From the NCBI GenBank assembly GCA_963796725.1, contig CAWCMT010000001.1, positions 161,405 to 225,404 of the forward strand: 64,000 nucleotides of DNA. Reading direction: 5' to 3'. The first letter of the stretch is position 1, and each line of letters starts with the position of its first letter. The notes under the pieces are model-generated. The model saw nothing but the letters and a program-made list of their open reading frames with translations, did not search any database and was not told the origin of the DNA. Shown in pieces: positions 1 through 64,000 of this stretch. The stretch is from an uncultured Actinomycetes bacterium. Lineage in GTDB: Bacteria; Actinomycetota; UBA4738; HRBIN12. The position numbers and the translations under genes are program-made.

Positions 1-2164
1 CGAGCTCGAGGAGGCCCCCGAGGCACGGGTCCTGACCGAGGCCACGGCGATCGGTATCTACGACGACGGCTACGTGGTCGTCTACGAGCGCTCGGTGCCG
101 GTCGCCCGCGTGTGGCACGTGCGGGCGGCGCGCGTCGTTGTCGCGGCCGGCGCGCACGAACGGCCGATCGCGTTCGCCGACGACGACCGCCCTGGTGTGA
201 TGCTCGCCTCGGCGGCCCGCATGTACGTCGACCGGTTCGCCGTCGCGCCCGGGTCGCGCGCGGTCGTGTTCACGACGAATCACACGGGGCACGACGTCGC
301 GCTCGCACTCGACGCGGCCGGACTGGAGATCGCCGCGGTCGTCGACGTGAGCGAAGCCGGCCCCGCCAGCGACCGGACCCGCGAAGCCGGCATCGACGTC
401 CGCAACGGCTGGGCCGTCACGGGCACCGGTGGCGAACCGCGCGTGAGGGAGGTTCACGCGTCGGGGCCCGGAGGTGCCGGCGCGACGTTCGACGCGGACC
501 TGCTGTTGGTCGCCGGCGGCTGGAACCCGGCCGTTCAGCTCTGGCGCGGCATCAACGGTGGGCTTCGCTACGACGACGAACGCGCGTGCTTCCTGCCCGA
601 CGGCACCGGGCCTCGCTGGCTCGACGATCGTCGGCGCCGCCGCGGGCGATGGACTCCCCACCGTCACGCCGTTCTGGTTCACGCCCGCGGAGGACCTGAC
701 CCGACACTTCGTGGACCTGCAACGGGACGCTACCGTCGCCGATGTGCTCGACGCAGTGTCGCGCGACCTCCGGTCCACGGAGCACGTGAAGCGCGCCACG
801 TATATCGGCACCGCGATCGACCAGGGCCGCACGAGCGGCGGTGCTCACGGCGGCCATCGTGAACCAGGCCTGGAGTACCGGCCCGGGCGCGCAGGGACCC
901 ACGAACGCCCGTCCCCCGTACACGCCGGTGCCGTACTCGGTCCTCGCAGGTCGCGACCGTGGTCCCGAGCTCCTCGATCCCGCCCGTCAGACGCCGATCC
1001 ATCCCTGGCACCTCGCACACGGCGCCGTCTTCGAGAACGTCGGGCAGTGGAAGCGTCCGTGGTACTTCCCCACGGCAGACGGCGAGGACCTCCATGCTGC
1101 GGTCGAGCGCGAATGCGTCGCGGTGCGCGAGCGCGTGGGCGTGATGGACGCCTCGACCCTCGGCAAGATCGAACTGGTCGGGTCCGGACGTCGCGAGGTT
1201 CCTCGACCGCCTCTACACGAACCGGATGTCGACCCTGAAGGTGGGCTCGATCCGGTACGGCTTGATGTTGAGCCTCGACGGGATGGTCTTCGACGACGGC
1301 GTGGCGATGCGCCTCGCCGACGACCGCTACCTCATCACGACCACAACCGGAGGAGCCGCCAAGGTGATGGAGCACGCCGAGGAATACCTCCAGACCGAGT
1401 GGCCCGATCTCCGCGTCTACGCCACGAGCGTCACGGAGCAGTGGTCCACGATCGCCGTCAACGGCCCGAGGTCCCGCGACCTCCTGGCGGCGCTCGGCAC
1501 GGACATCGATATCGCCACCGAGGCGTTCCCGTTCATGACGTGGCGTGACGGTGAGGTTGCGGGCATGCCGGCGCGCGTCGCGCGCGTCAGCTTCAGCGGC
1601 GAACTCGCGTACGAGCTCAACGTCGAGGGCCGGCTCGGCCTGACGATGTGGGAGGCGGTGATCGCCGCGGGTGCTCGGCTGGGCATCGCGCCCTACGGGA
1701 CCGAGGCGATGCATCGGCTCCGTGCCCAGAAGGGGTACGTGATCGTTGGCCAAGACACGGACGGGACGGTCACGCCGCACGATCTGGGCATGTCGTGGAT
1801 CGTGAGGAAGGATGGCTCGGACTTCATCGGGCGGCGCTCCTTGCGACGGCCCGACACGCTGCGGCGTGACCGGAAGCAGCTCGTGGGGCTGCGGCCGACG
1901 GATCCAGGGGCGTGGCTCCCTGAGGGCGCACAGCTGGTGGCACCCGAGCACGCACTCGACACCCCGCCGGTCCCCATGCTGGGGTTCGTGACGTCGAGCT
2001 ACCCACGGTACGCGGCGAGCCGGTCGCTCGCTCTCGCGCTGGTCAAGGGAGGGCGCGAGCTGATCGGCTCCCGGCTGGTGGCACCGTGGCCAGGCGGCGC
2101 GATCGAGGCCGAGGTCACGTCGCCCGTCTCCTACGACCCCGAGGGAGAGCGGCGTGACGGCTGA
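1..2164 (+). pseudogene. soxA: Sarcosine oxidase alpha subunit (SoxA), copy 1. The 5' end lies outside the window. The frame is interrupted at least three times (about 630, 850 and 1200).
   Basis: Translations in frames 2->0->1->2 join into a continuous SoxA-like sequence: [19 protein letters not shown]...[19 protein letters not shown], then [51 protein letters not shown], then a C-terminal GcvT-type folate-binding domain (1226..2164). The 3' end overlaps soxG by 11 nt. Confidence 0.8.
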
Positions 2165-2732
2165 CGCGATCCGACGCGACCCGCTCGCCGCACGGCTCGA
2201 GGACCTCGCGCTCGTGGTCGCTCGCACCGGCGGCGCGGTGGGGCTGACGCATGAGCCGTTCCTCACCCAGATCTCGCTGCGACTCGATCCTGCCCTCGCC
2301 GACCGCGCCCCCTATCCCCTACCCCTCACGCCGAACACCGCCTGGGAGGAGGGACCGCGAGCCGCCCTCTGGCTCGGTCCCGACGAGTGGCTCATCCTCG
2401 GTCCGCCGGACGAGGCAGCCCGGATCGCGGCCGAGCTCGATGGAGCGCTCGACGGCCTACACCGGAGCGTGGTGGACCTGAGCTCGAACCGGTCGGCGTT
2501 CGAGCTCACCGGCCCCGGCCGGTTCGAGCTGCTGTCGAAGGGGTGCCCGATCGATCTCCATCCGCTCGCCTGGGCGGCGGGCCGCTGCGCCCAGACGCTG
2601 CTCGCCAAGACCCAGATCGTCCTGCACGAACGGGCCGACAGCACCGGCATCCTGGTGCGCACGTCCTTCTCGACCTACCTGGTGGACTGGCTCCTGGCAG
2701 CTGGGGGCGAGGCCGTCCCAGCCCGGGGATGA
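2154..2732 (+). CDS. soxG: Sarcosine oxidase gamma subunit (SoxG).
   Basis: The 192 aa product has a SoxG-like pattern (LWLGPDEWLILGPPDE...SAFELTGPG...VRTSFSTYLVDWLL) and its start overlaps the soxA stop. Confidence 0.75.
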   Translation: MTADAIRRDPLAARLEDLALVVARTGGAVGLTHEPFLTQISLRLDPALADRAPYPLPLTPNTAWEEGPRAALWLGPDEWLILGPPDEAARIAAELDGALDGLHRSVVDLSSNRSAFELTGPGRFELLSKGCPIDLHPLAWAAGRCAQTLLAKTQIVLHERADSTGILVRTSFSTYLVDWLLAAGGEAVPARG

Positions 2733-2880
2733 AACCGGTATCCGACACGACGAGAGGAACCACGGCCCTCGGGACCTTCGACCCCGGTCGCCGTGGCGCG
2801 GCGCCTCATAGGCTGACTCGCAAGGCCCTGGGCCAGCCTCGTCGATCCGGGGCGCCGGGCCTAGGGAGGAGGATCTCTCG

Positions 2881-3585
2881 ATGGCAACCACCTTCGCGCC
2901 CACGGAAGACGAGAGGCGACCGGCACGCACCGCCAGGTCCACGTCCTTCGAACGCCAGCGTCGGATCGGCGGCGCGCTCCTCGGCTCCGCAGCAGCGGTG
3001 ATCTTCCTGGGGATCATCACCGCGGAAGCGCTGTATCCAGCCCCGTACGACACGGCAGAGAACACGATCAGCGACCTCGGGGCGACGCTCCCGCCGCACA
3101 GCGTGATCTTGCAGCCCTCCGCCACGATCTTCGACCTCACGATGATCGCGTCGGGACTTGCGATCATCGCAGGCGCCTACTTCGTCCATCGTGTCTTCTC
3201 ACGCAAGGCCGTGACGATCCCCCTGGCCCTGCTGGGGCTCGGTGCCCTGGGCGTGGGCGTGTTCCCCGGCAACCACCTCGCGCCCCACCAACTCTTCGCC
3301 ATGACGGCGTTCATCAGCGGCGGGATCGTCGCGGTCCTCGCCGCGACGATCCTCGTGACTCCGTTGCGCCAGATCTCGGTCGCGCTGGGCATCGTGTCGC
3401 TGATCAGCTTCCTGCTGGCGATGTTCTTCCTGGAGTGGGGTCCTGTTGCCCGCTTGGGCGAAGGAGGCATCGAGCGCTGGATCGTGTATCCGCAGGTCCT
3501 GTGGCTCGCCACGTTCGGCGGAGCGCTCATGGGGCCGCGCGACGTAGGAAGCTCGCGCCAGAACACCGATCGGTCGTTCCACTAG
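2881..3585 (+). CDS. Integral membrane protein of unknown function (DUF998-like, recalled from memory).
   Basis: The 234 aa ORF has about 6 predicted TM helices and a GGGAGGAGG ribosome-binding site 6 nt upstream of the ATG. It sits between two convergent sox gene sets. Confidence 0.55.
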   Translation: MATTFAPTEDERRPARTARSTSFERQRRIGGALLGSAAAVIFLGIITAEALYPAPYDTAENTISDLGATLPPHSVILQPSATIFDLTMIASGLAIIAGAYFVHRVFSRKAVTIPLALLGLGALGVGVFPGNHLAPHQLFAMTAFISGGIVAVLAATILVTPLRQISVALGIVSLISFLLAMFFLEWGPVARLGEGGIERWIVYPQVLWLATFGGALMGPRDVGSSRQNTDRSFH

Positions 3586-3596
3586 TCTGAGACGGA

Positions 3597-4813
3597 CTAG
3601 CGATGGGTTCCGGCGCTGGCGGCGTCCGGCACCATACGGTCGTTGCGGAACCTGTCGGGTGCGAACGGCGCGATCAACGGATCAACGCGGCCCGACGCGA
3701 GCAACTCCGCCATCGTCTTGCCGAAGATGGGCGCCCCCTTGAACCCCCAGGTCCCCATGCCGGACATGAGGAAGAAGTTGCCGACCTCGGACTCGCCCAG
3801 CAACGGCGAGGAATCCGGGGTCATGTCGCACAGGCCGGTCCACTGCCGCATCATCCGCGCTTTCGCCATGAACGGCAGGAGCTGGATCGTGCGCTTCGCC
3901 GTCTCCGCCGCGAACTCGAAGGTCGAGCGGGTGGAGTAGGTGTTGTAGGGCAGGGTCTCGCCGCCCACGACCAGTTCGCCACGCGCCGTCTGCTGCGTGT
4001 AGACGTAGAGATCCATCGACGAGACCAGACCCCACAGCACGGGCGTGTACGCCTCGGTGACGAACGCCTGCAGCGCCATCGTCTCGATCGGCAGATGTAC
4101 GCCGGCCATCCGCGCGAGCTCGGACGAGTAGCCGGCCACAGCGCTGACCACGCGGCCCGCCGAGACCTTGCCCCGCGGTGGTCCGCACGCCCGTGCAGAC
4201 GCCGTCGGTCACCTCAACGCCGATCACCTCGACGCCCTCGTGGATGTCCACGCCCCGGCGGTTAGCTGCCGCCGCGTAGCCCCACACCACCGAGTCGTGC
4301 CGCGCGAACGCCCCCGGAGGGTGGTAGGAGGCGCCGATCACGGGAAGCTCGCCTCCCGCCGATAGGTCCACCAGCGGGCAGACCTCCAGCACCTCGTCGG
4401 GGGTGAGGATCTCCGTGTGCACCCCGTACTGCCGCTGGATCAGCAGCGACCTTCTCGCGTTCGACCTGAAGGGTGTCGGTGGAGTGGCACAGATCGAGGT
4501 TGCCCTGGGTGCTGAACAGCACGTTGTAGTCGAGCTCCTGCGAGAGCGTCCGGTACATGTCCAACGACGTTGCGTACAGCGGCACGGTCTCGGTCGTGTT
4601 GTAGGTGGCGCGGACGACCTGCGTGTTGCGCCCGCTGCCCCCGCTGCCCAGGTAGTGACGCTCGAGCACCACGACGTCGCGGATCCCGTGGTACTCGGCG
4701 AGGTGGAACGCCAACGAGAGGCCGTTCACACCCCCGCCCACGATCACCACGTCGTACCGCGGCTTCAGCTGACGACGGCTGAGGTACACGCGGCGACGTA
4801 GCAGCCCGGTCAC
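3597..4813 (-). pseudogene. soxB: Sarcosine oxidase beta subunit (SoxB). It has a GTG start and two 1-nt frame changes (about 4440 and about 4170).
   Basis: The N-terminus carries an FAD-binding motif (YDVVIVGGGVNGLSLAFHLAE). Three frames splice into a typical SoxB sequence (..LQVEREKV / LIQRQYGVHTEILTPDEV...VRTTAG / KVSAGRVVSAVAGYSSELARMAGVHLPIE...). Removing one G from the run GCGGGGCAAGG restores the frame. Confidence 0.8.
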
Positions 4814-5156
4814 GCCAGCAGCTCCGCGCAGTCGACACGGATCCGCTCCTCGACGAACGCACCCAGGCTCGCCGGCACGAGGATCGTGAGACGTCCGGGA
4901 GCCGAGAGGACCTTGGAGCCGATGCGGACGACGTCACCTTGGACGAACCCCTCGCGGGGAGGTCCAGCTCCGAGAGCCGAGCGAACGCCTCGGGAGCGTC
5001 GTCGCCCGTGAGCTCGAACGCGGCCCAGCCGTCCGTCACGTCCTCGATCAGGGCAGCGCCCTCATCCATCCCGACGCCGGCGGGGGTGAGCCCCCCGCCC
5101 CCTATCACCAGCGCCTCGCGCGGGGCGACGCGACACAGCGTGGCGCCCTCCGGCAT
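4810..5156 (-). pseudogene. soxG: SoxG-like gamma subunit, copy 2. It is N-terminally truncated by about 60 aa relative to the copy at 2154..2732 and has one frameshift after ELDLP.
   Basis: MPEGATLCRVAPREALVIGGGG...FELTGDDAPEAFARLSELDLP continues in the +1 frame as EGFVQGDVVRIGSKVLSAPGRLTILVPASLGAFVEERIRVDCAELLA*. The stop forms a GTGA overlap with the soxB start. There is a 66-nt gap to the soxA stop with no in-frame extension. Confidence 0.65.
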
Positions 5157-5222
5157 CGGAAGTCCGTCGAGCGCGGCGGTCGAGGCAGCACGGCGACCAC
5201 GGTGGGGATCACGGTCCGGAGC

Positions 5223-7838
5223 TCAACCACGGAGCCGCTCCCCCGTCGGATCGTAGAAGGGCCTGGGCGCCACGTGGGCATGCGTCCCCTCGTCGCCCGC
5301 GACGTCGAGGGCGGACGGGAAGCCGTCCTCGGAAGCTCGGATCCACCCCAGGCCGATCGGCCGATCCAGCGCGATCGAGCGTTCGGCGGAGGTGATGCGT
5401 CCCACGACCCGACCCCCGACGAGCAGCGGGGTGCCGCGCAGGGCGGCCACGTCGTCGGGTGGGCGCTCGAACTCCAGGCCGACGAGCTTCCGCGTCACGG
5501 GCAGCTCGGCGAGGCGTTCGAGAGCGCGCTTACCGACGAACCACTCCTTGTCCATCGCCACCGCCCAGTCCATGCCGAGCTTCGCCGGCGTGTCGTCGGG
5601 AAGCGTGTCCTGACCCAGATAGACATGACCTCGCTCCAGCCTGAGGAGCTCGAGCGCGTCGAGACCGTGGGGGAGGAGGTCCCACGCCACCCCCTCCCGG
5701 AGGACGGCGGCCCAGAGCTCGGGCCCGCGTGACCGCGGATGGTGCAGCTCGAACGCCAGCTCGCCCACGAAGCCGGTGCGGACGGCGCGACACGGGACGC
5801 CCGCGACCGTGAGGTCGGCGTGGCTCGGGTAGGGCAGCGCGGCAGGGTCGATCGGGTCGTCGGTGAGGCGTTCCAGGAGATCCCGTGCGTGTGGTCCCGC
5901 CACGTTGATCGCTCCCCACTGTGCCGAGCGGTCGAGGACGTGCACGTCCAGGTCCATGCGGTCCGCGAGGTCACGCAGACGTGCGTCGGTTCGCCCCGCA
6001 CCACCCGAGGTGGAGTTCAGATAGAAGGTGCCGTCGCCTATCGCGCAGAGGAGCCCGTCGTCCATCACGTAGCCCGCCTCATCGAGGCTCAGGACGTAGC
6101 GCGTGTCGCCCGCCCCGAGGTCGGCGGTTCGACACGGGAACATCCGGTCGATCAGCGTCGCGGCGTCGGGTCCGGCCACGGTGAACTTCCCGAGCGTGCC
6201 GACGTCCATCACGCTCACGCGCTCGCGCACCGCTCGGTACTCCTCGCGCCAGTCCCCGTACGTGAACGGCCGCCACCAGCCGCCCGAACGGTCCATCCGA
6301 GCGCCGGCGGCGAGGTGCACGTCGTGCAGGGAGGTCCGCTTGAAGTAGAGCTCATGCACGCCGGCGGCGAGTGACTCGAGCGTCACGGGACGCGCCGGCG
6401 GCCGCGAGGTCGTGCGCGGGGCGACCCGCGACGGCGCGTCCGCCGCGAGCGGGGCGAGACCTTCGCCGGCGGCCAGCTTGTCGCGAACGAAGCACGCGAG
6501 CGCCCGACCGCACATCGCGCCCTGGCACGGGCCCATCGTGGTGGTGGTGTAGCGCTTCAGGATCTCGGCGCCCTGGTAGCCCTCATCCCACGCCTGCTCG
6601 AGGTCGTGCAGCGAGACGTCCTCGCAGAGGCACACCGTGCCGTCGCGGCCGTGGGGTGGGGTCGCATCGGCGAGGGCGGCGTCGCCGACCAACTCCACCG
6701 GCTCGCCCGGGAGGGCCATGCGCGCCAGGGTGTCCCGCGGAGCGAGTCCGAGCGATAGCACCAATGTGTCGCACCTGAACGGCTTGACCTGGGTCCCGCG
6801 CCGCAGCACGACGGACTCCAGCGCCTTGCCGCCGCGGGCCTCGTGCAAGGTACCGTCGATCACGATCTCGTCGACGCCGTCGGGAACCTGATCCGCGAGC
6901 GCCTCGGGCACCGCGACCGCCGCGATCCGGACCCCGGCGGCCTGCAGGGTCTCGATGTGATCCAGTCCCTCCCCGATACCGACGACGGCGACGGCCACCT
7001 CACCCGGCCGCACGCCGTGGACGCCCGCCATGCGCGCGGCGCCGCGGCCCAGCCACACGCCGGGCAGGTCGTTGCCCCGGAACACAGGGTGGATCTCGGC
7101 GGCGCCGGTCGCCACGACGACGCGTTCGGGGTGCACACGCACCAGCTCCCCGTCGGCCACGAGCGGAACCTCGAGGCCCTCGTAGATCCCCAGCGCGGTG
7201 TGCCCATCGAGCACCGTGACGGCCGGCGACGAGCGGACCTCGGCTTCGAGCGTACGAACGCGCTCGAGGAGGGCGCCGGGCGCGATCGCGTCCCCGATCG
7301 GCGACTCGTCGCACACGGTCACGCGCTCGCCCCGCGCGCCGGCCGCGCGGGCGGCCTCGAGCCCGGCCGCTCCCGCCCCGACGACGAGCACGTCGGTCCG
7401 TAGGAACCGCACGACGCTGCGCTCGGCGACCGTCGTGGACGGGAGCGACCCCAGGCCCGTCGCCCGGCGGATGACCTTCTCGGCCGTCGACCATGCGAAC
7501 CGTGGCGTGATGAACGTCTTGTAGTAGAAGCCCACCGGCATCAGGCGGTGGAGCGAGTCCGTCACGTGGAGCAGGTCGCGCTCGGTCGAGGGCCAGCCGT
7601 GCGGACGCCGGACCTCCATACCGCTCGCGCACGGTGCCTGGCACGCGTGCACTCCCGGTCTGCCGTCGACGGTGACCAGGCAGTTGGGACAATCACCGGT
7701 TCCGCAGTAGAGGCCGCGGCGGCGGTGGTACTTCAGCGAGCGCGAGAAGGTGCGGACGCCGTCGCGGAAGAGCGCGGATGCCACGGTGTCGCGCTCGACG
7801 AACGGGACATCCCGCCCCTCGAAGCGGATCGCCCCCAT
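5223..7838 (-). CDS. soxA: Sarcosine oxidase alpha subunit (SoxA), copy 2. It appears intact, starting at the internal ATG (MGAIRFEGRDVPF...).
   Basis: It has an N-terminal 2Fe-2S motif (GLYCGTGDCPNCLVTVDG), an FAD/NAD domain (VLVVGAGAAGLEAA) and a C-terminal GcvT domain. The ATG lies 1 nt after the soxD stop. Confidence 0.85.
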   Translation of the reverse strand: MGAIRFEGRDVPFVERDTVASALFRDGVRTFSRSLKYHRRRGLYCGTGDCPNCLVTVDGRPGVHACQAPCASGMEVRRPHGWPSTERDLLHVTDSLHRLMPVGFYYKTFITPRFAWSTAEKVIRRATGLGSLPSTTVAERSVVRFLRTDVLVVGAGAAGLEAARAAGARGERVTVCDESPIGDAIAPGALLERVRTLEAEVRSSPAVTVLDGHTALGIYEGLEVPLVADGELVRVHPERVVVATGAAEIHPVFRGNDLPGVWLGRGAARMAGVHGVRPGEVAVAVVGIGEGLDHIETLQAAGVRIAAVAVPEALADQVPDGVDEIVIDGTLHEARGGKALESVVLRRGTQVKPFRCDTLVLSLGLAPRDTLARMALPGEPVELVGDAALADATPPHGRDGTVCLCEDVSLHDLEQAWDEGYQGAEILKRYTTTTMGPCQGAMCGRALACFVRDKLAAGEGLAPLAADAPSRVAPRTTSRPPARPVTLESLAAGVHELYFKRTSLHDVHLAAGARMDRSGGWWRPFTYGDWREEYRAVRERVSVMDVGTLGKFTVAGPDAATLIDRMFPCRTADLGAGDTRYVLSLDEAGYVMDDGLLCAIGDGTFYLNSTSGGAGRTDARLRDLADRMDLDVHVLDRSAQWGAINVAGPHARDLLERLTDDPIDPAALPYPSHADLTVAGVPCRAVRTGFVGELAFELHHPRSRGPELWAAVLREGVAWDLLPHGLDALELLRLERGHVYLGQDTLPDDTPAKLGMDWAVAMDKEWFVGKRALERLAELPVTRKLVGLEFERPPDDVAALRGTPLLVGGRVVGRITSAERSIALDRPIGLGWIRASEDGFPSALDVAGDEGTHAHVAPRPFYDPTGERLRG

Positions 7839-7839
7839 C

Positions 7840-8067
7840 TCAGTGGACCTCGTTCGTGCGCGTGTCGCGGGTGAGCGTCGTCCACGTGCGACAGCCAAGG
7901 GCGTGGAACCACCGCTCCTCTTGCGGGCCGGCGAGGTTCTCGGGATGGAAGACGCGCGCGAAGTCGGACTCGGGGTCGGTCGCATCGATCGGACGGACCT
8001 CGCCACCGAAGCTGAACTCGGTGGTGGGACGCGGGCCACAGAACCCGCAGGGGATCTTCAGCGTCAT
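7840..8067 (-). CDS. soxD: Sarcosine oxidase delta subunit (SoxD).
   Basis: The 75 aa product MTLKIPCGFCGPRPTTEFSFGGEV has the SoxD zinc-ribbon-like N-terminus. Confidence 0.8.
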   Translation of the reverse strand: MTLKIPCGFCGPRPTTEFSFGGEVRPIDATDPESDFARVFHPENLAGPQEERWFHALGCRTWTTLTRDTRTNEVH

Positions 8068-8205
8068 GTCGCACCACCCCCCGGATCCAGCCGTTCCACC
8101 ACGTGACCCCCGTTCAGGCTCGCGAGAGCGGAGTCTGCCACGACCTGCGGCATCGTGGCATGAGTAGGACGTGACCCGCGGTTCCCCGAGAGAGGGACGT
8201 CGCCG

Positions 8206-9072
8206 TCAGCTCAGCTCGCCGAGCATCCGCTGTTGCCATTCGAGCGTCGCGTTCACCTGGTTGAACGTGAACAGGTGAAGCGCCTCGATCCGAGCCGCGG
8301 GATCAACGAGGGCGTCCGCCAGCCCCAGGAGCAGCGCATCGGGACCGAACTTCCCCGGGGTCAGCAGGGAGCCGACCATCTTCCGGTTCTTCTTCAGGTA
8401 ACGCGCCGAGTCGGCGATGCCGATCCTCGCCGAGATCGTCATGAGCTTCGTGAGCTCGGCCACGCCCGGCGTGCCCAGATGCACGGGCAACGTGACCCCG
8501 ACCTCGCGCATCCTGCGCACCCATGCCGAGATGGCCGCCGGGTTGAAGCACATCTGTGTGGCCATGTATTGCGCGTACCGCTGCTTCTCCAGCAGGACCT
8601 CCAACAACCTGGCGTCGTCGATCGCGACGTGACCCTCCGGGTACGAGGGCACGCCGATCTCGGCGAAGGGATGGCCGCGCTCGTCGAGGGCGCGCAGCAG
8701 CATGAGGCCGTCATGGAAGGCACCCTTGTCCTTGGAGTCGCCTCCCACGACGAAGGCGCGCGTCAGCGATGCGGCGTGGCAACGGCCCAGGATCTCGTCC
8801 AGGTGGGCTCCGTCGCGGATCATGTGCGCGGACAGGTGCGGGATCGCGACGTGGCCCCGGGCGGCGAGCGATTCAGCCAGATCCAGGGTCGCCTCGATCC
8901 CGTGACTGGGCGACGCCGTGACGGTGACGACGGCCGTGGGAGGCAGTGCCTCCGCCTTCTCGGAGGCGTTCGTCAGCGGGATCAGCTCGAACTTGGGCGC
9001 CTGGACCAGCACCTGCAGCGCCGCGCTCTGCTCCGACGACAGGCCCGAGACCTTCCGCTTCCGCACCGCCAA
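8206..9072 (-). CDS. metF: 5,10-methylenetetrahydrofolate reductase (MetF/MTHFR family).
   Basis: The 288 aa product matches a MetF pattern (..FVVGGDSKDKGAF..LLRAL...PEGH..). Confidence 0.8.
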   Translation of the reverse strand: MAVRKRKVSGLSSEQSAALQVLVQAPKFELIPLTNASEKAEALPPTAVVTVTASPSHGIEATLDLAESLAARGHVAIPHLSAHMIRDGAHLDEILGRCHAASLTRAFVVGGDSKDKGAFHDGLMLLRALDERGHPFAEIGVPSYPEGHVAIDDARLLEVLLEKQRYAQYMATQMCFNPAAISAWVRRMREVGVTLPVHLGTPGVAELTKLMTISARIGIADSARYLKKNRKMVGSLLTPGKFGPDALLLGLADALVDPAARIEALHLFTFNQVNATLEWQQRMLGELS

Positions 9073-9087
9073 TTCCCCGCCTACCTC

Positions 9088-10632
9088 CTAGACGTTCGAG
9101 TCGGGGAAGGAGGCCTTCTGCCGCTCGATCCACTCCTGAAGTTCCTGATCCACCGCGTCCTCGATCGGCGGCGGCTCGTACTCGGCGAGCATCTTCTTCC
9201 ATATCGGGTTCGCCCGGTTAGTCGTTTCCAGTGCCCCTTCGAGCTCCCATTGCTCGAAGCTGTTGTTGTCCGCGACCGAGGACCGGTAGAACGCGGTCTC
9301 GAAGTTCGCCAGGGTGTGGGCCGTTCCGAGGAAGTGCTGGCCGGGACCGTTCTCGATGATCGCATCGATCGCCTGGCCGTTCGGAGAGAGGTCCACGCCC
9401 TTCGCGAGTTCGTGCATCATCCCGCACTGGTCGAGGTCCATCACGAACTTCTCATATCCCATGGTCAGCCCGCCCTCGAGCCAGCCCGCCGCGTGGAGCA
9501 CGAAGTTCACCCCTCCCAGGACGGTTGGCTGCAGGGTGTTGGCGGATTCGTAGGCGGCCTGCGCATCGGGGGTCTTGGCGGCCGTCAGCGAGCCACCGCT
9601 TCGGAAGGGGACGCGCAGCCGACGCGCACACGCCGCCAGGGTGTAGAGCACGAGCGCCGGCTCGGGCGTACCGAAGGTGGGTGCACCCGACTGCATCGAC
9701 ATCGACGATGCGAACGAACCGAAGACCACGGGCGCACCGGGGCGCACGAGCTGCACGTAGGCCATGCCCGCCAGCGACTCGGCGAGCGTCTGCGCCGCCG
9801 CCCCCGCCACGGTGGCAGGGCTCATGGCGCCCGCCAGGATGAACGGCGTCATGATCACGGCCTGGTTCGCCTCGGCGTAGGCTTTCGCGGCGCCGAGCAT
9901 CGACGAATCCCACACCAGCGGGGAGTTCGCGTTGATGAGGCTCAGGATGTACGTCCCCGACTCCAGCGCATCGACCCCGAACAGGATCCGAGCCATCTCC
10001 ACCGTGTCCTGGGCGCGCTGCGGATGCGTCACCGAACCCATGAACGGCTTGTCCGAGTAACGCATGTGCGCGTACACCATGTCGTAGTGCCGCTTGTTGA
10101 CGGGCAGATCCACCGGCTCGCAGACCGTGCCGCCCGAGTGGTGGAGGTAGGGCGCCGCGTACGCGAGCTTCACGAAATTGCGGAAGTCCTCGATGGTGCC
10201 GTAGCGTCGACCGCCGTCCAGGTCCCGGACGAACGGGGAGCCGTAGGCAGGCGCCAACACGGTGGCGTTCCCGCCGATCTGGACGTCGTTGGCGGGGTTC
10301 CGCGCGTGTTGCGTGAACACCTCAGGCGCGGTGGCCTGGACGAGCTGGCGGCACATCCCGCGGGGGAACCTCACCCGCTCTCCGGCGACGTCGGCGCCGG
10401 CATCTTTCCAGAGCTGCAGCGCGTCGGGCGCGCCCTTGAAGTCGATCCCCACCTCCTCCAGGATCCGGTCGGCGTTCTCCTCGATCAGGCTCAGCCCCTC
10501 CTCCGACAGAACCTCGAACGGCGTCAGGGTGCGGGTGATGAAGGGGACCCTCTCGGCAGCGCTCGCGAGACGGGCGGCGGCGCGGCCGGCGCGGCCTCCG
10601 GTCCGGCGTCCGCGCGGGGCGGTGTCGCTCAT
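9088..10632 (-). CDS. MttB-superfamily methyltransferase without pyrrolysine. I predict it is a glycine betaine (quaternary amine):corrinoid methyltransferase, MtgB-like.
   Basis: The 514 aa product shows trimethylamine methyltransferase family signatures (RTLTPFEVLSEEGLSLIEENADRILEEVGIDF ... MGSVTHPQRAQDTVEMARILFG ... HAAGWLEGGLTMGYEKFVMDLDQCGMM) and has no in-frame amber codon. Its start overlaps the ramA stop. Confidence 0.8.
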   Translation of the reverse strand: MSDTAPRGRRTGGRAGRAAARLASAAERVPFITRTLTPFEVLSEEGLSLIEENADRILEEVGIDFKGAPDALQLWKDAGADVAGERVRFPRGMCRQLVQATAPEVFTQHARNPANDVQIGGNATVLAPAYGSPFVRDLDGGRRYGTIEDFRNFVKLAYAAPYLHHSGGTVCEPVDLPVNKRHYDMVYAHMRYSDKPFMGSVTHPQRAQDTVEMARILFGVDALESGTYILSLINANSPLVWDSSMLGAAKAYAEANQAVIMTPFILAGAMSPATVAGAAAQTLAESLAGMAYVQLVRPGAPVVFGSFASSMSMQSGAPTFGTPEPALVLYTLAACARRLRVPFRSGGSLTAAKTPDAQAAYESANTLQPTVLGGVNFVLHAAGWLEGGLTMGYEKFVMDLDQCGMMHELAKGVDLSPNGQAIDAIIENGPGQHFLGTAHTLANFETAFYRSSVADNNSFEQWELEGALETTNRANPIWKKMLAEYEPPPIEDAVDQELQEWIERQKASFPDSNV

Positions 10633-12618
10633 GAACGTGCTCCTCTCGTTCGCTTGGGACGGGTGGCGGTGCGTGGCGCCGGCAGGTCGACGGCCCGAGC
10701 CAGGCGGGGCGTCGGCTCCGTGCTGTGGGGGATCCCCATCGCGCCCACGAAGTGCTCCTGGAACCGGGGTTCGATCGCGGTCTCGATCTTCTCGACCCGG
10801 CGCACGACCTCCTCGATCTCGACACGCGCGGCACGGTTCAACAGGGCGATCCGGGCCCCCGTGCCTGCCGCGTTGCCCGCGCTCGTGACGTTCTCAGGGT
10901 CGCAGTCGGGCACCAGACCCAGGACCAGGGCGTGGACCGGATCGATGTGGGCGCCGAACGCACCCGCCAGGCGGATCCGATCGACAGCCTCGATCCCGAA
11001 CCGATCCATCAACAGGCGGCAGCCCGCCCACAGCGCGGCCTTCGCGAGCTGGATCGCGCGGATATCCATCTGGGTGATGACCAGTCGGGGCGCGCCGTCG
11101 TGCAGGACGTAGGAGAACGTACGGCCCTCCGCCACGATCCTCGGCGAGCGCCCGGTCAACCCCCCGTCGATCACACCGTCGGTGCTGATGATCCCGGCCA
11201 GCAGCATCTCCGCGACGACCTCGATGATGCCCGAACCGCAGATCCCCGAGACGGCGGCCATGTCGAACCCGGGCTCGTCGGACCATCGCTCGCCGCCGAT
11301 CACCTTGAAGCGCGGCTCCAGGGTCTCGGGATCGATGCGCACCCGCTCGATCGCCCCCGGGGCGGCCCGTTGGCCACCCGAGATCTGCGCGCCCTCGAAC
11401 GCGGGGCCGGTGGGGCTGGACGCGGCGAGCAGCCGGTCCCGGTTGCCCAGCACGATCTCGGCGTTCGTCCCCACGTCGACGAGGAGGTTCACGGTGTCCT
11501 GCTCGTAGGGAGCCTCGGAGAGGATCACGCCCGCGGTGTCGGCGCCGACGTGCCCCGCGATGCACGGCAGCACGTAGACGCGTGCACCCGGGTTCGGCGC
11601 GTGGAGGTCCAACGCGGAGGCGGGGCGGCGCACGGCCTCATCGGTGGTCAACGCGAACGGGGCGCCGCCTAACTCGGTCGGATCCAGGCCGAGCAGCAGG
11701 TGATGCATGATCGGGTTGCCGACTGCCGTGAGCTCCAGCACGTCGCCGGGATCGGCGTCCGCCGCGGCGCAGAGCTCGGCGATCGAGGTCGTCGAGGCAT
11801 GCTCTGATCACGCGGGTGAGCTCGGTCTCGGCGCCGGGGTTCATCATGATGTAGCTCACGCGGCTCATGAGGTCCTCGCCGAAGCGGATCTGTGGGTTCA
11901 TCGCGCCCGCGGACGCAAGTACCTCGCCGGTGTGGAGGTCGCACAGGTGCCCCGCCACCGTCGTCGAGCCCACGTCGAACGCCACACCCAGGGCACGATC
12001 GTGGAAGCCCGGCCAGATCGCGATGATCTGGGCGCCGTCGTGCACCGCGACCGTGGTGGTCCAGTCGCCGGCCCGGAGCGTCCGCTGGAGCGACGCGAGC
12101 ACGGCGGCGTCGCACCCCAGCCCGGATAGCGACCAGTCGCGCTCGAGCGCCTCCGCGAGTCGCTGAAGATCCCCACTGGGATCCGCCATGTCGGGCTCGC
12201 GTACCTCCACGTAGTGAAGGCGCACGACCGGATCCACCTCGATCGGGTGCGCGTCAGCCTCCTTCCGCACGACCTGCCGGTGGATCTGGCTCTCGGGCGG
12301 CACGTCGACCACGAGGTCGTCCACGATCCGAGCGTGGCACCCCAGGCGCCGGTCCTCGGCGAGTCCGCTCCGATCCCGGAACTGCCGCTCGGGAGCGCTG
12401 AAGGGGGTGAGGTGATCCACCGCCGACGTGATGCCGTGCTTCGCGAACGCGCCTTCGCTCACGACGACCTGGCATCGCCCACAGATGCCGCGTCCACCAC
12501 AGACCGAATCCAGGTCGACGGCCAACTCGCGCGCGGCCGCCAGCAGGTCCGTGCCCGGCGCGAACCGGCCGCGCTTGCCCGACGGCGTGAAGACGACGAG
12601 CGCGCCCTCGTCGGTCAC
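10629..12618 (-). pseudogene. RamA/RACo-type corrinoid reductive activase (N-terminal 2Fe-2S ferredoxin plus ASKHA ATPase domain). It has one frameshift near 11790.
   Basis: The N-terminal ORF (11638..12618) carries CGGRGICGRCQV. The C-terminal ORF (10629..11741) starts LELTAVGNPIMHHLLLGLDP. Translating across the junction gives ..TRVIRA?LDDLIAELCAAADADPGDVLELTAVGNPIMHH... after a single frame change. Confidence 0.8.
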
Positions 12619-13541
12619 GACGGCGGCGCGCCCTCGGACGGTCGGCGGCGGCGACCCTCACGCCCGCCGCGGCGCCCGGACGTGGGGCCGCCCGTGGGGT
12701 CCTCGCGATAGCGGCCGATCCACGAGGCGCAGTGCTCGTCCGTGCCCATCAGGACGTCGGCGGCCATGACGGCCTGACGGACCTCCTCGTGCAGCGGGCT
12801 CGTGATCGCGCTCGTCAGGCCGTTCGCGATCGCCATGGTCAGGAACGCCCCGTTGATGCCGTTGCGGTTCGGCAGCCCGAACGAGATGTTCGACGCGCCG
12901 CACGTCGTGTTGACCCCGAGCTCCTCATGGAGGCGGCGCACGAGCGCGAACACCTGCCGGCCCGCGCCGCCCATGGCGCCGATCGGCATCACCAGCGGGT
13001 CCACGACGATGTCGTGCGCGGGGATGCCGTGGTCGGCCGCCGCGTGAACGATCTTCTCCGCGACGGCGAACCGCACGTCGGGGTCCTCGCTGATGCCGGT
13101 CTCGTCGTTCGTGATGGCGACCACCGCCGCGCCGTGTTTCGCCACCAGCGGCAGGACCTGCTCGATGCGCTCATCCTCCCCGGTGACGGAGTTCACGAGC
13201 GCCTTGCCCTGATATGCGGCGAGCCCGGCCTCCAAGGCCGCCACGATCGAGGAGTCGATCGACAGCGGCACGTCGGTGAGCGACTGCACCAGCTCGATGG
13301 TCTGAGCGAGGATCGCGGGCTCGTCGGCCAGCGGGATGCCGGCGTTGACGTCGAGCATGTGCGCGCCCGCCGCCACCTGCGCGTGCGTGTCGGCGACCAC
13401 CGTGGAGAAGTCGCCCGCCACCATCTCGGCGGCGAGTCGCTTGCGGCCGGTCGGGTTGATGCGTTCTCCGATGACGACGAACGGCCGTCCGCTGCCGATC
13501 ACGACCTCACGGGTCGCGCTGGAGACGACCGTGTCGGTCAC
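12615..13541 (-). CDS. Pterin-binding methyltetrahydrofolate:corrinoid methyltransferase (MtgA/MtrH/AcsE-like).
   Basis: The 308 aa product has a pterin-binding TIM barrel pattern (VIGERINPTG...GAHMLDVNAG...NSVTGEDER...GASNISFGLPNR). It forms an ATGA overlap with the ramA start. Confidence 0.75.
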   Translation of the reverse strand: MTDTVVSSATREVVIGSGRPFVVIGERINPTGRKRLAAEMVAGDFSTVVADTHAQVAAGAHMLDVNAGIPLADEPAILAQTIELVQSLTDVPLSIDSSIVAALEAGLAAYQGKALVNSVTGEDERIEQVLPLVAKHGAAVVAITNDETGISEDPDVRFAVAEKIVHAAADHGIPAHDIVVDPLVMPIGAMGGAGRQVFALVRRLHEELGVNTTCGASNISFGLPNRNGINGAFLTMAIANGLTSAITSPLHEEVRQAVMAADVLMGTDEHCASWIGRYREDPTGGPTSGRRGGREGRRRRPSEGAPPS

Positions 13542-13895
13542 TCAGTCCTCCTCGGATGAGGGCCGCACGGCATCGGTGTCGCCGGCGACGTCCGCCCCGC
13601 CTCTGATGCCACCGGAGCGGATCGCGGCGCGCAGGACGTCCTCGGTCCACTCGGCCTCCAGGGTCGCGGCCATGTCCGCCACCTCGGCGTCGAGGTCGTC
13701 GCCGCACGGACGGCGGTCCATCTGCATCTGCTCGGTGTAGTCGTCGGAGCCGATCAGCCCTGCGACCATCGCTGCGGCGTCGACCGCCTCCTGGAAACGC
13801 TCCGGGAGCAAGGCGCGCGCGCTCGCGCCGCCCTCGCCCCGGGCCACCAGCTGCATCGGGATGTCGCGCCACCGGATCACGGTCAACTCAGCCAT
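13542..13895 (-). CDS. Small acidic protein of unknown function with RWRD and GLIGS motifs. It may belong to the family Pfam labels 'virulence factor' (recalled from memory).
   Basis: The 117 aa ORF starts MAELTVIRWRDIPMQ and has an AAGGGA ribosome-binding site. It is tightly sandwiched between the corrinoid protein gene and the methyl-THF methyltransferase gene. Confidence 0.5.
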   Translation of the reverse strand: MAELTVIRWRDIPMQLVARGEGGASARALLPERFQEAVDAAAMVAGLIGSDDYTEQMQMDRRPCGDDLDAEVADMAATLEAEWTEDVLRAAIRSGGIRGGADVAGDTDAVRPSSEED

Positions 13896-13922
13896 ATCGT
13901 CCCTTCATCGGTCGGCTCGGCT

Positions 13923-14615
13923 TCACGAGGCCATCGCGCGCTTCGCGAGCACCAACGCCTGTGCGGTCTCGGCGGCCACGGCGGCGTCGCGGCAGTAGGC
14001 GTCGGCGCCCACCGCCTTGCCGAACTCCTCGTTCAGCGGGGCACCCCCCACCAGCACGATGTACTTGTCGCGCAGGCCCTTCGCCTCGAGCTCGTCGATC
14101 ACGACCTTCATGTAGGGCATGGTCGTCGTGAGCAGCGCGCTCATCCCCAGGATGTCCGGGTCGTGCTCCTCGAGGGCCGCCAGATAGTTCTCCACGGGAT
14201 TGTTGATGCCGAGGTCGATCACGTCGAAGCCGGCACCCTCGAGCATCATCGCTACGAGGTTCTTGCCGATGTCGTGGATGTCGCCCTTCACGGTGCCGAT
14301 CACGACGGTACCCATGCGCTCGGCACCGGTCTCCGCGAGGAGCGGACGGAGGATCGCCATCCCCGCCTTCATCGCGTTGGCGGCCAGGAGCACCTCCGGT
14401 ACGAACAGGATCCCGTCACGGAAGTCGATACCCACGATCCGCATGCCCTCTACCAGCGCCTCGTTCAGCACCCTGTCGGCGGCCCAGCCACGCCCCAGCA
14501 GGAGGTTCGTCCCCTCCACGATCTCCTCGGCGAGGCCGTCGTAGAGGTCGTCGTGCATCTGGGCGACGAGGTCGTCGTCACCGAGGGCCGACAGGTCGAT
14601 CTGCTCGTCGCTCAT
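13923..14615 (-). CDS. Cobalamin-binding corrinoid protein (MtgC/MtbC-like).
   Basis: The 230 aa product has a B12-binding motif (GTVKGDIHDIGKNLV, DxHxxG) and an N-terminal helical cap domain. Confidence 0.85.
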   Translation of the reverse strand: MSDEQIDLSALGDDDLVAQMHDDLYDGLAEEIVEGTNLLLGRGWAADRVLNEALVEGMRIVGIDFRDGILFVPEVLLAANAMKAGMAILRPLLAETGAERMGTVVIGTVKGDIHDIGKNLVAMMLEGAGFDVIDLGINNPVENYLAALEEHDPDILGMSALLTTTMPYMKVVIDELEAKGLRDKYIVLVGGAPLNEEFGKAVGADAYCRDAAVAAETAQALVLAKRAMAS

Positions 14616-17131
14616 GGTCGTTCCGTTCTCCTCGTCGCTCGTTGCCTCATGCCTTCAGGCGTTCGCCTTCGGGGTCCCACAGAGGGTCGGCGCTCACCGT
14701 CGCGGCGTGAGCGCACCCCGAAGTACTCGACCTCCACCGGCGTCCCCGCCGCGGCCAGCGCGGTCGGGAGGTAGCCGTAGACGATGCCCCGCCCGACCGA
14801 GTAGCCGTACGCCGCCGAGGTCACGTAGCTCACGACCTGGCCTTCATGCCAGATCGGCTCCTTGCCCATCGCCACGACCCGCGGATCGTCGAACGTCATG
14901 CAGGCCAGCCGGTGCGTCGGGCCGCCCTCGGCGCGGATCGCCTCCAGCGCCGCCTTGCCCTGGAACTCCTTATCCCAGCGCACCGCGAAGCCCAGCCCCG
15001 CCTCCAGCGGATCGTGCTCCGTGTGGATGTCCTGCCCCCAGAGCCGGTACCCCTTCTCCAGCCGCAGCGAGTCGAAGGCACCGCCGCCCGCCGCGATCAG
15101 TCCGTGGTCGCGACCCGCCTCCCACAAGAGATCCCAGACCCGATCCCCCATCGCCAACTGGCCGTAGAGCTCCCAGCCCAACTCGCCCGCGTAGGAGATC
15201 CGCTGCGCCCAGACCGGGTTGACCTCGCCGACGTTGAGGTAGCGCGCCGTGAGGTAGGGGAAGGCGTCGTTCGACACATCGGCGTCGGTGACCTGCTCCA
15301 GGATCGCGCGCGCGTTCGGTCCCCATAGGCCCACCGCGAACAGCGACCCGGTGCGCTCGGTGATCGTGATGTCCTCACCCGCGTGGATCTGCCGTCGGAG
15401 CCACGCAAGGTCGTGCTGGCCGCTGCCACCCCCCGTCACCACCCGGAAGAGCGCTTCGTCCTTGCGGATGACCGTGAGGTCCAGACGGATGCCGCCGCGC
15501 TCGGTGAGCGCCGCGGTGTAGACGATCGAACCCACCGGTCGGTCGATCCGATTCGCGAAGACCCGCTCGAGGAAGGAGAGCGCGTCGATCCCCGTCACGT
15601 CGAACTTCGCGAACGGCGTGATGTCGAAGAGCGCCGCGTGAGAGCGCGTCGTCAGATGCTCCGCGCCGACCTCGGGCGACCACCCCTCGGCAGCCCAGCC
15701 GCTCCGCCGGGCCCATTCGTGTGCGACGCCTCCGACCAGATCGCGGTTCGCCCGGAACCACTGCGGCCGCTCCCAGCCTGCGCCCGTGAAGAACTCCGCG
15801 CCGAGAGCCCGGTGCCGGGCGAAGAACGGCGTGAGCCGGAGGTTCCGCGGCTTCGAGGGCTGCTGGAGGGGGTGGATGATGTCGTAGACCTCTCGGTACT
15901 GCTGCTTTCCGCGCTCGATCACGTACGGCGCCGACGTCTGGAACGGGTAGAAGCGGTTGGCGTCGGCCTCGGCGAGGTCGTAGCTGGGCTCGCCCGTCTC
16001 CATCCACTCGACGACCTGGCGCGCCATACCCGCCCCGTGGGTGACCCAGACCGCCTCGCATACCCAGACGCCGCGCGCGGTTGCGCTCTCCCCCACCACG
16101 GATCCGCCGTCGGGCGTGAACGAGAACATCCCGTTCAGCGAACGTGCGGGGTCGGCGGGACGCATCTTCCCCGCGAGCACCGGGAACAGGCGTGCGGTCT
16201 CCGACTCACACAGATCGAAGTCGCGGGGGGTCCACGGCATCAACGAGGGCATGGGGCCGTCTCCGTGGCGCCGGATCGCCCCTTGGGGCGTCACGATCGG
16301 CTCGTGTCGGTAGTTGCCGACGCCGAAGTGATCCTCGCGCTGGCGGAAGTAGAGAGACATGTCCTGGTGGCGCACCACCGGCTGGTACATCCATCGATCG
16401 TGGGCCGAAGCCGCGACGTCGAGCTCCGGGATCGGGTCGGTCCAGACGAGCTGGTGCTGCACCGCCACCAGTGGGATCGGCACCCGTGCCAGCGCCCCTA
16501 CCCTCGGCCCCCATATCCCGGCGCAGATCAGGACCCGCTCGCAGTCGACGGTCCCTTGGTCCGTGTGCACCCCGTGCACGCGCCCCCCGTGGATGTCGAA
16601 CCCGGTGACCGTGACGCCACCCTCGAACGCCACGCCGCGCTCCTGAGCCGCCAGGGCGAGCGCGGTCACGAGTTGCACCGTCTTGGCGGCTCCGTCGGTG
16701 GGGACCCAGTAGGCACCGAGGATCGTGGAGGGATCCAGGAGCGGGCTCCGTTCCGCGGCCTCGGCGGGCGAGATGAGTTCGGTCCCCTCGATCCCGTAGG
16801 AACGTGCGAACCCCTGCCGTCGCTTCAGCTCCTCCATCCGCTCGGGCGTGGTGGCGACCTCCATGCCGCCGGTGCCGTACCAGCAGCGCTCCCCGTCGAG
16901 TTCGACGGAGTCGTAGAGCGCCACGGAGTCCTGCGCGATGCGGCACATGGTCCGCGAGCCGTTCGTCTGGAAGATGATGCCGGGGGCGTGCGAGGTGGAT
17001 CCGCCCGTCGCGAAGAGCGGTCCCTGGTCCACGACGAGCACATCGGTGACGCCCAACTCCGAGAGGTGGTAGGCGGCAGAGACACCGACGATCCCGGCGC
17101 CGATGATCACCGTCTGGGCACGTTCTCGCAT
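14612..17131 (-). CDS. Dimethylglycine dehydrogenase/oxidase family (FAD oxidoreductase plus GcvT folate domain). The last ~20 codons appear frameshifted: the native C-terminus is likely ..ATVSADPLWDPEGERLKA* with a stop at 14647.
   Basis: It begins MRERAQTVIIGAGIVGVSAAYHL and carries the DMGO/DMGDH signature HFGVGNYRHEP. The C-terminal GcvT_C tail is recovered in the +1 frame. Confidence 0.8.
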   Translation of the reverse strand: MRERAQTVIIGAGIVGVSAAYHLSELGVTDVLVVDQGPLFATGGSTSHAPGIIFQTNGSRTMCRIAQDSVALYDSVELDGERCWYGTGGMEVATTPERMEELKRRQGFARSYGIEGTELISPAEAAERSPLLDPSTILGAYWVPTDGAAKTVQLVTALALAAQERGVAFEGGVTVTGFDIHGGRVHGVHTDQGTVDCERVLICAGIWGPRVGALARVPIPLVAVQHQLVWTDPIPELDVAASAHDRWMYQPVVRHQDMSLYFRQREDHFGVGNYRHEPIVTPQGAIRRHGDGPMPSLMPWTPRDFDLCESETARLFPVLAGKMRPADPARSLNGMFSFTPDGGSVVGESATARGVWVCEAVWVTHGAGMARQVVEWMETGEPSYDLAEADANRFYPFQTSAPYVIERGKQQYREVYDIIHPLQQPSKPRNLRLTPFFARHRALGAEFFTGAGWERPQWFRANRDLVGGVAHEWARRSGWAAEGWSPEVGAEHLTTRSHAALFDITPFAKFDVTGIDALSFLERVFANRIDRPVGSIVYTAALTERGGIRLDLTVIRKDEALFRVVTGGGSGQHDLAWLRRQIHAGEDITITERTGSLFAVGLWGPNARAILEQVTDADVSNDAFPYLTARYLNVGEVNPVWAQRISYAGELGWELYGQLAMGDRVWDLLWEAGRDHGLIAAGGGAFDSLRLEKGYRLWGQDIHTEHDPLEAGLGFAVRWDKEFQGKAALEAIRAEGGPTHRLACMTFDDPRVVAMGKEPIWHEGQVVSYVTSAAYGYSVGRGIVYGYLPTALAAAGTPVEVEYFGVRSRRDGERRPSVGPRRRTPEGMRQRATRRTERP

Positions 17132-17174
17132 CTCTCTCCTTCCCGCTGATGCCGCTGCATGTTCTCACTGCCCG

Positions 17175-17216
17175 TTGCGGCCGCAAGGCCTGAGTTGCGG
17201 GGACTGCAACCCCGTT
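17175..17216. promoter_or_regulatory. Perfect 12-bp palindrome TTGCGGCCGCAA followed by a GTTGCGGGG...CAACCCCG element in the 5' leader of the DMG-dehydrogenase/corrinoid operon. I propose it as a candidate operator.
   Basis: The palindromes were read directly from the sequence. The site is 45-85 nt upstream of the 17131 start codon on the minus strand. Confidence 0.35.
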
Positions 17217-17254
17217 CGGGAGCGGACATCGACGCCTCCCGATACGTCCGCCCG

Positions 17255-17989
17255 CTACGGTGTGCGGCGGCCGATCACGGTATGGAGGCCTTCGGGGAGC
17301 TCCTCCGTCCCGAACGACGTGCCGAGACGCGCTTCCACGCCGTGGGCGGCGAGCAGCCGGGGCACGATGCTCGTGTCGATCAGCACGTTCTCGTGCCGTT
17401 CGTCGTCGCGGCGCCAGGACCCGTCGTCGTTCCTCGTGAAGATGGCCATCTGCCGCACGAACCGATCGGGCGCGGGGGTCGAGCGCTCGTTGATGATGGC
17501 CCAGTCGTCCTCGACCCACGCCCCGGTGGATGCGCCGGATCTGGCCTCGGCGTAGGACAGGTCACAGACGTCGATCGCGAGCAACCCGCCGGGCCGGAGC
17601 GCCTCCGCCATCGCGACCAACGCACGATCGATGGCGCCGGTGTCCGGGAGGTAGTTGAGCGCGTGCCCGACGGACACGATCGCGTCGGCCTCGGGGATCG
17701 GATCGTCCGGCAGGGTCAGCCGCCGGATCTCCTTGGCGCCGGTTGCGTGTTCGCGGGCGAGGTCGAGCATGGCTGGAGACGCGTCGGTCGCGATCACGCG
17801 ATGCCCGGCGTCGACGAGGTACTTCGTGAGCAGCCCGCTGCCGCACCCGAGCTCCACGACGAGCCCGCTGCGCTCGAGGACGGGCTCGAGCAACGCGAGG
17901 ACGCCCGGCGCACAATCCTCGGCGTGGAACGCGAAGCCGAGGTGGTGGATGAGCGCGAGATCCGCACGGTAGTAGGGAGTTTCGGCCAT
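17255..17989 (-). CDS. Class I SAM-dependent methyltransferase; substrate unknown.
   Basis: It has a Rossmann SAM motif (VVELGCGSGLLTKYL...DASPAML) and probably starts at MAETPYY. Confidence 0.6.
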   Translation of the reverse strand: MAETPYYRADLALIHHLGFAFHAEDCAPGVLALLEPVLERSGLVVELGCGSGLLTKYLVDAGHRVIATDASPAMLDLAREHATGAKEIRRLTLPDDPIPEADAIVSVGHALNYLPDTGAIDRALVAMAEALRPGGLLAIDVCDLSYAEARSGASTGAWVEDDWAIINERSTPAPDRFVRQMAIFTRNDDGSWRRDDERHENVLIDTSIVPRLLAAHGVEARLGTSFGTEELPEGLHTVIGRRTP

Positions 17990-18123
17990 GGCGCGACATC
18001 CTCGCACGGCCACGCAACGCTCGCTCGAGCGCTCGGAACCTGACGCGACCGCTGGTCATCCCCGCTCGTCCTGCCGTGGATAGACTCCGGGCCTCGGATC
18101 CCCGGCTCGGAGGCGGTGCTCGC

Positions 18124-20548
18124 ATGAAGGATCGGTACCAGGTCGTCGTGATCGGCGGCGGCATCGTCGGGTGCAGTGTGCTGTACCACCTGACGCTGCG
18201 CGGACTCACCGACGCCGCACTCATCGAGCGTGAGGAGCTCACCGCCGGATCCACCTGGCACGCCGCCGGCGGGTTCCACGCGATGAACTCGGACACCCGG
18301 ATCGCGGCGCTGCAGAAGTACACGATCGGGCTGTATCCCCAGGTCGAGGAGGAGTCCGGTCAGAGCGCGGGCCTGCACATGTCCGGAGGTATGGAGCTCG
18401 CCGAGACGCCCGAGCGCTGGCACTGGCTACGGTCCGAGCTCCAGTGGCTCCGCACCCAGGACACCGACGCCCACCTCCTCACGCCGGGGGAGGCCGTCGA
18501 CCTGGTGCCCATCATGGACCCCACCGGCCTCTACGGGGCGCTCTTCGACCCGCTGGAGGGCAACCTGGATCCGAACGGTGCGACGCAGGCCTACGCGGGA
18601 GCTGCCCGCAAGCGCGGTGCCGAGGTGATCCAGCACGACCGAGTCGTGTCGCTGACGCGCCTGTCGAGCGGAGAGTGGCGCGTCGAGACCGAACGGGGCG
18701 ACGTCATCGCCGAGCACGTGGTCAACGCGGCCGGTCTGTGGGCCCGGCGGGTGGGCCGGATGGTGGGCGTCGATCACCCGCTCGTGCCGATGCCCCACCA
18801 CTACCTCGTGACCGACGAGATCCCGCAGATCGCGGCGATCGAGGGCGACATGCCCGCCGTCACCGATCTCGAGGGCTTCACCTACCTCCAGAAGGAGGGC
18901 CGCGGCATCCTGTTGGGCGTCTACGAACAGCATCCGCGCCACTGGATGGTCGAGGGGGCGGACTGGGACTTCGGCCGGACCCTGTTCCCCGAGGAGCTCG
19001 ACCGGATCATGCCCGAGCTCTCGATCGGTTTCCGGCGGTTCCCCGTGCTGGAGGGAACCGGCATCCGCCGTTGGGTCAACGGAGCCTTCACGTTCACCCC
19101 TGATGGCAACCCCCTCGTGGGGCCCGTCGACGGGATCCCCAACTACTGGGCGGCCTGCGGCGTCATGGCGGGCTTCTCGCAGTGCGCCGGCATCGGCCTC
19201 GCGCTCGCGAACTGGATCGTGGACGGCGACCCCGGCTACGACGTGTTCGGGATGGATGTCGCCCGGTTCGGTCCCTACGCCTCGAACGATCGTTACCTGC
19301 GCGACATGACCGCGCAGTTCTACGCACGCCGGTTCGTCATGGCCTATCCGAACGAGGAACTGCCGGCCGGGCGACCGCTCAAGACCACCCCTTGCTACGA
19401 CCAGCTCCTCGCCGCCGGCGCCCGGTTCACGGTGAACTGGGGCCTGGAGGTGCCGCTCTACTTCGCGCCGACGGCCGACTTCGAGGAGAACGACACCCTC
19501 GGCCGTTCGAACGCCGAACCGATCGTGGGCGAGGAGGTCGAGGCGGTTCGCACCACCGCCGGCGCGTACGAGATCGCGCAGTACGCGCGGTACGAGGTGG
19601 CCGGCCCCGGCGCCGAGGCGTGGCTCGACCACCTGCTCGCCGGGCGCATCCCCGCCACAGGAGCGATCCGGCTGTCACCCATGCTCAACGAGAACGGACG
19701 CCTGGTGGGCGACCTCTCGGTCTCGCGACTCGACGAGGAGCGGTTCTGGCTCACCGGCTCGTACTACCTCCAGGACTGGCACCTAGCGGTGGTTGCGCGC
19801 GCAACTACCTCCGAGCGGCGTGGTCCTCACCAACGTCACCGACGACTGGATGGGGTTCTCGGTCTCCGGCCCTGCATCCCGCGCGATACTGGCCGACCTC
19901 GCCCACGAGGACGTCTCGAACGACGCGTTCGGGTTCCTCCGGATCCGTCGGATGGACGTGGGCAGCGCTCAGGCGGTGGTAGGCCGCATCTCGCTCACCG
20001 GCGAGCTCGGCTACGAGATCGTGGTGCCGTCGACGCGGCACCGTACCTTGCTGAAGGAGCTCCGCGAGGCGGGCGCGGCGCACGGCCTCCGTCTCATCGG
20101 CGACCGCGCGATCGACAGCCTCCGTCTGGAGAAGGGCTACGGGATCTGGTCCGCGGAGTTCCGCCAGGACTACACGCCGGCGATGTCGGGCCTCGACCGA
20201 TTCGTGGCGTTCGACAAGGGCGACTTCATCGGGGTGGACGCCGTGCGCAAGGCGCGCGAGGAGGGCCCGGCCCAGCGCCTCGTGCTGCTGGAGGTCGACG
20301 CTACCGATGCCGACGCCTCTGCCGACGAGGGCATCTGGATCGACGACCTGCGTGTTGGATCCGTGACCTCCGGCGCCTACGGTCACCACGTCGGCAAGAG
20401 CCTCGCGCTCGCCTACATCGATCGCGAGGTCGTCGGATCGGCAGCCGAGGTCACCGTGTTCGTGGTGGGCGAGCCCCGCGCCGCACGGATCCTCCCCGAG
20501 GTCCCCTACGACCCGATGGGCAACCGGCTCCGCGACCGCGTGGCGTGA
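18124..20548 (+). pseudogene. Second DMG/sarcosine dehydrogenase-family paralog (FAD plus GcvT domain), with one frameshift near 19795.
   Basis: It begins MKDRYQVVVIGGGIVGCSVLYHL and runs ...ERFWLTGSYYLQDWHL. The GcvT domain continues in another frame (19793..20548: ...GFSVSGPASRAIL...PYDPMGNRLRDRVA*). Confidence 0.75.
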
Positions 20549-20557
20549 GGCATCGAC

Positions 20558-20596
20558 ACGCGGGGGGCGGCCCGTCATCGGGCCGCCCCCCCGCGT
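20558..20596. terminator. Strong GC hairpin (16-17 bp perfect stem, 4-nt loop) between convergent genes; likely a bidirectional intrinsic terminator.
   Basis: ACGCGGGGGGCGGCCCG tcat CGGGCCGCCCCCCGCGT. Confidence 0.6.
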
Positions 20597-20613
20597 GCGT
20601 CTACCTCGAACCC

Positions 20614-21633
20614 CTAGCTGGAGCTCTGGGCCGCGAGCCCGGCATCCACCCAGGGCTGCCACACCTGCGGGTTGTCGTCGATCCACTTCTGCGCCGCGTC
20701 CTGCGGTGTCTCGCCGTTGGCGATCCCCAAGCCGATGACGTTCTGGTCGTCGTTCGTGTACATCATCGCCGACAGGAACGCGAAGGCCGCCGGGGCCTTC
20801 GTCTGCAGATCCGAGTTGAACGCCTTGTAGAGGTCGTCCTCCGGGTACGCGCATGCGTACTTCGTCGTGTCGCCCGCAGCCGCCTGCTCACATGCCGGGG
20901 TGACGTCCGGCAGCTTGATCATCGTGAGGTCGTACTTCTGCTGCGCCCAGTGGGGCGTCCAGAAGTACATGAGGATCGGGGCCTGCTTGGCATACGCGGT
21001 CTTGAGGGCCGTCAGCTGCGCCGCCTCCGAGCCCGCGTAGACCACCTTGAGGTTGAGCCCGAGGTTGTCCGCGATCGGCTGGTCGAACGTCACGAAGCTC
21101 GGGTCGCCGTCCAGGATCTGACCTGCGCTACCGCTCTCAGCGGTCTTGAAGAGGTCGGCGTCGGTCTTGAGCCCCTCCCAGGTCGCGAGCTCGGGATGGT
21201 CCGTGAGCATGTAGGTCGGGATCCACCAACCGATCTGCCCGACCACGCCGAGCTTGCCGCCGTCCACGACGCCGTTGTTGCCCTGGATGTACTTCTTGTA
21301 GTCCTTCGCGTGACCCGAGGGCCAGACCTCGAGGGTCGCGTCCAGCTGGCCGCTGGACAGAGCCGGGAACTGGGCATATTCGTCGATCTTGGTCGTCGCG
21401 ACCGTATAGCCCAGTTCGCTCTGCAGCAGGTCCTGCGCCACCGCCACGTTGGCGTCGGACCCCACCCATGGGTTGATCGCCAGGTTGATCGTGGTGCCCG
21501 AGTTATCAGGCGCCGCCGAACCCGACGCACCGCTCGCGGCGGAGCTGTTCGATTGCACGTCACTGCACGCGGCCGCGAGCAGCGTGAGCGCGCCCAAGGC
21601 CGCGGCGACGCCCACCCATCGATGCTTCATCAT
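20614..21633 (-). CDS. proX: Glycine betaine/proline betaine ABC transporter substrate-binding lipoprotein (ProX/OpuAC-like).
   Basis: It has a lipoprotein signal (MMKHRWVGVAAALGALTLLAAAC) followed by an OpuAC-type domain. Confidence 0.75.
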   Translation of the reverse strand: MMKHRWVGVAAALGALTLLAAACSDVQSNSSAASGASGSAAPDNSGTTINLAINPWVGSDANVAVAQDLLQSELGYTVATTKIDEYAQFPALSSGQLDATLEVWPSGHAKDYKKYIQGNNGVVDGGKLGVVGQIGWWIPTYMLTDHPELATWEGLKTDADLFKTAESGSAGQILDGDPSFVTFDQPIADNLGLNLKVVYAGSEAAQLTALKTAYAKQAPILMYFWTPHWAQQKYDLTMIKLPDVTPACEQAAAGDTTKYACAYPEDDLYKAFNSDLQTKAPAAFAFLSAMMYTNDDQNVIGLGIANGETPQDAAQKWIDDNPQVWQPWVDAGLAAQSSS

Positions 21634-23579
21634 CCGTCCTCCTCTCGTTGGAGCCCTTCTTCATCCGTACCTACGAGCGTGGGCATCCCCGAGGACTCCG
21701 CGGGCGCCCGCGACCCGGCCACCCTTCGTGGGGCCTGACCCATCGCCTGCGTGATGCGGTCCATCACGATCGCGAGCAACAGGATCGCGATGCCCGCCAC
21801 CATCCCGGTGCCCGGGTCGTGCGACAGCCCGTTCACCACCAGGTAGCCCAATCCCTCGCCGCCGACCAGGCCGCCGATGATCACGACCGAGAAGACCATG
21901 ATCACGGTCTGGTTCACACCCAGCAGGATCGAGGGCCGCGCCAAGGGTACCTGTACCTTCCACAACGTCTGCCAAGGCTTCGCACCGAACGCGTCGGCTG
22001 CCTCGACGATGTCCTTGGGCACCTGCCGTATGCCCAGGTCCGTCAACCGGATCCCGGGCGGCAGCGCGTACACCAGGGCAGCGATGACGGCGGGGACGCG
22101 CCCCACCGAGAACAGGGCGACCGCCGGCACGAGGTAGACGAATTGCGGCATCGTCTGCATCGTGTCCAGGATGGGCTTCAGGACCTGCTGGACACGGTCG
22201 CTACGTCCGGACCAGATGCCGATCGGCACGGCGAGGGCCACCGCGATCACCACCGCCACGATGACCTGACTCAGCGTGTTCATGGCTGGGTCCCACAGCC
22301 CGATCACGCCCACCGATCCGATACAGACGAACGCGAGCACCGGCAAGGTCCAGCGACGCGAGACACGCCAGCCGATCAGCGCCGCGAACCCGCACACCAT
22401 CCACCACGGGACGTTGGTGAGCAGCTTGTACAGCGGGTCCAAGAGGTACCTGATCATGCCGGTGGTGATGGCGCTCGTGATCCCGCCGAACGTCGTCGTG
22501 ACCCAGTCCACCGCCGTGTTCACCTGCGAGGCGAACGAGACGGTGAGCGACTGCGGGAAGTCCTGTTGCTGCAGGATCTGGCGGCCGAACATCACACCGG
22601 CGACGCACACCACGACCGTGAGCACCAGCGCCAGCCGCCGTGAGACGGTCCATCGGAACAGCCGCGTCTCCTTGGAGCCGCGGAGCTCCCGGCCCCGCCG
22701 GCTCCAGGCGAACGTCACCCGGTCCAGCACGATGGCCATCGCCACGATCGCGAGTCCGCCCATGAGGGCGGCACCGACGTTGAGGAGGTCGAGGGCATCC
22801 AGCACGACGCGCCCGAGCCCGCCGAAGCCCACGGAGGAGGCGATCACGATCAGGCCCAGCGCCATCATGATGGTCTGGTTGACCCCCAACATCACTGAGG
22901 GCTTCGCGAACGGAAGTTGCACCTTGCGCAGCAGCTGCCGGTCGGTGGTCCCGAACGACCTTCCGACCTCCAACGCCGTGTCCGGCACCTGGCGGATCCC
23001 CAGGCTGGTAAGCCGGATCGCGGGGGGGATGGCGAAGATCACGGCGGCTACCAGGGCGGGCGGAACCAGGATGCCGAACAGCAGCACCGCAGGCACCAGA
23101 TAGGAGAAGGCCGGTATCGTCTGCATGGCGTCCAGCACCGGACGGAGCGCTCTGTCAACCCGGGACCGACGGCCGGCCCAGATCCCCATCGGAACACCGA
23201 TCGCCACCGCGATCGCCACCGCGAAGATCACCAGGGCCAGCGTCTCGATGCTCGGCGCCCACAGCCCCAAGGCACCCATCACCAGGAACCCGGCCGCTGC
23301 GACGATCGCCATCCGCCAGCCGGCGAGGAAGCCCGCCAGGGCTGCGGCGGTCACGACGACGCCGAACCACGTCATCCTCGACAGGAAGAGAACGGTCTGA
23401 TCGAACGTGCTCTGGATCCACTTGCGGAGCGGGATCAGGAAGTACTCGAAGATGGGGGAGGTGTTCTGGTTGTTGGTCACCCAATCGTTGAAGGCGTTGA
23501 ACGGCTTCGCCGCCTCGACGGTGAGACCCTTCGGGAAGCCGCCGGTGAGCTGCAGGCCGATGATGACGACGACGATCAC
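21630..23579 (-). CDS. proW: Glycine betaine ABC transporter permease (ProW-like) with tandem-duplicated transmembrane domains. The true start may lie upstream (126-nt gap to proV).
   Basis: The 649 aa product has two repeats of the ABC TM EAA-type region (..LGVNQTIMMALG.. and ..LGVNQTVIMVFS..). Confidence 0.7.
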   Translation of the reverse strand: MIVVVIIGLQLTGGFPKGLTVEAAKPFNAFNDWVTNNQNTSPIFEYFLIPLRKWIQSTFDQTVLFLSRMTWFGVVVTAAALAGFLAGWRMAIVAAAGFLVMGALGLWAPSIETLALVIFAVAIAVAIGVPMGIWAGRRSRVDRALRPVLDAMQTIPAFSYLVPAVLLFGILVPPALVAAVIFAIPPAIRLTSLGIRQVPDTALEVGRSFGTTDRQLLRKVQLPFAKPSVMLGVNQTIMMALGLIVIASSVGFGGLGRVVLDALDLLNVGAALMGGLAIVAMAIVLDRVTFAWSRRGRELRGSKETRLFRWTVSRRLALVLTVVVCVAGVMFGRQILQQQDFPQSLTVSFASQVNTAVDWVTTTFGGITSAITTGMIRYLLDPLYKLLTNVPWWMVCGFAALIGWRVSRRWTLPVLAFVCIGSVGVIGLWDPAMNTLSQVIVAVVIAVALAVPIGIWSGRSDRVQQVLKPILDTMQTMPQFVYLVPAVALFSVGRVPAVIAALVYALPPGIRLTDLGIRQVPKDIVEAADAFGAKPWQTLWKVQVPLARPSILLGVNQTVIMVFSVVIIGGLVGGEGLGYLVVNGLSHDPGTGMVAGIAILLLAIVMDRITQAMGQAPRRVAGSRAPAESSGMPTLVGTDEEGLQREEDG

Positions 23580-23705
23580 GCAAGCGGCCCAGACTCGCCC
23601 TGCGCCGCCAGGGGTGGGGCTTGCGGTGCGACGTGCGGATCCCGCGCGCCTCGGCCTCTTCGACCTCGAGCTCGCCGAGCCCGGAGGACGGGGCCTCGAC
23701 GCCCA

Positions 23706-24731
23706 TCAGCCCTGGTCCTCGACCATGGCGGCCAGGACGGCTCGCCGGTCCACCACGCCGATCTGTCGCTCACCATCCACCACCCGGTAGGGGCGGTCGT
23801 GGTCGACCACCATCGGCAACAGGTCCCGTACGATCGTCGTGGAGGCGACGTCACCCGCGTAGTCGGCGTCACCGTTGGCCGCCCGCATGATCGTGCGAAC
23901 CGTGAGCACGTGCGTGCGCGGCACGTCCCGCGTGAAGTCCGACACGTAGTCGTCTGCGGGATGCGCCACGACCTCCTCGGGCGTCCCGACCTGCACGAAC
24001 TGCCCGTCCTTCATGATGGCGATGCGATCGCCGAGCTTCAGTGCCTCCATGAGATCGTGGGTGATGAAGATCATGGTCTTCTTCACGTCTTCCTGGAGGC
24101 GGATCACCTCGTCCTGCATGTCGCGACGGATCAAGGGGTCCAGGGCGCTGAACGGCTCGTCGAACAGCATGATCTCGGGGTCGTTCGCGAGGGCGCGGGC
24201 AAGCCCGACGCGCTGCTGCATACCTCCGGAGAGCTCGTCGGGGAACGACCGTCCCCACCCGCCCAGACCCACGGTCTCCAGCACCTCACGGGCGCGCTCG
24301 ACGCGATCCTCCTTCTCGACCCCCTGGACCTCCAGCCCGAACCCGACGTTCTCCTCGATCGTGCGATGCGGGAGCAGCCCGAAGTGCTGGAACACCATGC
24401 TGATCTTCCGACGGCGCAGCTCGCGGAGCCGTTCGGGGTCCATCGCCACGACGTCGTCGCCGTCGACCAGGACCTGCCCGCTGGTGGGGTCGTGCAACCG
24501 GTTGATCATGCGAACCAACGTGGACTTGCCGCTGCCCGAGAGGCCCATGACCACGAAGACCTCGCCGACCCCCACGTCGAACGAGACGTCGCGGACCGCC
24601 GCGACGCAGCCGGTCCTCTCCAGCAGCTCCTGGCGTGAGAGGTCCGCCTCCGGCGAGCCGACGATCCGCTCCGCCTTCGGTCCATAGACCTTCCAGACGT
24701 TGCGGCACGCGACGGTGATCGCCTCGTCCAA
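23706..24731 (-). CDS. proV: Glycine betaine/proline ABC transporter ATPase (ProV/OpuAA-like) with C-terminal CBS domains.
   Basis: It has Walker A (GLSGSGKST), an ABC signature (LSGGMQQRVGLARAL) and a CBS pair. I propose a TTG start at 24731; an alternative upstream TTG lies at 24818. Confidence 0.75.
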   Translation of the reverse strand: MDEAITVACRNVWKVYGPKAERIVGSPEADLSRQELLERTGCVAAVRDVSFDVGVGEVFVVMGLSGSGKSTLVRMINRLHDPTSGQVLVDGDDVVAMDPERLRELRRRKISMVFQHFGLLPHRTIEENVGFGLEVQGVEKEDRVERAREVLETVGLGGWGRSFPDELSGGMQQRVGLARALANDPEIMLFDEPFSALDPLIRRDMQDEVIRLQEDVKKTMIFITHDLMEALKLGDRIAIMKDGQFVQVGTPEEVVAHPADDYVSDFTRDVPRTHVLTVRTIMRAANGDADYAGDVASTTIVRDLLPMVVDHDRPYRVVDGERQIGVVDRRAVLAAMVEDQG

Positions 24732-24790
24732 CAGCTCCCCCCTCTCCCCAGCTATCCGACCGGTGGATACTGGGCGCGCCGCGGCGTGCA

Positions 24791-24808
24791 CGCAACCCAG
24801 GGGTTGCG
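24791..24808. promoter_or_regulatory. Perfect inverted repeat CGCAACCC-ag-GGGTTGCG in the divergent proV/betA intergenic region. I propose it as a candidate operator.
   Basis: It was read directly from the sequence and shares a GTTGCGG/CCGCAAC core with the 17175..17216 element. Confidence 0.35.
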
Positions 24809-24852
24809 GAGTGGGCAACCTACTCGTGCGCGCGGGCCGCGGGGCGGGCTAG

Positions 24853-26544
<1,692 letters not shown>

Positions 26545-26548
<4 letters not shown>

Positions 26549-26961
26549 CCGACACAGGCCGCTTCCACCACGTGACGCTCGCGGTCACGGACCTGGACCG
26601 AAGCGTCGCCTGGTACACCGAGGTGCTTGGGATGGAGCGCGTCGCCGATCGGCAAGGTCCAGGTTGGACGCGGGCGCTGATGCGGACCGACGATGGCCTG
26701 ACGATCGGCCTCACGATGCACGAGGACACACCGTCGACCGACCGGTTCGACCATCGGCGGGTCGGGATGGATCACCTCTCTATCGCCTGCGCGGGCCCTG
26801 CCACGATCGAAGCGTGGCGCGAGCGGTTGGATGAGGCCGGGGCTGCGCACGGTCCGATCGAGCATGTGTCGTACGGGGTCGTCTTGACGGCACGCGACCC
26901 CGATGACATCCCGATCGAGTTCTTCGCCCCGATGATCGACCCTGTCCAGGGCGGGCGCTAG
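26545..26961 (+). CDS. VOC/glyoxalase-family protein.
   Basis: [29 protein letters not shown]; it forms an ATGA overlap with the betA stop. Confidence 0.6.
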
Positions 26962-27809
26962 CTGGCGAGTCCAAGCAGCATCAGGCCGGCGACGGCCACG
27001 CACGCTCCCACCAGCTGGTTCGTCACGGGTCGCTCGTGCAGGAACGCGATGCTGAGTCCCACCGCGATGAGCGGGAATATCGCCGAGGCGGTAAGCACGA
27101 TCGACAGGGATGCCCTCGTCGCTCCAAGGGCGAAGGCGAAGACGCCGACCATGTCCGCCAGACCCGTGGCCGCGGCCACCCCCGTCCCGGCGTTCCACCC
27201 GATCTCCGACAGTTGACGCGATCCCAGAACCGCGAGTCCGCCGAAGCCCACCATCTGGGCCACTCGCGAACCCCACATCGCGGTCAGCGCCCCGACGTGT
27301 TGGGCGGCCCAACCGAGCGTGAAGCCCCCGATCCCGAAGCAGAGCGCCGCCAGCAGCGCCCACGGGAGGCCCGGCGGTACCCCGTGCGTACCGGCACGCA
27401 GCTTCGCGAGGTCGGTCGACGCCAGCATCACGCCGACCACCGTCACGGCGATCCCGAGCAGCGTGAGCGGGGTCGGCCGCTCGTGGAGGATCACGACGGA
27501 GAGGACCACCCCCACCACCGCGTAGCCGGCGCTCACCGGCGAGACGACGACCATCGGTCCCAACTGCAGCGCCTTGTAGTGGGAGGCGTACGCCGTCGCC
27601 GAAGCGACGCCGTTCAATCCGATGACCCAGCCGACGGGCGAGAGTTCCCCGACGGTGTGGCCGGCCGCCACGAACACCGCCGTGACGACGAGCGCGCTGA
27701 GCCCCTGGGACACCAGGACCGTCGGCAGGCTTCCGAACCTGCGGCCGGCGACGGCTCCCCCGTAGTCGGCGCTCCCCCAGCCGAGCGCCGCCAACAGGCC
27801 GAAGATCAC
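26958..27809 (-). CDS. EamA/DMT-family transporter.
   Basis: The 283 aa product has about 10 TM helices and two EamA-like repeats. Confidence 0.6.
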
Positions 27810-29909
27810 ACGGAGCGCGCTTCCGCGAGGGCGTCGACGGCCACAGCGCCTCGTTCGTCCACCAGCAGCGGGTTGGCCTCCAGCGAGGTGATCCGGTCAC
27901 GGAGGTCGTACGCCGCCCACGCGATCCCCTCGACGGCCTTCGCCGCCGCCCGGAGATCGTGGTGCATCGGATCGAGCCCGCAGCGCCCCGCCTGCTCACG
28001 CAGGTACGCGAGCGCCTGGGCGGCCGTGAGGGGGCACGGAACGAAGACCGCCTCGCCGGCCTCGGCCAGCGCACCTCCGGGTCGAACCGTGATCATGGGG
28101 CCGTAACCCTCGTCCACGACGACCCCCACCAGCAGCTCAGCGCCACTCACCATCTGCTGGACGAGCACGCGCGGTGACTTCGCGTCGGCTCGCCGCGCCG
28201 CCTGGAGTACCTCGGCCGCCGCCACCTCTACATCGGTGGGATTCGTGAGTCCGAGCCGGACGCCGCCCAACTTCGCCTTGTGCGGTAGCTCTGGCGCGAG
28301 CGCCTTCACGGCCACGGGGAACCCGATCGTCCGCGCGAAGGCCGCCGCACCTTCCGGCGTGCCGACGGCTCGCTCGCCGGGTCGTCGTACGCCGTAGAGC
28401 TCGAGGATCTTGGCGGCGGCTGCCTCGTCCACCGGCCCGCTCAGACCGCGGAGCACGCGAAGGGCCTTCGCGCGGTTCGGGTGTGCGCTGCGGCGGGCGG
28501 TGGCCCGGGCACCGGCGGTGCCGAACTCCACCAACGCCCTGATCGCGCCGCTCGAGGCCCTGTGGCCCTGGAGGAACGGCAGCTGCCTCCACCGCCGCGT
28601 GAAGGCGATCGCCTCCGGGATGTAGGCGAGCGGGGCCAGGGCTACGCTGGCGAACACCACTCCAGTGGTTCGCTGCAGCTGGACGCGCCTTCGTCAGGAC
28701 GTCGTCCGCCCAGGGCGCCTCACCCGCGATGCGCGGGGGGAAGGCGTCGAAGGCGATCAGCCCCACCGACGGATCGTCGGCGAGCGCCTCCAGCGCGGCG
28801 CAGAACATATGGGTCTCCACGGCCGCCTGCCCCGTGACGTCCAGAGGGTTGTTCTGGGAGGCGTAGTGGGGCAGTGCCTTCCTCAGGCGCCGCTTGGTGG
28901 CCGGGGCGAACTCCGGCAACGTCAGCCCCGCACCCCCGGCCGCCTCTGCGAACAGTGTGCAGGCGCCGCCGGATTGCAGGGCTGCGGCCACCCCGGGTGA
29001 CCGCAGCCTCCTACGATGGCTCAGCAGCAGCGCCGCCTCGAACATCGTGACCGGGTCCTCGACGAGCACGACCCCGTGGCCCTTGAGCCACGCATCGCGT
29101 AGCGCGGTGTTCCCGGCCAGCGCGCCGGTGTGTGCCACGATCGATCGGCGCGCGGCCTCGCTGCGACCCTCGGGAGCGCAGATGAGCACGGGCTTGCGAG
29201 CGTCGCGCAGCGCCTGGAGGCCCTGTCCGATGCCATCGACGTCGCGCATCGTCTCGACATAGCTGGTGACCACCTTCGTCTTCGGGTCGGCGGCGGCCCA
29301 TGAGAACAGATCCCCCAGGCCGAGCACGGCCTCGTTGCCGACCCCGAGGATGATGCGTAGGCCGACCCCACGATCCGACGCCATCTGGTTGATGGCCCAC
29401 GCCACGGTGCCCGACTGCGAGATCACGCTGATCGAGCCCGGCACCGGGTTCGCCGGTGGGACCGTGCCGTAAGGTGCAACATGGTCAACGTAGTTGACGA
29501 ATCCCTCCACGTTGGGCCCGAGCATGGGGATCCCCGTTCGCCGCGCCGCCGCGGTCAACTCCTCCTGGAGCGCCCGGCCCTCGTCCCCCGCCTCGGCGAA
29601 CCCCGATGACACGACCATGATGCCCTTCACGCCCACGCGGGCACAGTCGTCGATCATCCGCACGACCACGTGCGCAGGCACCACGAACACCACGAGGTCG
29701 ACGCCGTTGGGTAGCTCGGCGACGCTCTTGAGACAGGGGCGACCCCAGACCTCTTCGTACTTCGGGTTGATCGGATAGAGCGTCCCCGTGTAGTCGAGGT
29801 GCCGAAGCGAACGCTCGATCTCCGGCGCCCACGAGTCGGGCGATTCGGAGGCGCCCACGATCGCGATCGACCGGGGAGCAAGCAGGGGTGTCAGGTCGCG
29901 CCGCTTCAT
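27806..29909 (-). pseudogene. NDP-forming acyl-CoA synthetase (acetate--CoA ligase, ADP-forming family; fused CoA-binding plus ATP-grasp domains), with one frameshift near 28660.
   Basis: The N-terminus has a CoA-binding pattern (IAIVGASESPDSWAPEIERSLRHLDYTGTLYPINPKY). The ATP-grasp part continues in another frame (27806..28660). Confidence 0.7.
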
Positions 29910-30739
29910 CCCTGCTCACCGCGGAACCGCGCGTCTCGCCACGCGATCGCCGCCTTCAGTCCCTCCTCCTGCGTGATGTGCCGGAACTCGTCGCGAGCCG
30001 GGAGGTTGGCGGTCTCGATCATGACGTCCAGCTCGGTGTTGGCGGTCATCGCCGCGCGGAAGCCTGCCACGTCCCACGCTCGGTTCAGCGCGCGCTTCGT
30101 GGTCTGGATCACGAACGGTTCGTTCTTGGCGATCTCGTTCGCGAGCGCCAGGGTGGCCTCGTCGAGCTCCTCCGCCGGAACCACGCGGTTGACGAGACCG
30201 ATCCGCAGGGCCTCGTCGGCGGAGATCCGGTCCTCGCCCGTGAACAGGAGTTCCTTGGCGGTGCGAACCCCAACGACCCACGGAAGGAACATCGAGACAA
30301 CCCCTGATCCGAAGCGGATGTCGACATAGCCGTACTTCGCGTCGTCCGACGACACCGCCAGGTCGCACGCCAGCATGAGGTCGGTCCCACCTGCGAGGCA
30401 GTACGAATGCACCTGCGCGATCGTGGGCTTCGGGCAATCGATGAACTCCAACATCCGCGCCGTGCTCGCCGCGAGGCTCCGATGCCAATGCGCGGCGTCC
30501 ATCTCGCCTTCCTCGGCATCCTCGTTCAGGTCGTAGCCAGCGCAGAACGCCCGCCCGGCGCCGCGCAGGATCACGACACGGACGTCGGGGTCGTCGCCCG
30601 CAGCACGGATCGCCTCCGATAGCCCCTGGATGAGGGCGCCGTTGAGGGCGTTGAGGGCTGTAGGACGGTTCATGGTCATGCGGCGGACCGGCCCGAGATC
30701 CTCGACCAGAACCGCGGGGGCGTCGGCGTGCTCACTCAC
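29906..30739 (-). CDS. Enoyl-CoA hydratase/isomerase family protein.
   Basis: The crotonase fold is indicated by VLVEDLGPVRRMTMNRPTALNAL...GAGRAFCAGYDL. It has a GTG start at 30739 with an AGAGGG ribosome-binding site, and an ATGA overlap with the downstream gene. Confidence 0.65.
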   Translation of the reverse strand: MSEHADAPAVLVEDLGPVRRMTMNRPTALNALNGALIQGLSEAIRAAGDDPDVRVVILRGAGRAFCAGYDLNEDAEEGEMDAAHWHRSLAASTARMLEFIDCPKPTIAQVHSYCLAGGTDLMLACDLAVSSDDAKYGYVDIRFGSGVVSMFLPWVVGVRTAKELLFTGEDRISADEALRIGLVNRVVPAEELDEATLALANEIAKNEPFVIQTTKRALNRAWDVAGFRAAMTANTELDVMIETANLPARDEFRHITQEEGLKAAIAWRDARFRGEQG

Positions 30740-30845
30740 GGGTATCCCTCTTCCTCGGCTCGACGGAACGTGCCGCCCGGATGCTAGCAACGTCGCGCCG
30801 CGGCAGTGAGGCTCCGACACCCTGGACACCCTGGACCCGGAACGA

Positions 30846-32072
30846 TCAGGCGCCGACGAGGGTCAGCACTTGCTTGGCAGCCCTGATGCCGCTGCGGAGC
30901 GCGCCCTCCATCGTGGCGTAGTGCTCACCGCCGGCGGTGTGCTCGCCCGCGAACACCAGTCTGCCGACGGGGACGGCGCCGTCGTCGCGGCGCACCCACG
31001 CCGCCGCGTCCCAACTGGAGTAGGCACCAAGGGTGTACGGATCATCCTGCCACGCGTACATCACGGGCTCCCCGATCGTCGAGACCTCTGGGTTCATCCC
31101 CTTCACCCGCTCCAGCCAGGGATCGACCCGGCCCCGGTCGAGCCCCAAGGAGGTCATGGCCGCCGGTGAGCCCGCGAACGATGCGATGCACCTGCGAGGC
31201 GCCCCGTCGGCGCCGTTGGCTCCCCACGTCCACATGGACAGCTCGGTGCTCTGCCGCGAGAGGGGGGGCGGACGCCCCTTGGTGGCGACGGCGAACTTGG
31301 CCGCGACCCCCAGCGTCACCGCCTCCAGGAAGGAGGCCGAGCGCTCGGGCAGGGTGGGCTCGTAGACGATCCGGGCCGCGATGGGCGCCGGCACGGCCAC
31401 GATCACGGCATCCGCACGCTCCTCGTGCGACCCGATGGAGACGGTCACGCCGTCGTCCTCACGCCGTACGGCCCCGACCGCTCGGCCGACCTGCACGTCG
31501 CCGAGCTCCTGGGCCATCGACTCCGCGATGCGCTGGTTCCCCTCGCCCACCCGGTGGTACGGGCCACCCCCGGGCGCGAACGCGTGCTCGCCATCGGTGA
31601 TCTGTAGGGTGACGCGCTCCAGGTCCTGCGCGCACGTGCCGGCGAGGCGGGTCTTCAGGACGTGGCGCGCAGCATCGGAGCCGGACACCCCGTCGAGGAA
31701 CCCCCCGAGGCTCGCCCCGGCGGCGGCCTCGGGAGCGATCTCCTCCCGGGCACGGTTGGCCGCCACGAGGAACGCGTCCTGCTGCTCGAGCGTGATCGAC
31801 CCCGGCCCCGTGGCCTCACGTCGCCTGTAGTCGGCACCGGTCTCCGCCAACGCCAATCCGAACCTCTCGGCGACGCTCCTGAGTTCATCGTCGCCGGGCA
31901 TGATCCACTCCGCCCCGAGCTCGACGATCGCACCGTTCTCGAGGGTCGTGGACCACACGCGCCCGCCCACGCGTTCCCGTGCCTCGAAGACCGAAACGCG
32001 CACGCCCGCATCCTGCAGCGCCAGTGCCGCGCGCAGGCCCGCGAGCCCTGCCCCGACCACGAGCACCTTCAT
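30846..32072 (-). CDS. Flavin-containing amine oxidase (putrescine/monoamine oxidase family).
   Basis: The ATG start gives MKVLVVGAGLAGLRAALALQDAGVRVSVFEARERVGGRVWS, and the C-terminus carries a flavin amine oxidase motif (FAGEHTAGGEHYATMEGALRSG). Confidence 0.75.
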   Translation of the reverse strand: MKVLVVGAGLAGLRAALALQDAGVRVSVFEARERVGGRVWSTTLENGAIVELGAEWIMPGDDELRSVAERFGLALAETGADYRRREATGPGSITLEQQDAFLVAANRAREEIAPEAAAGASLGGFLDGVSGSDAARHVLKTRLAGTCAQDLERVTLQITDGEHAFAPGGGPYHRVGEGNQRIAESMAQELGDVQVGRAVGAVRREDDGVTVSIGSHEERADAVIVAVPAPIAARIVYEPTLPERSASFLEAVTLGVAAKFAVATKGRPPPLSRQSTELSMWTWGANGADGAPRRCIASFAGSPAAMTSLGLDRGRVDPWLERVKGMNPEVSTIGEPVMYAWQDDPYTLGAYSSWDAAAWVRRDDGAVPVGRLVFAGEHTAGGEHYATMEGALRSGIRAAKQVLTLVGA

Positions 32073-32262
32073 CGACGTATCCCCCTGTGTACGCACATCG
32101 CCAACTAGCTCATGTGGGTCGTCGCGTGCCAGACTTGCACGACACGGGGTGCGGATGATACTCAACCGCAGCCGCGTGGCATGCGTCGAGCGAACGGTCC
32201 GCGAGGCACGGGGAGGAGATCCATGAGGGAGCGCGGTCAGGGACTGTCCAGGACGAGACTTC

Positions 32263-33474
32263 TTGAAGAGGGCCGGAGCTACGGCGGTCGCCGTCCCCAG
32301 CCTCGGCGCCATCCTCGCGGCGTGCTCCAAGCCCGGAACTGTGGCGAGCGGCGCGAGCGCCACCGGAACCACGCTCGCGCGCCCCGACAATCCGGCCACC
32401 CTGCCGATGAACGGCGAACCGATCGCTGCGGGCACCCCGCTCGAGTCCGGCACCCTCCAGGTGTACAACTGGGACTCCTACCTCTACAAGAAGGTCCAGG
32501 CCGCGTTCGAGGACCAGTTCAACGTGAAGGTGGAGGTCACGACCTTCAACAACATGGAGGAGGGGATCCAGAAGCTCGTCGCCGGACAGGTCAAACCCGA
32601 CGTCTTCTTCCCCACGACCGACTACATCTCCCGACTGGTGCAGGAGGATCTGCTGCAGCCGCTCCAGCACGAGATGCTCCCCAACATGGAGGCCGTGGTC
32701 TGGAAGTCGTTCTGGGATCCAGGCCCCTGGTACGACCAGGGCTGGCGATACACCATCCCGTACACCATCTACACGACCGCTGTTGCCTACCGCCGCGACA
32801 GGGTCACGGACGCTGAAGCGGAAGCGCAGGGATACGACCTCCTGTGGAACCCGAAGTACAAGGGTGTCGTCAGCTACTACGACTCCTATCGGGACGCGCT
32901 GGGGATGGCGATGGTCCGTGACGGCAACTTCGACCCCAACTCGGGCGATCCAGCCGTGATCGACAAGGCGAAGACGGACATCCTCAGCTTGCTGAACGAT
33001 CTCGACGGCCGTCTCACCATCAACGGAGCATTCGCGAAGCTCCCGGAGGGTGAGTTCACCGTCGCACAGTCCTGGTCCGGGGACATCGTTGGCGGGCAGT
33101 TCTACCTGCCCAAGGGGACGTCGGTCGATGTGCTCGGCTACTGGTACCCCGACGATCACAAGGGGCTGATCGGGAACGACACGATCGTGATCCCCACGAC
33201 CGCGACGAAGCCCGCGCTCGCCCACGCGTTCCTGAACTTCCTCCTGGACAAGAAGTGGGGATTCGTGAACTTCTCGCAGTGGAACGGCTACCAGCCCCCG
33301 TTCACGACGATCCAGCCGGACGCGCTGATCAGCCAGGGGGTCGTTCCGAAGAACCTGTCCAAGGCGATCGTGACCGAGGACATGTTCACCCAGGGCCTGA
33401 TCCAAGGTCAGCTGGAGCCCGACGTCGACAAGCTGTGGTTGGATGCCTGGAGCGCCATCCAGGCGGGAGGCTAG
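32263..33474 (+). CDS. Polyamine (spermidine/putrescine-type) ABC transporter substrate-binding lipoprotein (PotD/PotF-like).
   Basis: It has a TTG start and a lipoprotein signal (MKRAGATAVAVPSLGAILAACS) followed by a PotD-like domain. Confidence 0.65.
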   Translation: MKRAGATAVAVPSLGAILAACSKPGTVASGASATGTTLARPDNPATLPMNGEPIAAGTPLESGTLQVYNWDSYLYKKVQAAFEDQFNVKVEVTTFNNMEEGIQKLVAGQVKPDVFFPTTDYISRLVQEDLLQPLQHEMLPNMEAVVWKSFWDPGPWYDQGWRYTIPYTIYTTAVAYRRDRVTDAEAEAQGYDLLWNPKYKGVVSYYDSYRDALGMAMVRDGNFDPNSGDPAVIDKAKTDILSLLNDLDGRLTINGAFAKLPEGEFTVAQSWSGDIVGGQFYLPKGTSVDVLGYWYPDDHKGLIGNDTIVIPTTATKPALAHAFLNFLLDKKWGFVNFSQWNGYQPPFTTIQPDALISQGVVPKNLSKAIVTEDMFTQGLIQGQLEPDVDKLWLDAWSAIQAGG

Positions 33475-33480
33475 CCGTCG

Positions 33481-34444
33481 TTGCCTGACGCAGAGGCCGT
33501 CCTGGCGCCGAAGCGCCGTCGGCGCCGGGAGAAGGCCGCCGCGGTGGAATCGGGGGTGCAGTACCCGCGCTGGTACTGGCCGTCGTTCACGTTCCCCGCC
33601 ATCGTCTGGCTGCTCGTCCTGTTCCTGCTGCCCTTCTACACCGTCCTCGCCGTCGCCTTCGGCACGGTCGACCCGACGTTCAGAACGCCGCTGCCCGTGT
33701 TCCAGCCCTGGTGGTGGAGCTTCCAGGCCTTGGGCACCACCCTGCAGAAGTTCTACGTCAGCCCGGCGATCTACCAGCAGCCGCTGATCCGCACCTTCTA
33801 CTACGTCTTCACCGCGAGCCTGATCTGCCTGGTGGTCGGGTACGCGGTGGCGTATTTCACCGCTCGGTATGCGGGCAAGTACCGGGTACTCGATCCTGAT
33901 CCTGCTCGTCTCGCCCTTCTGGATCAGCTACCTGATGAGGATCTACGCCTGGCAGAGCCTGCTGCAGCAGGACGGCTACATCAACGACATCTTGCGGGCC
34001 CTCCACCTGATCGGCCAGCCGGTGAACTGGCTGGACGGCAGATCGATCACGGTGATCCTGGGGCTCGTGTACGGCTACATCCCGTACATGATCCTGCCGC
34101 TGTTCGGATCGCTCGACCGGATCGATCAGAGCCTCCTGGAGGCGGGACGTGATCTGGGCGCGAGCGGTTTCAGCACCTTCCGCCGGGTCACGCTGCCGCA
34201 ATCGAAGCCCGCCATCCTGGCGGGCCTGGTGATCGTCGCGCTGCCGATGTTCGGCGACTACTACACGGTCAACCTCCTCGGCTCCACGAGGACGGCCATG
34301 TTCGGGAACCTCATCGACAACGCGGTCACCAACGCGGGACAGGGGCCCGAGGCTGGATCCCTGGTCCTCATCCTGATGGTGATCGTGATCGTGCCGATGC
34401 TGTACTACCTGCGTGAAACGAAGCGCGCGGCGGAGGCGGCGTGA
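33481..34444 (+). pseudogene. Polyamine ABC transporter permease (PotB-like), with one frameshift near 33880.
   Basis: The 33481 ORF carries the N-terminal TM part and the 33869 ORF carries the rest, including the EAA loop (LLEAGRDLGASGFSTFRRVTLPQSKPAI). Confidence 0.65.
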
Positions 34445-35331
34445 GCACGAGACCGATGGTCCGCGGTCCGCTCGGTTGGTGGCGCGACCCGTGGCGCAAG
34501 CCACGATTCCTCGAGGCGGTCACCGTCGGGTACCTCTTGTGGTCATTGCTCCCCGTCTTGATCGCCATCATCTTCTCCTTCAACTCCGGCCGCTCCAGGA
34601 GCACCTGGCAGGGCTTCTCGATGCGCTGGTGGACGGGGGATCCGTTCGACTCGCTCTTCCACGACCCCGCCCTTCGGGCCGCAATGGTGCAGACCTTCCG
34701 TCTCTCCGGTTTCACCGTCCTGGTCGCCGTCCCGCTGGGCGCCGCGTTCGCGATCGGGATCGACCGCTGGCACGGCCGGCCCGCGCGCACCGCCAACTTC
34801 ACGATGTTGCTTTCGTTCGTGGTGCCCGAGATCATGCTCGGTGTCTCGCTCTTCCTCTTGTTCACCTACGTGATCAAGAACCTCATCCCTCTGGGCACTT
34901 CGGCGCAGCTGATGGGGCTGATCGTGTTCCAGATGTCGTACAGCGTCATCATCGTGCGCGCGCGGTTGCTCTCGATCGGCCCGGAATACGAAGAGGCGGC
35001 GATGGATCTCGGCGCCCGGCCGGGGCAGGGTCTCCGACGCGTCCTGTTGCCGCTGCTGACGCCCGCGATCCTCGCGAGCGTCGCGATCACGTTCGCCGAC
35101 TCCGTCGACGACTTCGTGACGGTGCGCTACCTGTCCGGACCGGCCAGTAGCGAGCCACTGTCGGTGAAGATCTACACGGCGGCGCGGGGATCGCCCACCC
35201 CTGCGGTGAACGCCGCGGCAACCGTCATGCTGATCTCGACCATGGTGGTCATCGGGATCGGCTACGTCGCCTACCGGCGCTTCGCGAAGGACACGGGCGG
35301 CGCCGACGTCGCGAGCTTCACCCAGATCTAG
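34441..35331 (+). CDS. Polyamine ABC transporter permease (PotC-like).
   Basis: It has 6 TM helices and an EAA motif (EEAAMDLGARPGQGLRRVLLP). Confidence 0.7.
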   Translation: MSTRPMVRGPLGWWRDPWRKPRFLEAVTVGYLLWSLLPVLIAIIFSFNSGRSRSTWQGFSMRWWTGDPFDSLFHDPALRAAMVQTFRLSGFTVLVAVPLGAAFAIGIDRWHGRPARTANFTMLLSFVVPEIMLGVSLFLLFTYVIKNLIPLGTSAQLMGLIVFQMSYSVIIVRARLLSIGPEYEEAAMDLGARPGQGLRRVLLPLLTPAILASVAITFADSVDDFVTVRYLSGPASSEPLSVKIYTAARGSPTPAVNAAATVMLISTMVVIGIGYVAYRRFAKDTGGADVASFTQI

Positions 35332-35373
35332 CCGCCGACGCCGCGTGTTGGAGGTGGAGGCGGAGGTTGAGCC

Positions 35374-36492
35374 TCAGGCCTCTTCTTCGATCTCGGAGTT
35401 CACCAGCACAGGCGTGCCGACGTCGGGGAGCACCCGCAGCGCCTCAGGCGGGAACCGCACGGATACGGGCGTGCCGGAGGCGAAGGTCAGCTCGTCGCCT
35501 TCGTTCTGAACCCACGCCTGGATCCGTTGCCCAGGTGCGAGGTTCAAGAAGATCTGGAGCACCGAGCCAACGTAGACCACCCGCTCGACCATGCCGGGGA
35601 TCACGTTCTGGCCCGAGGCGCCTTGCGGCTTGAGGTCCACACGTTCGGGCCGGATCGTGATCTTGGCGTCGCCGGTGGTCGAGTCATCCCCCTGGCCCGC
35701 GACCAACGCGAAATCGCCCAGCTGGACCTTGCACCCACCCTCGCCCGGGCCGGAAGCCCGAGCCTCCATAAGGTTCGACACACCGAGGAAGTCGGCGACG
35801 TAGGCGGTCGCAGGCTCCTCGTAGATCTCCTTCGGTCCCCCGACCTGCTCCACGCGACCCTGCGACATGACCGCGATCCGGTCGGACATGGTGAGGGCCT
35901 CTTCCTGGTCGTGCGTCACGTAGACGAACGTGATCCCCACCTGCTCCTGCAGGGTCTTGAGGTCTATCTGCAGACGCTTGCGTAGCTTCGCATCCAGTGC
36001 GCCCAGCGGCTCGTCGAGGAGGAGGACGGCCGGCTCGAGGACGAGGGCCCGCGCGAGCGCCACGCGCTGTTGCTGGCCGCCAGAGAGTTGGTTCGGACGA
36101 CGATTCCCGAAGTCGGTGAGACCCACCATCTCCAGCTTCTCTCCGACGCGACGTCTGGCCTCGACCTTCGAGATGTCCTTGTATCTCAGGCCGAACGCGA
36201 CGTTGTCCTCGACCGTCAGATGCGGGAACAGCGCGTAGCTCTGGAAGACGGTGTTGACGTTGCGCTTGTGCGGCGGCGTCTGCGCCATGTCCGTGCCGTC
36301 CAGCAGGATCTGCCCCTCGGACGGCTTCTCGAATCCCGCGATCATCCGCAACGTGGTGGTCTTGCCACAGCCGGACGGACCGAGGAGCGAGAAGAACTCC
36401 CCCGACGGCATGTCCAGGTTGATCCCGGCGACCGCGGTGAACTCGCCGAAGCGCTTCACCAGGTCGACCAGCTGTACCTCGCCCCCTGCCAT
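35374..36492 (-). CDS. Polyamine ABC transporter ATPase (PotA-like), encoded on the opposite strand, convergent with potBC.
   Basis: Walker A (GPSGCGKTT), an ABC signature (LSGGQQQRVALARAL) and a C-terminal TOBE domain. Confidence 0.75.
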   Translation of the reverse strand: MAGGEVQLVDLVKRFGEFTAVAGINLDMPSGEFFSLLGPSGCGKTTTLRMIAGFEKPSEGQILLDGTDMAQTPPHKRNVNTVFQSYALFPHLTVEDNVAFGLRYKDISKVEARRRVGEKLEMVGLTDFGNRRPNQLSGGQQQRVALARALVLEPAVLLLDEPLGALDAKLRKRLQIDLKTLQEQVGITFVYVTHDQEEALTMSDRIAVMSQGRVEQVGGPKEIYEEPATAYVADFLGVSNLMEARASGPGEGGCKVQLGDFALVAGQGDDSTTGDAKITIRPERVDLKPQGASGQNVIPGMVERVVYVGSVLQIFLNLAPGQRIQAWVQNEGDELTFASGTPVSVRFPPEALRVLPDVGTPVLVNSEIEEEA

Positions 36493-36560
36493 CGTGGGCG
36501 GAGTCTAGCCCATGGTGCCCGCTCGGGGTCAAACGAGCGAGGGGCCATCAGCGGCGTGCC

Positions 36561-37787
36561 ATGATGCCCTCGATGGACGAGCTAGGCCCCCCCTTGCGGC
36601 CCCAGGATCTCCGGTCGGGGCCAGGGGCTCGGGGCTACGACGCAGCGGACCGCTCGGGGGTCTGGGCCCTCCTCGCGGGCTACTGGGCGTTCGGCCAGTA
36701 CTGGGGGGTCTGGGTCATCCTGGTGTTCGAAGTCCAGGCGCTCCACGGACTGACCGACAGTCGGCTCGGCGTGTCGTACGCGCTCCTGTCGATCACCGCG
36801 GTGACCGTGATGCTCCTGGTCGCCCCAAGGATGCGCGGCCTTCCCCTACGCACCAGCATCACCCTCGCGCTGACCACGCTGAGCGCCGCCTCGCTCGCGG
36901 TCGCGTTCCTCCCCAGCGGCCTCCTGTGGATCGGCTTCGTGCTCGTGGGGATCGGCAACGGTCTCGTAGACGTCTACTTCAACGTGGCCGCCCAGCGCGC
37001 CGAGGTACGTACGGGGCGACCGGTCCTGCAATGGATGCATGCCGCCTACGCCCTCGGGGGGGTCACCGGCGCCGCGGCCGCGGGTCTCATCCGTGCGGCG
37101 GGCATCGACTTCCGTTGGGGCTTCGTGTACGAGACCCTGGTGCTGCTCGTCGTCACGGCGTGGAACACGCGGAGCGCGCCGCGAGAGCGGAGCCCCGCGG
37201 GGGCCGACACGGTCTTCTCGGTCTCCGAGCTACTCCGCCACCCGGGGCTGTGGATCGCGGCGCTCGCGGTGCTCTTCGCCTTCCTGGTGGAGGGCTCCAT
37301 GGACGCGTGGTCCGGGCTGTATCTACGGGAGCAGTTGGGCGCCTCGGCCGCGGTGGCCGCGATCGCCTTCGTGGGGTTCTCCGGCGCCGTCTTCCTCGGA
37401 CGCCTGTTCGCCGGGCGCGTGCTCTTCGGCTTGGGGGTACGGACCACCATCCTCGTCTCGGGGTTCGGGGCGGCCGTAGCGGCAGCGCTGGTCATCGCGA
37501 CCGATCGACCGTGGGTCGTGGGCGGCGCCTACCTCTTGCTGGGGTTCACCATCAGCTCCGCGGCCCCTGCTGGGTTCGGACTGATCGACCGAACCGACGC
37601 CGACCCGACGAACGCCGTGGCGGCGGTGACCACGGTCGGCTACACGGGCTTCGTCTGGAGTCCCCCGCTGCTCGGATACCTTGCGCAGACCATCTCCCTG
37701 CGAGCGGCGATGGCGGTCATCCTGGTCGCGACCGTGGGTATCGTCGGAGCCGGACTGGCCACGCCGCGCGACCCGGGCGGCGGCTGA
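36561..37787 (+). CDS. MFS transporter.
   Basis: The 408 aa product has about 12 TM helices. Confidence 0.55.
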   Translation: MMPSMDELGPPLRPQDLRSGPGARGYDAADRSGVWALLAGYWAFGQYWGVWVILVFEVQALHGLTDSRLGVSYALLSITAVTVMLLVAPRMRGLPLRTSITLALTTLSAASLAVAFLPSGLLWIGFVLVGIGNGLVDVYFNVAAQRAEVRTGRPVLQWMHAAYALGGVTGAAAAGLIRAAGIDFRWGFVYETLVLLVVTAWNTRSAPRERSPAGADTVFSVSELLRHPGLWIAALAVLFAFLVEGSMDAWSGLYLREQLGASAAVAAIAFVGFSGAVFLGRLFAGRVLFGLGVRTTILVSGFGAAVAAALVIATDRPWVVGGAYLLLGFTISSAAPAGFGLIDRTDADPTNAVAAVTTVGYTGFVWSPPLLGYLAQTISLRAAMAVILVATVGIVGAGLATPRDPGGG

Positions 37788-37801
37788 GGCGGTACCAGCC
37801 C

Positions 37802-38620
37802 TCAGCTCCCGGGCTCGAGCTCAGGCGGTGCCAAGCCCAGCCCCCAAGCGTCGGCACCCCCGTCGACGAGGATGGTCGTGCCCGTGATGTAACCGCCGCC
37901 CGGCGACGTGAGGAACGCGATCGTGGCGGCCACCTCCTCGGCCGACCCTGCTCGCTGCGCCGGAACCATGGCCGCGAACTCCTCGAGGATGGCCTCGCCG
38001 CCGTACTCCATGATCCCCTCGGTTCGGATCACCCCGGGCGCCACGCACACCGCACGGATCCCGAACTTCGACCACTCGTTGGACAGGGACGCCGCCATAT
38101 TCTCGAGGGCGGCCCTGGCGGTGGATGAGTGCGTCATCGTGGGGATGCCCCGACGCGGGCTGAACCCCACGAAGATCACCACGCCGCCACGGTTCGGGAT
38201 CATCCACCGGTTGGCGACCTCGTGCGTGAGCTGCCAGGGGGCATCCACGTTGAGCCGGTAGACCGCCCGGAATCCCTTCAGCGAGATGTTCTCCGCCGGA
38301 GCCGCGAACTGCCCCCCGGCATTGTTCACGAGGATGTCGGCCCGACCGAACCGGTCCTCCACTGCGTCCAGGAAAGCCACCACCTGCTCCGGCTCTCGGA
38401 CATCGCACGGCATGGCGAGCACGTCGCGCCCCTCGGCCTCGAGCTCTTCACGGACGGCGTCGATCGGCTCCGGACGCCGGCCGCAGATCGCCACGGCAGC
38501 GCCGGTGCGTGCCAGTTCGCGTGCCGTCGCGCGGCCGATCCCGGTACCGCCGCCCGTGACGATGGCCACGGAGCCGACGTTCGCCTCGTCGGTGAGCGGA
38601 GATCGGAACGCGTCTGTCAT
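37802..38620 (-). CDS. SDR-family oxidoreductase.
   Basis: TGGGTGIGRATA cofactor motif and a YxxxK-type catalytic region. Confidence 0.65.
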   Translation of the reverse strand: MTDAFRSPLTDEANVGSVAIVTGGGTGIGRATARELARTGAAVAICGRRPEPIDAVREELEAEGRDVLAMPCDVREPEQVVAFLDAVEDRFGRADILVNNAGGQFAAPAENISLKGFRAVYRLNVDAPWQLTHEVANRWMIPNRGGVVIFVGFSPRRGIPTMTHSSTARAALENMAASLSNEWSKFGIRAVCVAPGVIRTEGIMEYGGEAILEEFAAMVPAQRAGSAEEVAATIAFLTSPGGGYITGTTILVDGGADAWGLGLAPPELEPGS

Positions 38621-38630
38621 CCTGAGGAGT

Positions 38631-39500
38631 ATGCAGCAGCGATCCATGCACGTGTCCGGCGAGGGCGGGGTCCGCCTCTCCGTTCGCCTCTTCGAGGGGC
38701 CCGGGGCAGACGCCCCGAGCCTGCTGCTCCATCACGGGCTGGCCTCCAGCCAGCACATCTGGGACCTGATGCTGCCGGCGCTCACGCGCCGTTACCGCGT
38801 CGCGACCTATGACGCCCGTGGCCATGGCGCGAGCCAGAAGCCGAGCTCGGGGTACGGCTTCGACCACGTGGTGGCCGACGCGCTCGCGGTGACACGCGCA
38901 TCCGGCCTGAGGCGACCAGTGATCGTGGGGCATTCGTGGGGCGCGATGACGGCGCTGGAGCTCGTGGCAGCGCACCCTCGCGCGGTGTCGGGCGCCGTCC
39001 TCGTCGACGGCGGGATCACCCGGATGGCGGACGGCATGGACTGGGCAACCGCGAAGCAACGGTTGGCGCCGCCGCACCTGGCCGGGCTCCCCGCTGAGGA
39101 GTTCCGCGGGATGATCCGCACGTTCTTCGCCGACGCCGTTCACGTGACCCCGGATGTGGAGGACATCGTGATGTCGGTGATGCGGGTTCGCCCGGACGGC
39201 ACGATCGCCCCGTACCTGTCCAGGGCCAACCACTTCCGGATATTGCGGGCGATCTACCAGCAGGATCCGCTGCGGAGCTTCGCACGGCTCCGCGTCCCCA
39301 TGCTCGCGATCCTCGCGCATCGGGGAGGCGACCCAGGTTGGGATGAAGCGAAGCGCACCGCGGTCGAGCGGGTGCGGAGGGTCGCCCAGGGTCGCCCGCT
39401 CACGGTCCGCTGGATGGAGGGCATCCACGACCTCCCGCTCCAGCACCCCTCGGCGCTCGCGGCTCGGATCGACCGTTGGGTCGCACCGGTCGTAGGCTAG
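38631..39500 (+). CDS. Alpha/beta hydrolase.
   Basis: It starts at an ATG preceded by a GAGGAG ribosome-binding site and has a nucleophile elbow (GHSWG). Confidence 0.6.
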   Translation: MQQRSMHVSGEGGVRLSVRLFEGPGADAPSLLLHHGLASSQHIWDLMLPALTRRYRVATYDARGHGASQKPSSGYGFDHVVADALAVTRASGLRRPVIVGHSWGAMTALELVAAHPRAVSGAVLVDGGITRMADGMDWATAKQRLAPPHLAGLPAEEFRGMIRTFFADAVHVTPDVEDIVMSVMRVRPDGTIAPYLSRANHFRILRAIYQQDPLRSFARLRVPMLAILAHRGGDPGWDEAKRTAVERVRRVAQGRPLTVRWMEGIHDLPLQHPSALAARIDRWVAPVVG

Positions 39501-39504
39501 AGCC

Positions 39505-39771
39505 ATGCTGGTCTTCATCCTGATCCTGCTACTGCTCGCGGCCCTCTTCGGGGTCCTGGGCGCGGTGCTCAAGGTCACGCTGGTCCTGATCATGGCCGGC
39601 GTCCTGACCCTGGTGTTCTTCGGCTTGATGGCCTGGTGGTTCATCCGACGCTCGGCGCGGAAGATCACCGCCGAGTACGACCGCCAGGTGAGCCAGCAGC
39701 GGGTGACCAAGTACCGCGCCAATGAGGCCGAGCCCGGCGAGCTCCCTCCGGACCGCGACGACCGCTACTGA
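39505..39771 (+). CDS. Small membrane protein (2 TM helices) of unknown function.
   Basis: An 88 aa hydrophobic ORF with tight spacing after the hydrolase gene. Confidence 0.4.
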   Translation: MLVFILILLLLAALFGVLGAVLKVTLVLIMAGVLTLVFFGLMAWWFIRRSARKITAEYDRQVSQQRVTKYRANEAEPGELPPDRDDRY

Positions 39772-41201
39772 GGCGCCGGCCGGGAGAACACGTCCCGGTA
39801 GGTGCTGGGCGCCTCGTTCCCGAGCCAGGTGAGCAGCTGCCCACGAGGCCTGCCCCGATCTTCGAGCCGATCCCCCGTCTGCAATGCCCACGACGCCGCG
39901 CGCAGCGACGCCCAGCGCAGCGGCTCGGGAGGCATCTTCGCGCGCTCGGCACCCACCACCGGCAACGTCGACCACGCGTCGCGCGCTCCCTGCACCAGCG
40001 AGCTCAGGATCTTGCCTCCCACGTGCGTCTGCGCGAGCCCGTGACCCGAGAAGCCCAGCCCGGCGTGAACGTTCCCCGGCTCCAGCGTCTTGAAGAACGG
40101 GGTCGAGGTCGGCGTCTGATCGATCGGCCCTCCCCAGGCATGCGTGAACCTCACCCCTTCGAGCTGCGGGAAGAGCCATATGAGCCCGCGCGCCGCCGCC
40201 TCGGCGACCCGCCGATCGTGGGTGACGGCCCGCCCCGAGGCGCGCCCGCGGAAGGCCACGCCCAGCGCCCCGCCGCCGATGGCGATCCTTCGATCGTCGG
40301 TCGGCCGCAGGTAGTAGAGGAGGTCCCGGGCGTCGCCGATCCCGACGTTCGTCGTCCAGCCGATCCCTTCCAGACGCTCGGGGATCGGCTCCGTCACCAC
40401 GACGTAGTCGACGATGACGCCGAAGCTGCGACGGAAGGAGGGCCAGCCTGCCCCCCACGACCCCATCGTGAGCACGACCTGATCGGCCCTCACGGCGCCA
40501 TGGCGCGTGCGCACGATGGCCGGGCGAGAACGCTCGAGTCCCGTCACCTCCGTGCGCTCGAAGATCCTGACGCCTCGCTCGAGCGCCACGCGCCGGAGGC
40601 CGCGGGCGAGCCGCGCCGGCTGCACGACCGCGGAATCGGGCACGTAGATACCGTCGAGGAACCGCGGGGAGTCCGCGACCGCCCGGCACTCGAGCGCCGT
40701 CCGAGGGAGGATGCGTCCGCCCTCACCGTGGGCCTCGAGCCAGTCGCCACCCCCGCCCAGCCGCCGCTGCGAGGCGTTGGTGCGGGCACCGAGGAAGCCC
40801 TCCCGATGGAATCCACAGTCGATCTCCTGTTCGGCGCAGAATCGCTCGGCCTCGGCGACGGCATCCGAGCAGGCGGTGGCGTAGCGCAGCGCCTCCTCTT
40901 CGCCGTAGGTATCGGCGAGCGACGCGGCCATCCACCACGACGACGAGAAGAAGCCGCCGTTGCGTCCACTCGCGCCGCCCCCGCAGATGTCTTGCTCGAC
41001 CAAGGCGATGCGCATCGACGGCTCCCGTGCGGCGAGCTCAGCGGCTGTCCACAAGCCCGCGAACCCTCCGCCGACGATGCAGACGTCCGCCACCACGTGG
41101 CGGTCGAGAGGCGGACACGGTGCTCCCGCATCGGCAGCGAGCGCCTCCTGCAGCCAGAAGCTCCGAGCGGCTCCCGGCGCCGGGAGGTCGATCCCTCTCA
41201 C
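39765..41201 (-). CDS. FAD-dependent oxidoreductase (PuuB/DadA-like, gamma-glutamylputrescine oxidase family).
   Basis: GTG start at 41201 overlapping the upstream stop (GTGA). It carries VCIVGGGFAGLWTAAELA...GASGRNGG. Confidence 0.65.
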   Translation of the reverse strand: MRGIDLPAPGAARSFWLQEALAADAGAPCPPLDRHVVADVCIVGGGFAGLWTAAELAAREPSMRIALVEQDICGGGASGRNGGFFSSSWWMAASLADTYGEEEALRYATACSDAVAEAERFCAEQEIDCGFHREGFLGARTNASQRRLGGGGDWLEAHGEGGRILPRTALECRAVADSPRFLDGIYVPDSAVVQPARLARGLRRVALERGVRIFERTEVTGLERSRPAIVRTRHGAVRADQVVLTMGSWGAGWPSFRRSFGVIVDYVVVTEPIPERLEGIGWTTNVGIGDARDLLYYLRPTDDRRIAIGGGALGVAFRGRASGRAVTHDRRVAEAAARGLIWLFPQLEGVRFTHAWGGPIDQTPTSTPFFKTLEPGNVHAGLGFSGHGLAQTHVGGKILSSLVQGARDAWSTLPVVGAERAKMPPEPLRWASLRAASWALQTGDRLEDRGRPRGQLLTWLGNEAPSTYRDVFSRPAPQ

Positions 41202-41611
41202 GCGCGGCGCCGCTGCGGGTAGCCGCGCCCGGTAACCAGAGCCCCGAGACCACGCCCGATCAGGAGGAACAACAGGGTGAACGCCAGCCCGACCCCAAGG
41301 AACGTGAGGAAGGTGCCCGCGGAATCCGGGGAGCCGACCCAAGCCGACCGGACGACCAACGCCACGGGCACGGCGACGATCCACGTCCTCAGCATCGTTC
41401 CCAGCGAGATCGTGCGGTACGTCTTCAACAGCGCCGCGAACACGCCCCACGACACGGCGAGCGGAACGGCGTTCCTCGCGAAGACGGCGCCCGCCGCCCC
41501 TTCGCCGTGCGACCGCATCCCTGCCACCACGAACAACAGGAGGGCGGCCAGGTCCAGCGCTGCGAACACCGGCCATCGCCGGGCGAGCGCGCGATCAGGA
41601 GCGTCGGACAT
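41198..41611 (-). CDS. DUF3054-like membrane protein.
   Basis: It probably starts at MSDAPDR and has 4 TM helices. It is translationally coupled to the oxidoreductase gene. Confidence 0.45.
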   Translation of the reverse strand: MSDAPDRALARRWPVFAALDLAALLLFVVAGMRSHGEGAAGAVFARNAVPLAVSWGVFAALLKTYRTISLGTMLRTWIVAVPVALVVRSAWVGSPDSAGTFLTFLGVGLAFTLLFLLIGRGLGALVTGRGYPQRRRA

Positions 41612-41682
41612 GACCCTCATCTTCCCAGGCATGCCGGAAGCGTCCCGCCCTCGGCGCGAAGCGTGCGAGGATGGAGCCTCCC

Positions 41683-42756
41683 ATGACCGGCCGTTCCTTC
41701 CCCGCCGTCTTCCGGGCCGTGGCGCTCGCGAGCACGTTCGGCCTCGCAGGTGCAGCGTGCGGCGGATCCACGCCCGCCCCTCCGCCCCCGGTGCGCGTCA
41801 GCGTGGACGGGGTAGGCCGTTCCTTCCCGGAAGGGACCACGTTCGGCGCTGCGATCCACGATCTCGGGCTCCAGGCAGCCGATGGACGCCTCCTGTCCGC
41901 CGATGGATCCGTCCTCGATCGACGCGCGGTGCGGGGCCGGATCCTCCTGAACGGTCGGCGCGCCGCGTACGGGACCAGCCTCGCGTCCGGCGACCTGATC
42001 GTCGTACGTGACGGTAGGGACCACACCGAGCCCACGCGCAGGTCGGCGGAGATCCTCCCCACCCGCCGCCCCGGTGACCCCGAACGCACGCTCGCCACGT
42101 ACCGCACCAAACAGGTGACGGTCTTCGGCACGGTATCGGGCGATCTCGTGGATCAGCGTTTCGTCTCCCTGGGGCACGGCCACACCCCGCACGACGTGGC
42201 CCTCACGTTCGACGACGGACCGTGGCCGCACGCCACCGTGAAGATCGTGTCCGTCCTCCAGCGGTACCACGTCCCCGCCACGTTCTTCGAGGTCGGTTAC
42301 CTCGTCCAGCGTTACCCGGGGATCGTGCGCAGGGTCGCGCGTGCCGGGTTCCCGATCGGGAACCACTCCTATGACCATCCCGTGGCTCCCGCGCTGGCGG
42401 CGCTGCCCGAGCCCAAGATCGCGCATGAGATCTCCGGCGCGTCCGATGCGCTGAGCGCCGTCGGCGTGCACCCCAGCCTGTTCCGTCCGCCGGGCGGCAG
42501 CTACGACGACTTCGTGGTGCAGGAGGCGCGACGTCAGGGCCTACGCGTGGTGCTGTGGAGCGTCGATCCGAAGGACTGGAGGTCGGGGGTCACCGCGAAG
42601 CAGATCACCCGGTCGATCCTGAAGCACGTGGAAGCCGGTTCGATCGTGCTGCTGCACGATGGTGGTGGTGACGCCGCCCACACCATCAAGGCGCTCCCCG
42701 GGATCATCCGGGGGATCAGGCGAAAGGGCCTTGGGTTCACGGTCGTGCCGCCATAG
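41683..42756 (+). CDS. Polysaccharide deacetylase (NodB-homology) lipoprotein.
   Basis: Signal with lipobox (LAGAAC) and NodB motifs (TFDDGP, HSYDH). Confidence 0.65.
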   Translation: MTGRSFPAVFRAVALASTFGLAGAACGGSTPAPPPPVRVSVDGVGRSFPEGTTFGAAIHDLGLQAADGRLLSADGSVLDRRAVRGRILLNGRRAAYGTSLASGDLIVVRDGRDHTEPTRRSAEILPTRRPGDPERTLATYRTKQVTVFGTVSGDLVDQRFVSLGHGHTPHDVALTFDDGPWPHATVKIVSVLQRYHVPATFFEVGYLVQRYPGIVRRVARAGFPIGNHSYDHPVAPALAALPEPKIAHEISGASDALSAVGVHPSLFRPPGGSYDDFVVQEARRQGLRVVLWSVDPKDWRSGVTAKQITRSILKHVEAGSIVLLHDGGGDAAHTIKALPGIIRGIRRKGLGFTVVPP

Positions 42757-42800
42757 GCTCGGCGGCCCCAATGGGGCGGCGCGGCACGTACCATCGGGTG

Positions 42801-43199
42801 ATGGGGTCCGCAACCGTGCTCTACGACGAGGACTGCGGGTTCTGTCGTTGGTCCATCACGAGTATCCGAGCGGCCGCCGGACCAGGATCGCTCGCCTATG
42901 TGCCGATCCGGGGTGAAGAAGGCGACAGGCTCCTCGCGGCCGTCCCGCGCGGACGTCGTCTGGCATCCTGGCACCTCGCCACCGCCGACGGCCGTATCTG
43001 GTCCGCCGGCGCGGCCGTTCCGGCCCTGCTCCGGCAGACCGGGTGGGGTGGCCTGATCGCCCCCGTATTCGAAGCGTTCCCACAAGCCACCGAGCGCGCG
43101 TACGGCTGGGTCGCCCGCCACCGGGCACAACTCGGCGCGCTCCTCGGGGAGCGGGCGTGCGCGGTCGAGATCCATGCCACTCCGGCTAGGGACGACTGA
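42801..43199 (+). CDS. DCC1-like thiol-disulfide oxidoreductase family protein (DUF393).
   Basis: LYDEDCGFCRWS motif. Confidence 0.5.
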   Translation: MGSATVLYDEDCGFCRWSITSIRAAAGPGSLAYVPIRGEEGDRLLAAVPRGRRLASWHLATADGRIWSAGAAVPALLRQTGWGGLIAPVFEAFPQATERAYGWVARHRAQLGALLGERACAVEIHATPARDD

Positions 43200-43211
43200 G
43201 GGATCTCCTGG

Positions 43212-43898
43212 ATGCACGCCGACACCAGCGACGTCGTGGGCGAGCTGCGAGCGGCCGCCGACACCTCCCGATTGCCGGGCATGGCGCGCGTCGGGATCAT
43301 CACCGAGCACGCGCTCGGCGTGAGCATCCCGGAGTGCCGACGCATCGCCCGCGCCCATCGACGACGCCACCCCCTGGCGCTGGACCTATGGACGACCGGG
43401 ATCCACGAAGCGCGGATCCTGGCCTCGATGGTAGATGACCCCAGCGAGGTCACGCCGGATCAGATGGAGGCTTGGGTCGCCGACTTCGACTCGTGGGATG
43501 TCTGTGACCAGGTGTGCAGCAACCTGTTCGGCGCGACGCCGTTCGCGTACGACATGGCTCGGTCGTGGGTGCTCCGTGAGGAGGAGTTCGTGAAGCGGGC
43601 TGGATTCACGCTGATCGCGGAGCGCGCCGTCCACGACCGGGACCCGGACGACGCGTTCTGGCGTTCTTGGTTCCCGGTGATCCGCGCCGGCGCCACCGAC
43701 GATCGCAACTACGTCAAGAAGGCGGTGAACTGGGCGCTCCGCCAGATCGGCAAACGGAACCGCGCCCTGAACGCCGCGGCGATCGAGGAGGCTGAGGCGC
43801 TGCTCGCACTCGACGACCGCGCCGCGCGCTGGATCGCCCGGGACGCGCTCCGCGAGCTCCACAGCGACGCCGTCCAGGCGCGCCTGTCCAGCGACTGA
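43212..43898 (+). CDS. DNA alkylation repair enzyme (AlkD-like HEAT-repeat protein).
   Basis: The 228 aa product has a pattern typical of this family (WDVCDQ, NWALRQIGKRN). Confidence 0.6.
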   Translation: MHADTSDVVGELRAAADTSRLPGMARVGIITEHALGVSIPECRRIARAHRRRHPLALDLWTTGIHEARILASMVDDPSEVTPDQMEAWVADFDSWDVCDQVCSNLFGATPFAYDMARSWVLREEEFVKRAGFTLIAERAVHDRDPDDAFWRSWFPVIRAGATDDRNYVKKAVNWALRQIGKRNRALNAAAIEEAEALLALDDRAARWIARDALRELHSDAVQARLSSD

Positions 43899-43910
43899 GC
43901 CGGATACGCG

Positions 43911-43942
43911 GGAAGGAGGAGGCACGGGCTCCCCCTCCTTCC
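43911..43942. terminator. GC hairpin (GGAAGGAGG ... CCTCCTTCC) between convergent genes; likely a terminator.
   Basis: A perfect 9-bp inverted repeat with a 14-nt spacer. Confidence 0.45.
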
Positions 43943-43964
43943 ACGGTGCGAACGCTCGGACCGG

Positions 43965-46346
43965 CTACTCCTTCGCGCCCTCGCCCGCCTCCACCAGCTC
44001 GGCGGGCGAGTCCGGCACCTGGACCGACACCTCGGAGTCGTGACCCTCGACGTCGACCTTGGGCAGCCATCCGAGCCAACGCGGCAGGTACCAGTTGCGG
44101 TCGCCGAGGAGCCGCATCGTCGACGGAACCAGGATCGAACGGACGATCGTGGCATCCAGGAACACCGCCACCGCCAGGCCGAAGCCCATCTGCTCGAGCG
44201 ACGTCAGCCGACCCGCCGCGAACCCGGCGAAGACCGCCACCATGATGATGGCCGCACCGGTGATGATGCCTCCGGTGGTCCTCAGGCCGTAGGCGACCGC
44301 CTCCGCGTTGTCGTGGGTCTTGTCGTACTCCTCTCGGATCCGCGTCAGCAGGAAGACGTGGTAGTCCATCGACAGGCCGAACAGGATCGAGAAGAGGAAC
44401 AACGGGAGCCACGCCTCGATCGCGTCCACCTGCTGGAACCCGAACCATCCGGCGATCGTGGCCCCGATAGCCGGCCCACCCTTCTGGAAGACCAGCACGA
44501 TGAGTCCGTACGCGGCGCCCACCGACAGCAGGTTCATCACGATGGCTTTGGCGGGCACCACCAGCGATCGGAACACCACCGTCAGCAGGATGAACGACAG
44601 CGCGAGCACCACCAGGATGATCAGGGGTGTGTAGTTCTGCGAGATGTCGAAGAAGTCCTTCACGAACGCGGTGTCGCCACCCACGAGGACCTCTGCATCC
44701 GTCCCCTTGAAGGCCTCCGGGATGTAGGTGTCGCGCAGCTCGGCGATCGTGTTGACGGCGGCCTCCGACTGGGAGTCCGTGGCAGCGCCCGCGAGCGGGA
44801 TATCCACGAGCGCAACCGAGCCGTCCTGCGACACCTGTGGAGGCGAGGGGGTCCCCAGGTTGGGATCGGCGCCGATCGCGGCCTCGAGGTTCTGCATGGC
44901 TGCGTCGTACGGTGCCGCGAGCGTCCCCGTCGCACCCGGCTGTGCCCCCGGGGTTCCCACCCCGTCGGCCTGGATGACGATGCGGGCGCTCGCTTGCGCA
45001 CCTGCCTTCGGGAAGTCCTGCACGATCAGGTCGTAGGCCTTGCGGCTCTGGGTCGACTCGGGGAGGGTGCTGATGCCCGAGAGGCCGGTCTTGATCCCCC
45101 GCCCGCCGTCGTTGGGGTGGCTCTGCAGCCAGTACGGCATGGAGAGCGCGACCATGAAGGTCCCGGCGAGCACGAGCCACAGGACGGGTCGTGCCATGAC
45201 GGTCCGGGTCGCTCGATCCCAGAAACCACCGGGGCGGCCGTGCTCCACATCACGGTTCCGACCGAAGATCCTTCCGGCGTTGATCTTGTCGCCGAGCAGC
45301 GACAGGATCGCCGGCAGCAGCGTCATCGATGCGGCCACGGAGACCAGCACCACGATCATGGCGCCGCCGGCCAGGCTGCGGAAGATCGTCGTCGGCACCA
45401 GCAGCATCCCTGCCAGCGCGAGGACGACGGTCAACCCGCTGAAGAACACGGCCCGGTTCGCCGTGGCCCCCGACGACGCGATCGCGTCGAGCTTCTCGCG
45501 CCCACGCTGCCGTTCCTCCCGGTACCGCGAGACGATGAACAGCGAGTAGTCGATACCGACGGCCAACCCCATCATCGAGATCAGGTTGGGGGTGAAGAAA
45601 CTGAAGTCCCACACGAGGCCGAACAGGCCCACGATGCCGAGGGTCACCGCGATCGCGAAGATCCCCATCACGATCGGCGTGACGCCCGCGACGAGCGAGC
45701 CGAAGACCACGACCAGCACGACGATCGCCGCGATGATGCCGATCGTCTCGCCGAACCGAAGGTCGCTCTCGGATATCCGCTTGAAGTCCTCGGACGAGGA
45801 GACCTGGCCGAGCATGTAGACGTCGATGCCCCCGCCGGAGGCTCCCTCGCGAACGGCGTTGACCGCCTCGAAGTGCTTGGTTGCCTGGTCCACGTCGCCG
45901 GTGTAGATCACGGTGAACAGCACCGCCTTGCCGTCCTTCGACGGGATCGGCCCCAGCGCAGCGACCTGCGGGTTCGATGCGGCGTCGGACGGCAGCGGAT
46001 AGGCGGCCGGCACGGTCTGTACCACGCCGGGCCCGAGCGCTTCGAGGCTGCCGAGCAGGTCGTTGACGCGCTGCGTGAAGGCCGGGTCCTGCGCCACGCC
46101 GGGCTGCGAGCCCGCGACCACGAAGGTCTCGGTGACGATGTCCTGCGCGAGCGCTTGTTCCTCGAGGATCTGCTTGGCGCGCTTGGCCTCTGGCGTGTTG
46201 GTGAAGTCGAAGCTGGTGGTGAGCGCTGGGCCAAGCAAGGTCGACAAGCTGATGATCCCGGCTACGAGGATCAGCATCCAGACGCCCACGGTTCGCCAGG
46301 GATGGCGGCTGCTGGCGCGGGCGATCGTTTCGGGATTGAGCTTCAT
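43965..46346 (-). CDS. MMPL-family (RND superfamily) membrane transporter.
   Basis: The protein is about 794 aa starting MKLNPETIARASSRHPWRTVGVWM. It has two 6-TM bundles and two periplasmic domains. Confidence 0.75.
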   Translation of the reverse strand: MKLNPETIARASSRHPWRTVGVWMLILVAGIISLSTLLGPALTTSFDFTNTPEAKRAKQILEEQALAQDIVTETFVVAGSQPGVAQDPAFTQRVNDLLGSLEALGPGVVQTVPAAYPLPSDAASNPQVAALGPIPSKDGKAVLFTVIYTGDVDQATKHFEAVNAVREGASGGGIDVYMLGQVSSSEDFKRISESDLRFGETIGIIAAIVVLVVVFGSLVAGVTPIVMGIFAIAVTLGIVGLFGLVWDFSFFTPNLISMMGLAVGIDYSLFIVSRYREERQRGREKLDAIASSGATANRAVFFSGLTVVLALAGMLLVPTTIFRSLAGGAMIVVLVSVAASMTLLPAILSLLGDKINAGRIFGRNRDVEHGRPGGFWDRATRTVMARPVLWLVLAGTFMVALSMPYWLQSHPNDGGRGIKTGLSGISTLPESTQSRKAYDLIVQDFPKAGAQASARIVIQADGVGTPGAQPGATGTLAAPYDAAMQNLEAAIGADPNLGTPSPPQVSQDGSVALVDIPLAGAATDSQSEAAVNTIAELRDTYIPEAFKGTDAEVLVGGDTAFVKDFFDISQNYTPLIILVVLALSFILLTVVFRSLVVPAKAIVMNLLSVGAAYGLIVLVFQKGGPAIGATIAGWFGFQQVDAIEAWLPLFLFSILFGLSMDYHVFLLTRIREEYDKTHDNAEAVAYGLRTTGGIITGAAIIMVAVFAGFAAGRLTSLEQMGFGLAVAVFLDATIVRSILVPSTMRLLGDRNWYLPRWLGWLPKVDVEGHDSEVSVQVPDSPAELVEAGEGAKE

Positions 46347-46403
46347 CCCGTGGTTCCCCCCTTCTCGGCCGGCCACGGCCGGCGTCGGAACGATGTGCTG
46401 CCT

Positions 46404-46458
46404 GTGACGTACGGTGTATGCTTACGGCGTATGCGAGACCCTATACGTACAACGTAAG
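46404..46458. promoter_or_regulatory. Candidate TetR operator / divergent promoter region. It holds an imperfect palindrome (CTTACGGCGTATGC - gagaccc - TATACGTACAACGTAAG) plus a direct repeat (TACGGyGTATGC) in a locally AT-rich intergenic region.
   Basis: Read directly from the sequence; it lies between the divergent MMPL and TetR genes. Confidence 0.45.
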
Positions 46459-46500
46459 GGTCGTCAACCGGAGCGGGCGCGCACTCCTCGAGGAGCGGGT

Positions 46501-47173
46501 ATGGCAGCGAAGACGTCGGCGGTCCAGCGTGAGCGGCTCACGCGTGAACGCGTGGTCGACGCCGCGCTCCGGATCATGGACACGGATGGACTCGAAGCCG
46601 TCACGATGCGCCGGGTCGCTCGTGAGGTCGGCGTGGAGGCCATGTCGCTGTACAACCATGTCGAGGACAAGGACGACCTCATGCGAGGGCGTGCTGCTGC
46701 GGGTCTTCCAGGAGTTCGGCCAGCCTCCCTTGGAGCCCGACGATCCCCTCGGCAACGTGCGGCGCGTGGCACGAGCCTGGCGCGACCTCCTGCGACGCCA
46801 CCCCTACATGCTCGAGCTGCTGGCCGAGGGCCACGGCCCGCCGTCCTCGCCGGATGCGTTGCGGCCGATGGAAACCGCGCTCGACGTGCTCGGTGACATG
46901 GGGGTCCCCGGACACGAGGTCGTCGAGGTGTTCCACGTCTTCGGTGGCTACATCCAGGGCGTCGTGATGATGGAGCAGCAGATGGGGTTCGAGAAGCCCG
47001 GCGCCATGGCGGACCTCACCGGACGGATCGACCCTGCGGAGCTGCCGTGCGTGACCGCCGCCCTGCCGTACATGGCCGAATGCGACATCGATAGGCAGTT
47101 CGAGCTCGGTCTCGATCTCATGATCCACGGGATGCGCGCCCGGTACGGGGACCACGCGCCCGGCGAGAGCTGA
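46501..47173 (+). pseudogene. TetR-family transcriptional regulator, with one frameshift near 46685.
   Basis: An HTH (VTMRRVAREVGVEAMSLYNHV) is followed in another frame by a ligand-binding domain. Confidence 0.7.
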
Positions 47174-47174
47174 C

Positions 47175-48363
47175 TCAGACCAGCCCGAGCTCCGTACCGA
47201 CCCGACCGAAGATCGCCAGCGCCTCGTCCAGATCGTCCTCGGTATGGTCCGCCGTCACGATGGTCCGAACTCGCGCGAGCCCCTTGCCCACGGTCGGGAA
47301 GACGATCGCAGGACAGAACACCCCAGCTTCGAAGAGTCGGCGGGCGAAGTCCTGCGTGCGCACCTCCTCGCCTGTGATGACCGGCGTGATCGGCGTCTCG
47401 GAATCCCCCGTGGCGAACCCCAGGGAATGCAGCCCCTCCTTGAAGCGTGCGGTGTTCGACCAGAGACGCTCGAGCCGTTCGGGCTCGTCGCGGATGATGG
47501 CGAGGGCCTCGATACAGGCGGCCACCACCGCCGGTGGCGCGCTGGTCGAGAATAGATAGGGCCGCCCACGATTCTGGAGCCATCGGGTCAGGTGAACGGG
47601 CCCGGCGATGAACCCCCCGAGCACGCCGATCGCCTTCGACAGGGTGCCGACCTGGATATCGACGCGACCCTGGAGGCCGAAATGGTCGACCGTGCCAGCG
47701 CCGCCGCGTCCCAGCACACCCGCTCGCGTGGGCGTCGTCCACCATCATGATCGCCCCACGACGTTCGGCCACCTCCACCAGATCGGGCAGAGGGGCGATA
47801 TCGCCGTCCATCGAGAAGACGCCGTCGGTGATCAGAAGCTGACGCCTGCCGGGGGCGGCCGACTCCACGAGCAGGCGGTCGGCATGCTCCGCGTCCCTGT
47901 GCTCGTACACCTTGATCTCCGCGCGGCTCAAGCGCGCGCCATCGATGATCGAGGCGTGGTTCAACCGATCCGAGACGATCACGTCCTCCTTCGACAGGAT
48001 CGCGGCGACGGTGCCGGCGTTCGCGGTGAAGCCGGACTGGAACATCAGGGCCGAGTCGGCGTGCTTGAACGCGGCGAAGCGTTCCTCGAGCTCGCGATGC
48101 AACGTCATCTGGCCGGCGATCGTGCGGACCGCTCCGCTGCCGGCACCGTAGGCGAGCGCGGCGTCGGCGGCCGCACGGTTCATCCGTGGATGACTCGCCA
48201 GCCCCAGGTAGTTGTTCGAGGCGAGATTGATCACATCTCTGCCGTCGAAACGGGCGCGGGCACCCGTCTTGCCCTCTAACGTCCTTGGGTGGAGCAGGAG
48301 CCCGTCGCGCTCCAGTCCCTCCAGCTCGTCTCTCAGATAGTCGAGTGCGCCGCCCATCGCCAT
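47175..48363 (-). pseudogene. kbl: 2-amino-3-ketobutyrate CoA ligase (glycine C-acetyltransferase; Kbl/BioF family), with one frameshift near 47720.
   Basis: A PLP-dependent pattern (...LTITDGVFSMDGDIAPL...VDDAHASG, then GTLSKA) split across two frames. Confidence 0.7.
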
Positions 48364-48411
48364 CTCTCCCGCATCCGCGTCCCGGCCGAACCCTATCGCG
48401 CGGCGGGTAGG

Positions 48412-48915
48412 ATGCCCGTCGTGAAGGTCCGAGCGTTCCTCTCCGACGCCGTGCAGACCGTCGACGGCAAGCTCTACATCCTGGGAGCGGGCTGGAACCG
48501 GCTGGCGGCGGGGGGCTTCCCGGCCCGGCACGATCGGCTCGGCGTCGCCCTCCACCTCACCGTTGGGCCGGGAGACGATGGCGAGCACAACGTCGAGGTG
48601 ACCATCGTCGGTCCGAACGAGACGCTCCTCCCGCTCTTCACCGACGCCAACGGCGCCGAGCAGGTCTCGATCCACGCCTCGTTCCAGGCGCAGTCCCCCG
48701 AAGACGGCTTCGGCGAGGTAGCCGTGCCTATGGCGCTCAACCTGGATGGTCTGGCGTTCCCGGGCCCGGGCACCTATGCCGTCTCGGTCCGGGTCGACGG
48801 CGCCGAGGCCGAGCGGCTCTCGTTCCGCGTGGACCCGGCCGGGGAAGAGGGCGCCGGGGCGGGTGCGATACCTGGGACCAGCGGGGGACGCGGCGCAGAG
48901 GCCGGCTACCTCTAG
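48412..48915 (+). CDS. Hypothetical protein.
   Basis: A 167 aa ORF starting MPVVKVRAFLSD, divergent from kbl. Confidence 0.35.
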   Translation: MPVVKVRAFLSDAVQTVDGKLYILGAGWNRLAAGGFPARHDRLGVALHLTVGPGDDGEHNVEVTIVGPNETLLPLFTDANGAEQVSIHASFQAQSPEDGFGEVAVPMALNLDGLAFPGPGTYAVSVRVDGAEAERLSFRVDPAGEEGAGAGAIPGTSGGRGAEAGYL

Positions 48916-48917
48916 CG

Positions 48918-49976
48918 TCAGCCGTCAGAGGCAGACGGCAGCAGGATCACTTTCCCGGACCGCCCCGACGCCGTCGTCGCGAACGCCTCGTCGAACCGCT
49001 CGAGCGGGAACCGGTGCGTGATCACGGGCCTGACGTCGACCCGGCCGGTCGACAGCAGCGTGGTGGTCTGCTGCCAGGTACGGAACATCTCTCGACCGGT
49101 GATCCCGAGGAGACGCGCTTCCTTGAAGATGACCTGATCGTTCAGATCGAGCGTGACGGGTCCGTCGGGGAGCCCCAGCAGCGACATCCTGCCGCCCCGA
49201 GCGAGCAGCCGGGTCCCTTGGTCGATCGCGCGGGCGTTCCCGCTCATCTCCAGCACCACCTCGGCGCCGACACCCTTCGTCAGCTCCAGCACGGCGGCAA
49301 CCGGATCGACGTCAGTGGGATCCAGCAGTACGTCCGCGCCCATCTCGCCGGCCTTCTGCCTTCGATAGGCGTTCGGCTCGACCGCGATCACCTTCCAGGC
49401 GCCCAGCGATCTGGCGATCGCGACCGCGAACATGCCGATCGGACCGCAGCCGATCACCGCGACCGCGTTCGTCGCGATGTCCTCACCTCCACCGGTCCCG
49501 AAGGCCGCGTGCACCGCGTTCCCGAACGGCTCCATGATCGACGCCGCATCGGGATCGATGCCCTCGCCCACCACCCAGGCATTCTGAGCGGGTAGCACCA
49601 CGTACTCGGCGAAGGCCCCTTCGATGTCCACGCCGAGGATGCGCAGGTTCTGACAGATGTGCGCCCGGCCCGTCTGACAGGTAGCGCAGTGCCCGCACGC
49701 AACGTGCGTCTCGGCCGCGACGAACGCCCCCGGGCGCAGGTGGTGTACCTCGTCGCCGACGGCCTCGACCGTACCGGCGACCTCGTGGCCGAACGTCATC
49801 GGCACCTGCGGGACGCGGCTCTCCGCCCACTCGTTCCAATCGTAGATGTGCAGGTCGGTTCCGCAGATGGACGCGCCGTGGACGCGAACGAGCACCTCGT
49901 CCTCTCGAGGCGCGGGCAGAGGCACCTCCATCAGCTCGGCCCCCGGGGCGCGCTCGGTCTTGCGGAGCGCTCGCAT
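48918..49976 (-). CDS. tdh: L-threonine 3-dehydrogenase (zinc-dependent MDR family).
   Basis: MRALRK..GASICGTDLHIY... and GHEVAGTVEAVG zinc-ligand motifs, with a Rossmann motif (VIGCGPIG). Confidence 0.75.
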   Translation of the reverse strand: MRALRKTERAPGAELMEVPLPAPREDEVLVRVHGASICGTDLHIYDWNEWAESRVPQVPMTFGHEVAGTVEAVGDEVHHLRPGAFVAAETHVACGHCATCQTGRAHICQNLRILGVDIEGAFAEYVVLPAQNAWVVGEGIDPDAASIMEPFGNAVHAAFGTGGGEDIATNAVAVIGCGPIGMFAVAIARSLGAWKVIAVEPNAYRRQKAGEMGADVLLDPTDVDPVAAVLELTKGVGAEVVLEMSGNARAIDQGTRLLARGGRMSLLGLPDGPVTLDLNDQVIFKEARLLGITGREMFRTWQQTTTLLSTGRVDVRPVITHRFPLERFDEAFATTASGRSGKVILLPSASDG

Positions 49977-50081
49977 GGTCTTCGGCACGACCGAAGCGTA
50001 CCCGTCCGTGGGAACCACAACGGCCACCCAGGACGTCGGAACCCAGATCGCATCGACCCTGTCGTCGAAAGAAGGACCATG

Positions 50082-50963
50082 ATGAGGAGCCGCACGATCG
50101 CCACCGCCACGATCCTGGGTCTCATGCTCGGCGCGTGCGCCAACGCCACCTCGGGGTCAGGAGGTGCGTCACCTTCGGACATCGCTCACCCCACGGCGCC
50201 CGAGCGGGCGGTGCTGATCGTCGGCTACGAGGGCGGGTTCGTGGCACCGCAGGTCACACAGACGAGGATCCCGCAGTTCGCGCTGTACGGGGATGGCACG
50301 CTCATCACCCTCGGCGCACAGACCGAGATCTACCCCCAGCAGGCCCTGCCGCCCGTCCTATCGCAGTCGGTGAACGAGGCCGGCATCCAGGCGATCCTGC
50401 GGGCCGCGATCGACGCCGGCCTCACCGAGGTGAAGGACATGACCGACATGGGCTCCGTCGGTATCGCGGATGCCCCAACGACCGTGTTCCAGCTCGATGC
50501 GGCCGGTGTGCAACGGACGGTCGGTGTCTACGCGCTCGGCGAGCTGCCAGGCCAGCGGCCGCCCGGTATGAGCCAGGACGAGTACGACGCGCGTCGGCGT
50601 CTGCAACGCTTCGTCGTGCGGTTGGGCGCGCTGGACCGTCTCCTTCCCGCGGGTTCGGCCTCCGCGCCCGGGCCCTACGAGGCCCAGGGCGCTCGACTCT
50701 TCGTTAGCAGCTACCAGGGCGACCCCTCGATCGAGGAACCGCCGGTCGCCTGGCCGGTGGCGTCGCAGCCGCTCGACTCGTTCGGCGAACCCGTGAACAC
50801 GGGCATCGCGGGGACCCGCTGCGGGATCGTGGCAGGCAAGGACTGGACCGGGACGCTCGCACCCGTTGCGGCGCAGGCGAACCAGCTCACGCCCTGGACC
50901 GATTCGGGGGTCCGATACGCGATCGCGTTCCGACCCCTGCTGCCGAACGAAACCTCCTGCTGA
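50082..50963 (+). CDS. Secreted lipoprotein of unknown function.
   Basis: It has a lipoprotein signal (MMRSRTIATATILGLMLGAC). Confidence 0.45.
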   Translation: MRSRTIATATILGLMLGACANATSGSGGASPSDIAHPTAPERAVLIVGYEGGFVAPQVTQTRIPQFALYGDGTLITLGAQTEIYPQQALPPVLSQSVNEAGIQAILRAAIDAGLTEVKDMTDMGSVGIADAPTTVFQLDAAGVQRTVGVYALGELPGQRPPGMSQDEYDARRRLQRFVVRLGALDRLLPAGSASAPGPYEAQGARLFVSSYQGDPSIEEPPVAWPVASQPLDSFGEPVNTGIAGTRCGIVAGKDWTGTLAPVAAQANQLTPWTDSGVRYAIAFRPLLPNETSC

Positions 50964-51102
50964 GGCCATCGACACCCCGCGCCGAACGTTCGCCACGACC
51001 TCGGTCGGTTCGGGAGAGCGCAACACCCTGCGCCCCAAGGGGTTCAAGCGGATCGAGGGTGCGACCGATACCTAGCGAGCCTACTCGGAAGCAGGTACGG
51101 AC

Positions 51103-53323
51103 GTGTCGGTTCCCATCGATCGCGGATACGCGGGCACGGCTCCCCTCACAGGGCGGCTGGGCCGCGCGCTCGATCGCGCGGATCCGAGCAACCCTCGCCA
51201 CGGGTCGGACCACTCGGCGCTCGTCGACGCCCTGCCGTTCGTCGTCTACATGGAATCCGTCGACGGCTGGATCCAGGACGCGGGTCCGGGGATCGAGGAC
51301 CTTCTGGGGATCCGGCGCTCCCGCCTCATCGGAGAGCGCTTCGACCGCTCGATCCACCTATTCGAAGGGGACGCGGGACGCGTGCTGGGGGCCCTCGAGC
51401 GCTCGGCCGCTACCGGAGAGCCGTTCCATGAGGAGTACCGGACCCATCATCCCGACGGTCGACTCCGCTGGCTGCGAGAGGATCGCGTCCTGCTGCGCGA
51501 CGACCTCGGCATGCCGACGCGCTGGGTGGGGACCTTGGCCGAGATCACGGACCAGGTCGAGATCCGTCGGGAACTCCATGAGTCCCGCTCCAAGTACGGG
51601 GCGCTGGTCGAACAGATCCCCGCGATCGTCTACGTAGACGTGGCCGACGACCGCATGAGCACGAACTACGTGAGCCCCCAGCTGGAACAGCTGCTCGGCT
51701 TCACGACCCAGGAGTACATCGCGGATCCGGATCTCTGGTCCAAGATGCTCCACCCTGAGGATCGCGCAGCCGCGATCGACGCCTACCTGCGCGGGCGGGC
51801 GTCCGGTCAGCCGTTCGTCTTCGAGTACCGGCTGGTGGCTCGCGACGGGCACGTTCTGTGGTTCCGCGACTCCGCGAACGTGATCACCGACACCGAGGGC
51901 CGACCGTCCCTGATCCAGGGTGTGATGCTCGACATCACCGAGCGCAAGGCGGCCGAGGAACAGATCGCCTACCTCGCGTACCACGACAAGTTGACGGGTC
52001 TGGCCAACCGGGCGATGTTCGACGAGCTGCTCGAGCCGCGCACTGACGCGCGCGAGGCGGGGGGATCGCAGCGTGGCGGTGATCTCCGTGGACCTCGACG
52101 ACTTCAAGCTGATCAACGACTCGCTTGGCCATGAGGCCGGAGACGAGTTGCTGCGTCAGCTGGCCGAGCGTGTCGAGGAGGCGACGCGGGACACCGACCT
52201 CGTGGCGCGCCCCGGAGGCGACGAGTTCCTGATCATGCTCGCCGACCTCGATCGCACGCCGCCGATGTTGGGAGCACAGGACGGGGCCACGATCTCCGCA
52301 GAGGCGGTCGCGATGCGGGTCCAGCAAGCGATGCGCGACCCCTTCGAGGTCGCCGGCACGGAGCTCTACGTGACGGCCAGCATCGGCATCAGCGTCTTCC
52401 CCAACGATGCCGATCGGGGCGCCGGCTCTGCTGAAGAACGCCGACACGGCCATGTTCCGAAGCAAGAAGGCGGGTCCCGGAGGCTACGTCGTCCACGCGA
52501 TCGAGGATGCGGACGCGATGTCCCGCCTCGTCGCTCTCGACGCGGCTACGCAAGGCGGTGGAGCATCGAGCAGTGGATCCTCCACTACCAGCCGTTGATC
52601 GAGCTCGTCGAGCGGACAGATGTTCGGCGTGGAGGCGCTGATCCGGTGGCCGGAGCCCAACGGCGGCCTCGTGCCGCCCGGCGAGTTCATCCCGCTCGCC
52701 GAGGAGATGGGCCTGATCGAAGCGATCGGCGACTGGGTCGTCGAGGAGATCTGCCGCCAGGACGCACAGTGGCGCGCCGAGGGGCTCGAGTTGGAGGTTG
52801 GGTTCAACCTCTCCCCACGACAACTCTGGCAACCGGACCTCGTCGACAAGATCGTGTCGCCGATCGTGATCGCGGGGATCGACCCCACGCGGGTCACGGT
52901 CGAGATCACGGAGTCGACGGCGATGACCGACCCGGATCGGGTCATCGAGGTGATCCAGCGAGCTGCACGACCGCGGGCTGAAGACTCGCCATCGACGACT
53001 TCGGCACCGGCTACTCGTCGCTGGCCCGGCTCAAACACATGCCGGTGGACATCCTGAAGATCGACCGGTCGTTCATGCGGAACGTCGACAAGGACCGCGA
53101 CGCCGCGAGCATGGTCGGTCGCGATGATCTCCCTGGCCGAGAACCTGGGGATGACGGCGCTCGCCGAAGGCATCGAGACCGGGGCGAGTGGAGCTTCCTG
53201 ACCCAACGCGGCTGCCGCCTCGGCCAGGGGTTCTTCTTCTCCCGCCCGTCCCGGCGTCGGAGATCCTCGCGATCCACCGACGACTCGGGTCTCCACGTGG
53301 TCGACGGCGGGGCCGGCGCCTAG
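51103..53323 (+). pseudogene. PAS-PAS-GGDEF-EAL signalling protein (c-di-GMP turnover), with at least 4 frameshifts.
   Basis: Pieces carry PAS regions, a GGDEF domain (RPGGDEFLIML) and an EAL domain (EALIRW..., KIDRSFM). Confidence 0.7.
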
Positions 53324-53328
53324 CGAGC

Positions 53329-54547
53329 TACTTCCGGCGCTTGGGCTTGCTCAAGCCCGCTGCGGCGCCCGCGCGCGCTGCCGCTGAAGACGGTCCGCGG
53401 CGGCGCCACCTTCATGCCCTCCAGCTCGAACTCCTCATGCAGGTCGAGGCGTGCCGCCATGCGGCTCACGTCGCCCAGCCTGGTCCGGCGTCACGAACGT
53501 GATGCTGGTGCCCGCTGCGGCCCGCGCGCGCGGTGCGGCCGACGCGGTGCACGTAGCCCTTGTCGTCCTGGGGGGGTCGTAGTTCACGACGAGCGTGATG
53601 TCGTCGAGGTCGAGACCGCGGGCCGCGACGTCGGTGGCGATCAGCACGCCCACGTGCTTGTCCTCGAACCGCTGCAGTGCCTTCTCGCGCGCCTGCTGGG
53701 TCATGTCGCCGTGCATCGTCACCGTGGGCACACCCTCGTTCGCGCAGTTGGCGGCCAAGCGTATCCACATGGCGCTTCGTGTTCACGAACACCAGCGTGA
53801 GGCCCGTCTCATCCTCGGCACGGGCCAACTCGATCAGCTTCTCCAGCTTCCCGTGCGACTCCACGGGGATGAACTGTGATCGGCCTCATCCACGGTCTGC
53901 GAGTCCGACTCGATCTCGTGACGGACCGGGTTCCGCGTATAGACCTCGGCGATCCGTCCGACCGCGCCGTCGAGCGTGGCCGAGAAGAACATCGTCTGGC
54001 GGTCCTTCGGCAGGTGGCGAACGATCCGATCGACCTGAGGCTGGAACCCCATATCGAGCATCCGGTCTGCCTCATCCAGGACGAAGATCCGCACGGCATC
54101 GAGACGCACGAGCCTGCGCTCCACCAGGTCGTCGAGGCGCCCCGGCGTGGCGACAGGATGTGGGCGCGGTCGACGCCCTTAGCCTGCTCCTTGACGTTCG
54201 TGCCGCCATACACCGCCTTCACCTTCAGGTCCTTCGCCTTCGCGATGTCTATGAAGTCGTCCTTGACCTGCGTGCAGAGCTCCCGGGTGGGCACGAGGAC
54301 GAGCGCCTCGGGCCGCTTCGTCGGACGCGGGATCGAGCTGCTCCACGATCGGGATCGCGAAACCCAGCGTCTTGCCGGAGCCGGTCTTGGACTTGGCGAG
54401 CGTGTCGCGACCTGCGGTGGCATCCACGATGACCATCGCTTGGATCGGGAACGGCTCGTCGATCCCCCGAGCCGCGAGTGCGTCGATGACGGCGTCGGAG
54501 ACGCCGAGGTCATGGAAGGAAGGGATTACAGGGGCCATATCGGGCAT
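53329..54547 (-). pseudogene. DEAD-box ATP-dependent RNA helicase, with at least 5 frameshifts.
   Basis: Pieces in several frames carry the Q-motif/Walker A (..PFPIQAM...AKSKTGSGKTLGFAIP), VLDEADRMLDMGF, SAT and a C-terminal helicase domain ([13 protein letters not shown]...[10 protein letters not shown]). Confidence 0.7.
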
Positions 54548-54727
54548 ATCAGCGTACCCGGTTCTCTACAGCTCGAACGCGCCATCGAGCGCTCCGACGA
54601 GATGCGACAACGATCAGGAGCTGGGCGAGGGCGAGCGCCTCGGAGCGACGCTCACCATGTTCGGGGTGGCGGACGATCCCGATCCGCTCCCAGTGCAGCC
54701 GATCGTCCGGGCGGAGGTAGGACCAGA

Positions 54728-55551
54728 TCATGTCCTCGATCTCCTCACCCAGGCGGGCGGGCAGTTGCCGTCGATGTCGAGCACACTCAGCGGACCGCGG
54801 GCGTCGGTCCGGGTCGACCAACGGATGGGCTCCTCGCGACGGCGCCGCTTGAGCGAGCCGACCAGCTCGCGTAGCCCCGGGAACGGAAGCGTCGGCCGCA
54901 CGATAAGACGTGCGGACAGGGGCTCGTCGGCGTCCGCGCGGGGCCGGCGATGGAACATCACGATGATGTCGGCGAACATCCGCTGCGGGCGCACATACTC
55001 GGCGACATCTGGCTCGCGACGTTCGAGCTGGTCCACCACCTCCTGCGGGGAGTAGCCGCGATCGAATACGTCTCGCTCGAGCTTCCAGCGTCGGCGAAGG
55101 ATCTCCTCCGGCTCGAGGAAGACGGCCACGTCGATCGCGTCGCGGGTGGAGCGCTCGGCGAGCGGCAGGAGCCCTTCCACGATCAGGAACTCCCCCGGCT
55201 GCGATGGTCTCATCCTCGCCGAACGTCCCGGTCCGGTGTTCGTAGGTCGGCTTCGTCACCGCAGCGCCGGCGGCAAGCAGCCGGAGATGCTCCGCCAGCA
55301 GGTCGAGCCGGTTGGCCTCGGGTGCCAGCGGCGTGACGCCCCGCTCGCGCGCGCGCGGCACGGATCCAGCGGTGGTAGTCGTCCGTGCACACACGCGCAC
55401 ACGTTCCACCCCGAGGATGTACTCGATCCCGCGGCGAGAGCGTGCTCTTGCCCGAGGCGCTGTCCCCGGCCAAGCCCAGGAACACCGGACGCTGGCCCAC
55501 GGGCCCGGTGACCCGCAGATCGATCGTCGCCGGGGTCGTCATGTCCACCAT
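54728..55551 (-). pseudogene. Phosphoribulokinase/uridine kinase-family P-loop kinase, frameshifted.
   Basis: The N-terminus carries GLAGDSASGKST. Later pieces in other frames include ..FLIVEGLLPL... Confidence 0.5.
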
Positions 55552-55665
55552 CGTGGGGCAAGAGGGTAGCCGAGACGGTCCGCGGAGCGGTAGGAGCCGG
55601 GCACAGATACATCGCACCGGCGCTCGCCGGTAGGCTGACGAACTCTGACCGAGCACGGGGGAACG

Positions 55666-56530
55666 ATGGACGACGCATCCAGCTCTGGAACGAATTCGCC
55701 GCGCAGATCGCGGTGGACAGCATCCGCGCGCACCACGGCCGCCGGGTCGGGGCATCCCACGTCGTCGATGTCGTGCGCCCATCTGCTTCGCGTGCTGTAC
55801 GCGAGTCACCTGCGGACCGACGTCGCGGTACCCACGGTACCCGTCGGGAACGATCGGTTCATGATGTCGAAGGGGCATGCGGCCCCGGCGCTGTACGCCG
55901 TCCTGAAGGGCGATCGGCGCGATCCGACGAAGAACTGTCTGTCCCTGCGCCGGATGGGCTCGCCGATCCAGGGCCATCCGCGCCCGTTGCCCGAGCTGCC
56001 CTGGATCGACGTGGCGAGCGGCTCGCTCGGCCAGGGGCTGGCCGTCGGCCTCGGGATGGCGATGGCGATGACGCATGGACGGGAACCCCGGGACGCACGT
56101 GGGTCCTGATGGGGGACTCGGAGGTCGCCGAGGGCTCCGTGTGGGAAGCCATGGAGGCGGCGGCCTTCCACGCGGTCGACAACCTCACGGCCATCCTGGA
56201 CCTGAACCGTCTCGGCCAGCGCGGTCCCACGATGCACGAGTGGCGCGCCGATACTGTTCGCGCAACGTGCCCAGGCGTACGGCTGGCACTCGATCGAGAT
56301 CGACGGACACGACGTCGCCTCGATCGACCGTGCCTACACGGAGGCAGCGGCCGACGACAGGCCCACGCTGATCGTGGCGCGTACCGAGAAGGGCCACGGG
56401 GTCTCGTTCCTGGCCAACCAGGAGGGATGGCACGGCAAGGCGGTTCCGGCCGACCGCGAGGCCGAGGCCATCGAGGAGCTCGGGGGCGATCCGATCGCTC
56501 ACGTCACGCCGCTCCTCGACCGGAGCCCTA
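55666..56530 (+). pseudogene. Transketolase N-terminal section (split-type transketolase subunit A), with multiple frameshifts.
   Basis: AAGSGHPTSSMSCAHLL..., DRFMMSKGHAAPALYA and WVLMGDSEVAEGSVWEAMEAAAFH appear across different frames. Confidence 0.55.
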
Positions 56531-56539
56531 CCACGAGAT

Positions 56540-57526
56540 CGTGCTCGGCGAGCCCGACCCGAGCCCGCGCCCGCCTACGACGAGGCGGTCGCCACGCGCA
56601 AGGCGTTCGGCGAGACCCTCGCGTGGCTCGCCGGCCATCGTCCCGACCTCGTCGTCCTCGACGGCGAGGTCGGCAACTCCACGTACACCGAGGACTTCCA
56701 GGCGGTGGCCCCCGAGCGGTTCGTGGAGATGTACATCGCCGAGCAGTGCATGGTGGGGGTGCAGACGGGCCTGCAGGCGATCGGGAAGACGGCGTTCGCC
56801 GCGACCTTCGGCGCGTTCCTCTCGCGGGCTGCCGACTTCGTGCGCATGGGCGCGATCAGCCGCGCGAACCTGCGGATCTGCGGGTCTCACGCCGGCGTCT
56901 CGATCGGCGAGGACGGGCCGTCGCAGATGGCGGTGGAGGATCTCTCCATGTTCCGCACGCTGCACGGATCCACGGTGCTGTATCCGGCCGACGGCAACGC
57001 CACCGTGCAAGCTGGTGAGCGCCGATGTGCGACCTGCCGGGCATCTCCTACATCCGGACCACGCGCGAGGCGACGCCGCCCCTGTACGACGGCGACGAGG
57101 CGTTCCCCATCGGCGGGTCGAAGACCCTGCGGCTGGAGCGAGCACGACGTCGCCACGCTGGTGGGCGCCGGCGTCACGCTGTCACGAGTGCCTGGCGGCC
57201 GCGGACCGGCTGGCCGGCGAGGGATCGCCGTCCGGGTGATCGACGCCTACTCGGTGAAGCCGATCGACGCCGAGCGCCCTGCGCGATGCGTTCGACGAGA
57301 CCGGCCTGCTGGTCGTGGTCGAGGACCACCGGATCGAGGGGGGCATCGGCGACGCCGTCCTCGATGCGCTCGCGGCGACGGGGGCGATGCAGCGGCACGC
57401 GTCGATGAAGCTCGCGGTGACGGAGATGCCGGGATCGGGCACGGCGCGAGCGAGCTGCGGGCGTGGGCCGGGATCGACGCCGATTCGATCGCGGCTCAGG
57501 TCAGGGCTGCCCGCGCGTCGGACTGA
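56540..57526 (+). pseudogene. Transketolase C-terminal section (split-type subunit B), with multiple frameshifts.
   Basis: ...ICGSHAGVSIGEDGPSQMAVEDLSMFR, YIRTTREATPPLY and VKPIDAE...VEDHRIEGGIG appear across different frames. Confidence 0.55.
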
Positions 57527-57541
57527 GACACGGCTGCCGGA

Positions 57542-59816
57542 TCACACCTTCGATCCGATGGCGCCGGGAACCGGAACGCCGCCGAACGCGTAGGCGATGA
57601 TCTCCTCGGGCGGCACCGGCTTGGCGAAGAGGAACCCCTGCCCCAGCTCACATCCGCGATCGCGGAGGAAGTTCAGCTCGCTCTCGGTCTCGATCCCCTC
57701 CGCCAAGGTCGTGATGCCGAGTCCCCTCGAAAGGTCGAGGAAGGCACCGACGATGCTGGCCGACTGAGGATCGGCCTCCACCCCGCTGACGAAGGACCGG
57801 TCGATCTTGAGGACGTGAACCGGCATCTCCCGCAGGCGGGAGAGGGACGAATACCCGGTGCCGAAGTCGTCGATCGCGATCCTCAGCCCGGCGTCGTTCA
57901 GCTCCCACAGGATCTCCTGTGCGCGGTCGGGGTCCACCATGGCCGAGCTCTCCGTGATCTCGACGAGGATGGTGGAGGGATCGATCCCCCCAGAGCGGAT
58001 CTGGCGGACGATGCGCTGCGCCAGGTCCGGCTGCCAGAACTGCCGCGGCGACAGGTTGAAGCCGATCTCCAGATCCAGGTCCAGCTCCCGCCAGGCGTTC
58101 GCCTGGTAGACCAGCTCCCGCACCACCCAATCCCCGATCACCTCGATCAGGCCGAGCTCCTCGCTCAACGGGATGAAATCGTTCGGCGGCACCATCGTGC
58201 CGTCGGGCTCGATCCAGCGGATCAGGGCCTCGACGCCCCGCATCCGACCCGAGGCCAACTCGACCACCGGCTGGTAGTGGAGGGTCCAGCGCTGGGCATC
58301 CACGGCCTTGCGCAGCCGCGTCACGAACTGCAGCTTGGCGCCGGAATCGAACGCTCCGCGCGAGGAGACCACGTACCCGCCGGGCCCCGCCTTCTTGGAC
58401 TCGTACATCGCGGCCTCCGCGTTGTGCTGCAGGACGCCACCGTCCGGCGCATCCTGGGGGAACAGGCTGAGACCGAGGCTGACCGACACGTATAGCTCGG
58501 TCGTATCCACCATGAACGGCGCCGCCATCGCGTCGTGGACGCGTTGTGCCGTGGCCTCGGCACGCACCACGGCGGTATCCATGTCGCCAGGATCGCGCTC
58601 GAGGTCCGACAGCAGCATCAGGAATTGATCCCCGCCGCGGCGCGCCACCAGGTCGGTCTCACGGGATGCCTCACGCAGACGCGCGGCCACCATCCGCAGC
58701 AACTCGTCACCGTTGCGATGGCCGAGCGAATCGTTGGCGAGTCGGAAGTCATCGATGTCGACACAGATCACCACCACCGACCGATCCCGACGTTCGGCGC
58801 GAGCGATCGAGAGCTCCAGGAGCTCCTCGAACATCGAGCGGCTCGGCAACCCCGTGAGTTCGTCGTGATAGGTGTTGAACGCCATGTCGACCTCGTCGCG
58901 CTTGCGCTCCGAGACATCCATCAACACCCCGTGTGAGAAGCCCGTTCCCCCCGGTTCGTCTCGGACCATGACGGCCTCGTCATGGATCCAGACCAGGCTG
59001 CCGTCCCGGTGGAACATCCGGTACTCCATGCGGAAGGGCTCTCCCGTCTCGTTGTGCCGTCGGTTCTCGCCGAGAGCGTGGTCCCGGTCTTCCGGGTGCA
59101 GCACTTTCGACCAGAGCTCGGGGTCGGCGAGCCATTCCTGCGGTGTGTAGCCGAGCATCGTCTCCACCTGTGGGCTGATGTAGATGGTCGACGCAGATCC
59201 GTCGGCAGCATCGATGTAGCTCACGGCCGGACCGTGACTCGACCATGGACCGGTAGCCGTCGTCGCTCAGCCGTTTCGTGTCTTCTTCCCGCACCCGCGT
59301 GAGGGCTCCACCTAGGGTCGTCGCGATGGTACGGAGCGCGTCCACCTCGACATCCGACCACACCCGCTCGTGACGGTGATCCTCCAACCCGACGTGACCC
59401 CACCACTCCGTACCGCAGAACACGGGAACCGCGACGACGGCGCGGACGTGTCGTGAGCCGAACAGCTCGCGTTCCGCATCCGGAAGATCGCTCAGCCTAG
59501 CCCGCACGACGTCCCCACCGCCGAGGATCTCGATCCACCGAGCCAGGTCGGGGGCGTAGGGACGCGCGCGGTCGGACGGGTCCTCGGGGGAGGGTGTCGT
59601 GGCCGGTGAGGACCACTCCGCCGCCAGATCCATCCACAGCCTGCCGTTGTCGTCCCTGCAGTTGCGGAAGGCGAACGCCCGGTCCGCGGACGCGGCTGCG
59701 CCAAGGTGCGCAAGCACCTCCTCGAGACGCTCGACCCAGTCCCCGCCTTCGAACAGACGACCCGAGGCGGAGGCTGCGGCCTCCAGCATCGTATCGCCAG
59801 CCGCGGGGCCACTCAC
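57542..59816 (-). pseudogene. GAF-PAS-GGDEF-EAL signalling protein, paralogous to 51103..53323 and carrying one frameshift near 59225.
   Basis: GGDEF (RRGGDQFLMLL) and EAL (EALIRW, KIDRSF, EGIETESE) domains, with an N-terminal GAF-like part in the adjacent frame. Confidence 0.7.
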
Positions 59817-59896
59817 GACTCGGATATCGGCGCGGCGCCCGACGTACTGAAGGCGGGCGACCGGGCGAACCAGCGGCCTGCTACGCTCTTGCGACC

Positions 59897-60181
59897 ATGT
59901 CTGACTACAAAGAAGTGATGCACGAGCGGATGTACGTACGTGTGCCCGGCACCGACAAGCTGCGGAAGACTGCGTCCTCTCGGCTACAGCATCTGCTGGC
60001 TACCGGCTGGCGCGAGACGGACCGCCAACAATTCCCCGACCACGTGATGGTGCGGTTCGAGCGGACCGGCCACGCCCCCATGAAGGCGCGGCTGCCGAAG
60101 GCGGCTCCGGAAGTGCGCATCGAACGGCGGCCACGCCGCGATGGGAATCAGCAGGGCGGCCGCGGACGCGGCCGCCGCTAG
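59897..60181 (+). CDS. Small Arg-rich hypothetical protein.
   Basis: A 94 aa ORF (MSDYKEVMHERMYVRVPG...) in a locally lower-GC stretch just upstream of the KamA gene. The ribosome-binding site is weak. Confidence 0.3.
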   Translation: MSDYKEVMHERMYVRVPGTDKLRKTASSRLQHLLATGWRETDRQQFPDHVMVRFERTGHAPMKARLPKAAPEVRIERRPRRDGNQQGGRGRGRR

Positions 60182-60360
60182 GCATCAGCGCCTGACAGGG
60201 ATCCACGCCGGATCCCCGGGGGTGATCCGCGGGACCGGATATCCTTCGGGCAACTATCTTTCTTGCCGGATGCTGTTCGGGTAGACTATGAGGACACCGA
60301 TGAGTCATCGGTGCGCAGGCCGAACCCGTGGCCGGCCCACGACCGATCAGGGGGTCAACC

Positions 60361-61798
60361 ATGAGCATCGACATCCACCCGAAGCCGTCCAACCTACGCC
60401 CGGGCCACCGTGAGTCGCACGCCCACGTGGCCGAGGATCAGCCGTTCCACTACCCGCTCCGCCGCGCCTACGTAGAGCCTGACTGGACGCGCCTCCCCGG
60501 CTATCGAGACGTGACGAAGGAGCAGTGGGAGTCCGCGCAGTGGCAGCGGGCGCACTCGGTGAAGAACCTCAAGGAGTTCAAGGATGCTCTCGGCGCTCAC
60601 CTCACCGACGAACTCCTCGAGGACATCCGACTCGATCAGGCAGAGCGCGCCACGATGTCGATGCTGATCCCGCCCCAGATGATCAACACGATGGACGAGA
60701 CCGACCTGCGGGGAGATCGCGTACGTCGGTACATGGCCCCGGCCTTCAGCGAACGAGACTCGGAGTGGGCGAGCCATCCGATGGCCTCCCGTGACTCCCT
60801 CCACGAGGCCGACATGTGGGCGGTCGAGGGTCTGACCCATCGCTACCCCACGAAGGTGCTGGCCGAACTGATCCCCACGTGCCCCCAGTACTGCGGCCAC
60901 TGCACCCGCATGGACCTCGTGGGCAACGACACCCTTCAGATCTTGAAGTACAAGTTCGAGACCAAGCAGAACGAGCGATGGGACCTGATGCTGGACTACC
61001 TGCGGTCGCACACCGCAGGTTCGCGACGTCGTGGTGTCGGGGGGCGACATGGCGAACGTGCCAGTGAAACGGCTCGAAGGCTTCGTGATGTCGCTGTTGG
61101 ATATCGAGAACATCCGCGACATCCGGATCGCCACCAAAGGTCTCATGGGGATCCCGCAGCATTTCCTCCAGGACGACGTCAAGGCGGCGTTCGGACGCAT
61201 GGGCGCGCGGGCGGCGGATCGGGGCGTTGACCTCGCGGTGCACACCCACGTGAACTGCGCACAGCAGGTCACACCGCTGGTCGGCCGGGCGGCGCGCATG
61301 GTGCTGGACGCGGGTTTCCGCGACGTGCGCAACCAGGGTGTGCTACTTCGCGGCGTGAACACCGCCCCCAACGACCTCCTGGAGCTCTGCTTCACCCTCC
61401 TGGATCACGCGAAGATCATGCCCTACTACTTCTACATGTGCGACATGATCCCCAACGCCGAGCATTGGCGGACCTCCGTGAAGGAGGCGCAGGACCTGCA
61501 GTACCAGCTCCTCGGGTACCTGCCGGGGTTCGCGACCCCGCGGGTGATCTGCGACGTGCCCTTCGTTGGCAAGCGCTGGGTCCACATGCTGAAGTCCTAC
61601 GATCAGACGCGAGGGGTCTCGTACTGGACGAAGAACTACCGGACGGGGATCGAGGCCGAGGACCCCGAGGCCCTCACGCGCGAGTACGTGTACTTCGACC
61701 CGATCTACACGCTGCCCGAGGAGGGGCAGCGGTGGTGGCGGGAGCAGGTCGCGAACGGCCTCCCGGAGGCTCGGTGGGTCGAGCCCACACATGCCTGA
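60361..61798 (+). pseudogene. KamA-family radical SAM aminomutase (lysine 2,3-aminomutase-like), with one frameshift near 61015.
   Basis: CPQYCGHCTRM radical-SAM cluster motif. The C-terminal half (61031..61798) continues a KamA-type protein. Confidence 0.65.
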
Positions 61799-61809
61799 TG
61801 CCCTGAGCA

Positions 61810-63360
61810 CTACCCTCCGGCGTTGCCGCTGAGATCGCCGACGTTGGTGCCATAGGGACAGTCCTGACGGATCGGCAGCACGAGCTTCTGGGTGTCCGGC
61901 GGCGCGGAGAAATCGAAGGCGCCCGCCAGGGGCGGAGGCCTGCGCATCACGCTGCGTGAGCGACTTCAACCCGTGCAGGTCCTCGATGAACTTGAGCACG
62001 CTGGAGAACTCGTAGGGCGTGTGGTCCACGTACCCGCCGTCCGGGTTGTTCCCCGCTGCGCGTGTACGGGCTGATGATCAGGGCGGGTGTCCGGGGGCCC
62101 AGACCCATGATGTCGAAGTGTGGGGGCTTGACGGGATCGTAGAAGCCGCCGAAGTCATCCCACACCACGACGATCGCCGTGGACCGCCAATAGCGACTCT
62201 GCATGACCGTGTTGATCTGATTCACGGTCCAGTTCTCGCCCGCGCAGACGGAGATCGGAGAGTAACTCGAACTGTTGGGGTCGGAGTCTCCGGGATGCTC
62301 GTTGTAGGGCTCGGGCGGGATCAGCCAGGACACCGCAGGGAGGTGCCCCGACCTTCACGTCGTCGATGAAGTTGGAGGGATCCTGCACCTTGGACCAGAT
62401 GGCCGGGGTGAACCGATCGTGCCTGATCGCCTGGAGCCCGTTCATCCAGTGATCCTTCAGGGCGTAGTACTTCCAGTAGACGCCCGCCGCCTGCAGCTCG
62501 TCCGGTAGCGACTTGATCGGCACGCAGGTCCGCGCTTGCACCCAGTACTGGGAGATCTTGTACAGCTGGTCCGGGATCTTCTGGGTGATGTGGTTCTCGA
62601 GCTTCGGTGATCTTGGCCAGGTCGGCTCGCTCAGCTTCTCGAGCGGGAAGCGCGGGGCGTACTCGGTGGGATCGTCGCAGTAGCTCCCGGGGTGGTCGAC
62701 CGTGCTCTTGTTGTCGACGATGCCGTAGCTCTGTGCGGCCACCGTGTAGAGGTGCTCTGGGAACGTCGGACCGTACATCGATGTGAAGAAGTGGTCGGCT
62801 AGGACGAATCGGTCGGCGTACTTCCAGTAGTTCGGGATCCCGGACCGGTCGAAGTACGCGTAGCCCGACTTGTCCTGGCCCGAGCCGATGATGTTGTACC
62901 CGTCCATCCGTCCGCCGTCGATCGCGTACAGACCCGAGGAGAACCCGTGCGTGATGTCGTGCGGCTGCACGTCCTCGGCCTTCGTGAGCTGGTAGTCAGG
63001 GCCCGGGGCTGCACCCATCGCCGGTGCAATCCAGCGTCTTTCCGGTCGTGGTTCCCACGGCGCCGTGCCCGTAGGTGGCGAAGTAGTTGTTGAAGGTGCG
63101 GTTCTCCTTGACGATGAAGATCACGTGCTTGATCGGATTGCGCCCTGGCGCGATCTGATCGGGCGAGGGCGCGCCGCTCCCCTTGCCTCCGTGCTTCTTC
63201 ACGTTCGCCCGCTCAGCACCTCCGGACGGCCAGATGAGCCAGGCAAGCACCACGAGCCCGACGACGACGATCGCGACGAAGGCACGCCGCCGCACCACCT
63301 GCTTGTGCGTGGGCCCGCGGTGCGACGCAGGGCGGATGATGGGACCGGGGCGCTGTTGCA
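61810..63360 (-). pseudogene. Phosphoesterase-family protein (phospholipase C / acid phosphatase AcpA family), with multiple frameshifts.
   Basis: Pieces include ...HVIFIVKENRTFNNYF..., ...WDDFGGFYD... and a C-terminal ...[20 protein letters not shown]. The stop is recovered in the +1 frame. Confidence 0.55.
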
Positions 63361-63417
63361 CGATCCAGCAGTCTACCGCCCGCTTTCGGGGCGAGGGTCC
63401 ATGACGGTCGAGCGTGG

Positions 63418-64000
63418 TCGCCAGCCTTTCGCGGACGGCTGCGTACCTCGGTTCACGCGCCACGTTGCGGAGCTCGCCCGGGTCCGAACGGCCGATGGCG
63501 CCGGTGAGATCGTAGAGTTCCACGGTCCCGTCACGGCTCTCGACATAGGCGTAGTTGCGCGTCCTCACGCCCCGCCACGGCGGCACCTCGAGGTCGCCGT
63601 TCCACTCGATCAGCTGCGGACGGTTCGGGCCGGGGGTGGGCGCATGGCTCCCGATCGTCGAGGGCTCGTTGAGGAGGCCCGCGAAGCTCCTGCCGTCCGG
63701 CGGGACGCCTGGCACGACGCCCGCCAGATCGGCGATCGTCGGGGCCAGGTCGACGTTGGAGACGAGCGTGGGGATCCTGCCGGCGCTGAGCCACGGCGCG
63801 TAGACCGCCAGCGGGGTCCGGATGCACGGGTCGTACGCACATCGCTTCCCCTCCCATCGGTGTTGACCGAACGCGTAGCCGTTGTCCGTCAGGAAGATGA
63901 AGACGGTTCGGTCCAGCTCGCCGCGGGCGGCGACCTCCTGGTAGAGGCGCCGGACCGCATCGTCGACCGAGCGCAGGGTCTCGCGCTCCTTCCGCCGATC
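63418..64000 (-). CDS. Sulfatase (arylsulfatase family) C-terminal part. The 5' end lies outside the window and the 3' end is uncertain: the reading frame runs on into the phosphoesterase N-terminus with no stop.
   Basis: Sulfatase C-terminal pattern ...NGYAFGQHRWEGKRCAY...VELYDLTGAIGRSDPGELRNVA... Confidence 0.4.

Follow-up and report, generated by a model that had tools for sequence, protein, structure and literature searches.

Two convergent sets of sarcosine oxidase-like genes in an uncultured soil actinobacterium: ancient paralogs, one of them a probable Fe-S variant with a compact gamma subunit

The presence of two sets of heterotetrameric sarcosine oxidase (TSOX)-type genes side by side in an uncultured soil actinobacterium, with several of the genes broken by frame changes and one apparently shortened, raises the question of whether both sets are functional and what each of them does. 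The locus lies in a betaine-degradation island within the window (the whole 64,000-nucleotide stretch of contig CAWCMT010000001.1 that was analysed), where two four-subunit sets converge tail to tail, set 1 on the plus strand (of which soxA-soxG is seen in the window) and set 2 on the minus strand (soxD-soxA-soxG'-soxB). We consider it probable that these are two functional, anciently diverged TSOX paralogs in a choline/glycine-betaine island, that the breaks are errors, and that set 2 is an Fe-S sarcosine dehydrogenase variant.

Raw ORF lists are misleading in DNA of 70% G+C and were therefore replaced by GC3 frame analysis (frame plot and frame HMM); a 959-aa plus-strand ORF (8233..11112) was rejected as a gene because the true genes at that place, those for MTHFR and MttB, lie on the opposite strand. 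Positions 1-17840 of the window are 98.44% identical to metagenome contig L001, in which all 14 shared genes are intact. The features of the two sets and of the genes upstream of set 2 are:

1..2164, plus strand: set 1 soxA, partial, 5' end outside the window; the stitched protein matches Pfam SO_alpha_A3, GCV_T and GCV_T_C continuously
2154..2732, plus strand: set 1 soxG, 192 aa, intact (Pfam SoxG, E = 2e-16)
2881..3585, plus strand: DUF998 membrane-protein gene, 234 aa, intact (Pfam DUF998, E = 4e-20)
3597..4813, minus strand: set 2 soxB, beta subunit (catalytic flavoprotein), 403 aa in relatives (stitched; Pfam DAO 1-353/353)
4810..5230, minus strand: set 2 soxG', compact gamma subunit, 140 aa in relatives (hhalign, AF2, Foldseek)
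5223..7838, minus strand: set 2 soxA, alpha subunit, 871 aa, intact (Fer2_4, Pyr_redox_2, BFD-like/SO_alpha_A3, GCV_T, GCV_T_C)
7840..8067, minus strand: set 2 soxD, delta subunit, 75 aa, intact (Pfam SoxD, E = 2e-18; CxxC...HxxxC motif)
8206..9072, minus strand: MTHFR (MetF-like) gene, directly upstream of soxD and co-oriented (PF02219 in the L001 annotation; coordinate mapping)
9088..10632, minus strand: MttB-superfamily methyltransferase, 514 aa, MtgB-like (PF06253 in L001)
10629..12618, minus strand: RACo-type corrinoid reductive activase, frame broken at 11783 (L001 gene calls and Pfam)
12615..13541, minus strand: pterin-binding methyltransferase (L001 gene calls and Pfam)
13542..13895, minus strand: 117-aa PF13769 protein (L001 gene calls and Pfam)
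13923..14615, minus strand: B12-binding corrinoid protein (L001 gene calls and Pfam)
14647..17131, minus strand: DAO-FAO_M-GCV_T dimethylglycine-dehydrogenase (DMGDH)-like gene, frame broken at 14712 (L001 gene calls and Pfam)

A sequence-only reading of this DNA had given the content, order and orientation of both sets and their convergence, with the DUF998 gene as the sole gene between them and soxB last in the minus-strand set, and in all of this Pfam matches and coordinates agree with it, the D-A-G'-B order being found in relatives as well. It had alluded to frameshifts only among its checks, however, and three of its genes are not open reading frames here. The DUF998 gene is confined to the window, L001 and a second locus, L002; the operons of the other relatives adjoin without a spacer. 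A promoter and terminator scan at the convergent junction was uninformative.

Set 1 and set 2 share 34% identity in SoxA, 38% in SoxB and 40% in SoxD, and their gamma subunits show no similarity by BLAST. By sequence the two sets are ancient paralogs; recent duplication was rejected on these values, and the pairwise SoxA comparison proposed with the sequence-only reading likewise finds no near-identical recent duplicates. The alpha, beta, gamma and delta genes are clustered in both sets (set 2 in the window, set 1 complete in L001), both alpha subunits have folate-binding GCV_T domains, and both delta sequences carry CxxC...HxxxC, the residues of which we take to be the zinc ligands seen in the 2GAG structure.

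The reference for comparison is the crystallised TSOX encoded by soxBDAG (Corynebacterium sp. U-96, 1VRQ/1X31; Stenotrophomonas maltophilia, 2GAG), whose operon order, soxB-soxD-soxA-soxG, is found in neither set. In L001, where the partial soxA of the window corresponds to an 899-aa SoxA, the order of set 1 is soxB-yjbR-soxD-soxA-soxG. The plus-strand pair is thus the tail of a canonical-type operon, as had been presumed, except for the extra yjbR-like gene between soxB and soxD by which set 1 differs from TSOX. The soxG region of set 1 is unusually diverged from L001. Against the NCBIfam TSOX models (TIGR01373 soxB, TIGR01372 soxA, TIGR01374 soxD, TIGR01375 soxG), the set 1 beta (611.9 bits, cut-off 529.45) and delta (128.6, cut-off 116.5) subunits pass, and alpha (988.9, cut-off 1164) and gamma (109, cut-off 144) fall below, gamma passing the Pfam SoxG model PF04268 with 60.9 bits (cut-off 21). 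The BFD-like region of the set 1 alpha subunit contains no cysteines, as in 1VRQ_A, and set 1 is close to classical TSOX, with a cysteine-free alpha subunit.

Set 2 falls below cut-off in the same NCBIfam models with alpha (488.8/1164 bits), beta (385.1/529.45) and delta (60/116.5), and its gamma subunit has no match. Its 871-aa SoxA, 99% identical to protein P0001, has eight cysteines (Cys45/50/53/66 and Cys403/405/438/443) that are invariant in 63/63 orthologs. The first four, C45-x4-C50-x2-C53-x12-C66, fit the published [2Fe-2S] motif Cys-X4-Cys-X2-Cys-X11~12-Cys, and the second four form C403-x-C405-x32-C438-x4-C443, with a 32-residue spacer vs the published 15-20. Both motifs are absent from 11/11 set 1 orthologs and from 1VRQ_A, which has Ser, Ala, Glu, Asp or Gln at these positions. 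The Pfam Fer2_BFD model is matched with 27.5 bits (cut-off 26), and the set 2 alpha subunit is predicted to bind [2Fe-2S] clusters. The beta subunit has 1vrq_B as its best PDB match (E = 7e-91) and also matches 1y56_B (E = 7e-45); its RHDS motif aligns with KHDH (residues 171-174) of 1vrq_B with the first His conserved, which in TSOX is presumably the site of covalent FMN attachment.

Like TSOX, set 2 encodes four subunits together, with a DAO-family beta, an SO_alpha_A3/GCV_T/GCV_T_C alpha, a CxxC...HxxxC delta, and a gamma of the same fold as chain C. Unlike TSOX, it has the order D-A-G-B rather than B-D-A-G, an alpha subunit that is about 90 residues shorter and contains the eight invariant cysteines in two [2Fe-2S] motifs, and a gamma subunit that has about 50 residues fewer and goes unrecognised by Pfam and NCBIfam models. 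The D-A-G'-B order is found in 58/61 related loci that cover this part, with SoxA identities as low as 43%, so the comparison with related loci called for by the sequence-only reading shows a conserved arrangement. Flavin-containing opine, D-hydroxyproline and L-proline dehydrogenases carry FAD, FMN and [2Fe-2S], the last bound by the same motif types, and are dehydrogenases, not oxidases (PMC4575208). Set 2 resembles OdhABC, HcnABC and archaeal PDH (1Y56) in its DAO-type beta subunit, in an alpha module that matches 1y56_A (pyridine-nucleotide-disulfide-oxidoreductase-like), and in the motif types C-X4-C-X2-C-X11~12-C and C-X-C-Xn-C-X4-C. It differs from them in that a folate-binding GcvT domain is joined to the ferredoxin-like and alpha modules and in having SoxD- and SoxG-type subunits rather than their three-subunit alpha/beta/gamma architecture. 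Set 2 belongs to a distinct and widespread subfamily with fixed order, a compact gamma, a putative Fe-S alpha fused to GcvT, and a beta that keeps the His.

The genes of set 2 are the last four of an operon that also contains the MttB-type, corrinoid, pterin-binding, RACo, MTHFR and DMGDH-like genes, and 18 related loci likewise have an MTHFR gene upstream of soxD. Synteny in relatives also backs the assignment of the genes at 10629..17131. The MttB-superfamily gene (9088..10632) has no in-frame UAG and its product scores 247 bits with NCBIfam trimeth_pyl (cut-off 525). In aerobic bacteria, the genes for MtgBCD, the activase and MetF2 lie together with those for downstream demethylation (PMC12478193). 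The upstream operon has the MttB-family, corrinoid, pterin-binding, activase and MTHFR genes of the MtgBCD module (RamA-type activase, MetF2); the differences are an uncultured soil actinobacterium as host and a sarcosine step that would come from the Fe-S D-A-G'-B variant in the same operon. More distant relatives have the D-A-G'-B set without MttB or corrinoid genes, and the betaine link is therefore clade-specific.

In the proposed pathway, the corrinoid system would convert glycine betaine to dimethylglycine, the DMGDH-like enzyme dimethylglycine to sarcosine, and the SoxDAG'B complex sarcosine to glycine, with the C1 units captured on tetrahydrofolate. The set 2 flavins would pass their electrons through the Fe-S clusters to some acceptor that is not O2, which would make set 2 a dehydrogenase, and set 1 would be of the oxidase type and act on the same N-methyl amino acid or a related one. 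The substrate, Fe-S occupancy and electron acceptor of set 2 are putative in this scheme. We tentatively suggest, as a specific version that we hold to be possible at somewhat less than even chances, that set 2 is a folate-coupled N-methyl-amino-acid (sarcosine) dehydrogenase that passes electrons through two [2Fe-2S] clusters to a respiratory or ETF-type acceptor, is intermediate between the opine/proline-dehydrogenase/HCN-synthase enzymes and cluster-free sarcosine oxidase, and is hard-wired into a three-step, cobalamin-dependent betaine-to-glycine operon of soil Actinomycetota.

The strongest alternative, which we consider rather unlikely, is that the genes are intact and set 1 serves the betaine pathway as its sarcosine oxidase, set 2 oxidising another N-methylated or secondary amine (candidates are dimethylglycine, N-methylglutamate, an N-methyl or cyclic imino acid, or an opine-like compound). 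It would account for the passing of curated TSOX models by set 1 beta and delta while all four set 2 subunits stay below, for the resemblance of the set 2 Fe-S motifs to those of opine and proline dehydrogenases, and for the many distant relatives in which D-A-G'-B is unlinked to MttB genes. TSOX homologs with other substrates exist and are confused by annotation pipelines, paralogous TSOX-like sets in one genome usually differ in substrate, and TSOX-like clusters get misassigned, e.g. N-methylglutamate dehydrogenase (mgdABCD), a TSOX-homologous four-subunit enzyme for a different N-methyl amino acid (PMC13236597). The mgdABCD order is reported as B-D-A-G-like, unlike that of set 2 (compared by description only), and neither gmaS nor mgs genes appear among those listed for L001. 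The suggestion of the sequence-only reading that the paralogs may act on different substrates is plausible given their 34-40% identity, distinct operon contexts and differing Fe-S cysteine motifs. Against another substrate for set 2 stand its place directly downstream of MTHFR in a betaine-type operon in 18 loci, the separate DMGDH-like enzyme which that operon already has for the dimethylglycine step, and the folate-binding GcvT domains kept by its alpha subunit, as is typical where N-methyl oxidation is coupled to THF capture.

That both sets are functional requires an account of the frame breaks. Located against L001, these are three +1 insertions in plus-strand soxA (626, 839 and 1182), a +1 (4174) and a +4 (AGCA; 4442) change in minus-strand soxB, and two -1 changes in minus-strand soxG' (4960 and 5188), i.e. 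seven indels in three of the seven sox genes and in both sets. With the RACo and DMGDH-like genes of the neighbouring operon, the frame-breaking indels number nine in five genes. Elsewhere in the window, single Pfam domains span frame joints: about 8 of these lie in a transketolase gene, and others in the genes for a GMC oxidoreductase, a PAS-GGDEF-EAL protein, a DEAD-box helicase and an aminotransferase. A second DMGDH-like gene shows the same and is one continuous ORF in 12/12 orthologs. A scan found no near-identical metagenome contig over the transketolase region, a second metagenome scan gave only orthologs at 67-77% identity, which supplied the uninterrupted versions of the second DMGDH-like gene, and the best match in a reference-genome scan with the window was 82%. 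Values of dN/dS are at the same level in broken genes (0.15 in SoxA899, 0.23 in SoxB403, 0.16 in RACo) and intact ones (0.23 in SoxA871, 0.20 in DMGDH). The split-gene pattern recurs in related MAGs, at 14 loci of which nearly all carry 'MFD...' names; these are long-read MAG relatives. Of the 9 indels, only about 4 fall in homopolymers and one spans 4 bases, unlike the classic nanopore homopolymer signature.

The most likely source of the breaks in soxA (plus strand), soxB and soxG' (minus strand) is indel error in this assembly and not biology, since unrelated genes are also broken, L001 is intact, and dN/dS is alike in broken and intact genes. True decay of one or both sets as pseudogenes, through frameshifts that are real and possibly very recent in this strain, is improbable: it could point to the disruption of three sox genes by seven indels, to the several indels outside homopolymers and to the 4-base insertion, but the indels are spread over both sets, the RACo and DMGDH-like genes of the same operon, and unrelated genes such as those for the transketolase and DEAD-box helicase, the broken genes have the dN/dS of intact ones (0.15-0.23), every gene is intact in the 98.4%-identical contig, and the artefact pattern recurs in long-read MAG relatives. 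Locus-specific breaks, dN/dS near 1 and breaks shared with close relatives, which would mark a decaying pseudogene, were not found. The idea that one set may be decaying is thus not upheld, as both sets and many unrelated genes are hit by breaks absent from L001. Programmed frameshifting is not viable, given at least 30 breaks across unrelated genes, none of them common to L001. With error as the most likely source of the breaks, the locus illustrates how indel-laden high-GC MAG assemblies can mimic gene decay.

The set 2 gamma subunit is 140 aa in intact relatives vs 191-192 aa for canonical gamma, and profile alignment places soxG' residues 30-140 on SoxG residues 69-186, so that about 40 N-terminal residues are missing and about 50 overall; the sequence-only reading had put the N-terminal loss at about 60 residues. 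Members of the soxG' family are 132-176 aa long. A search gave 120 homologs, of about 138-140 aa in the close clade, and an alignment of 41 sequences has 7 invariant and 19 nearly invariant columns. It has no Pfam or NCBIfam match, close members giving nothing in Pfam even at E <= 10 and a distant member only weak SoxG (E = 0.02) and GCV_T matches, and is labelled 'hypothetical' in most databases. As the Pfam scan was empty, profile-profile comparison and structure were needed: hhalign aligns soxG' with the SoxG family (Prob 93.6%, E = 2e-7), and the AF2 model (pLDDT 95.9) has the TSOX gamma chains 2GAG_C and 1VRQ_C as its best Foldseek matches (TM 0.75). The start of soxG' overlaps with the end of soxA and its stop with the beginning of soxB, an arrangement suggestive of translational coupling. 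The soxG' product is natively about 140 aa and, going by the predicted structure, keeps the SoxG fold, and the 'truncated SoxG' of the sequence-only reading gives way to a conserved family whose predicted fold best fits crystallised TSOX gamma. In L001 SoxB is intact, and the short gamma and non-standard order remain. That the short ORF is a truncated remnant or mis-called start, dispensable in a three-subunit enzyme, as the missing Pfam and NCBIfam matches and mostly 'hypothetical' labels of a 140-aa protein might suggest, is very improbable in view of its conserved position in 58/61 loci, its invariant and nearly invariant columns, its overlaps with soxA and soxB, and a confident model with TSOX gamma chains as best match. 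The locus also shows how a subunit that is natively short and missed by HMMs can pass for a truncated one.

The set 2 branch is widespread and unstudied, occurring in soil Actinomycetota and reaching Gaiellales/Thermoleophilia and Gemmatimonadaceae, and generic annotation lumps it with classical TSOX or calls parts of it 'hypothetical' or '2Fe-2S cluster-binding protein'. Known biochemistry is refined here, not overturned. If the Fe-S clusters are real, set 2 would oxidise sarcosine without H2O2 and would complete cobalamin- and folate-linked betaine demethylation in aerobic soil bacteria, a route that bears on soil osmolyte turnover and C1 flux.

The window is approximately 70% G+C, which fills its ORF lists with spurious frames; the layout of the plus-strand (set 1) and minus-strand (set 2) sox genes was taken from a GC3 frame plot, a seven-state frame HMM, and three-frame translations:

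1..2164, plus strand: soxA, 5' end outside the window, four frames traversed
2154..2732, plus strand: soxG, 192 aa, intact
2881..3585, plus strand: DUF998 gene, 234 aa, intact
3597..4813, minus strand: soxB, three frames
4810..5230, minus strand: short gamma-like gene (soxG'), three frames
5223..7838, minus strand: soxA, 871 aa, intact
7840..8067, minus strand: soxD, 75 aa, intact

Pfam searches assigned SO_alpha_A3, GCV_T, and GCV_T_C to the stitched plus-strand SoxA, SoxG to the plus-strand gamma subunit, and DUF998 to the spacer gene. The minus-strand proteins matched Fer2_4, Pyr_redox_2, Fer2_BFD, SO_alpha_A3, GCV_T, and GCV_T_C (SoxA), SoxD (delta), and DAO along the full length of the stitched SoxB; the stitched short gamma had no Pfam match. 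Frame analysis, translations, and Pfam bear out the inventory, order, orientation, and spacer gene of the sequence-only reading. The reading frame is broken in three of the seven sox genes of the window. A 959-aa ORF at 8233-11112 (+) lies antisense to the genuine genes for MTHFR and MttB and has no Pfam match; it was rejected as a gene, being a typical high-GC shadow ORF.

P0001, a JGI metagenome protein, shares 99% identity with the minus-strand SoxA; the contig that encodes P0001, L001 (27.8 kb), aligns to window positions 1..17840 at 98.44% identity (256 mismatches, 18 gap openings) and has all of its genes intact. The forward strand of L001 starts with a DMGDH-like enzyme (827 aa), a B12-binding protein, a PF13769 protein, a pterin-binding protein, RACo, an MttB-family protein, and MTHFR, followed by SoxD (75 aa), SoxA (871 aa), a 140-aa protein, and DAO/SoxB (403 aa). 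The convergent strand carries DUF998, SoxG (191 aa), SoxA (899 aa), SoxD (90 aa), YjbR, and SoxB (402 aa), with IclR, PALP, and ACAD beyond. A relative's locus, L002 (87% identity), has the same layout. The DUF998 gene, whose stop codon lies just 11 nt from that of soxB, is confined to the window, L001, and L002; other, more distant relatives (compare loci L003, L006-L009) have minus-strand soxB directly abutting the convergent soxG, and the DUF998 gene is therefore a recent insertion. The YjbR/MmcQ-family gene (116 aa; L001 18641-18991, a stretch upstream of position 1 that the window does not include), kept between set 1 soxB and soxD in approximately 16 relatives, is an unusual insertion within a soxBDAG operon.

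Nine frame-breaking indels in five genes were located against L001:

soxA, plus strand: +1 at 626, +1 at 839, +1 at 1182
soxB, minus strand: +1 at 4174, +4 at 4442
soxG', minus strand: -1 at 4960, -1 at 5188
RACo gene: +1 at 11783
DMGDH-like gene: +1 at 14712

For the rest of the window, translations were stitched along the frame path and then searched against Pfam, and single domains span the frame joints uninterrupted:

18123-20545, plus strand: second DAO-FAO_M-GCV_T (DMGDH-like) gene, split at 19782/19787
25071-26543, plus strand: GMC oxidoreductase (choline-dehydrogenase-like) with frame joints
47178-48285: aminotransferase with frame joints
51.2-53.1 kb: PAS-GGDEF-EAL protein with frame joints
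53.6-55.4 kb: PRK and DEAD-box helicase with frame joints
55.7-57.4 kb: transketolase, approximately eight joints

The second DMGDH-like gene is unbroken as a single ORF in 12 of 12 orthologs. At least 30 indels occur in the 64-kb window (about one every 2 kb); breaks are densest at 51.2-57.4 kb (approximately one per 300 nt) and 27-47 kb looks almost clean, an unevenness that suggests locally poor consensus quality. Split genes of this kind also recur in related MAGs, at 14 loci that belong almost entirely to one 'MFD...' series. Assembly or consensus error is the best explanation of the indels; real, very recent mutations are much less probable. Of the nine indels located against L001, just four or so fall in homopolymers. 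The idea that one set is decaying fails, since breaks also occur in unrelated genes, L001 is intact, and the broken genes (dN/dS: SoxA899 of set 1, 0.15; SoxB403 of set 2, 0.23; RACo, 0.16) resemble comparison genes (intact SoxA871 of set 2, 0.23; DMGDH, 0.20), with substitution patterns free of any sign of relaxed selection. It is very probable, as a joint claim, that the frameshifts are artefacts and the genes functional paralogs.

Window 2000-3000, covering plus-strand soxG and the soxA 3' end, has 81 mismatches/kb relative to L001 (approximately 6-20 elsewhere), two pairs of mutually compensating indels (2492/2494 and 2508/2520), and a SoxG dS of 0.14 and dN of 0.07; it may be a recombination tract or reflect a fast-evolving gamma subunit. 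A gene at 60360-61769 (+) switches frame at approximately 61014, and its stitched product has a CxxxCxxC motif, gave no Pfam match at E ≤ 1e-5, and presumably resembles lysine-2,3-aminomutase-type radical SAM enzymes. For stretches 59187-60359 (1.17 kb) and 42660-43201 (0.54 kb) the GC3 model gives no clear coding frame, and no Rfam family attains its gathering score in them.

Comparison of the intact L001 copies of set 2 and set 1 gave identities of 34% (SoxA871 and SoxA899), 38% (SoxB403 and SoxB402), and 40% (SoxD75 and SoxD90), and BLAST found no similarity between the gamma subunits. Divergence of this order refutes recent duplication and marks the sets as ancient paralogs.

A scan of species-representative genomes found 78 loci, all in uncultured MAGs, mostly Actinomycetota and some Thermoleophilia/Gaiellales, Gemmatimonadaceae, or Chloroflexota. 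No match exceeded 82%, and the window's own species is therefore unrepresented among the scanned genomes. The order SoxD-SoxA-short gamma-SoxB occurs in 58 of the 61 loci with full coverage of the region, down to 43% SoxA identity, with the convergent canonical set also present in 16 loci and MTHFR upstream in 18. Short gamma proteins of this family range from 132 to 176 aa, and a protein search returned 120 homologs (approximately 138-140 aa in the close clade), mostly annotated 'hypothetical' and without Pfam domains. When the short and canonical gamma families were compared profile to profile (93.6% probability, E = 2e-7), short gamma residues 30-140 aligned with SoxG residues 69-186. An AlphaFold2 model from a 41-sequence alignment (pLDDT 95.9) best matched 2GAG chain C (E = 7e-8) and 1VRQ chain C (4e-7; TM 0.75), the gamma subunits of crystallised heterotetrameric sarcosine oxidases (TSOX), followed by GcvT and DMGDH folate domains. 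On profile, model, and fold matches, the short gamma is a SoxG homolog, a genuine compact SoxG and not the truncated one it had been taken for; the compact gamma and the gene order are conserved family traits.

Subunits were scored against NCBI's curated TSOX models:

Scores of set 1 and set 2 subunits (bits vs cut-off)
Beta: set 1, 612 vs 529, passes; set 2, 385 vs 529, fails
Delta: set 1, 129 vs 116.5, passes; set 2, 60 vs 116.5, fails
Alpha: set 1, 989 vs 1164, fails; set 2, 489 vs 1164, fails
Gamma: set 1, 109 vs 144, fails; set 2, no match

The closest solved structures of set 2 alpha and beta are 1vrq_A (E = 1e-60) and 1vrq_B (E = 7e-91), respectively, and the beta subunit retains the histidine aligned with the 1vrq_B KHDH motif, which we take to be the FMN-attachment site. 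Unlike 1VRQ_A, which has no Cys at the aligned positions, set 2 alpha has eight cysteines (C45, C50, C53, C66 and C403, C405, C438, C443) that are invariant across 63 orthologs; all eight are absent from 11 true orthologs of set 1 alpha and from the region of plus-strand SoxA visible in the window. Their patterns, C-x4-C-x2-C-x12-C and C-x-C-x32-C-x4-C, correspond in type to the pair of [2Fe-2S] motifs reported for gamma/alpha subunits of the flavin-containing opine, D-hydroxyproline, and L-proline dehydrogenases, although the 32-residue spacer of the second exceeds the published 15-20; these dehydrogenases carry FAD, FMN, and [2Fe-2S] and are dehydrogenases, not oxidases (PMC4575208). Because of this match, set 2 alpha looks like a fusion of ferredoxin-like, HcnB/OdhA-like, and TSOX folate-binding GcvT modules.

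In the window and 18 relatives, set 2 forms the final four genes of an operon that also encodes a DMGDH-like enzyme, a corrinoid protein, a pterin-binding methyltransferase, a RACo-type activase, an MttB-family methyltransferase, and MTHFR. A 117-aa PF13769 (Virulence_fact) protein, 13542-13895 (-), is conserved between the corrinoid-protein and pterin-binding methyltransferase genes. The MttB-family enzyme is non-pyrrolysine (it scores 247 bits on the Pyl-type model, cut-off 525). Within its gene (9088..10632, no in-frame UAG), a match to Rfam PYLIS_3, the pyrrolysine insertion sequence of mttB, at 9489-9588 (-) (39.4 bits vs gathering score 38) is probably coding-sequence homology and not a functional element. 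Further window genes include the GMC gene, the second DMGDH-like gene (just 31% identical to the first), and what we take, by eye from the translation, to be a ProV/ProW-like ABC transporter, 21740-24747 (-); the first 27 kb or so looks like a choline/betaine catabolic island. The operon's gene content matches the MtgBCD, activase, and MetF2 module of glycine-betaine demethylation, whose operation in aerobic bacteria was demonstrated recently, often with co-located later demethylation genes (PMC12478193).

From this match and the further choline/betaine genes we infer a pathway in which betaine would be converted to dimethylglycine by the corrinoid system, dimethylglycine to sarcosine by the DMGDH-like enzyme, and sarcosine to glycine by SoxDAG'B, with C1 units passing to tetrahydrofolate and set 2 electrons leaving via Fe-S clusters. 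Set 1, which adjoins IclR and PALP genes, would act on sarcosine or a related N-methyl amino acid as an enzyme of the classical oxidase type. Substrate assignment is the weakest link, since paralogous TSOX-like clusters with other substrates, e.g. N-methylglutamate dehydrogenase, are known and often misannotated (PMC13236597), and we propose the D-A-G'-B complex as an Fe-S-relay sarcosine dehydrogenase only tentatively, at somewhat less than even confidence. The sequence-only reading was largely right apart from its interpretation as truncated and decaying. The interest that remains is modest: an uncharacterised, widespread branch of the sarcosine-oxidase family, marked by Fe-S motifs, a compact gamma, and D-A-G'-B order, and here embedded in a cobalamin-dependent betaine operon.

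Follow-up and report, generated by a model that had tools for sequence, protein, structure and literature searches.

About 74 frame-disrupting indels break 22 genes in the 64-kb stretch of DNA analysed here (the window), as counted by frameshift-aware protein-to-DNA alignment and by comparison with near-identical contigs. Judging from sequence comparisons, these frameshifts are very probably consensus errors in the assembled sequence and not mutations in the organism, and the broken frames are almost certainly artefactual rather than biological. Since the indels are peculiar to this sequence record, blind to the reading frame and free of signs of relaxed selection, all 22 genes, including those of glycine betaine, dimethylglycine and sarcosine catabolism, would best be regarded as intact until reads contradict this.

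Extent of the frameshifts and comparison with relatives

Frame switches inside genes were traced by a GC3-periodicity Viterbi path. When translations are joined along it, Pfam domains match as single, full-length hits that cross the junctions. The protein-to-DNA alignments drew their orthologues from as many as 9 related assemblies; event positions were consistent among orthologues, and zero events were called in intact-looking genes. Frame path, Pfam continuity and orthologue alignments thus concur on pervasive frameshifting, as a sequence-only reading of the window had claimed. Its figure of at least about 35 frameshifts across about 20 genes holds as a minimum and is an undercount. All genes that it had named are affected, and our analysis adds four: an opu permease (23595), a solute-binding protein (32253), an MFS transporter (36570) and a sulfatase (63403). 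Over all genes there are 59 insertions and 15 deletions (3.9:1), nearly all of 1 nt. The changes had been described as single-nucleotide ones, which is true for most of them (of 63 coding events that were mapped precisely, 58 measure exactly 1 nt), but a few measure 2 nt and one, in soxB at 4442-4445, is an insertion of 4 nt.

The events are unevenly distributed. Their density is 8 per kb at 52.0-57.5 kb vs 0.1-0.5 per kb over 1-52 kb, and the former segment (positions 52000 to 57500, 5.5 kb) holds 44 events where 2.5 are expected from the remaining window (Poisson 2e-38). A rise toward the 51-64 kb end had been noted earlier; density is indeed higher there, but in the form of a sharp hot-spot. 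It is nested in a larger block, at about 50-58 kb, that is strain-divergent and differs by 4-8% from the closest contigs; mismatches number 37-82 per kb in the hot-spot vs 6-23 per kb in most of the remaining bins. The hot-spot mismatches are mainly synonymous.

The window was compared with independently assembled contigs of a single JGI metagenome sample (3300082225), which share 95-99% identity with it over 37.6 kb: L133 and L134 (98.3-98.9% over positions 1-21526), L136 (95.4% over 47117-55886) and L135 (97.0% over 56694-64000). A Logan contig, L081, is 99.4% identical to the window. In all of these, each affected gene that is covered is intact, and on the JGI contigs every gene, affected or not, is a single ORF. 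All 62 frame-disrupting coding indels in the 37.6 kb compared differ from the near-identical contigs, the window copy being the disrupted one in every case, and of the 63 coding indel differences all but one (62) have a length that is not divisible by 3. Single ORFs that call for the same corrections are also found in more distant relatives, which come from at least 10 separate assemblies, short-read-style k141 and NODE contigs among them; for events at 21.5-47.1 kb and 55.9-56.7 kb, which lie outside the near-identical contigs, the relatives used are 60-86% identical. The check that had been proposed, a comparison with closely related genomes, finds every affected gene intact in relatives, and the indels, absent from close contigs and from distant relatives alike, are specific to the window. 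Outside the hot-spot, indel differences from the near-identical contigs are denser in intergenic DNA than in coding DNA (7.0 vs 0.64 per kb), so that part of these differences probably reflects genuine polymorphism among strains, and an occasional coding indel could do so as well.

Affected genes along the window

Several of the genes at 1-21 kb belong to sarcosine and dimethylglycine metabolism. Copy 1 of a soxA-like sarcosine oxidase alpha subunit (1 to 2164, plus strand; extending past the window start) has single extra bases at 626, 839 and 1182. The Pfam domains SO_alpha_A3 and GCV_T span these junctions, protein-to-DNA alignment concurs, and L134 (98.3% identical) has an intact 899-aa gene without the three extra bases. 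The sarcosine oxidase beta subunit soxB, of the DAO family (3597 to 4813, minus strand), has one extra base at 4174 and the 4-nt insertion; its joined translation matches DAO profile positions 1-353 of 353 unbroken over both junctions, and the gene is intact at 403 aa in L133/L134 (98-99% identical) and L083 (87% identical). In soxG' (4810 to 5231, minus strand), single bases are deleted at 4959 and 5187; Pfam gave no hit for its 140-aa orthologue, which is unbroken in L083 and L133/L134. A RACo/RamA-type corrinoid activase (10629 to 12618, minus strand) has one extra base at 11783, in a junction spanned by the Raco_middle domain, and is intact at 662 aa in L083 and L133/L134. Two dimethylglycine dehydrogenase paralogues follow. 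The first (14647 to 17131, minus strand) has an extra base at 14712, 21 codons upstream of the true stop, and its L133 version is intact at 827 aa. The second (18124 to 20548, plus strand) has one at 19786, with continuous Pfam domains in the joined translation; this base is missing from L081 (99.4% identical), and L133 (98.9% identical), in which the gene is intact at 807 aa, lacks it too. The four junctions reconstructed in the sequence-only reading, those at 4174, 4959, 11783 and 14712, were correct to within about 10 nt.

Between 21 and 48 kb most of the affected genes carry one event each. A glycine-betaine-type ABC permease (opu) with two fused BPD_transp_1 domains (21630 to 23700, minus strand) has an extra base at about 23595, near its N-terminus; the site lies outside near-identical contig coverage, and the frameshift is needed with all three orthologues (L085, L086 and L103). 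The GMC choline dehydrogenase betA (24880 to 26548, plus strand) is more heavily hit, with extra bases at about 25072, 25151, 25614-25620 and 26284. GMC_oxred_N and GMC_oxred_C cross the junctions, L085, L086 and L103 concur on all four events, and those at 25620 and 26284 are confirmed in a DNA alignment to L132. Against L132 there is also one extra base, at 28686, in an ADP-forming acyl-CoA synthetase (CoA_binding_2, Succ_CoA_lig and ATP-grasp_5; 27806 to 29909, minus strand), which is intact there at 700 aa. The solute-binding protein of a pot-like ABC system (32224 to 33474, plus strand) has a probable extra base at 32253, about 10 codons in, surplus relative to both L085 and L132 (416-aa gene). 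The potB-like permease (33481 to 34444, plus strand) has one at 33892, on which L085, L086, L102 and L103 concur, and its L132 protein is intact at 320 aa. An MFS transporter (36550 to 37787, plus strand) has a probable extra base at 36570, about 6 codons in, as judged from L085, L086 and L132 (411-aa gene); its sole effect is a moved apparent start codon. In a TetR-family regulator (46507 to 47173, plus strand) the extra base at 46684 falls between TetR_N and TetR_C, and the L084 protein is intact at 221 aa. A kbl-type aminotransferase (47175 to 48363, minus strand) has one at 47721, where the Aminotran_1_2 domain spans the junction; L136 is intact at 395 aa, with 99.0% amino-acid identity after correction.

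The hot-spot takes in four adjacent genes. A PAS-GGDEF-EAL protein (51103 to 53323, plus strand) has 11 frameshifts, with extra bases at 52034, 52414, 52531, 52569, 52608, 52959, 52980, 53120 and 53284 and deletions at 53179 and 53244. Nine different orthologues give identical events, L136 (intact 737 aa) confirms them base by base, and the best database homologues are all intact at about 740 aa. A DEAD-box helicase (53328 to 54538, minus strand) has 8 (insertions at 54321, 53742, about 53510, about 53475 and 53356; deletions at 54154, 53873 and 53573), and differs from the intact 402-aa L136 gene by 77 synonymous and 20 nonsynonymous changes with zero stops. A PRK/uridine-kinase family kinase (54566 to 55551, minus strand) has 6 (insertions at 55431, 55347, 55201 and 54607; deletions at 55395 and 54752), and its L136 protein is intact at 326 aa. 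A transketolase (55666 to 57523, plus strand) has 17-19 frameshifts between 55673 and 57451, confirmed in the N-terminal 72 codons against L136 and in the C-terminal 273 codons against L135. It had been taken for two transketolase halves, but it is one 614-aa gene, and each of its 120 best homologues is a single protein of 609-621 aa.

Beyond the hot-spot, L135 is the reference. A GAF-PAS-GGDEF-EAL protein (57542 to 59789, minus strand) has one extra base at 59235 and is intact in L135 at 748 aa. The same is seen for a kamA-like lysine 2,3-aminomutase (60361 to 61798, plus strand; extra base at 61008, the same event with 9 orthologues), whose L135 protein is intact at 478 aa with 99.2% amino-acid identity. 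A phosphoesterase family protein (61810 to 63298, minus strand) has 6 frameshifts (insertions at 61934, 62056, 62352, 62606 and about 63000; a deletion at 62626); Phosphoesterase profile positions 1-356 of 356 are matched unbroken, and L135 is intact at 494 aa. In the sulfatase (63373 to 64000, minus strand; continuing past the window end and intact in L135 at 471 aa) the extra base at 63403, about 10 codons upstream of the stop, causes the loss of this stop. Because of it, a stop-free frame runs over both genes and the sulfatase is joined to the phosphoesterase N-terminus.

Indel spectrum, selection and rival explanations

The indels show a strong bias. Among the first 71 events there are 56 insertions and 15 deletions, which departs from 1:1 (binomial p = 1e-6) and also from curated bacterial pseudogenes (p = 8e-10), where 300 insertions were found vs 396 deletions (0.76:1) and deletions averaged about 19 nt (PMC6054270). 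The insertions fall on the three codon positions 16, 14 and 17 times (chi-square p = 0.86) and are thus blind to codon phase. Earlier they were thought to lie often in a G/C run, which is not what we find: 38 of the 47 precisely mapped +1 insertions match neither adjacent base and about 9 extend a run, and the longest run within 6 nt averages 2.75 around events vs 2.66 around random positions (p = 0.23). As a point against consensus error, the events, not being tied to homopolymers, differ from the classical signature of Nanopore R9, 454 or Ion Torrent; their insertion bias is more like that of PacBio CLR.

The corrected genes appear to be under continuing purifying selection. Relative to the near-identical contigs, 460 of 639 substitutions (72%) are at codon position 3, and the ratio of synonymous to nonsynonymous changes is 63:34 downstream of the first frameshift vs 117:69 elsewhere (Fisher p = 0.80). 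No in-frame stop codon was found in the corrected frames; with 44 indels at 5-10 substitutions per indel, 6-11 stops would be expected in the hot-spot (P(0) = 3e-3 to 1e-5). By three-taxon branch lengths, the window branch carries no surplus change in hot-spot genes (ratio 0.97-1.13 vs 1.14-1.61 for lightly hit neighbours), and relaxed constraint was seen in none of the individual genes examined.

These observations bear directly on genuine pseudogenisation, in which the frameshifts would be real mutations and decay in this lineage would affect the 52-57.5 kb block, if not the entire locus. The number of genes affected, several of them repeatedly, would fit such decay, as would the coincidence of the hot-spot with a block 4-8% divergent from the closest contigs. 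But decaying genes would hardly keep their corrected frames free of stops, their substitutions mostly (72%) at third codon positions, the same synonymous to nonsynonymous ratio downstream of frameshifts and a window branch without surplus amino-acid change, and real pseudogenes are deletional and variable in indel size (PMC6054270) where the window has 1-nt events with a 3.9:1 insertion bias. Together with contigs 95-99% identical that lack the indels, this makes pseudogenisation very improbable and brings it close to refuted. A mixture, in which nearly all events are errors and one or a few isolated frameshifts (tetR, kamA, the opu permease or one betA event) are real strain-specific inactivations, is unlikely. 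A few real pseudogenes are usual in bacterial genomes, the 21.5-47.1 kb events were compared only with relatives of 60-86% identity, and part of the intergenic indels resemble genuine polymorphism. Against this, each isolated event overlapped by a near-identical contig is absent there (11783, 14712, 19786, 47721, 59235, 61008 and 63403), the isolated events are +1 and non-homopolymer like those of the hot-spot, and no individual gene shows relaxed constraint.

Two further readings were considered and rejected. Recoding that restores the frames, whether by programmed ribosomal frameshifting, transcriptional slippage or other means, draws its sole support from the frameshifts being within otherwise well-conserved genes. 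Orthologues are uninterrupted ORFs at the same positions in all relatives, which leaves no conserved frameshift site, the sites are blind to codon phase and mostly outside runs, and one gene has up to 19 events; we regard recoding as extremely improbable. It is scarcely credible at all that the window is correct and its relatives in error. Some relatives (MFD MAGs) are themselves Nanopore-only, but more than 10 independent assemblies from different samples, including short-read-style contigs, are mutually concordant and give full-length, Pfam-complete proteins, and frame changes are needed in the window alone.

The preference for assembly error over pseudogenisation in the sequence-only reading is thus supported by near-identical contigs that lack every overlapped coding frameshift, by a spectrum unlike that of pseudogenes and by persisting purifying selection. 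The consensus errors probably arose in long-read assembly and polishing, which would have inserted stray single bases and less often dropped them. Such errors number about 8 per kb in one stretch of 5.5 kb, over a background of about 0.1-0.5 per kb. The window's intact proteins all map to one contig of 1,026,978 nt, and the closest genomes are Nanopore-only MAGs assembled with Flye and Medaka (PMC12313526). This 1.03-Mb contig and these relatives suggest that an uncultured soil actinomycete was sequenced here by long-read metagenome assembly. Frameshifted gene calls are known to result from consensus indels in long-read data, and where the coverage of a bin is below 40-fold, short-read polishing is required (PMC9262707). 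The position of the hot-spot inside the strain-divergent block suggests a thinly covered variant path in such an assembly, with few supporting reads and therefore badly polished.

Comparison with known systems

The homopolymer-length errors of 454, Ion Torrent and Nanopore R9 also shift frames by one nucleotide, but the window differs from them in having no homopolymer enrichment. Mycobacterium leprae is a further pseudogene-rich genome under reductive evolution, besides the leaf-nodule symbionts of Candidatus Burkholderia. Like the window, these symbionts have many genes with several indels each (Danneels et al. 2018, PMC6054270). In real pseudogenes deletions outnumber insertions (396 vs 300) and average about 19 nt, nonsense mutations occur and constraint is relaxed; the window is the opposite on each point. 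The interrupted ORFs of long-read assemblies (Nanopore or PacBio), for which IDEEL serves as the test (Sereika et al. 2022, PMC9262707; Kastor, PMC12007338), are classically tied to homopolymers, whereas 38 of 47 insertions in the window are non-homopolymer and insertions outnumber deletions by about 4:1; a sharply bounded 5.5-kb patch with about 20-fold higher error also sets the window apart from classical long-read errors. What the window shares with the interrupted ORFs is single-base consensus indels that split genes intact in relatives. Such ORFs are worst in low-coverage metagenome bins, and the window belongs to a megabase-sized contig whose closest relatives are Nanopore-only MAGs.

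Frame disruptions and gene content

In this analysis we identified about 74 frame-disrupting indels in 22 genes of the window. The sequence-only reading had described 'at least about 35' frameshifts; their presence is confirmed, and the count is about twice that lower bound. A GC3-periodicity Viterbi path changes frame repeatedly inside expected single genes, and translations joined along this path match Pfam domains without a break across the junctions. This is the case for DAO (1-353/353) in soxB, Raco_middle in the activase and GMC_oxred_N and GMC_oxred_C in betA, and likewise for GGDEF, EAL, DEAD, Helicase_C, the three transketolase domains and Phosphoesterase (1-356/356). Positions were then called by a frameshift-aware protein-to-DNA alignment written for the analysis, with up to nine orthologues per gene, and agree to a few bases regardless of the orthologue chosen. 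The same alignment gave zero events in apparently intact genes (soxA2, MTHFR, MttB, the pterin-binding protein, the corrinoid protein, ADH and others). Calls confined to the stop-to-stop extension of an orthologue ORF at its N-terminus, for example 2859, 17159, 30740/30768, 38621 and 48360, were dropped as alignment artefacts.

Frame path, Pfam domains and orthologue alignment bear out the earlier gene list, and the four junctions reconstructed there were right. Four more genes are affected: the opu permease (about 23595), a solute-binding protein (32253), an MFS transporter (36570) and the sulfatase (63403). The events at 32253 and 36570 fall no later than codon 10 of their genes and chiefly move the apparent start. 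The transketolase, previously taken for two halves, is a single gene (55666-57523, plus strand), since each of the 120 best-matching homologues is one protein of 609-621 aa. It encodes a short single chain of about 614 aa with Transketolase_N, Transket_pyr and Transketolase_C domains, a form that is widespread in soil Actinomycetota MAGs and conserved at 75-88% identity.

The window has 69% G+C, and its intact proteins are all placed on one contig of 1,026,978 nt (public protein collection; NCBI and ENA). The nearest genomes are soil MAGs labelled Actinomycetes or Actinomycetota, the best being MFD02242.bin.2.262 (KamA protein 88% identical). Judged by Pfam domains and gene calls on related contigs, positions 1-26548 hold a large glycine betaine/dimethylglycine/sarcosine catabolic island. 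It comprises the sox clusters soxA1-soxG (1-2732) and soxB-soxG'-soxA2-soxD (3597-8080), MTHFR, a non-Pyl MttB-family methyltransferase, the RACo activase, a pterin-binding methyltransferase, a corrinoid protein, a 117-aa 'Virulence_fact' protein, two dimethylglycine dehydrogenase (DMGDH) paralogues, an opu-type ABC transporter and betA. This gene order is kept in the JGI contigs L083 and L133/L134, including the position of soxG' (4810-5231, minus strand; 140 aa) between soxA2 and soxB; no Pfam match was found for soxG' in the window copy or in relatives. Other genes are an acyl-CoA synthetase, a pot-like ABC system, assorted oxidoreductases, an MMPL exporter, tetR, kbl, kamA, the phosphoesterase and the sulfatase. 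A further block consists of GGDEF-EAL1, a DEAD-box helicase, a PRK kinase, the transketolase and GGDEF-EAL2. Its two PAS-GGDEF-EAL paralogues (51103-53323, plus strand; 57542-59789, minus strand) flank the helicase, kinase and transketolase in inverted orientation, an arrangement conserved in all syntenic relatives, and their GGDEF-EAL parts are about 66-68% identical at the nucleotide level.

Comparison with related contigs

Near-identical contigs were located by exact-sequence look-ups of intact window proteins neighbouring the affected genes. One is a Logan contig of run ERR11571143 (L081; window 19753-22112, 99.4% identity). The others belong to JGI metagenome 3300082225: Ga0673044_0001023, aligned as L134 (1-13589, 98.3%) and L133 (3538-21526, 98.9%), Ga0673044_0016328 (L136; 47117-55886, 95.4%) and Ga0673044_0001435 (L135; 56694-64000, 97.0%). 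Comparison with closely related genomes had been proposed as a check on the frameshifts, and every coding frameshift that these contigs overlap is absent from them, being a base gained or missing in the window only; each affected gene on them is called as one full-length ORF. The 36 kb of shared coding sequence contain 63 indel differences, of which 58 are of 1 nt, three of 2 nt and one of 4 nt; a single difference has a length divisible by three. Contigs at 79-87% identity (L083, L084 and L132) and many more distant assemblies agree with the near-identical ones, so that parsimony assigns the indels to the window record alone. Events at 21.5-47.1 kb and 55.9-56.7 kb rest on relatives of 60-86% identity.

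Other searches were less productive. Plasmid collections gave short matches at 70-80% identity only, with no close relative, and nothing above 88% identity came from two large protein searches that used the corrected transketolase and GGDEF-EAL1 as queries; the near-identical JGI contigs were not among their matches. An exact look-up of the 839-aa DMGDH ORF, whose C-terminus is itself frameshifted, had no match. A scan of metagenome contigs for the amine oxidase found relatives of at most 63% identity for that gene, and two of the loci (L085 and L086) have sufficient synteny to check 21-40 kb.

Assembly error or mutation

The sequence-only reading preferred assembly error over pseudogenisation, and several independent properties of the indels support this preference. 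The spectrum consists of 59 insertions and 15 deletions. Tested on the first 71 events (56:15), the ratio differs from 1:1 (p = 1e-6) and from the 300 insertions and 396 deletions of 151 curated bacterial pseudogenes (p = 8e-10; PMC6054270). The 47 precisely mapped +1 insertions fall in codon phases 16/14/17 (p = 0.86), whereas of the 639 substitutions that separate the window from the near-identical contigs, 460 fall at codon position 3; selection has thus filtered the substitutions and never acted on the indels. A mixed-strain consensus that retained both SNP alleles would predict insertions beside codon position 3, and the phase split does not support it. Constraint also persists downstream of the frameshifts: synonymous to nonsynonymous differences are 63:34 past the first frameshift, in the corrected frame, against 117:69 in intact genes and upstream parts (Fisher p = 0.80). 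The helicase, with eight frameshifts, shows 77 synonymous and 20 nonsynonymous differences at 95% amino-acid identity, and corrected kamA and kbl are 99.2% and 99.0% identical.

The corrected frames contain zero stops in 4,409 codons of frameshifted genes at 46-64 kb, nor are there any in all the corrected genes compared with the near-identical contigs of that part; in the first 21 kb the only stops lie in orthologue ORFs that are spurious or extended, not within real genes. A random substitution creates a stop in 2.6% of cases in the genes of the indel hot-spot at 52.0-57.5 kb. Assuming that each indel comes with 5-10 substitutions, a ratio taken from the mutation-accumulation literature, one would expect 6-11 stops there, and the probability of none is 3e-3 to 1e-5. 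In a three-taxon comparison of the window with the related loci L084 and L001, the window/L084 branch ratio is 0.97-1.13 for the four hot-spot genes and 1.14-1.61 for neighbours that carry zero, one or six frameshifts. Taken together, spectrum, frame-blindness, constraint, lack of stops and branch ratios exclude pseudogenes of long standing. Were the indels real mutations, about 74 of them would have had to arise extremely recently in a single strain, with an insertion bias and blind to frame; that the locus is truly pseudogenised seems to us scarcely credible. Assembly error is, on these sequence comparisons, very probably the origin of the frameshifts, which are not a biological feature. Outside the hot-spot, indel differences are about 11 times as dense in intergenic as in coding sequence, whereas pure error predicts equal densities; part of the intergenic ones is probably genuine polymorphism, and an occasional isolated coding event may be real. 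We consider it unlikely, if distinctly less so than pseudogenisation of the locus, that a few isolated frameshifts, especially at 21.5-47.1 kb, are strain-specific inactivations and that, alongside them, the 50-58 kb block (GGDEF-EAL1, helicase, kinase, transketolase) is a strain-variable or recombined segment. Taken by itself the second part looks real, since the substitutions of the block are mostly synonymous.

Two smaller sites concern intergenic sequence. The spacer between soxG and DUF998 (2732-2881) has five small indels (2759, 2819, 2832, 2845 and 2858), and the 2-3 kb bin has 87 mismatches per kb to L134, the top density outside the hot-spot. Part of these mismatches comes from soxG, which is fast-evolving (26 nonsynonymous, 16 synonymous). 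Either true variation or a further patch of low quality could account for the spacer indels and the mismatches. A G/C run at 20586-20590, in the spacer that separates the convergent genes DMGDH2 and opuAC, measures 7 nt in the window, 6 nt in L081 and 4 nt in L133, and is a length-variable homopolymer in what is likely a terminator region.

Hot-spot, annotation and error signature

Event density is 0.53 per kb at 1-17 kb, 0.47 at 17-34 kb, 0.11 at 34-52 kb, 8.0 at 52.0-57.5 kb and 1.2 at 57.5-64 kb. The hot-spot holds 44 events, where extrapolation from the remainder of the window gives 2.5 (Poisson 2e-38). Mismatches to L136 and L135, in a comparison with JGI contigs that are otherwise 97-99% identical, reach 37-82 per kb at about 50-58 kb, against 6-23 per kb in most other bins. 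A raw-read-like patch rich in substitution errors is ruled out here, as the extra mismatches are mostly synonymous (GGDEF-EAL1 65:32, helicase 77:20, PRK 34:21, transketolase C-terminus 49:25) and so represent real divergence. By this comparison the 50-58 kb block looks like real haplotype divergence or a recombination tract, of which the window and the JGI population appear to carry different haplotypes. Both L136 and L135 terminate within the transketolase gene (55886 and 56694), as assemblies do at a strain bubble. The long-read assembler may have taken a variant path with few supporting reads across the hot-spot, and the polisher would have been unable to clean that path, leaving the indels.

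The relevance of these results is to annotation, not biology. An automated pipeline would label about 22 of the roughly 55 window genes as fragmented or pseudogenes, including most of the catabolic island and the transketolase. It would wrongly score the pathway as broken, lower the coding density and seed databases with truncated or chimeric proteins. For instance, the sulfatase and the phosphoesterase N-terminus share one stop-free frame (62996-64000, minus strand) because the extra base at 63403 removes the sulfatase stop codon, and a gene caller would output a chimeric fusion protein. The affected genes can be treated as intact, with exact correction sites provided; functional inference at the locus should rest on frame-corrected genes, and the record needs polishing. 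A sharp error hot-spot within a strain-divergent block is a useful warning sign in long-read metagenome assemblies.

We infer a long-read origin of the source assembly because the contig is megabase-sized and the relatives are Nanopore-only MAGs made with Flye and Medaka (PMC12313526). It is known that consensus indels of this kind shift the frame of called genes, and short-read polishing is required where the coverage of a bin falls below about 40-fold (PMC9262707). The suggestion of a frequent location in G/C runs did not hold: the longest homopolymer within 6 nt averages 2.75 at events and 2.66 at random positions (p = 0.23), and 38 of 47 mapped insertions differ from both adjacent bases. 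A few events are associated with runs (4174, 4959, 47721 and the intergenic G-run at 20586-20590). Homopolymer-aware polishing or filtering would leave most of these errors in place, given their bias towards insertion and their independence of homopolymers. The window indels thus differ from the classical homopolymer signature of Nanopore R9, 454 and Ion Torrent. The insertion bias seen in the window resembles PacBio CLR. The window indels also differ from real bacterial pseudogenes, in which deletions average about 19 nt (PMC6054270), whereas the indels of the window are essentially of 1 nt.

Follow-up and report, generated by a model that had tools for sequence, protein, structure and literature searches.

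A run of genes for cobalamin-dependent methyl transfer in a 64-kb stretch of actinobacterial DNA (hereafter the window) contains, between the genes for its corrinoid protein and its methyltetrahydrofolate (methyl-THF):corrinoid methyltransferase, a small gene whose homologues are often annotated as 'virulence factor'. Does its product take part in methyl transfer and, if so, with which protein does it work? The first-pass annotation had assigned the product no function and had suggested an accessory of corrinoid methyltransferase systems, for example a chaperone or protection factor for the cobalt centre in an aerobic host. Since genes of its family, Pfam PF13769, lie almost always in clusters of genes for B12-dependent methyltransferases, in several phyla, the protein is probably an overlooked helper of the B12-dependent methyltransferase system.

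The operon around the small gene

The small gene is located in one operon with genes for an MttB-family methyltransferase, a corrinoid protein, a methyl-THF:corrinoid methyltransferase (pterin methyltransferase) and a RACo/RamA-type activase (Table 1). The best NCBIfam match of the corrinoid protein is the glycine-betaine corrinoid protein MtgC, below that model's cut-off. The MttB gene is an uninterrupted ORF of 514 aa with no in-frame amber codon. Sarcosine oxidase genes come after the same-strand run in the window, and close relatives also have choline dehydrogenase, betaine aldehyde dehydrogenase and an OpuA-type transporter. The locus is an island for the breakdown of choline via glycine betaine and dimethylglycine to sarcosine, with a cobalamin route for the first demethylation. 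A search of the window for a cobalamin riboswitch or other regulatory RNA found none.

Table 1. Coordinates of the operon features and of two further matches in the window
Feature	Position	Strand	Evidence or remark
Second dimethylglycine-dehydrogenase-like gene	18124..20467	+	changes frame (see text)
Dimethylglycine oxidase/dehydrogenase-like (DAO + FAO_M + GCV_T)	14612..17131	-	Pfam; first gene of the same-strand run
Corrinoid (cobalamin-binding) protein, MtgC-like	13923..14615	-	PF02607 + PF02310
Shine-Dalgarno-like GAAGGGA	13900..13906	-	4 nt 5' of the ATG of the small gene; read from the sequence
PF13769 ('Virulence_fact') small gene	13542..13895	-	ATG...TGA ORF, 117 codons
Putative Shine-Dalgarno GAGGAGGA of the pterin methyltransferase GTG	13546..13553	-	within the last codons of the small gene (GAG GAG GAC); read from the sequence
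Methyl-THF:corrinoid methyltransferase (MtgA/MtgD-like, pterin-binding)	12615..13541	-	PF00809; NCBIfam PRK07535, 356 bits (cut-off 259)
RACo/RamA-type ATP-dependent reductive activase (2Fe-2S + linker + middle + ASKHA)	10629..12618	-	Pfam on two ORFs
MttB-superfamily methyltransferase, glycine-betaine-type MtgB candidate	9088..10632	-	PF06253, 758 bits
Rfam PYLIS_3 match	9489..9588	-	39.4 bits (gathering score 38)
Methylenetetrahydrofolate reductase (MTHFR)	8206..9072	-	PF02219

Three irregularities were seen in this part of the window. One extra base near 11784 breaks the RACo gene into two ORFs that overlap. When the RACo orthologue of locus L084 (the loci are described below) is aligned to the window, its residues 1-279 fall in one frame and 280-661 in another; this orthologue and that of L001 are uninterrupted (663-670 aa). 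Either the gene has recently become a pseudogene, or the assembly is wrong at this point. The second dimethylglycine-dehydrogenase-like gene, compared with the window's own dimethylglycine oxidase, passes from frame 1 to frame 2 around 19750-19790. Two such changes within ~10 kb suggest that errors of sequencing or assembly are the cause; the related long-read contigs L082, L083 and L086 show errors of this kind. Finally, the match to PYLIS_3, the pyrrolysine insertion sequence of mttB, lies inside the amber-less MttB gene and probably reflects coding-sequence homology, not a working PYLIS element.

The small ORF is a gene

The 117-codon ORF is a real gene. Its GC content at codon positions 1, 2 and 3 (0.746, 0.508 and 0.915) is like that of the flanking genes, such as the pterin methyltransferase gene (0.706, 0.495 and 0.942), in a window with 68.8% GC. 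Pairwise dN/dS values (Nei-Gojobori) against the four relatives for which DNA was fetched are 0.15-0.49; the gene is under purifying selection. The first-pass annotation had made its reading depend on a coding signal comparable with that of the neighbours, and such a signal is present. High-GC genomes yield many long spurious ORFs, and the several ORFs that overlap the small gene in other frames are this usual noise; the reading of the small ORF itself as a chance ORF in GC-rich DNA is refuted by its codon pattern, by dN/dS below 0.5, by 449 homologues and 723 clusters at 50% identity, and by a confident predicted fold.

The start codon is supported by the homologues, which start at the same position. 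The product is acidic, as first described (pI 4.17; 25 D + E vs 11 K + R), and the ribosome-binding site noticed at that time, GAAGGGA, lies inside the 27-nt spacer between the stop codon of the corrinoid protein gene and the small gene. At its other end the small gene directly adjoins the GTG start of the pterin methyltransferase gene (TGAGTG). With GAGGAGGA as the Shine-Dalgarno sequence of that GTG, the junction suggests that the two genes are translationally coupled. The earlier statement that the gene occupies the only non-overlapping slot of the module is roughly right given the spacer before it, but its stop codon abuts the next start, and the MttB/MTHFR junction also has a 15-nt gap.

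Family membership and conservation

The first-pass annotation had named a Pfam family of the 'virulence factor' type, and the HMM search bore this out: hmmscan matched the 117-aa protein to PF13769 ('Virulence_fact'; E = 2.9e-13, 50.4 bits, cut-off 25) over residues 9-90, i.e. profile positions 3-79 of 81. The same family was matched by 56 of 56 diverse relatives, and no second Pfam family was consistent among their weak matches. NCBIfam has no model for the protein, and a profile search of PDB sequences gave no match below E = 0.24.

A word-indexed search of 5.8 billion proteins detected 449 homologues. The best 120 of these all share at least 69% identity with the window protein. Nearly all have 100-125 aa (range 102-144), and their sources are Actinomycetota metagenome-assembled genomes and metagenomes; the names given there are 'virulence factor', 'cvfA/B/C family virulence factor' and 'hypothetical protein'. 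A profile search of 1.84 billion cluster representatives produced 723 clusters at E <= 1e-3, almost all of stand-alone proteins of ~100 aa. In the literature searched we found neither a paper assigning PF13769 a function nor evidence behind the name 'virulence factor'. PF13769 is a catalogued but uncharacterised family, and the window protein is a further member of it.

P13 and A42 are the sole residues shared by all of 56 divergent members, while W9, R10, D11, I12, Q15, V16, L30, R33, F34, A37, D39, A41, Y53, L88 and G96 are conserved in at least 90%. No Cys or His is found among the invariant or near-invariant columns of these 56 members, i.e. there is no conserved metal-ligand or redox-carrier pattern. 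The window protein shares the length class (~100 aa), both invariant residues and the W-R-D-I-P-x-Q-V motif, and differs from the family in no notable feature of sequence or structure; in the actinobacterial clade, to which it belongs, the proteins have in addition an acidic, disordered tail and a GLIGSDDY stretch peculiar to this clade. Of the two motifs that had been singled out at first, RWRD is present and forms part of the family-wide motif; GLIGS is present as well, but is conserved only within the actinobacterial clade.

Predicted structure

The AlphaFold2 model of the 117-aa protein, built with 33 sequences, is a single compact domain (mean pLDDT 82.3, pTM 0.70). Strands are modelled at residues 2-9, 12-19 and 25-29, followed by a helix (32-44), a short helix (52-55), a strand (57-64) and two helices (68-82 and 85-93); a folded alpha/beta core (1-98) is predicted to precede a disordered tail (99-117). 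In the model the WRDIP motif forms the first hairpin turn and the R33/F34/D39 group lies on the first helix. A Foldseek search of the PDB with the model gave no match at E <= 1e-3, i.e. no solved structural relative, and the predicted fold suggests no mechanism by analogy. A compact single domain with no conserved Cys or His would fit an adaptor or chaperone better than an enzyme or a redox protein.

Conservation of the gene neighbourhood

To retrieve loci through the small protein alone, the peptide pattern WRDIPAQV was scanned over 185,579 species genomes. The PF13769 gene was detected in at least 595 of them (595 of 600 listed stretches were confirmed). The best 80 of these loci were annotated by tblastn with the window's proteins and one DUF1638 (PF07796) sequence; they span Rhizobiales, Rhodospirillales, SAR116, Kiloniellales, Geminicoccaceae, Steroidobacteraceae and other Gammaproteobacteria. 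At least one corrinoid-system partner is found beside the PF13769 gene in 79 of these 80 proteobacterial loci. Four actinobacterial relatives, L001 (small protein 85% identical) and L082, L083 and L084 (69-73%), have genes for dimethylglycine oxidase, corrinoid protein, PF13769, pterin methyltransferase, RACo and MttB in the same order as the window. The neighbourhood beside corrinoid and MttB genes, whose loss in related genomes had been named as the test of the accessory reading, is therefore kept in both groups. Overall, the gene was found in Actinomycetota and in Alpha-, Beta- and Gammaproteobacteria, and all identified carriers belong to aerobic or facultative lineages.

The typical proteobacterial order is a divergent MttB gene, then genes for the corrinoid protein, DUF1638, PF13769, a MetV-like protein, MetF, pterin methyltransferase and RACo. 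Public annotation of Sinorhizobium meliloti and of an Azoarcus KH32C plasmid bears this order out, listing corrinoid protein, DUF1638, 'virulence factor', MetV-like protein, MetF, pterin methyltransferase and ASKHA protein. Partners within 7.5 kb were counted in 62 proteobacterial and actinobacterial loci with at least 7.5 kb of flank on each side. The corrinoid protein was the most constant (60 of 62 loci), followed by RACo (58), pterin methyltransferase (55), DUF1638 (53), MTHFR/MetV (49) and MttB (42). In some genomes the cluster is split: in L002, L011 and L021 the PF13769 gene stays with the corrinoid protein and DUF1638 genes and no RACo gene is nearby, and in L004, L024 and L049 it stays with RACo; no split cluster among the long-flank loci has it with MTHFR alone. 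A DUF1638 gene next to the PF13769 gene is absent in L001, in L082-L084 and in the SAR116 loci, and tblastn of the 64-kb window with two DUF1638 proteins gave nothing better than E = 0.5. As the PF13769 gene is kept in all these cases, it is independent of DUF1638. The placement beside genes for corrinoid protein, pterin methyltransferase, RACo and MttB is conserved far beyond chance.

Several loci showed other features. The sole one of the 80 without a corrinoid-system neighbour is L043, where the PF13769 gene (10001-10288) lies upstream of purH (10580-12178), the gene for AICAR transformylase/IMP cyclohydrolase, a folate-dependent enzyme. In L086 (4691-9254) a PF13769-RACo pair and a fragmented classical metH (S-methyl_trans, Pterin_bind, B12-binding_2 and Met_synt_B12 domains) are arranged head-to-head, which hints at a role of the pair with full-length methionine synthase as well. 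Between the genes for pterin methyltransferase and RACo, Rhizobiaceae have a further small ORF of 112-117 aa [L045, 13048-13401 (+); L087, 12058-12396 (+)]; it is annotated 'hypothetical protein', has no Pfam match, was tblastn-positive in 6 loci and may be a second unknown accessory. In L087, from S. meliloti, a BA14K-family gene [8227-8694 (-)] is the immediate upstream neighbour of the 'virulence factor' gene and is read from the other strand; BA14K is a family of Brucella immunoreactive proteins.

Candidate partners

The PF13769 protein very probably functions in the cobalamin methyl-transfer module, and this link is about as strong as genomic context allows. Three kinds of evidence bear on the partner within the module: adjacency, mirror-tree correlation and gene fusion.

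Genes next to the PF13769 gene were counted in 88 loci. Directly downstream on the same strand we found a MetV-like gene in 44 loci, a gene annotated as MTHFR in 16 and one as MetF in 2; pterin methyltransferase follows in 12 loci and RACo in 4. Directly upstream, DUF1638 is the neighbour in 37 loci and the corrinoid protein in 10. In the mirror-tree analysis pairwise protein distances were compared across loci by partial correlation, with the mean of the other families as control variable; significance was assessed by matrix permutation. The corrinoid protein had the highest correlation with PF13769 of all partners (partial r 0.48-0.58, permutation p <= 0.0015, six subsets). As positive controls, the two RACo parts, RACoN and RACoC, gave 0.46-0.68 and MetV-MetF 0.50. 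Values for MetF were 0.21-0.40 and for MetV ~0; for RACo, pterin methyltransferase and DUF1638 they were mostly <= 0.18. Other pairs are correlated too (corrinoid protein-MetF, 0.46; pterin methyltransferase-RACoN, 0.55), so the signal may reflect co-inherited or co-transferred gene blocks instead of physical contact.

Ten long PF13769 matches were examined as 'Rosetta stone' fusion candidates. Six (P0183, P0189, P0208, P0221, P0260 and P0270) were rejected as frameshift read-throughs with Arg-rich junk. P0163 and P0271, in which an ORF runs from the small protein into RACo, have clean junctions but are single-member and truncated (P0163 ends on a 977-nt contig, P0271 comes from an error-rich long-read assembly); they were not accepted as fusions and were kept solely as adjacency evidence. 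Two metagenomic proteins, each an isolated single-member cluster, look clean and genuine: P0190 (344 aa), a DUF1638-PF13769 fusion, and P0128 (214 aa), a tandem duplication of the PF13769 domain, which may hint at a function as a dimer.

Proposed role

Tentatively, and at somewhat below an even chance, we read the PF13769 protein as a cofactor-less adaptor or chaperone of the corrinoid protein, acting in cobalamin loading, shielding or hand-over to RACo, with both partner and role deduced from genomic and structural context. Three features lead to this reading: the protein is small and compact, with no metal ligands or nucleotide motifs; the corrinoid protein is both its most constant neighbour and its best co-varying partner; and its gene travels with the genes of both reactivation proteins, RACo and DUF1638. 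The protein would be a small, soluble alpha/beta accessory subunit of a module of MttB/MtgB, corrinoid protein, methyl-THF methyltransferase and RACo, which in the window would demethylate glycine betaine. Its most likely mode of action would be binding to the corrinoid protein, presumably through the conserved hairpin/helix face (W9-R10-D11-I12-P13, Q15, R33-F34, D39 and Y53). Bound in this way, it would keep cobalamin usable by assisting its loading, by shielding a reactive Co state or by presenting the oxidised protein to RACo and, where DUF1638 is present, to DUF1638 as well.

Some observations do not fit well. The gene directly downstream of PF13769 most often codes for an MTHFR component, not for the corrinoid protein; the gene in L043 stands alone next to purH; and the mirror-tree signal may stem from co-transferred gene blocks. 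Moreover, the genetic screens of split methionine synthase that found the RamA-like and DUF1638 genes did not report PF13769 (PMC5764234), and the 2025 study of MtgBCD does not mention it (PMC12478193).

The downstream genes speak for a different partner. The protein could be a partner or adaptor of MTHFR (MetF with the MetV-like zinc-ribbon subunit) in methyl-THF oxidation, and might couple the pterin methyltransferase to MetF. Besides their frequency as next gene, the MetV-like genes overlap the PF13769 gene start to stop in S. meliloti and abut it in Azoarcus; the partial correlation with MetF is 0.21-0.40, and purH, the neighbour of the one solitary copy, codes for a folate enzyme. This partnership is nevertheless unlikely. 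MTHFR is missing within 7.5 kb in 12 of the 62 long-flank loci, the corrinoid protein in only 2; the correlation with MetV is near zero; and the pterin methyltransferase gene comes next in the window as in each of the four actinobacterial relatives, with MTHFR several genes further on (4.5 kb in the window).

We give just as little weight to a role as adaptor of the RACo/RamA-type activase, e.g. in docking its 2Fe-2S domain to the physiological electron donor or in gating the ATP-dependent cycle. RACo is a neighbour in 58 of the 62 long-flank loci, it follows the PF13769 gene directly in four loci, the pair in L086 neighbours a classical metH where a separate corrinoid protein is lacking, and the ORFs of P0163 and P0271 join the two proteins cleanly. 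These two ORFs are, however, single-member and truncated, and most other apparent fusions are frameshift artefacts; the mirror-tree correlations with the RACo halves are mostly <= 0.18 and not significant; and in L002, L011 and L021 the gene is kept with corrinoid protein and DUF1638 genes where RACo is absent nearby.

A regulatory switch, setting either the direction of methyl flow (betaine demethylation vs methionine synthesis) or the expression of the operon, is very improbable. A small, acidic protein with a disordered tail would be compatible with it, and the aerobic system is reported to be bidirectional via shared MtgC/MtgD (PMC12478193). However, no DNA-binding or known signalling domain was detected by Pfam in the 117-aa protein and 56 relatives, the gene is embedded in a catabolic operon within which it appears translationally coupled, and it is kept in actinobacterial clusters with no methionine-synthase module seen nearby.

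There is next to no probability that PF13769 deserves its name and has nothing to do with the genes around it, either as a true virulence factor or as one of the staphylococcal CvfA/B/C proteins: all that speaks for this is the database names, while the carriers are free-living soil, marine and freshwater bacteria, 79 of 80 loci place the gene in a setting of osmolyte catabolism, and no supporting paper was found in the literature searched. CvfA is RNase Y (KH/HD domains) and CvfB an S1/winged-helix protein; no Pfam family besides PF13769 matches the window protein, or its 56 relatives consistently.

Comparison with known systems

The corrinoid-protein adaptor proposed here has a close parallel in DUF1638, which the split B12-dependent methionine synthase of Phaeobacter inhibens requires alongside a RamA-like activase (Price et al. 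2018, PMC5764234). Both are small accessory proteins with no known mechanism, encoded beside a corrinoid protein gene and co-occurring with RACo/RamA. The two families have no sequence relationship, and DUF1638 has a mutant phenotype, whereas none is on record for PF13769.

The aerobic glycine betaine route of Ruegeria consists of MtgBCD, RamA and DUF1638 (Mausz et al. 2025, PMC12478193). The window has the same set of components (MttB-family MtgB, corrinoid MtgC, pterin-binding MtgD, RamA/RACo and MetF), which sits among genes for choline, betaine, dimethylglycine and sarcosine. In contrast to the window, the published system lists no PF13769 component (PMC12478193); its host is proteobacterial, whereas the window's is actinobacterial and DUF1638 is absent.

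RamA/RACo is, like PF13769, an accessory to this class of corrinoid methyltransferases encoded in the same operon, but RACo is a protein of 660-680 aa with a 2Fe-2S domain and an ASKHA ATPase, whereas PF13769 has ~100 aa and neither cluster-binding cysteines nor a nucleotide-binding motif. The AdoMet-binding activation domain of MetH (PF02965) plays the same general part, that of an extra module rescuing oxidised cobalamin; the window protein has no Pfam match to this domain and no structural match to solved MetH (Foldseek of the PDB, PDB profile search).

Taken as a statement about the whole family, PF13769 could be an unrecognised further component of the cobalamin methyltransferase systems of oxygen-exposed bacteria (MtgBCD, split methionine synthase) that binds the corrinoid protein and is needed for its loading, its shielding or its hand-over to RACo-driven repair. 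We regard this wider proposal as possible, though a little less likely than the adaptor role as such.

Significance

It was not until 2025 that cobalamin-dependent demethylation of glycine betaine was seen to be a major route in marine aerobic bacteria (PMC12478193). PF13769 is a concrete and cheaply testable candidate for a missing part that would sustain the oxygen-sensitive Co(I) cycle in air. Although present in at least 595 species genomes, the family is labelled 'virulence factor' and is absent from published models. Its link to corrinoid methyltransferases is likewise absent from the literature searched, while any gene-neighbourhood browser would show it; to a specialist it is a useful, testable lead and no surprise. 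If PF13769 is a component of aerobic B12 methyltransferases, this would help to explain how aerobes can operate an enzyme system with super-reduced Co(I). A new family name would then be needed, and it would mean fewer false virulence calls in genome and metagenome annotation.
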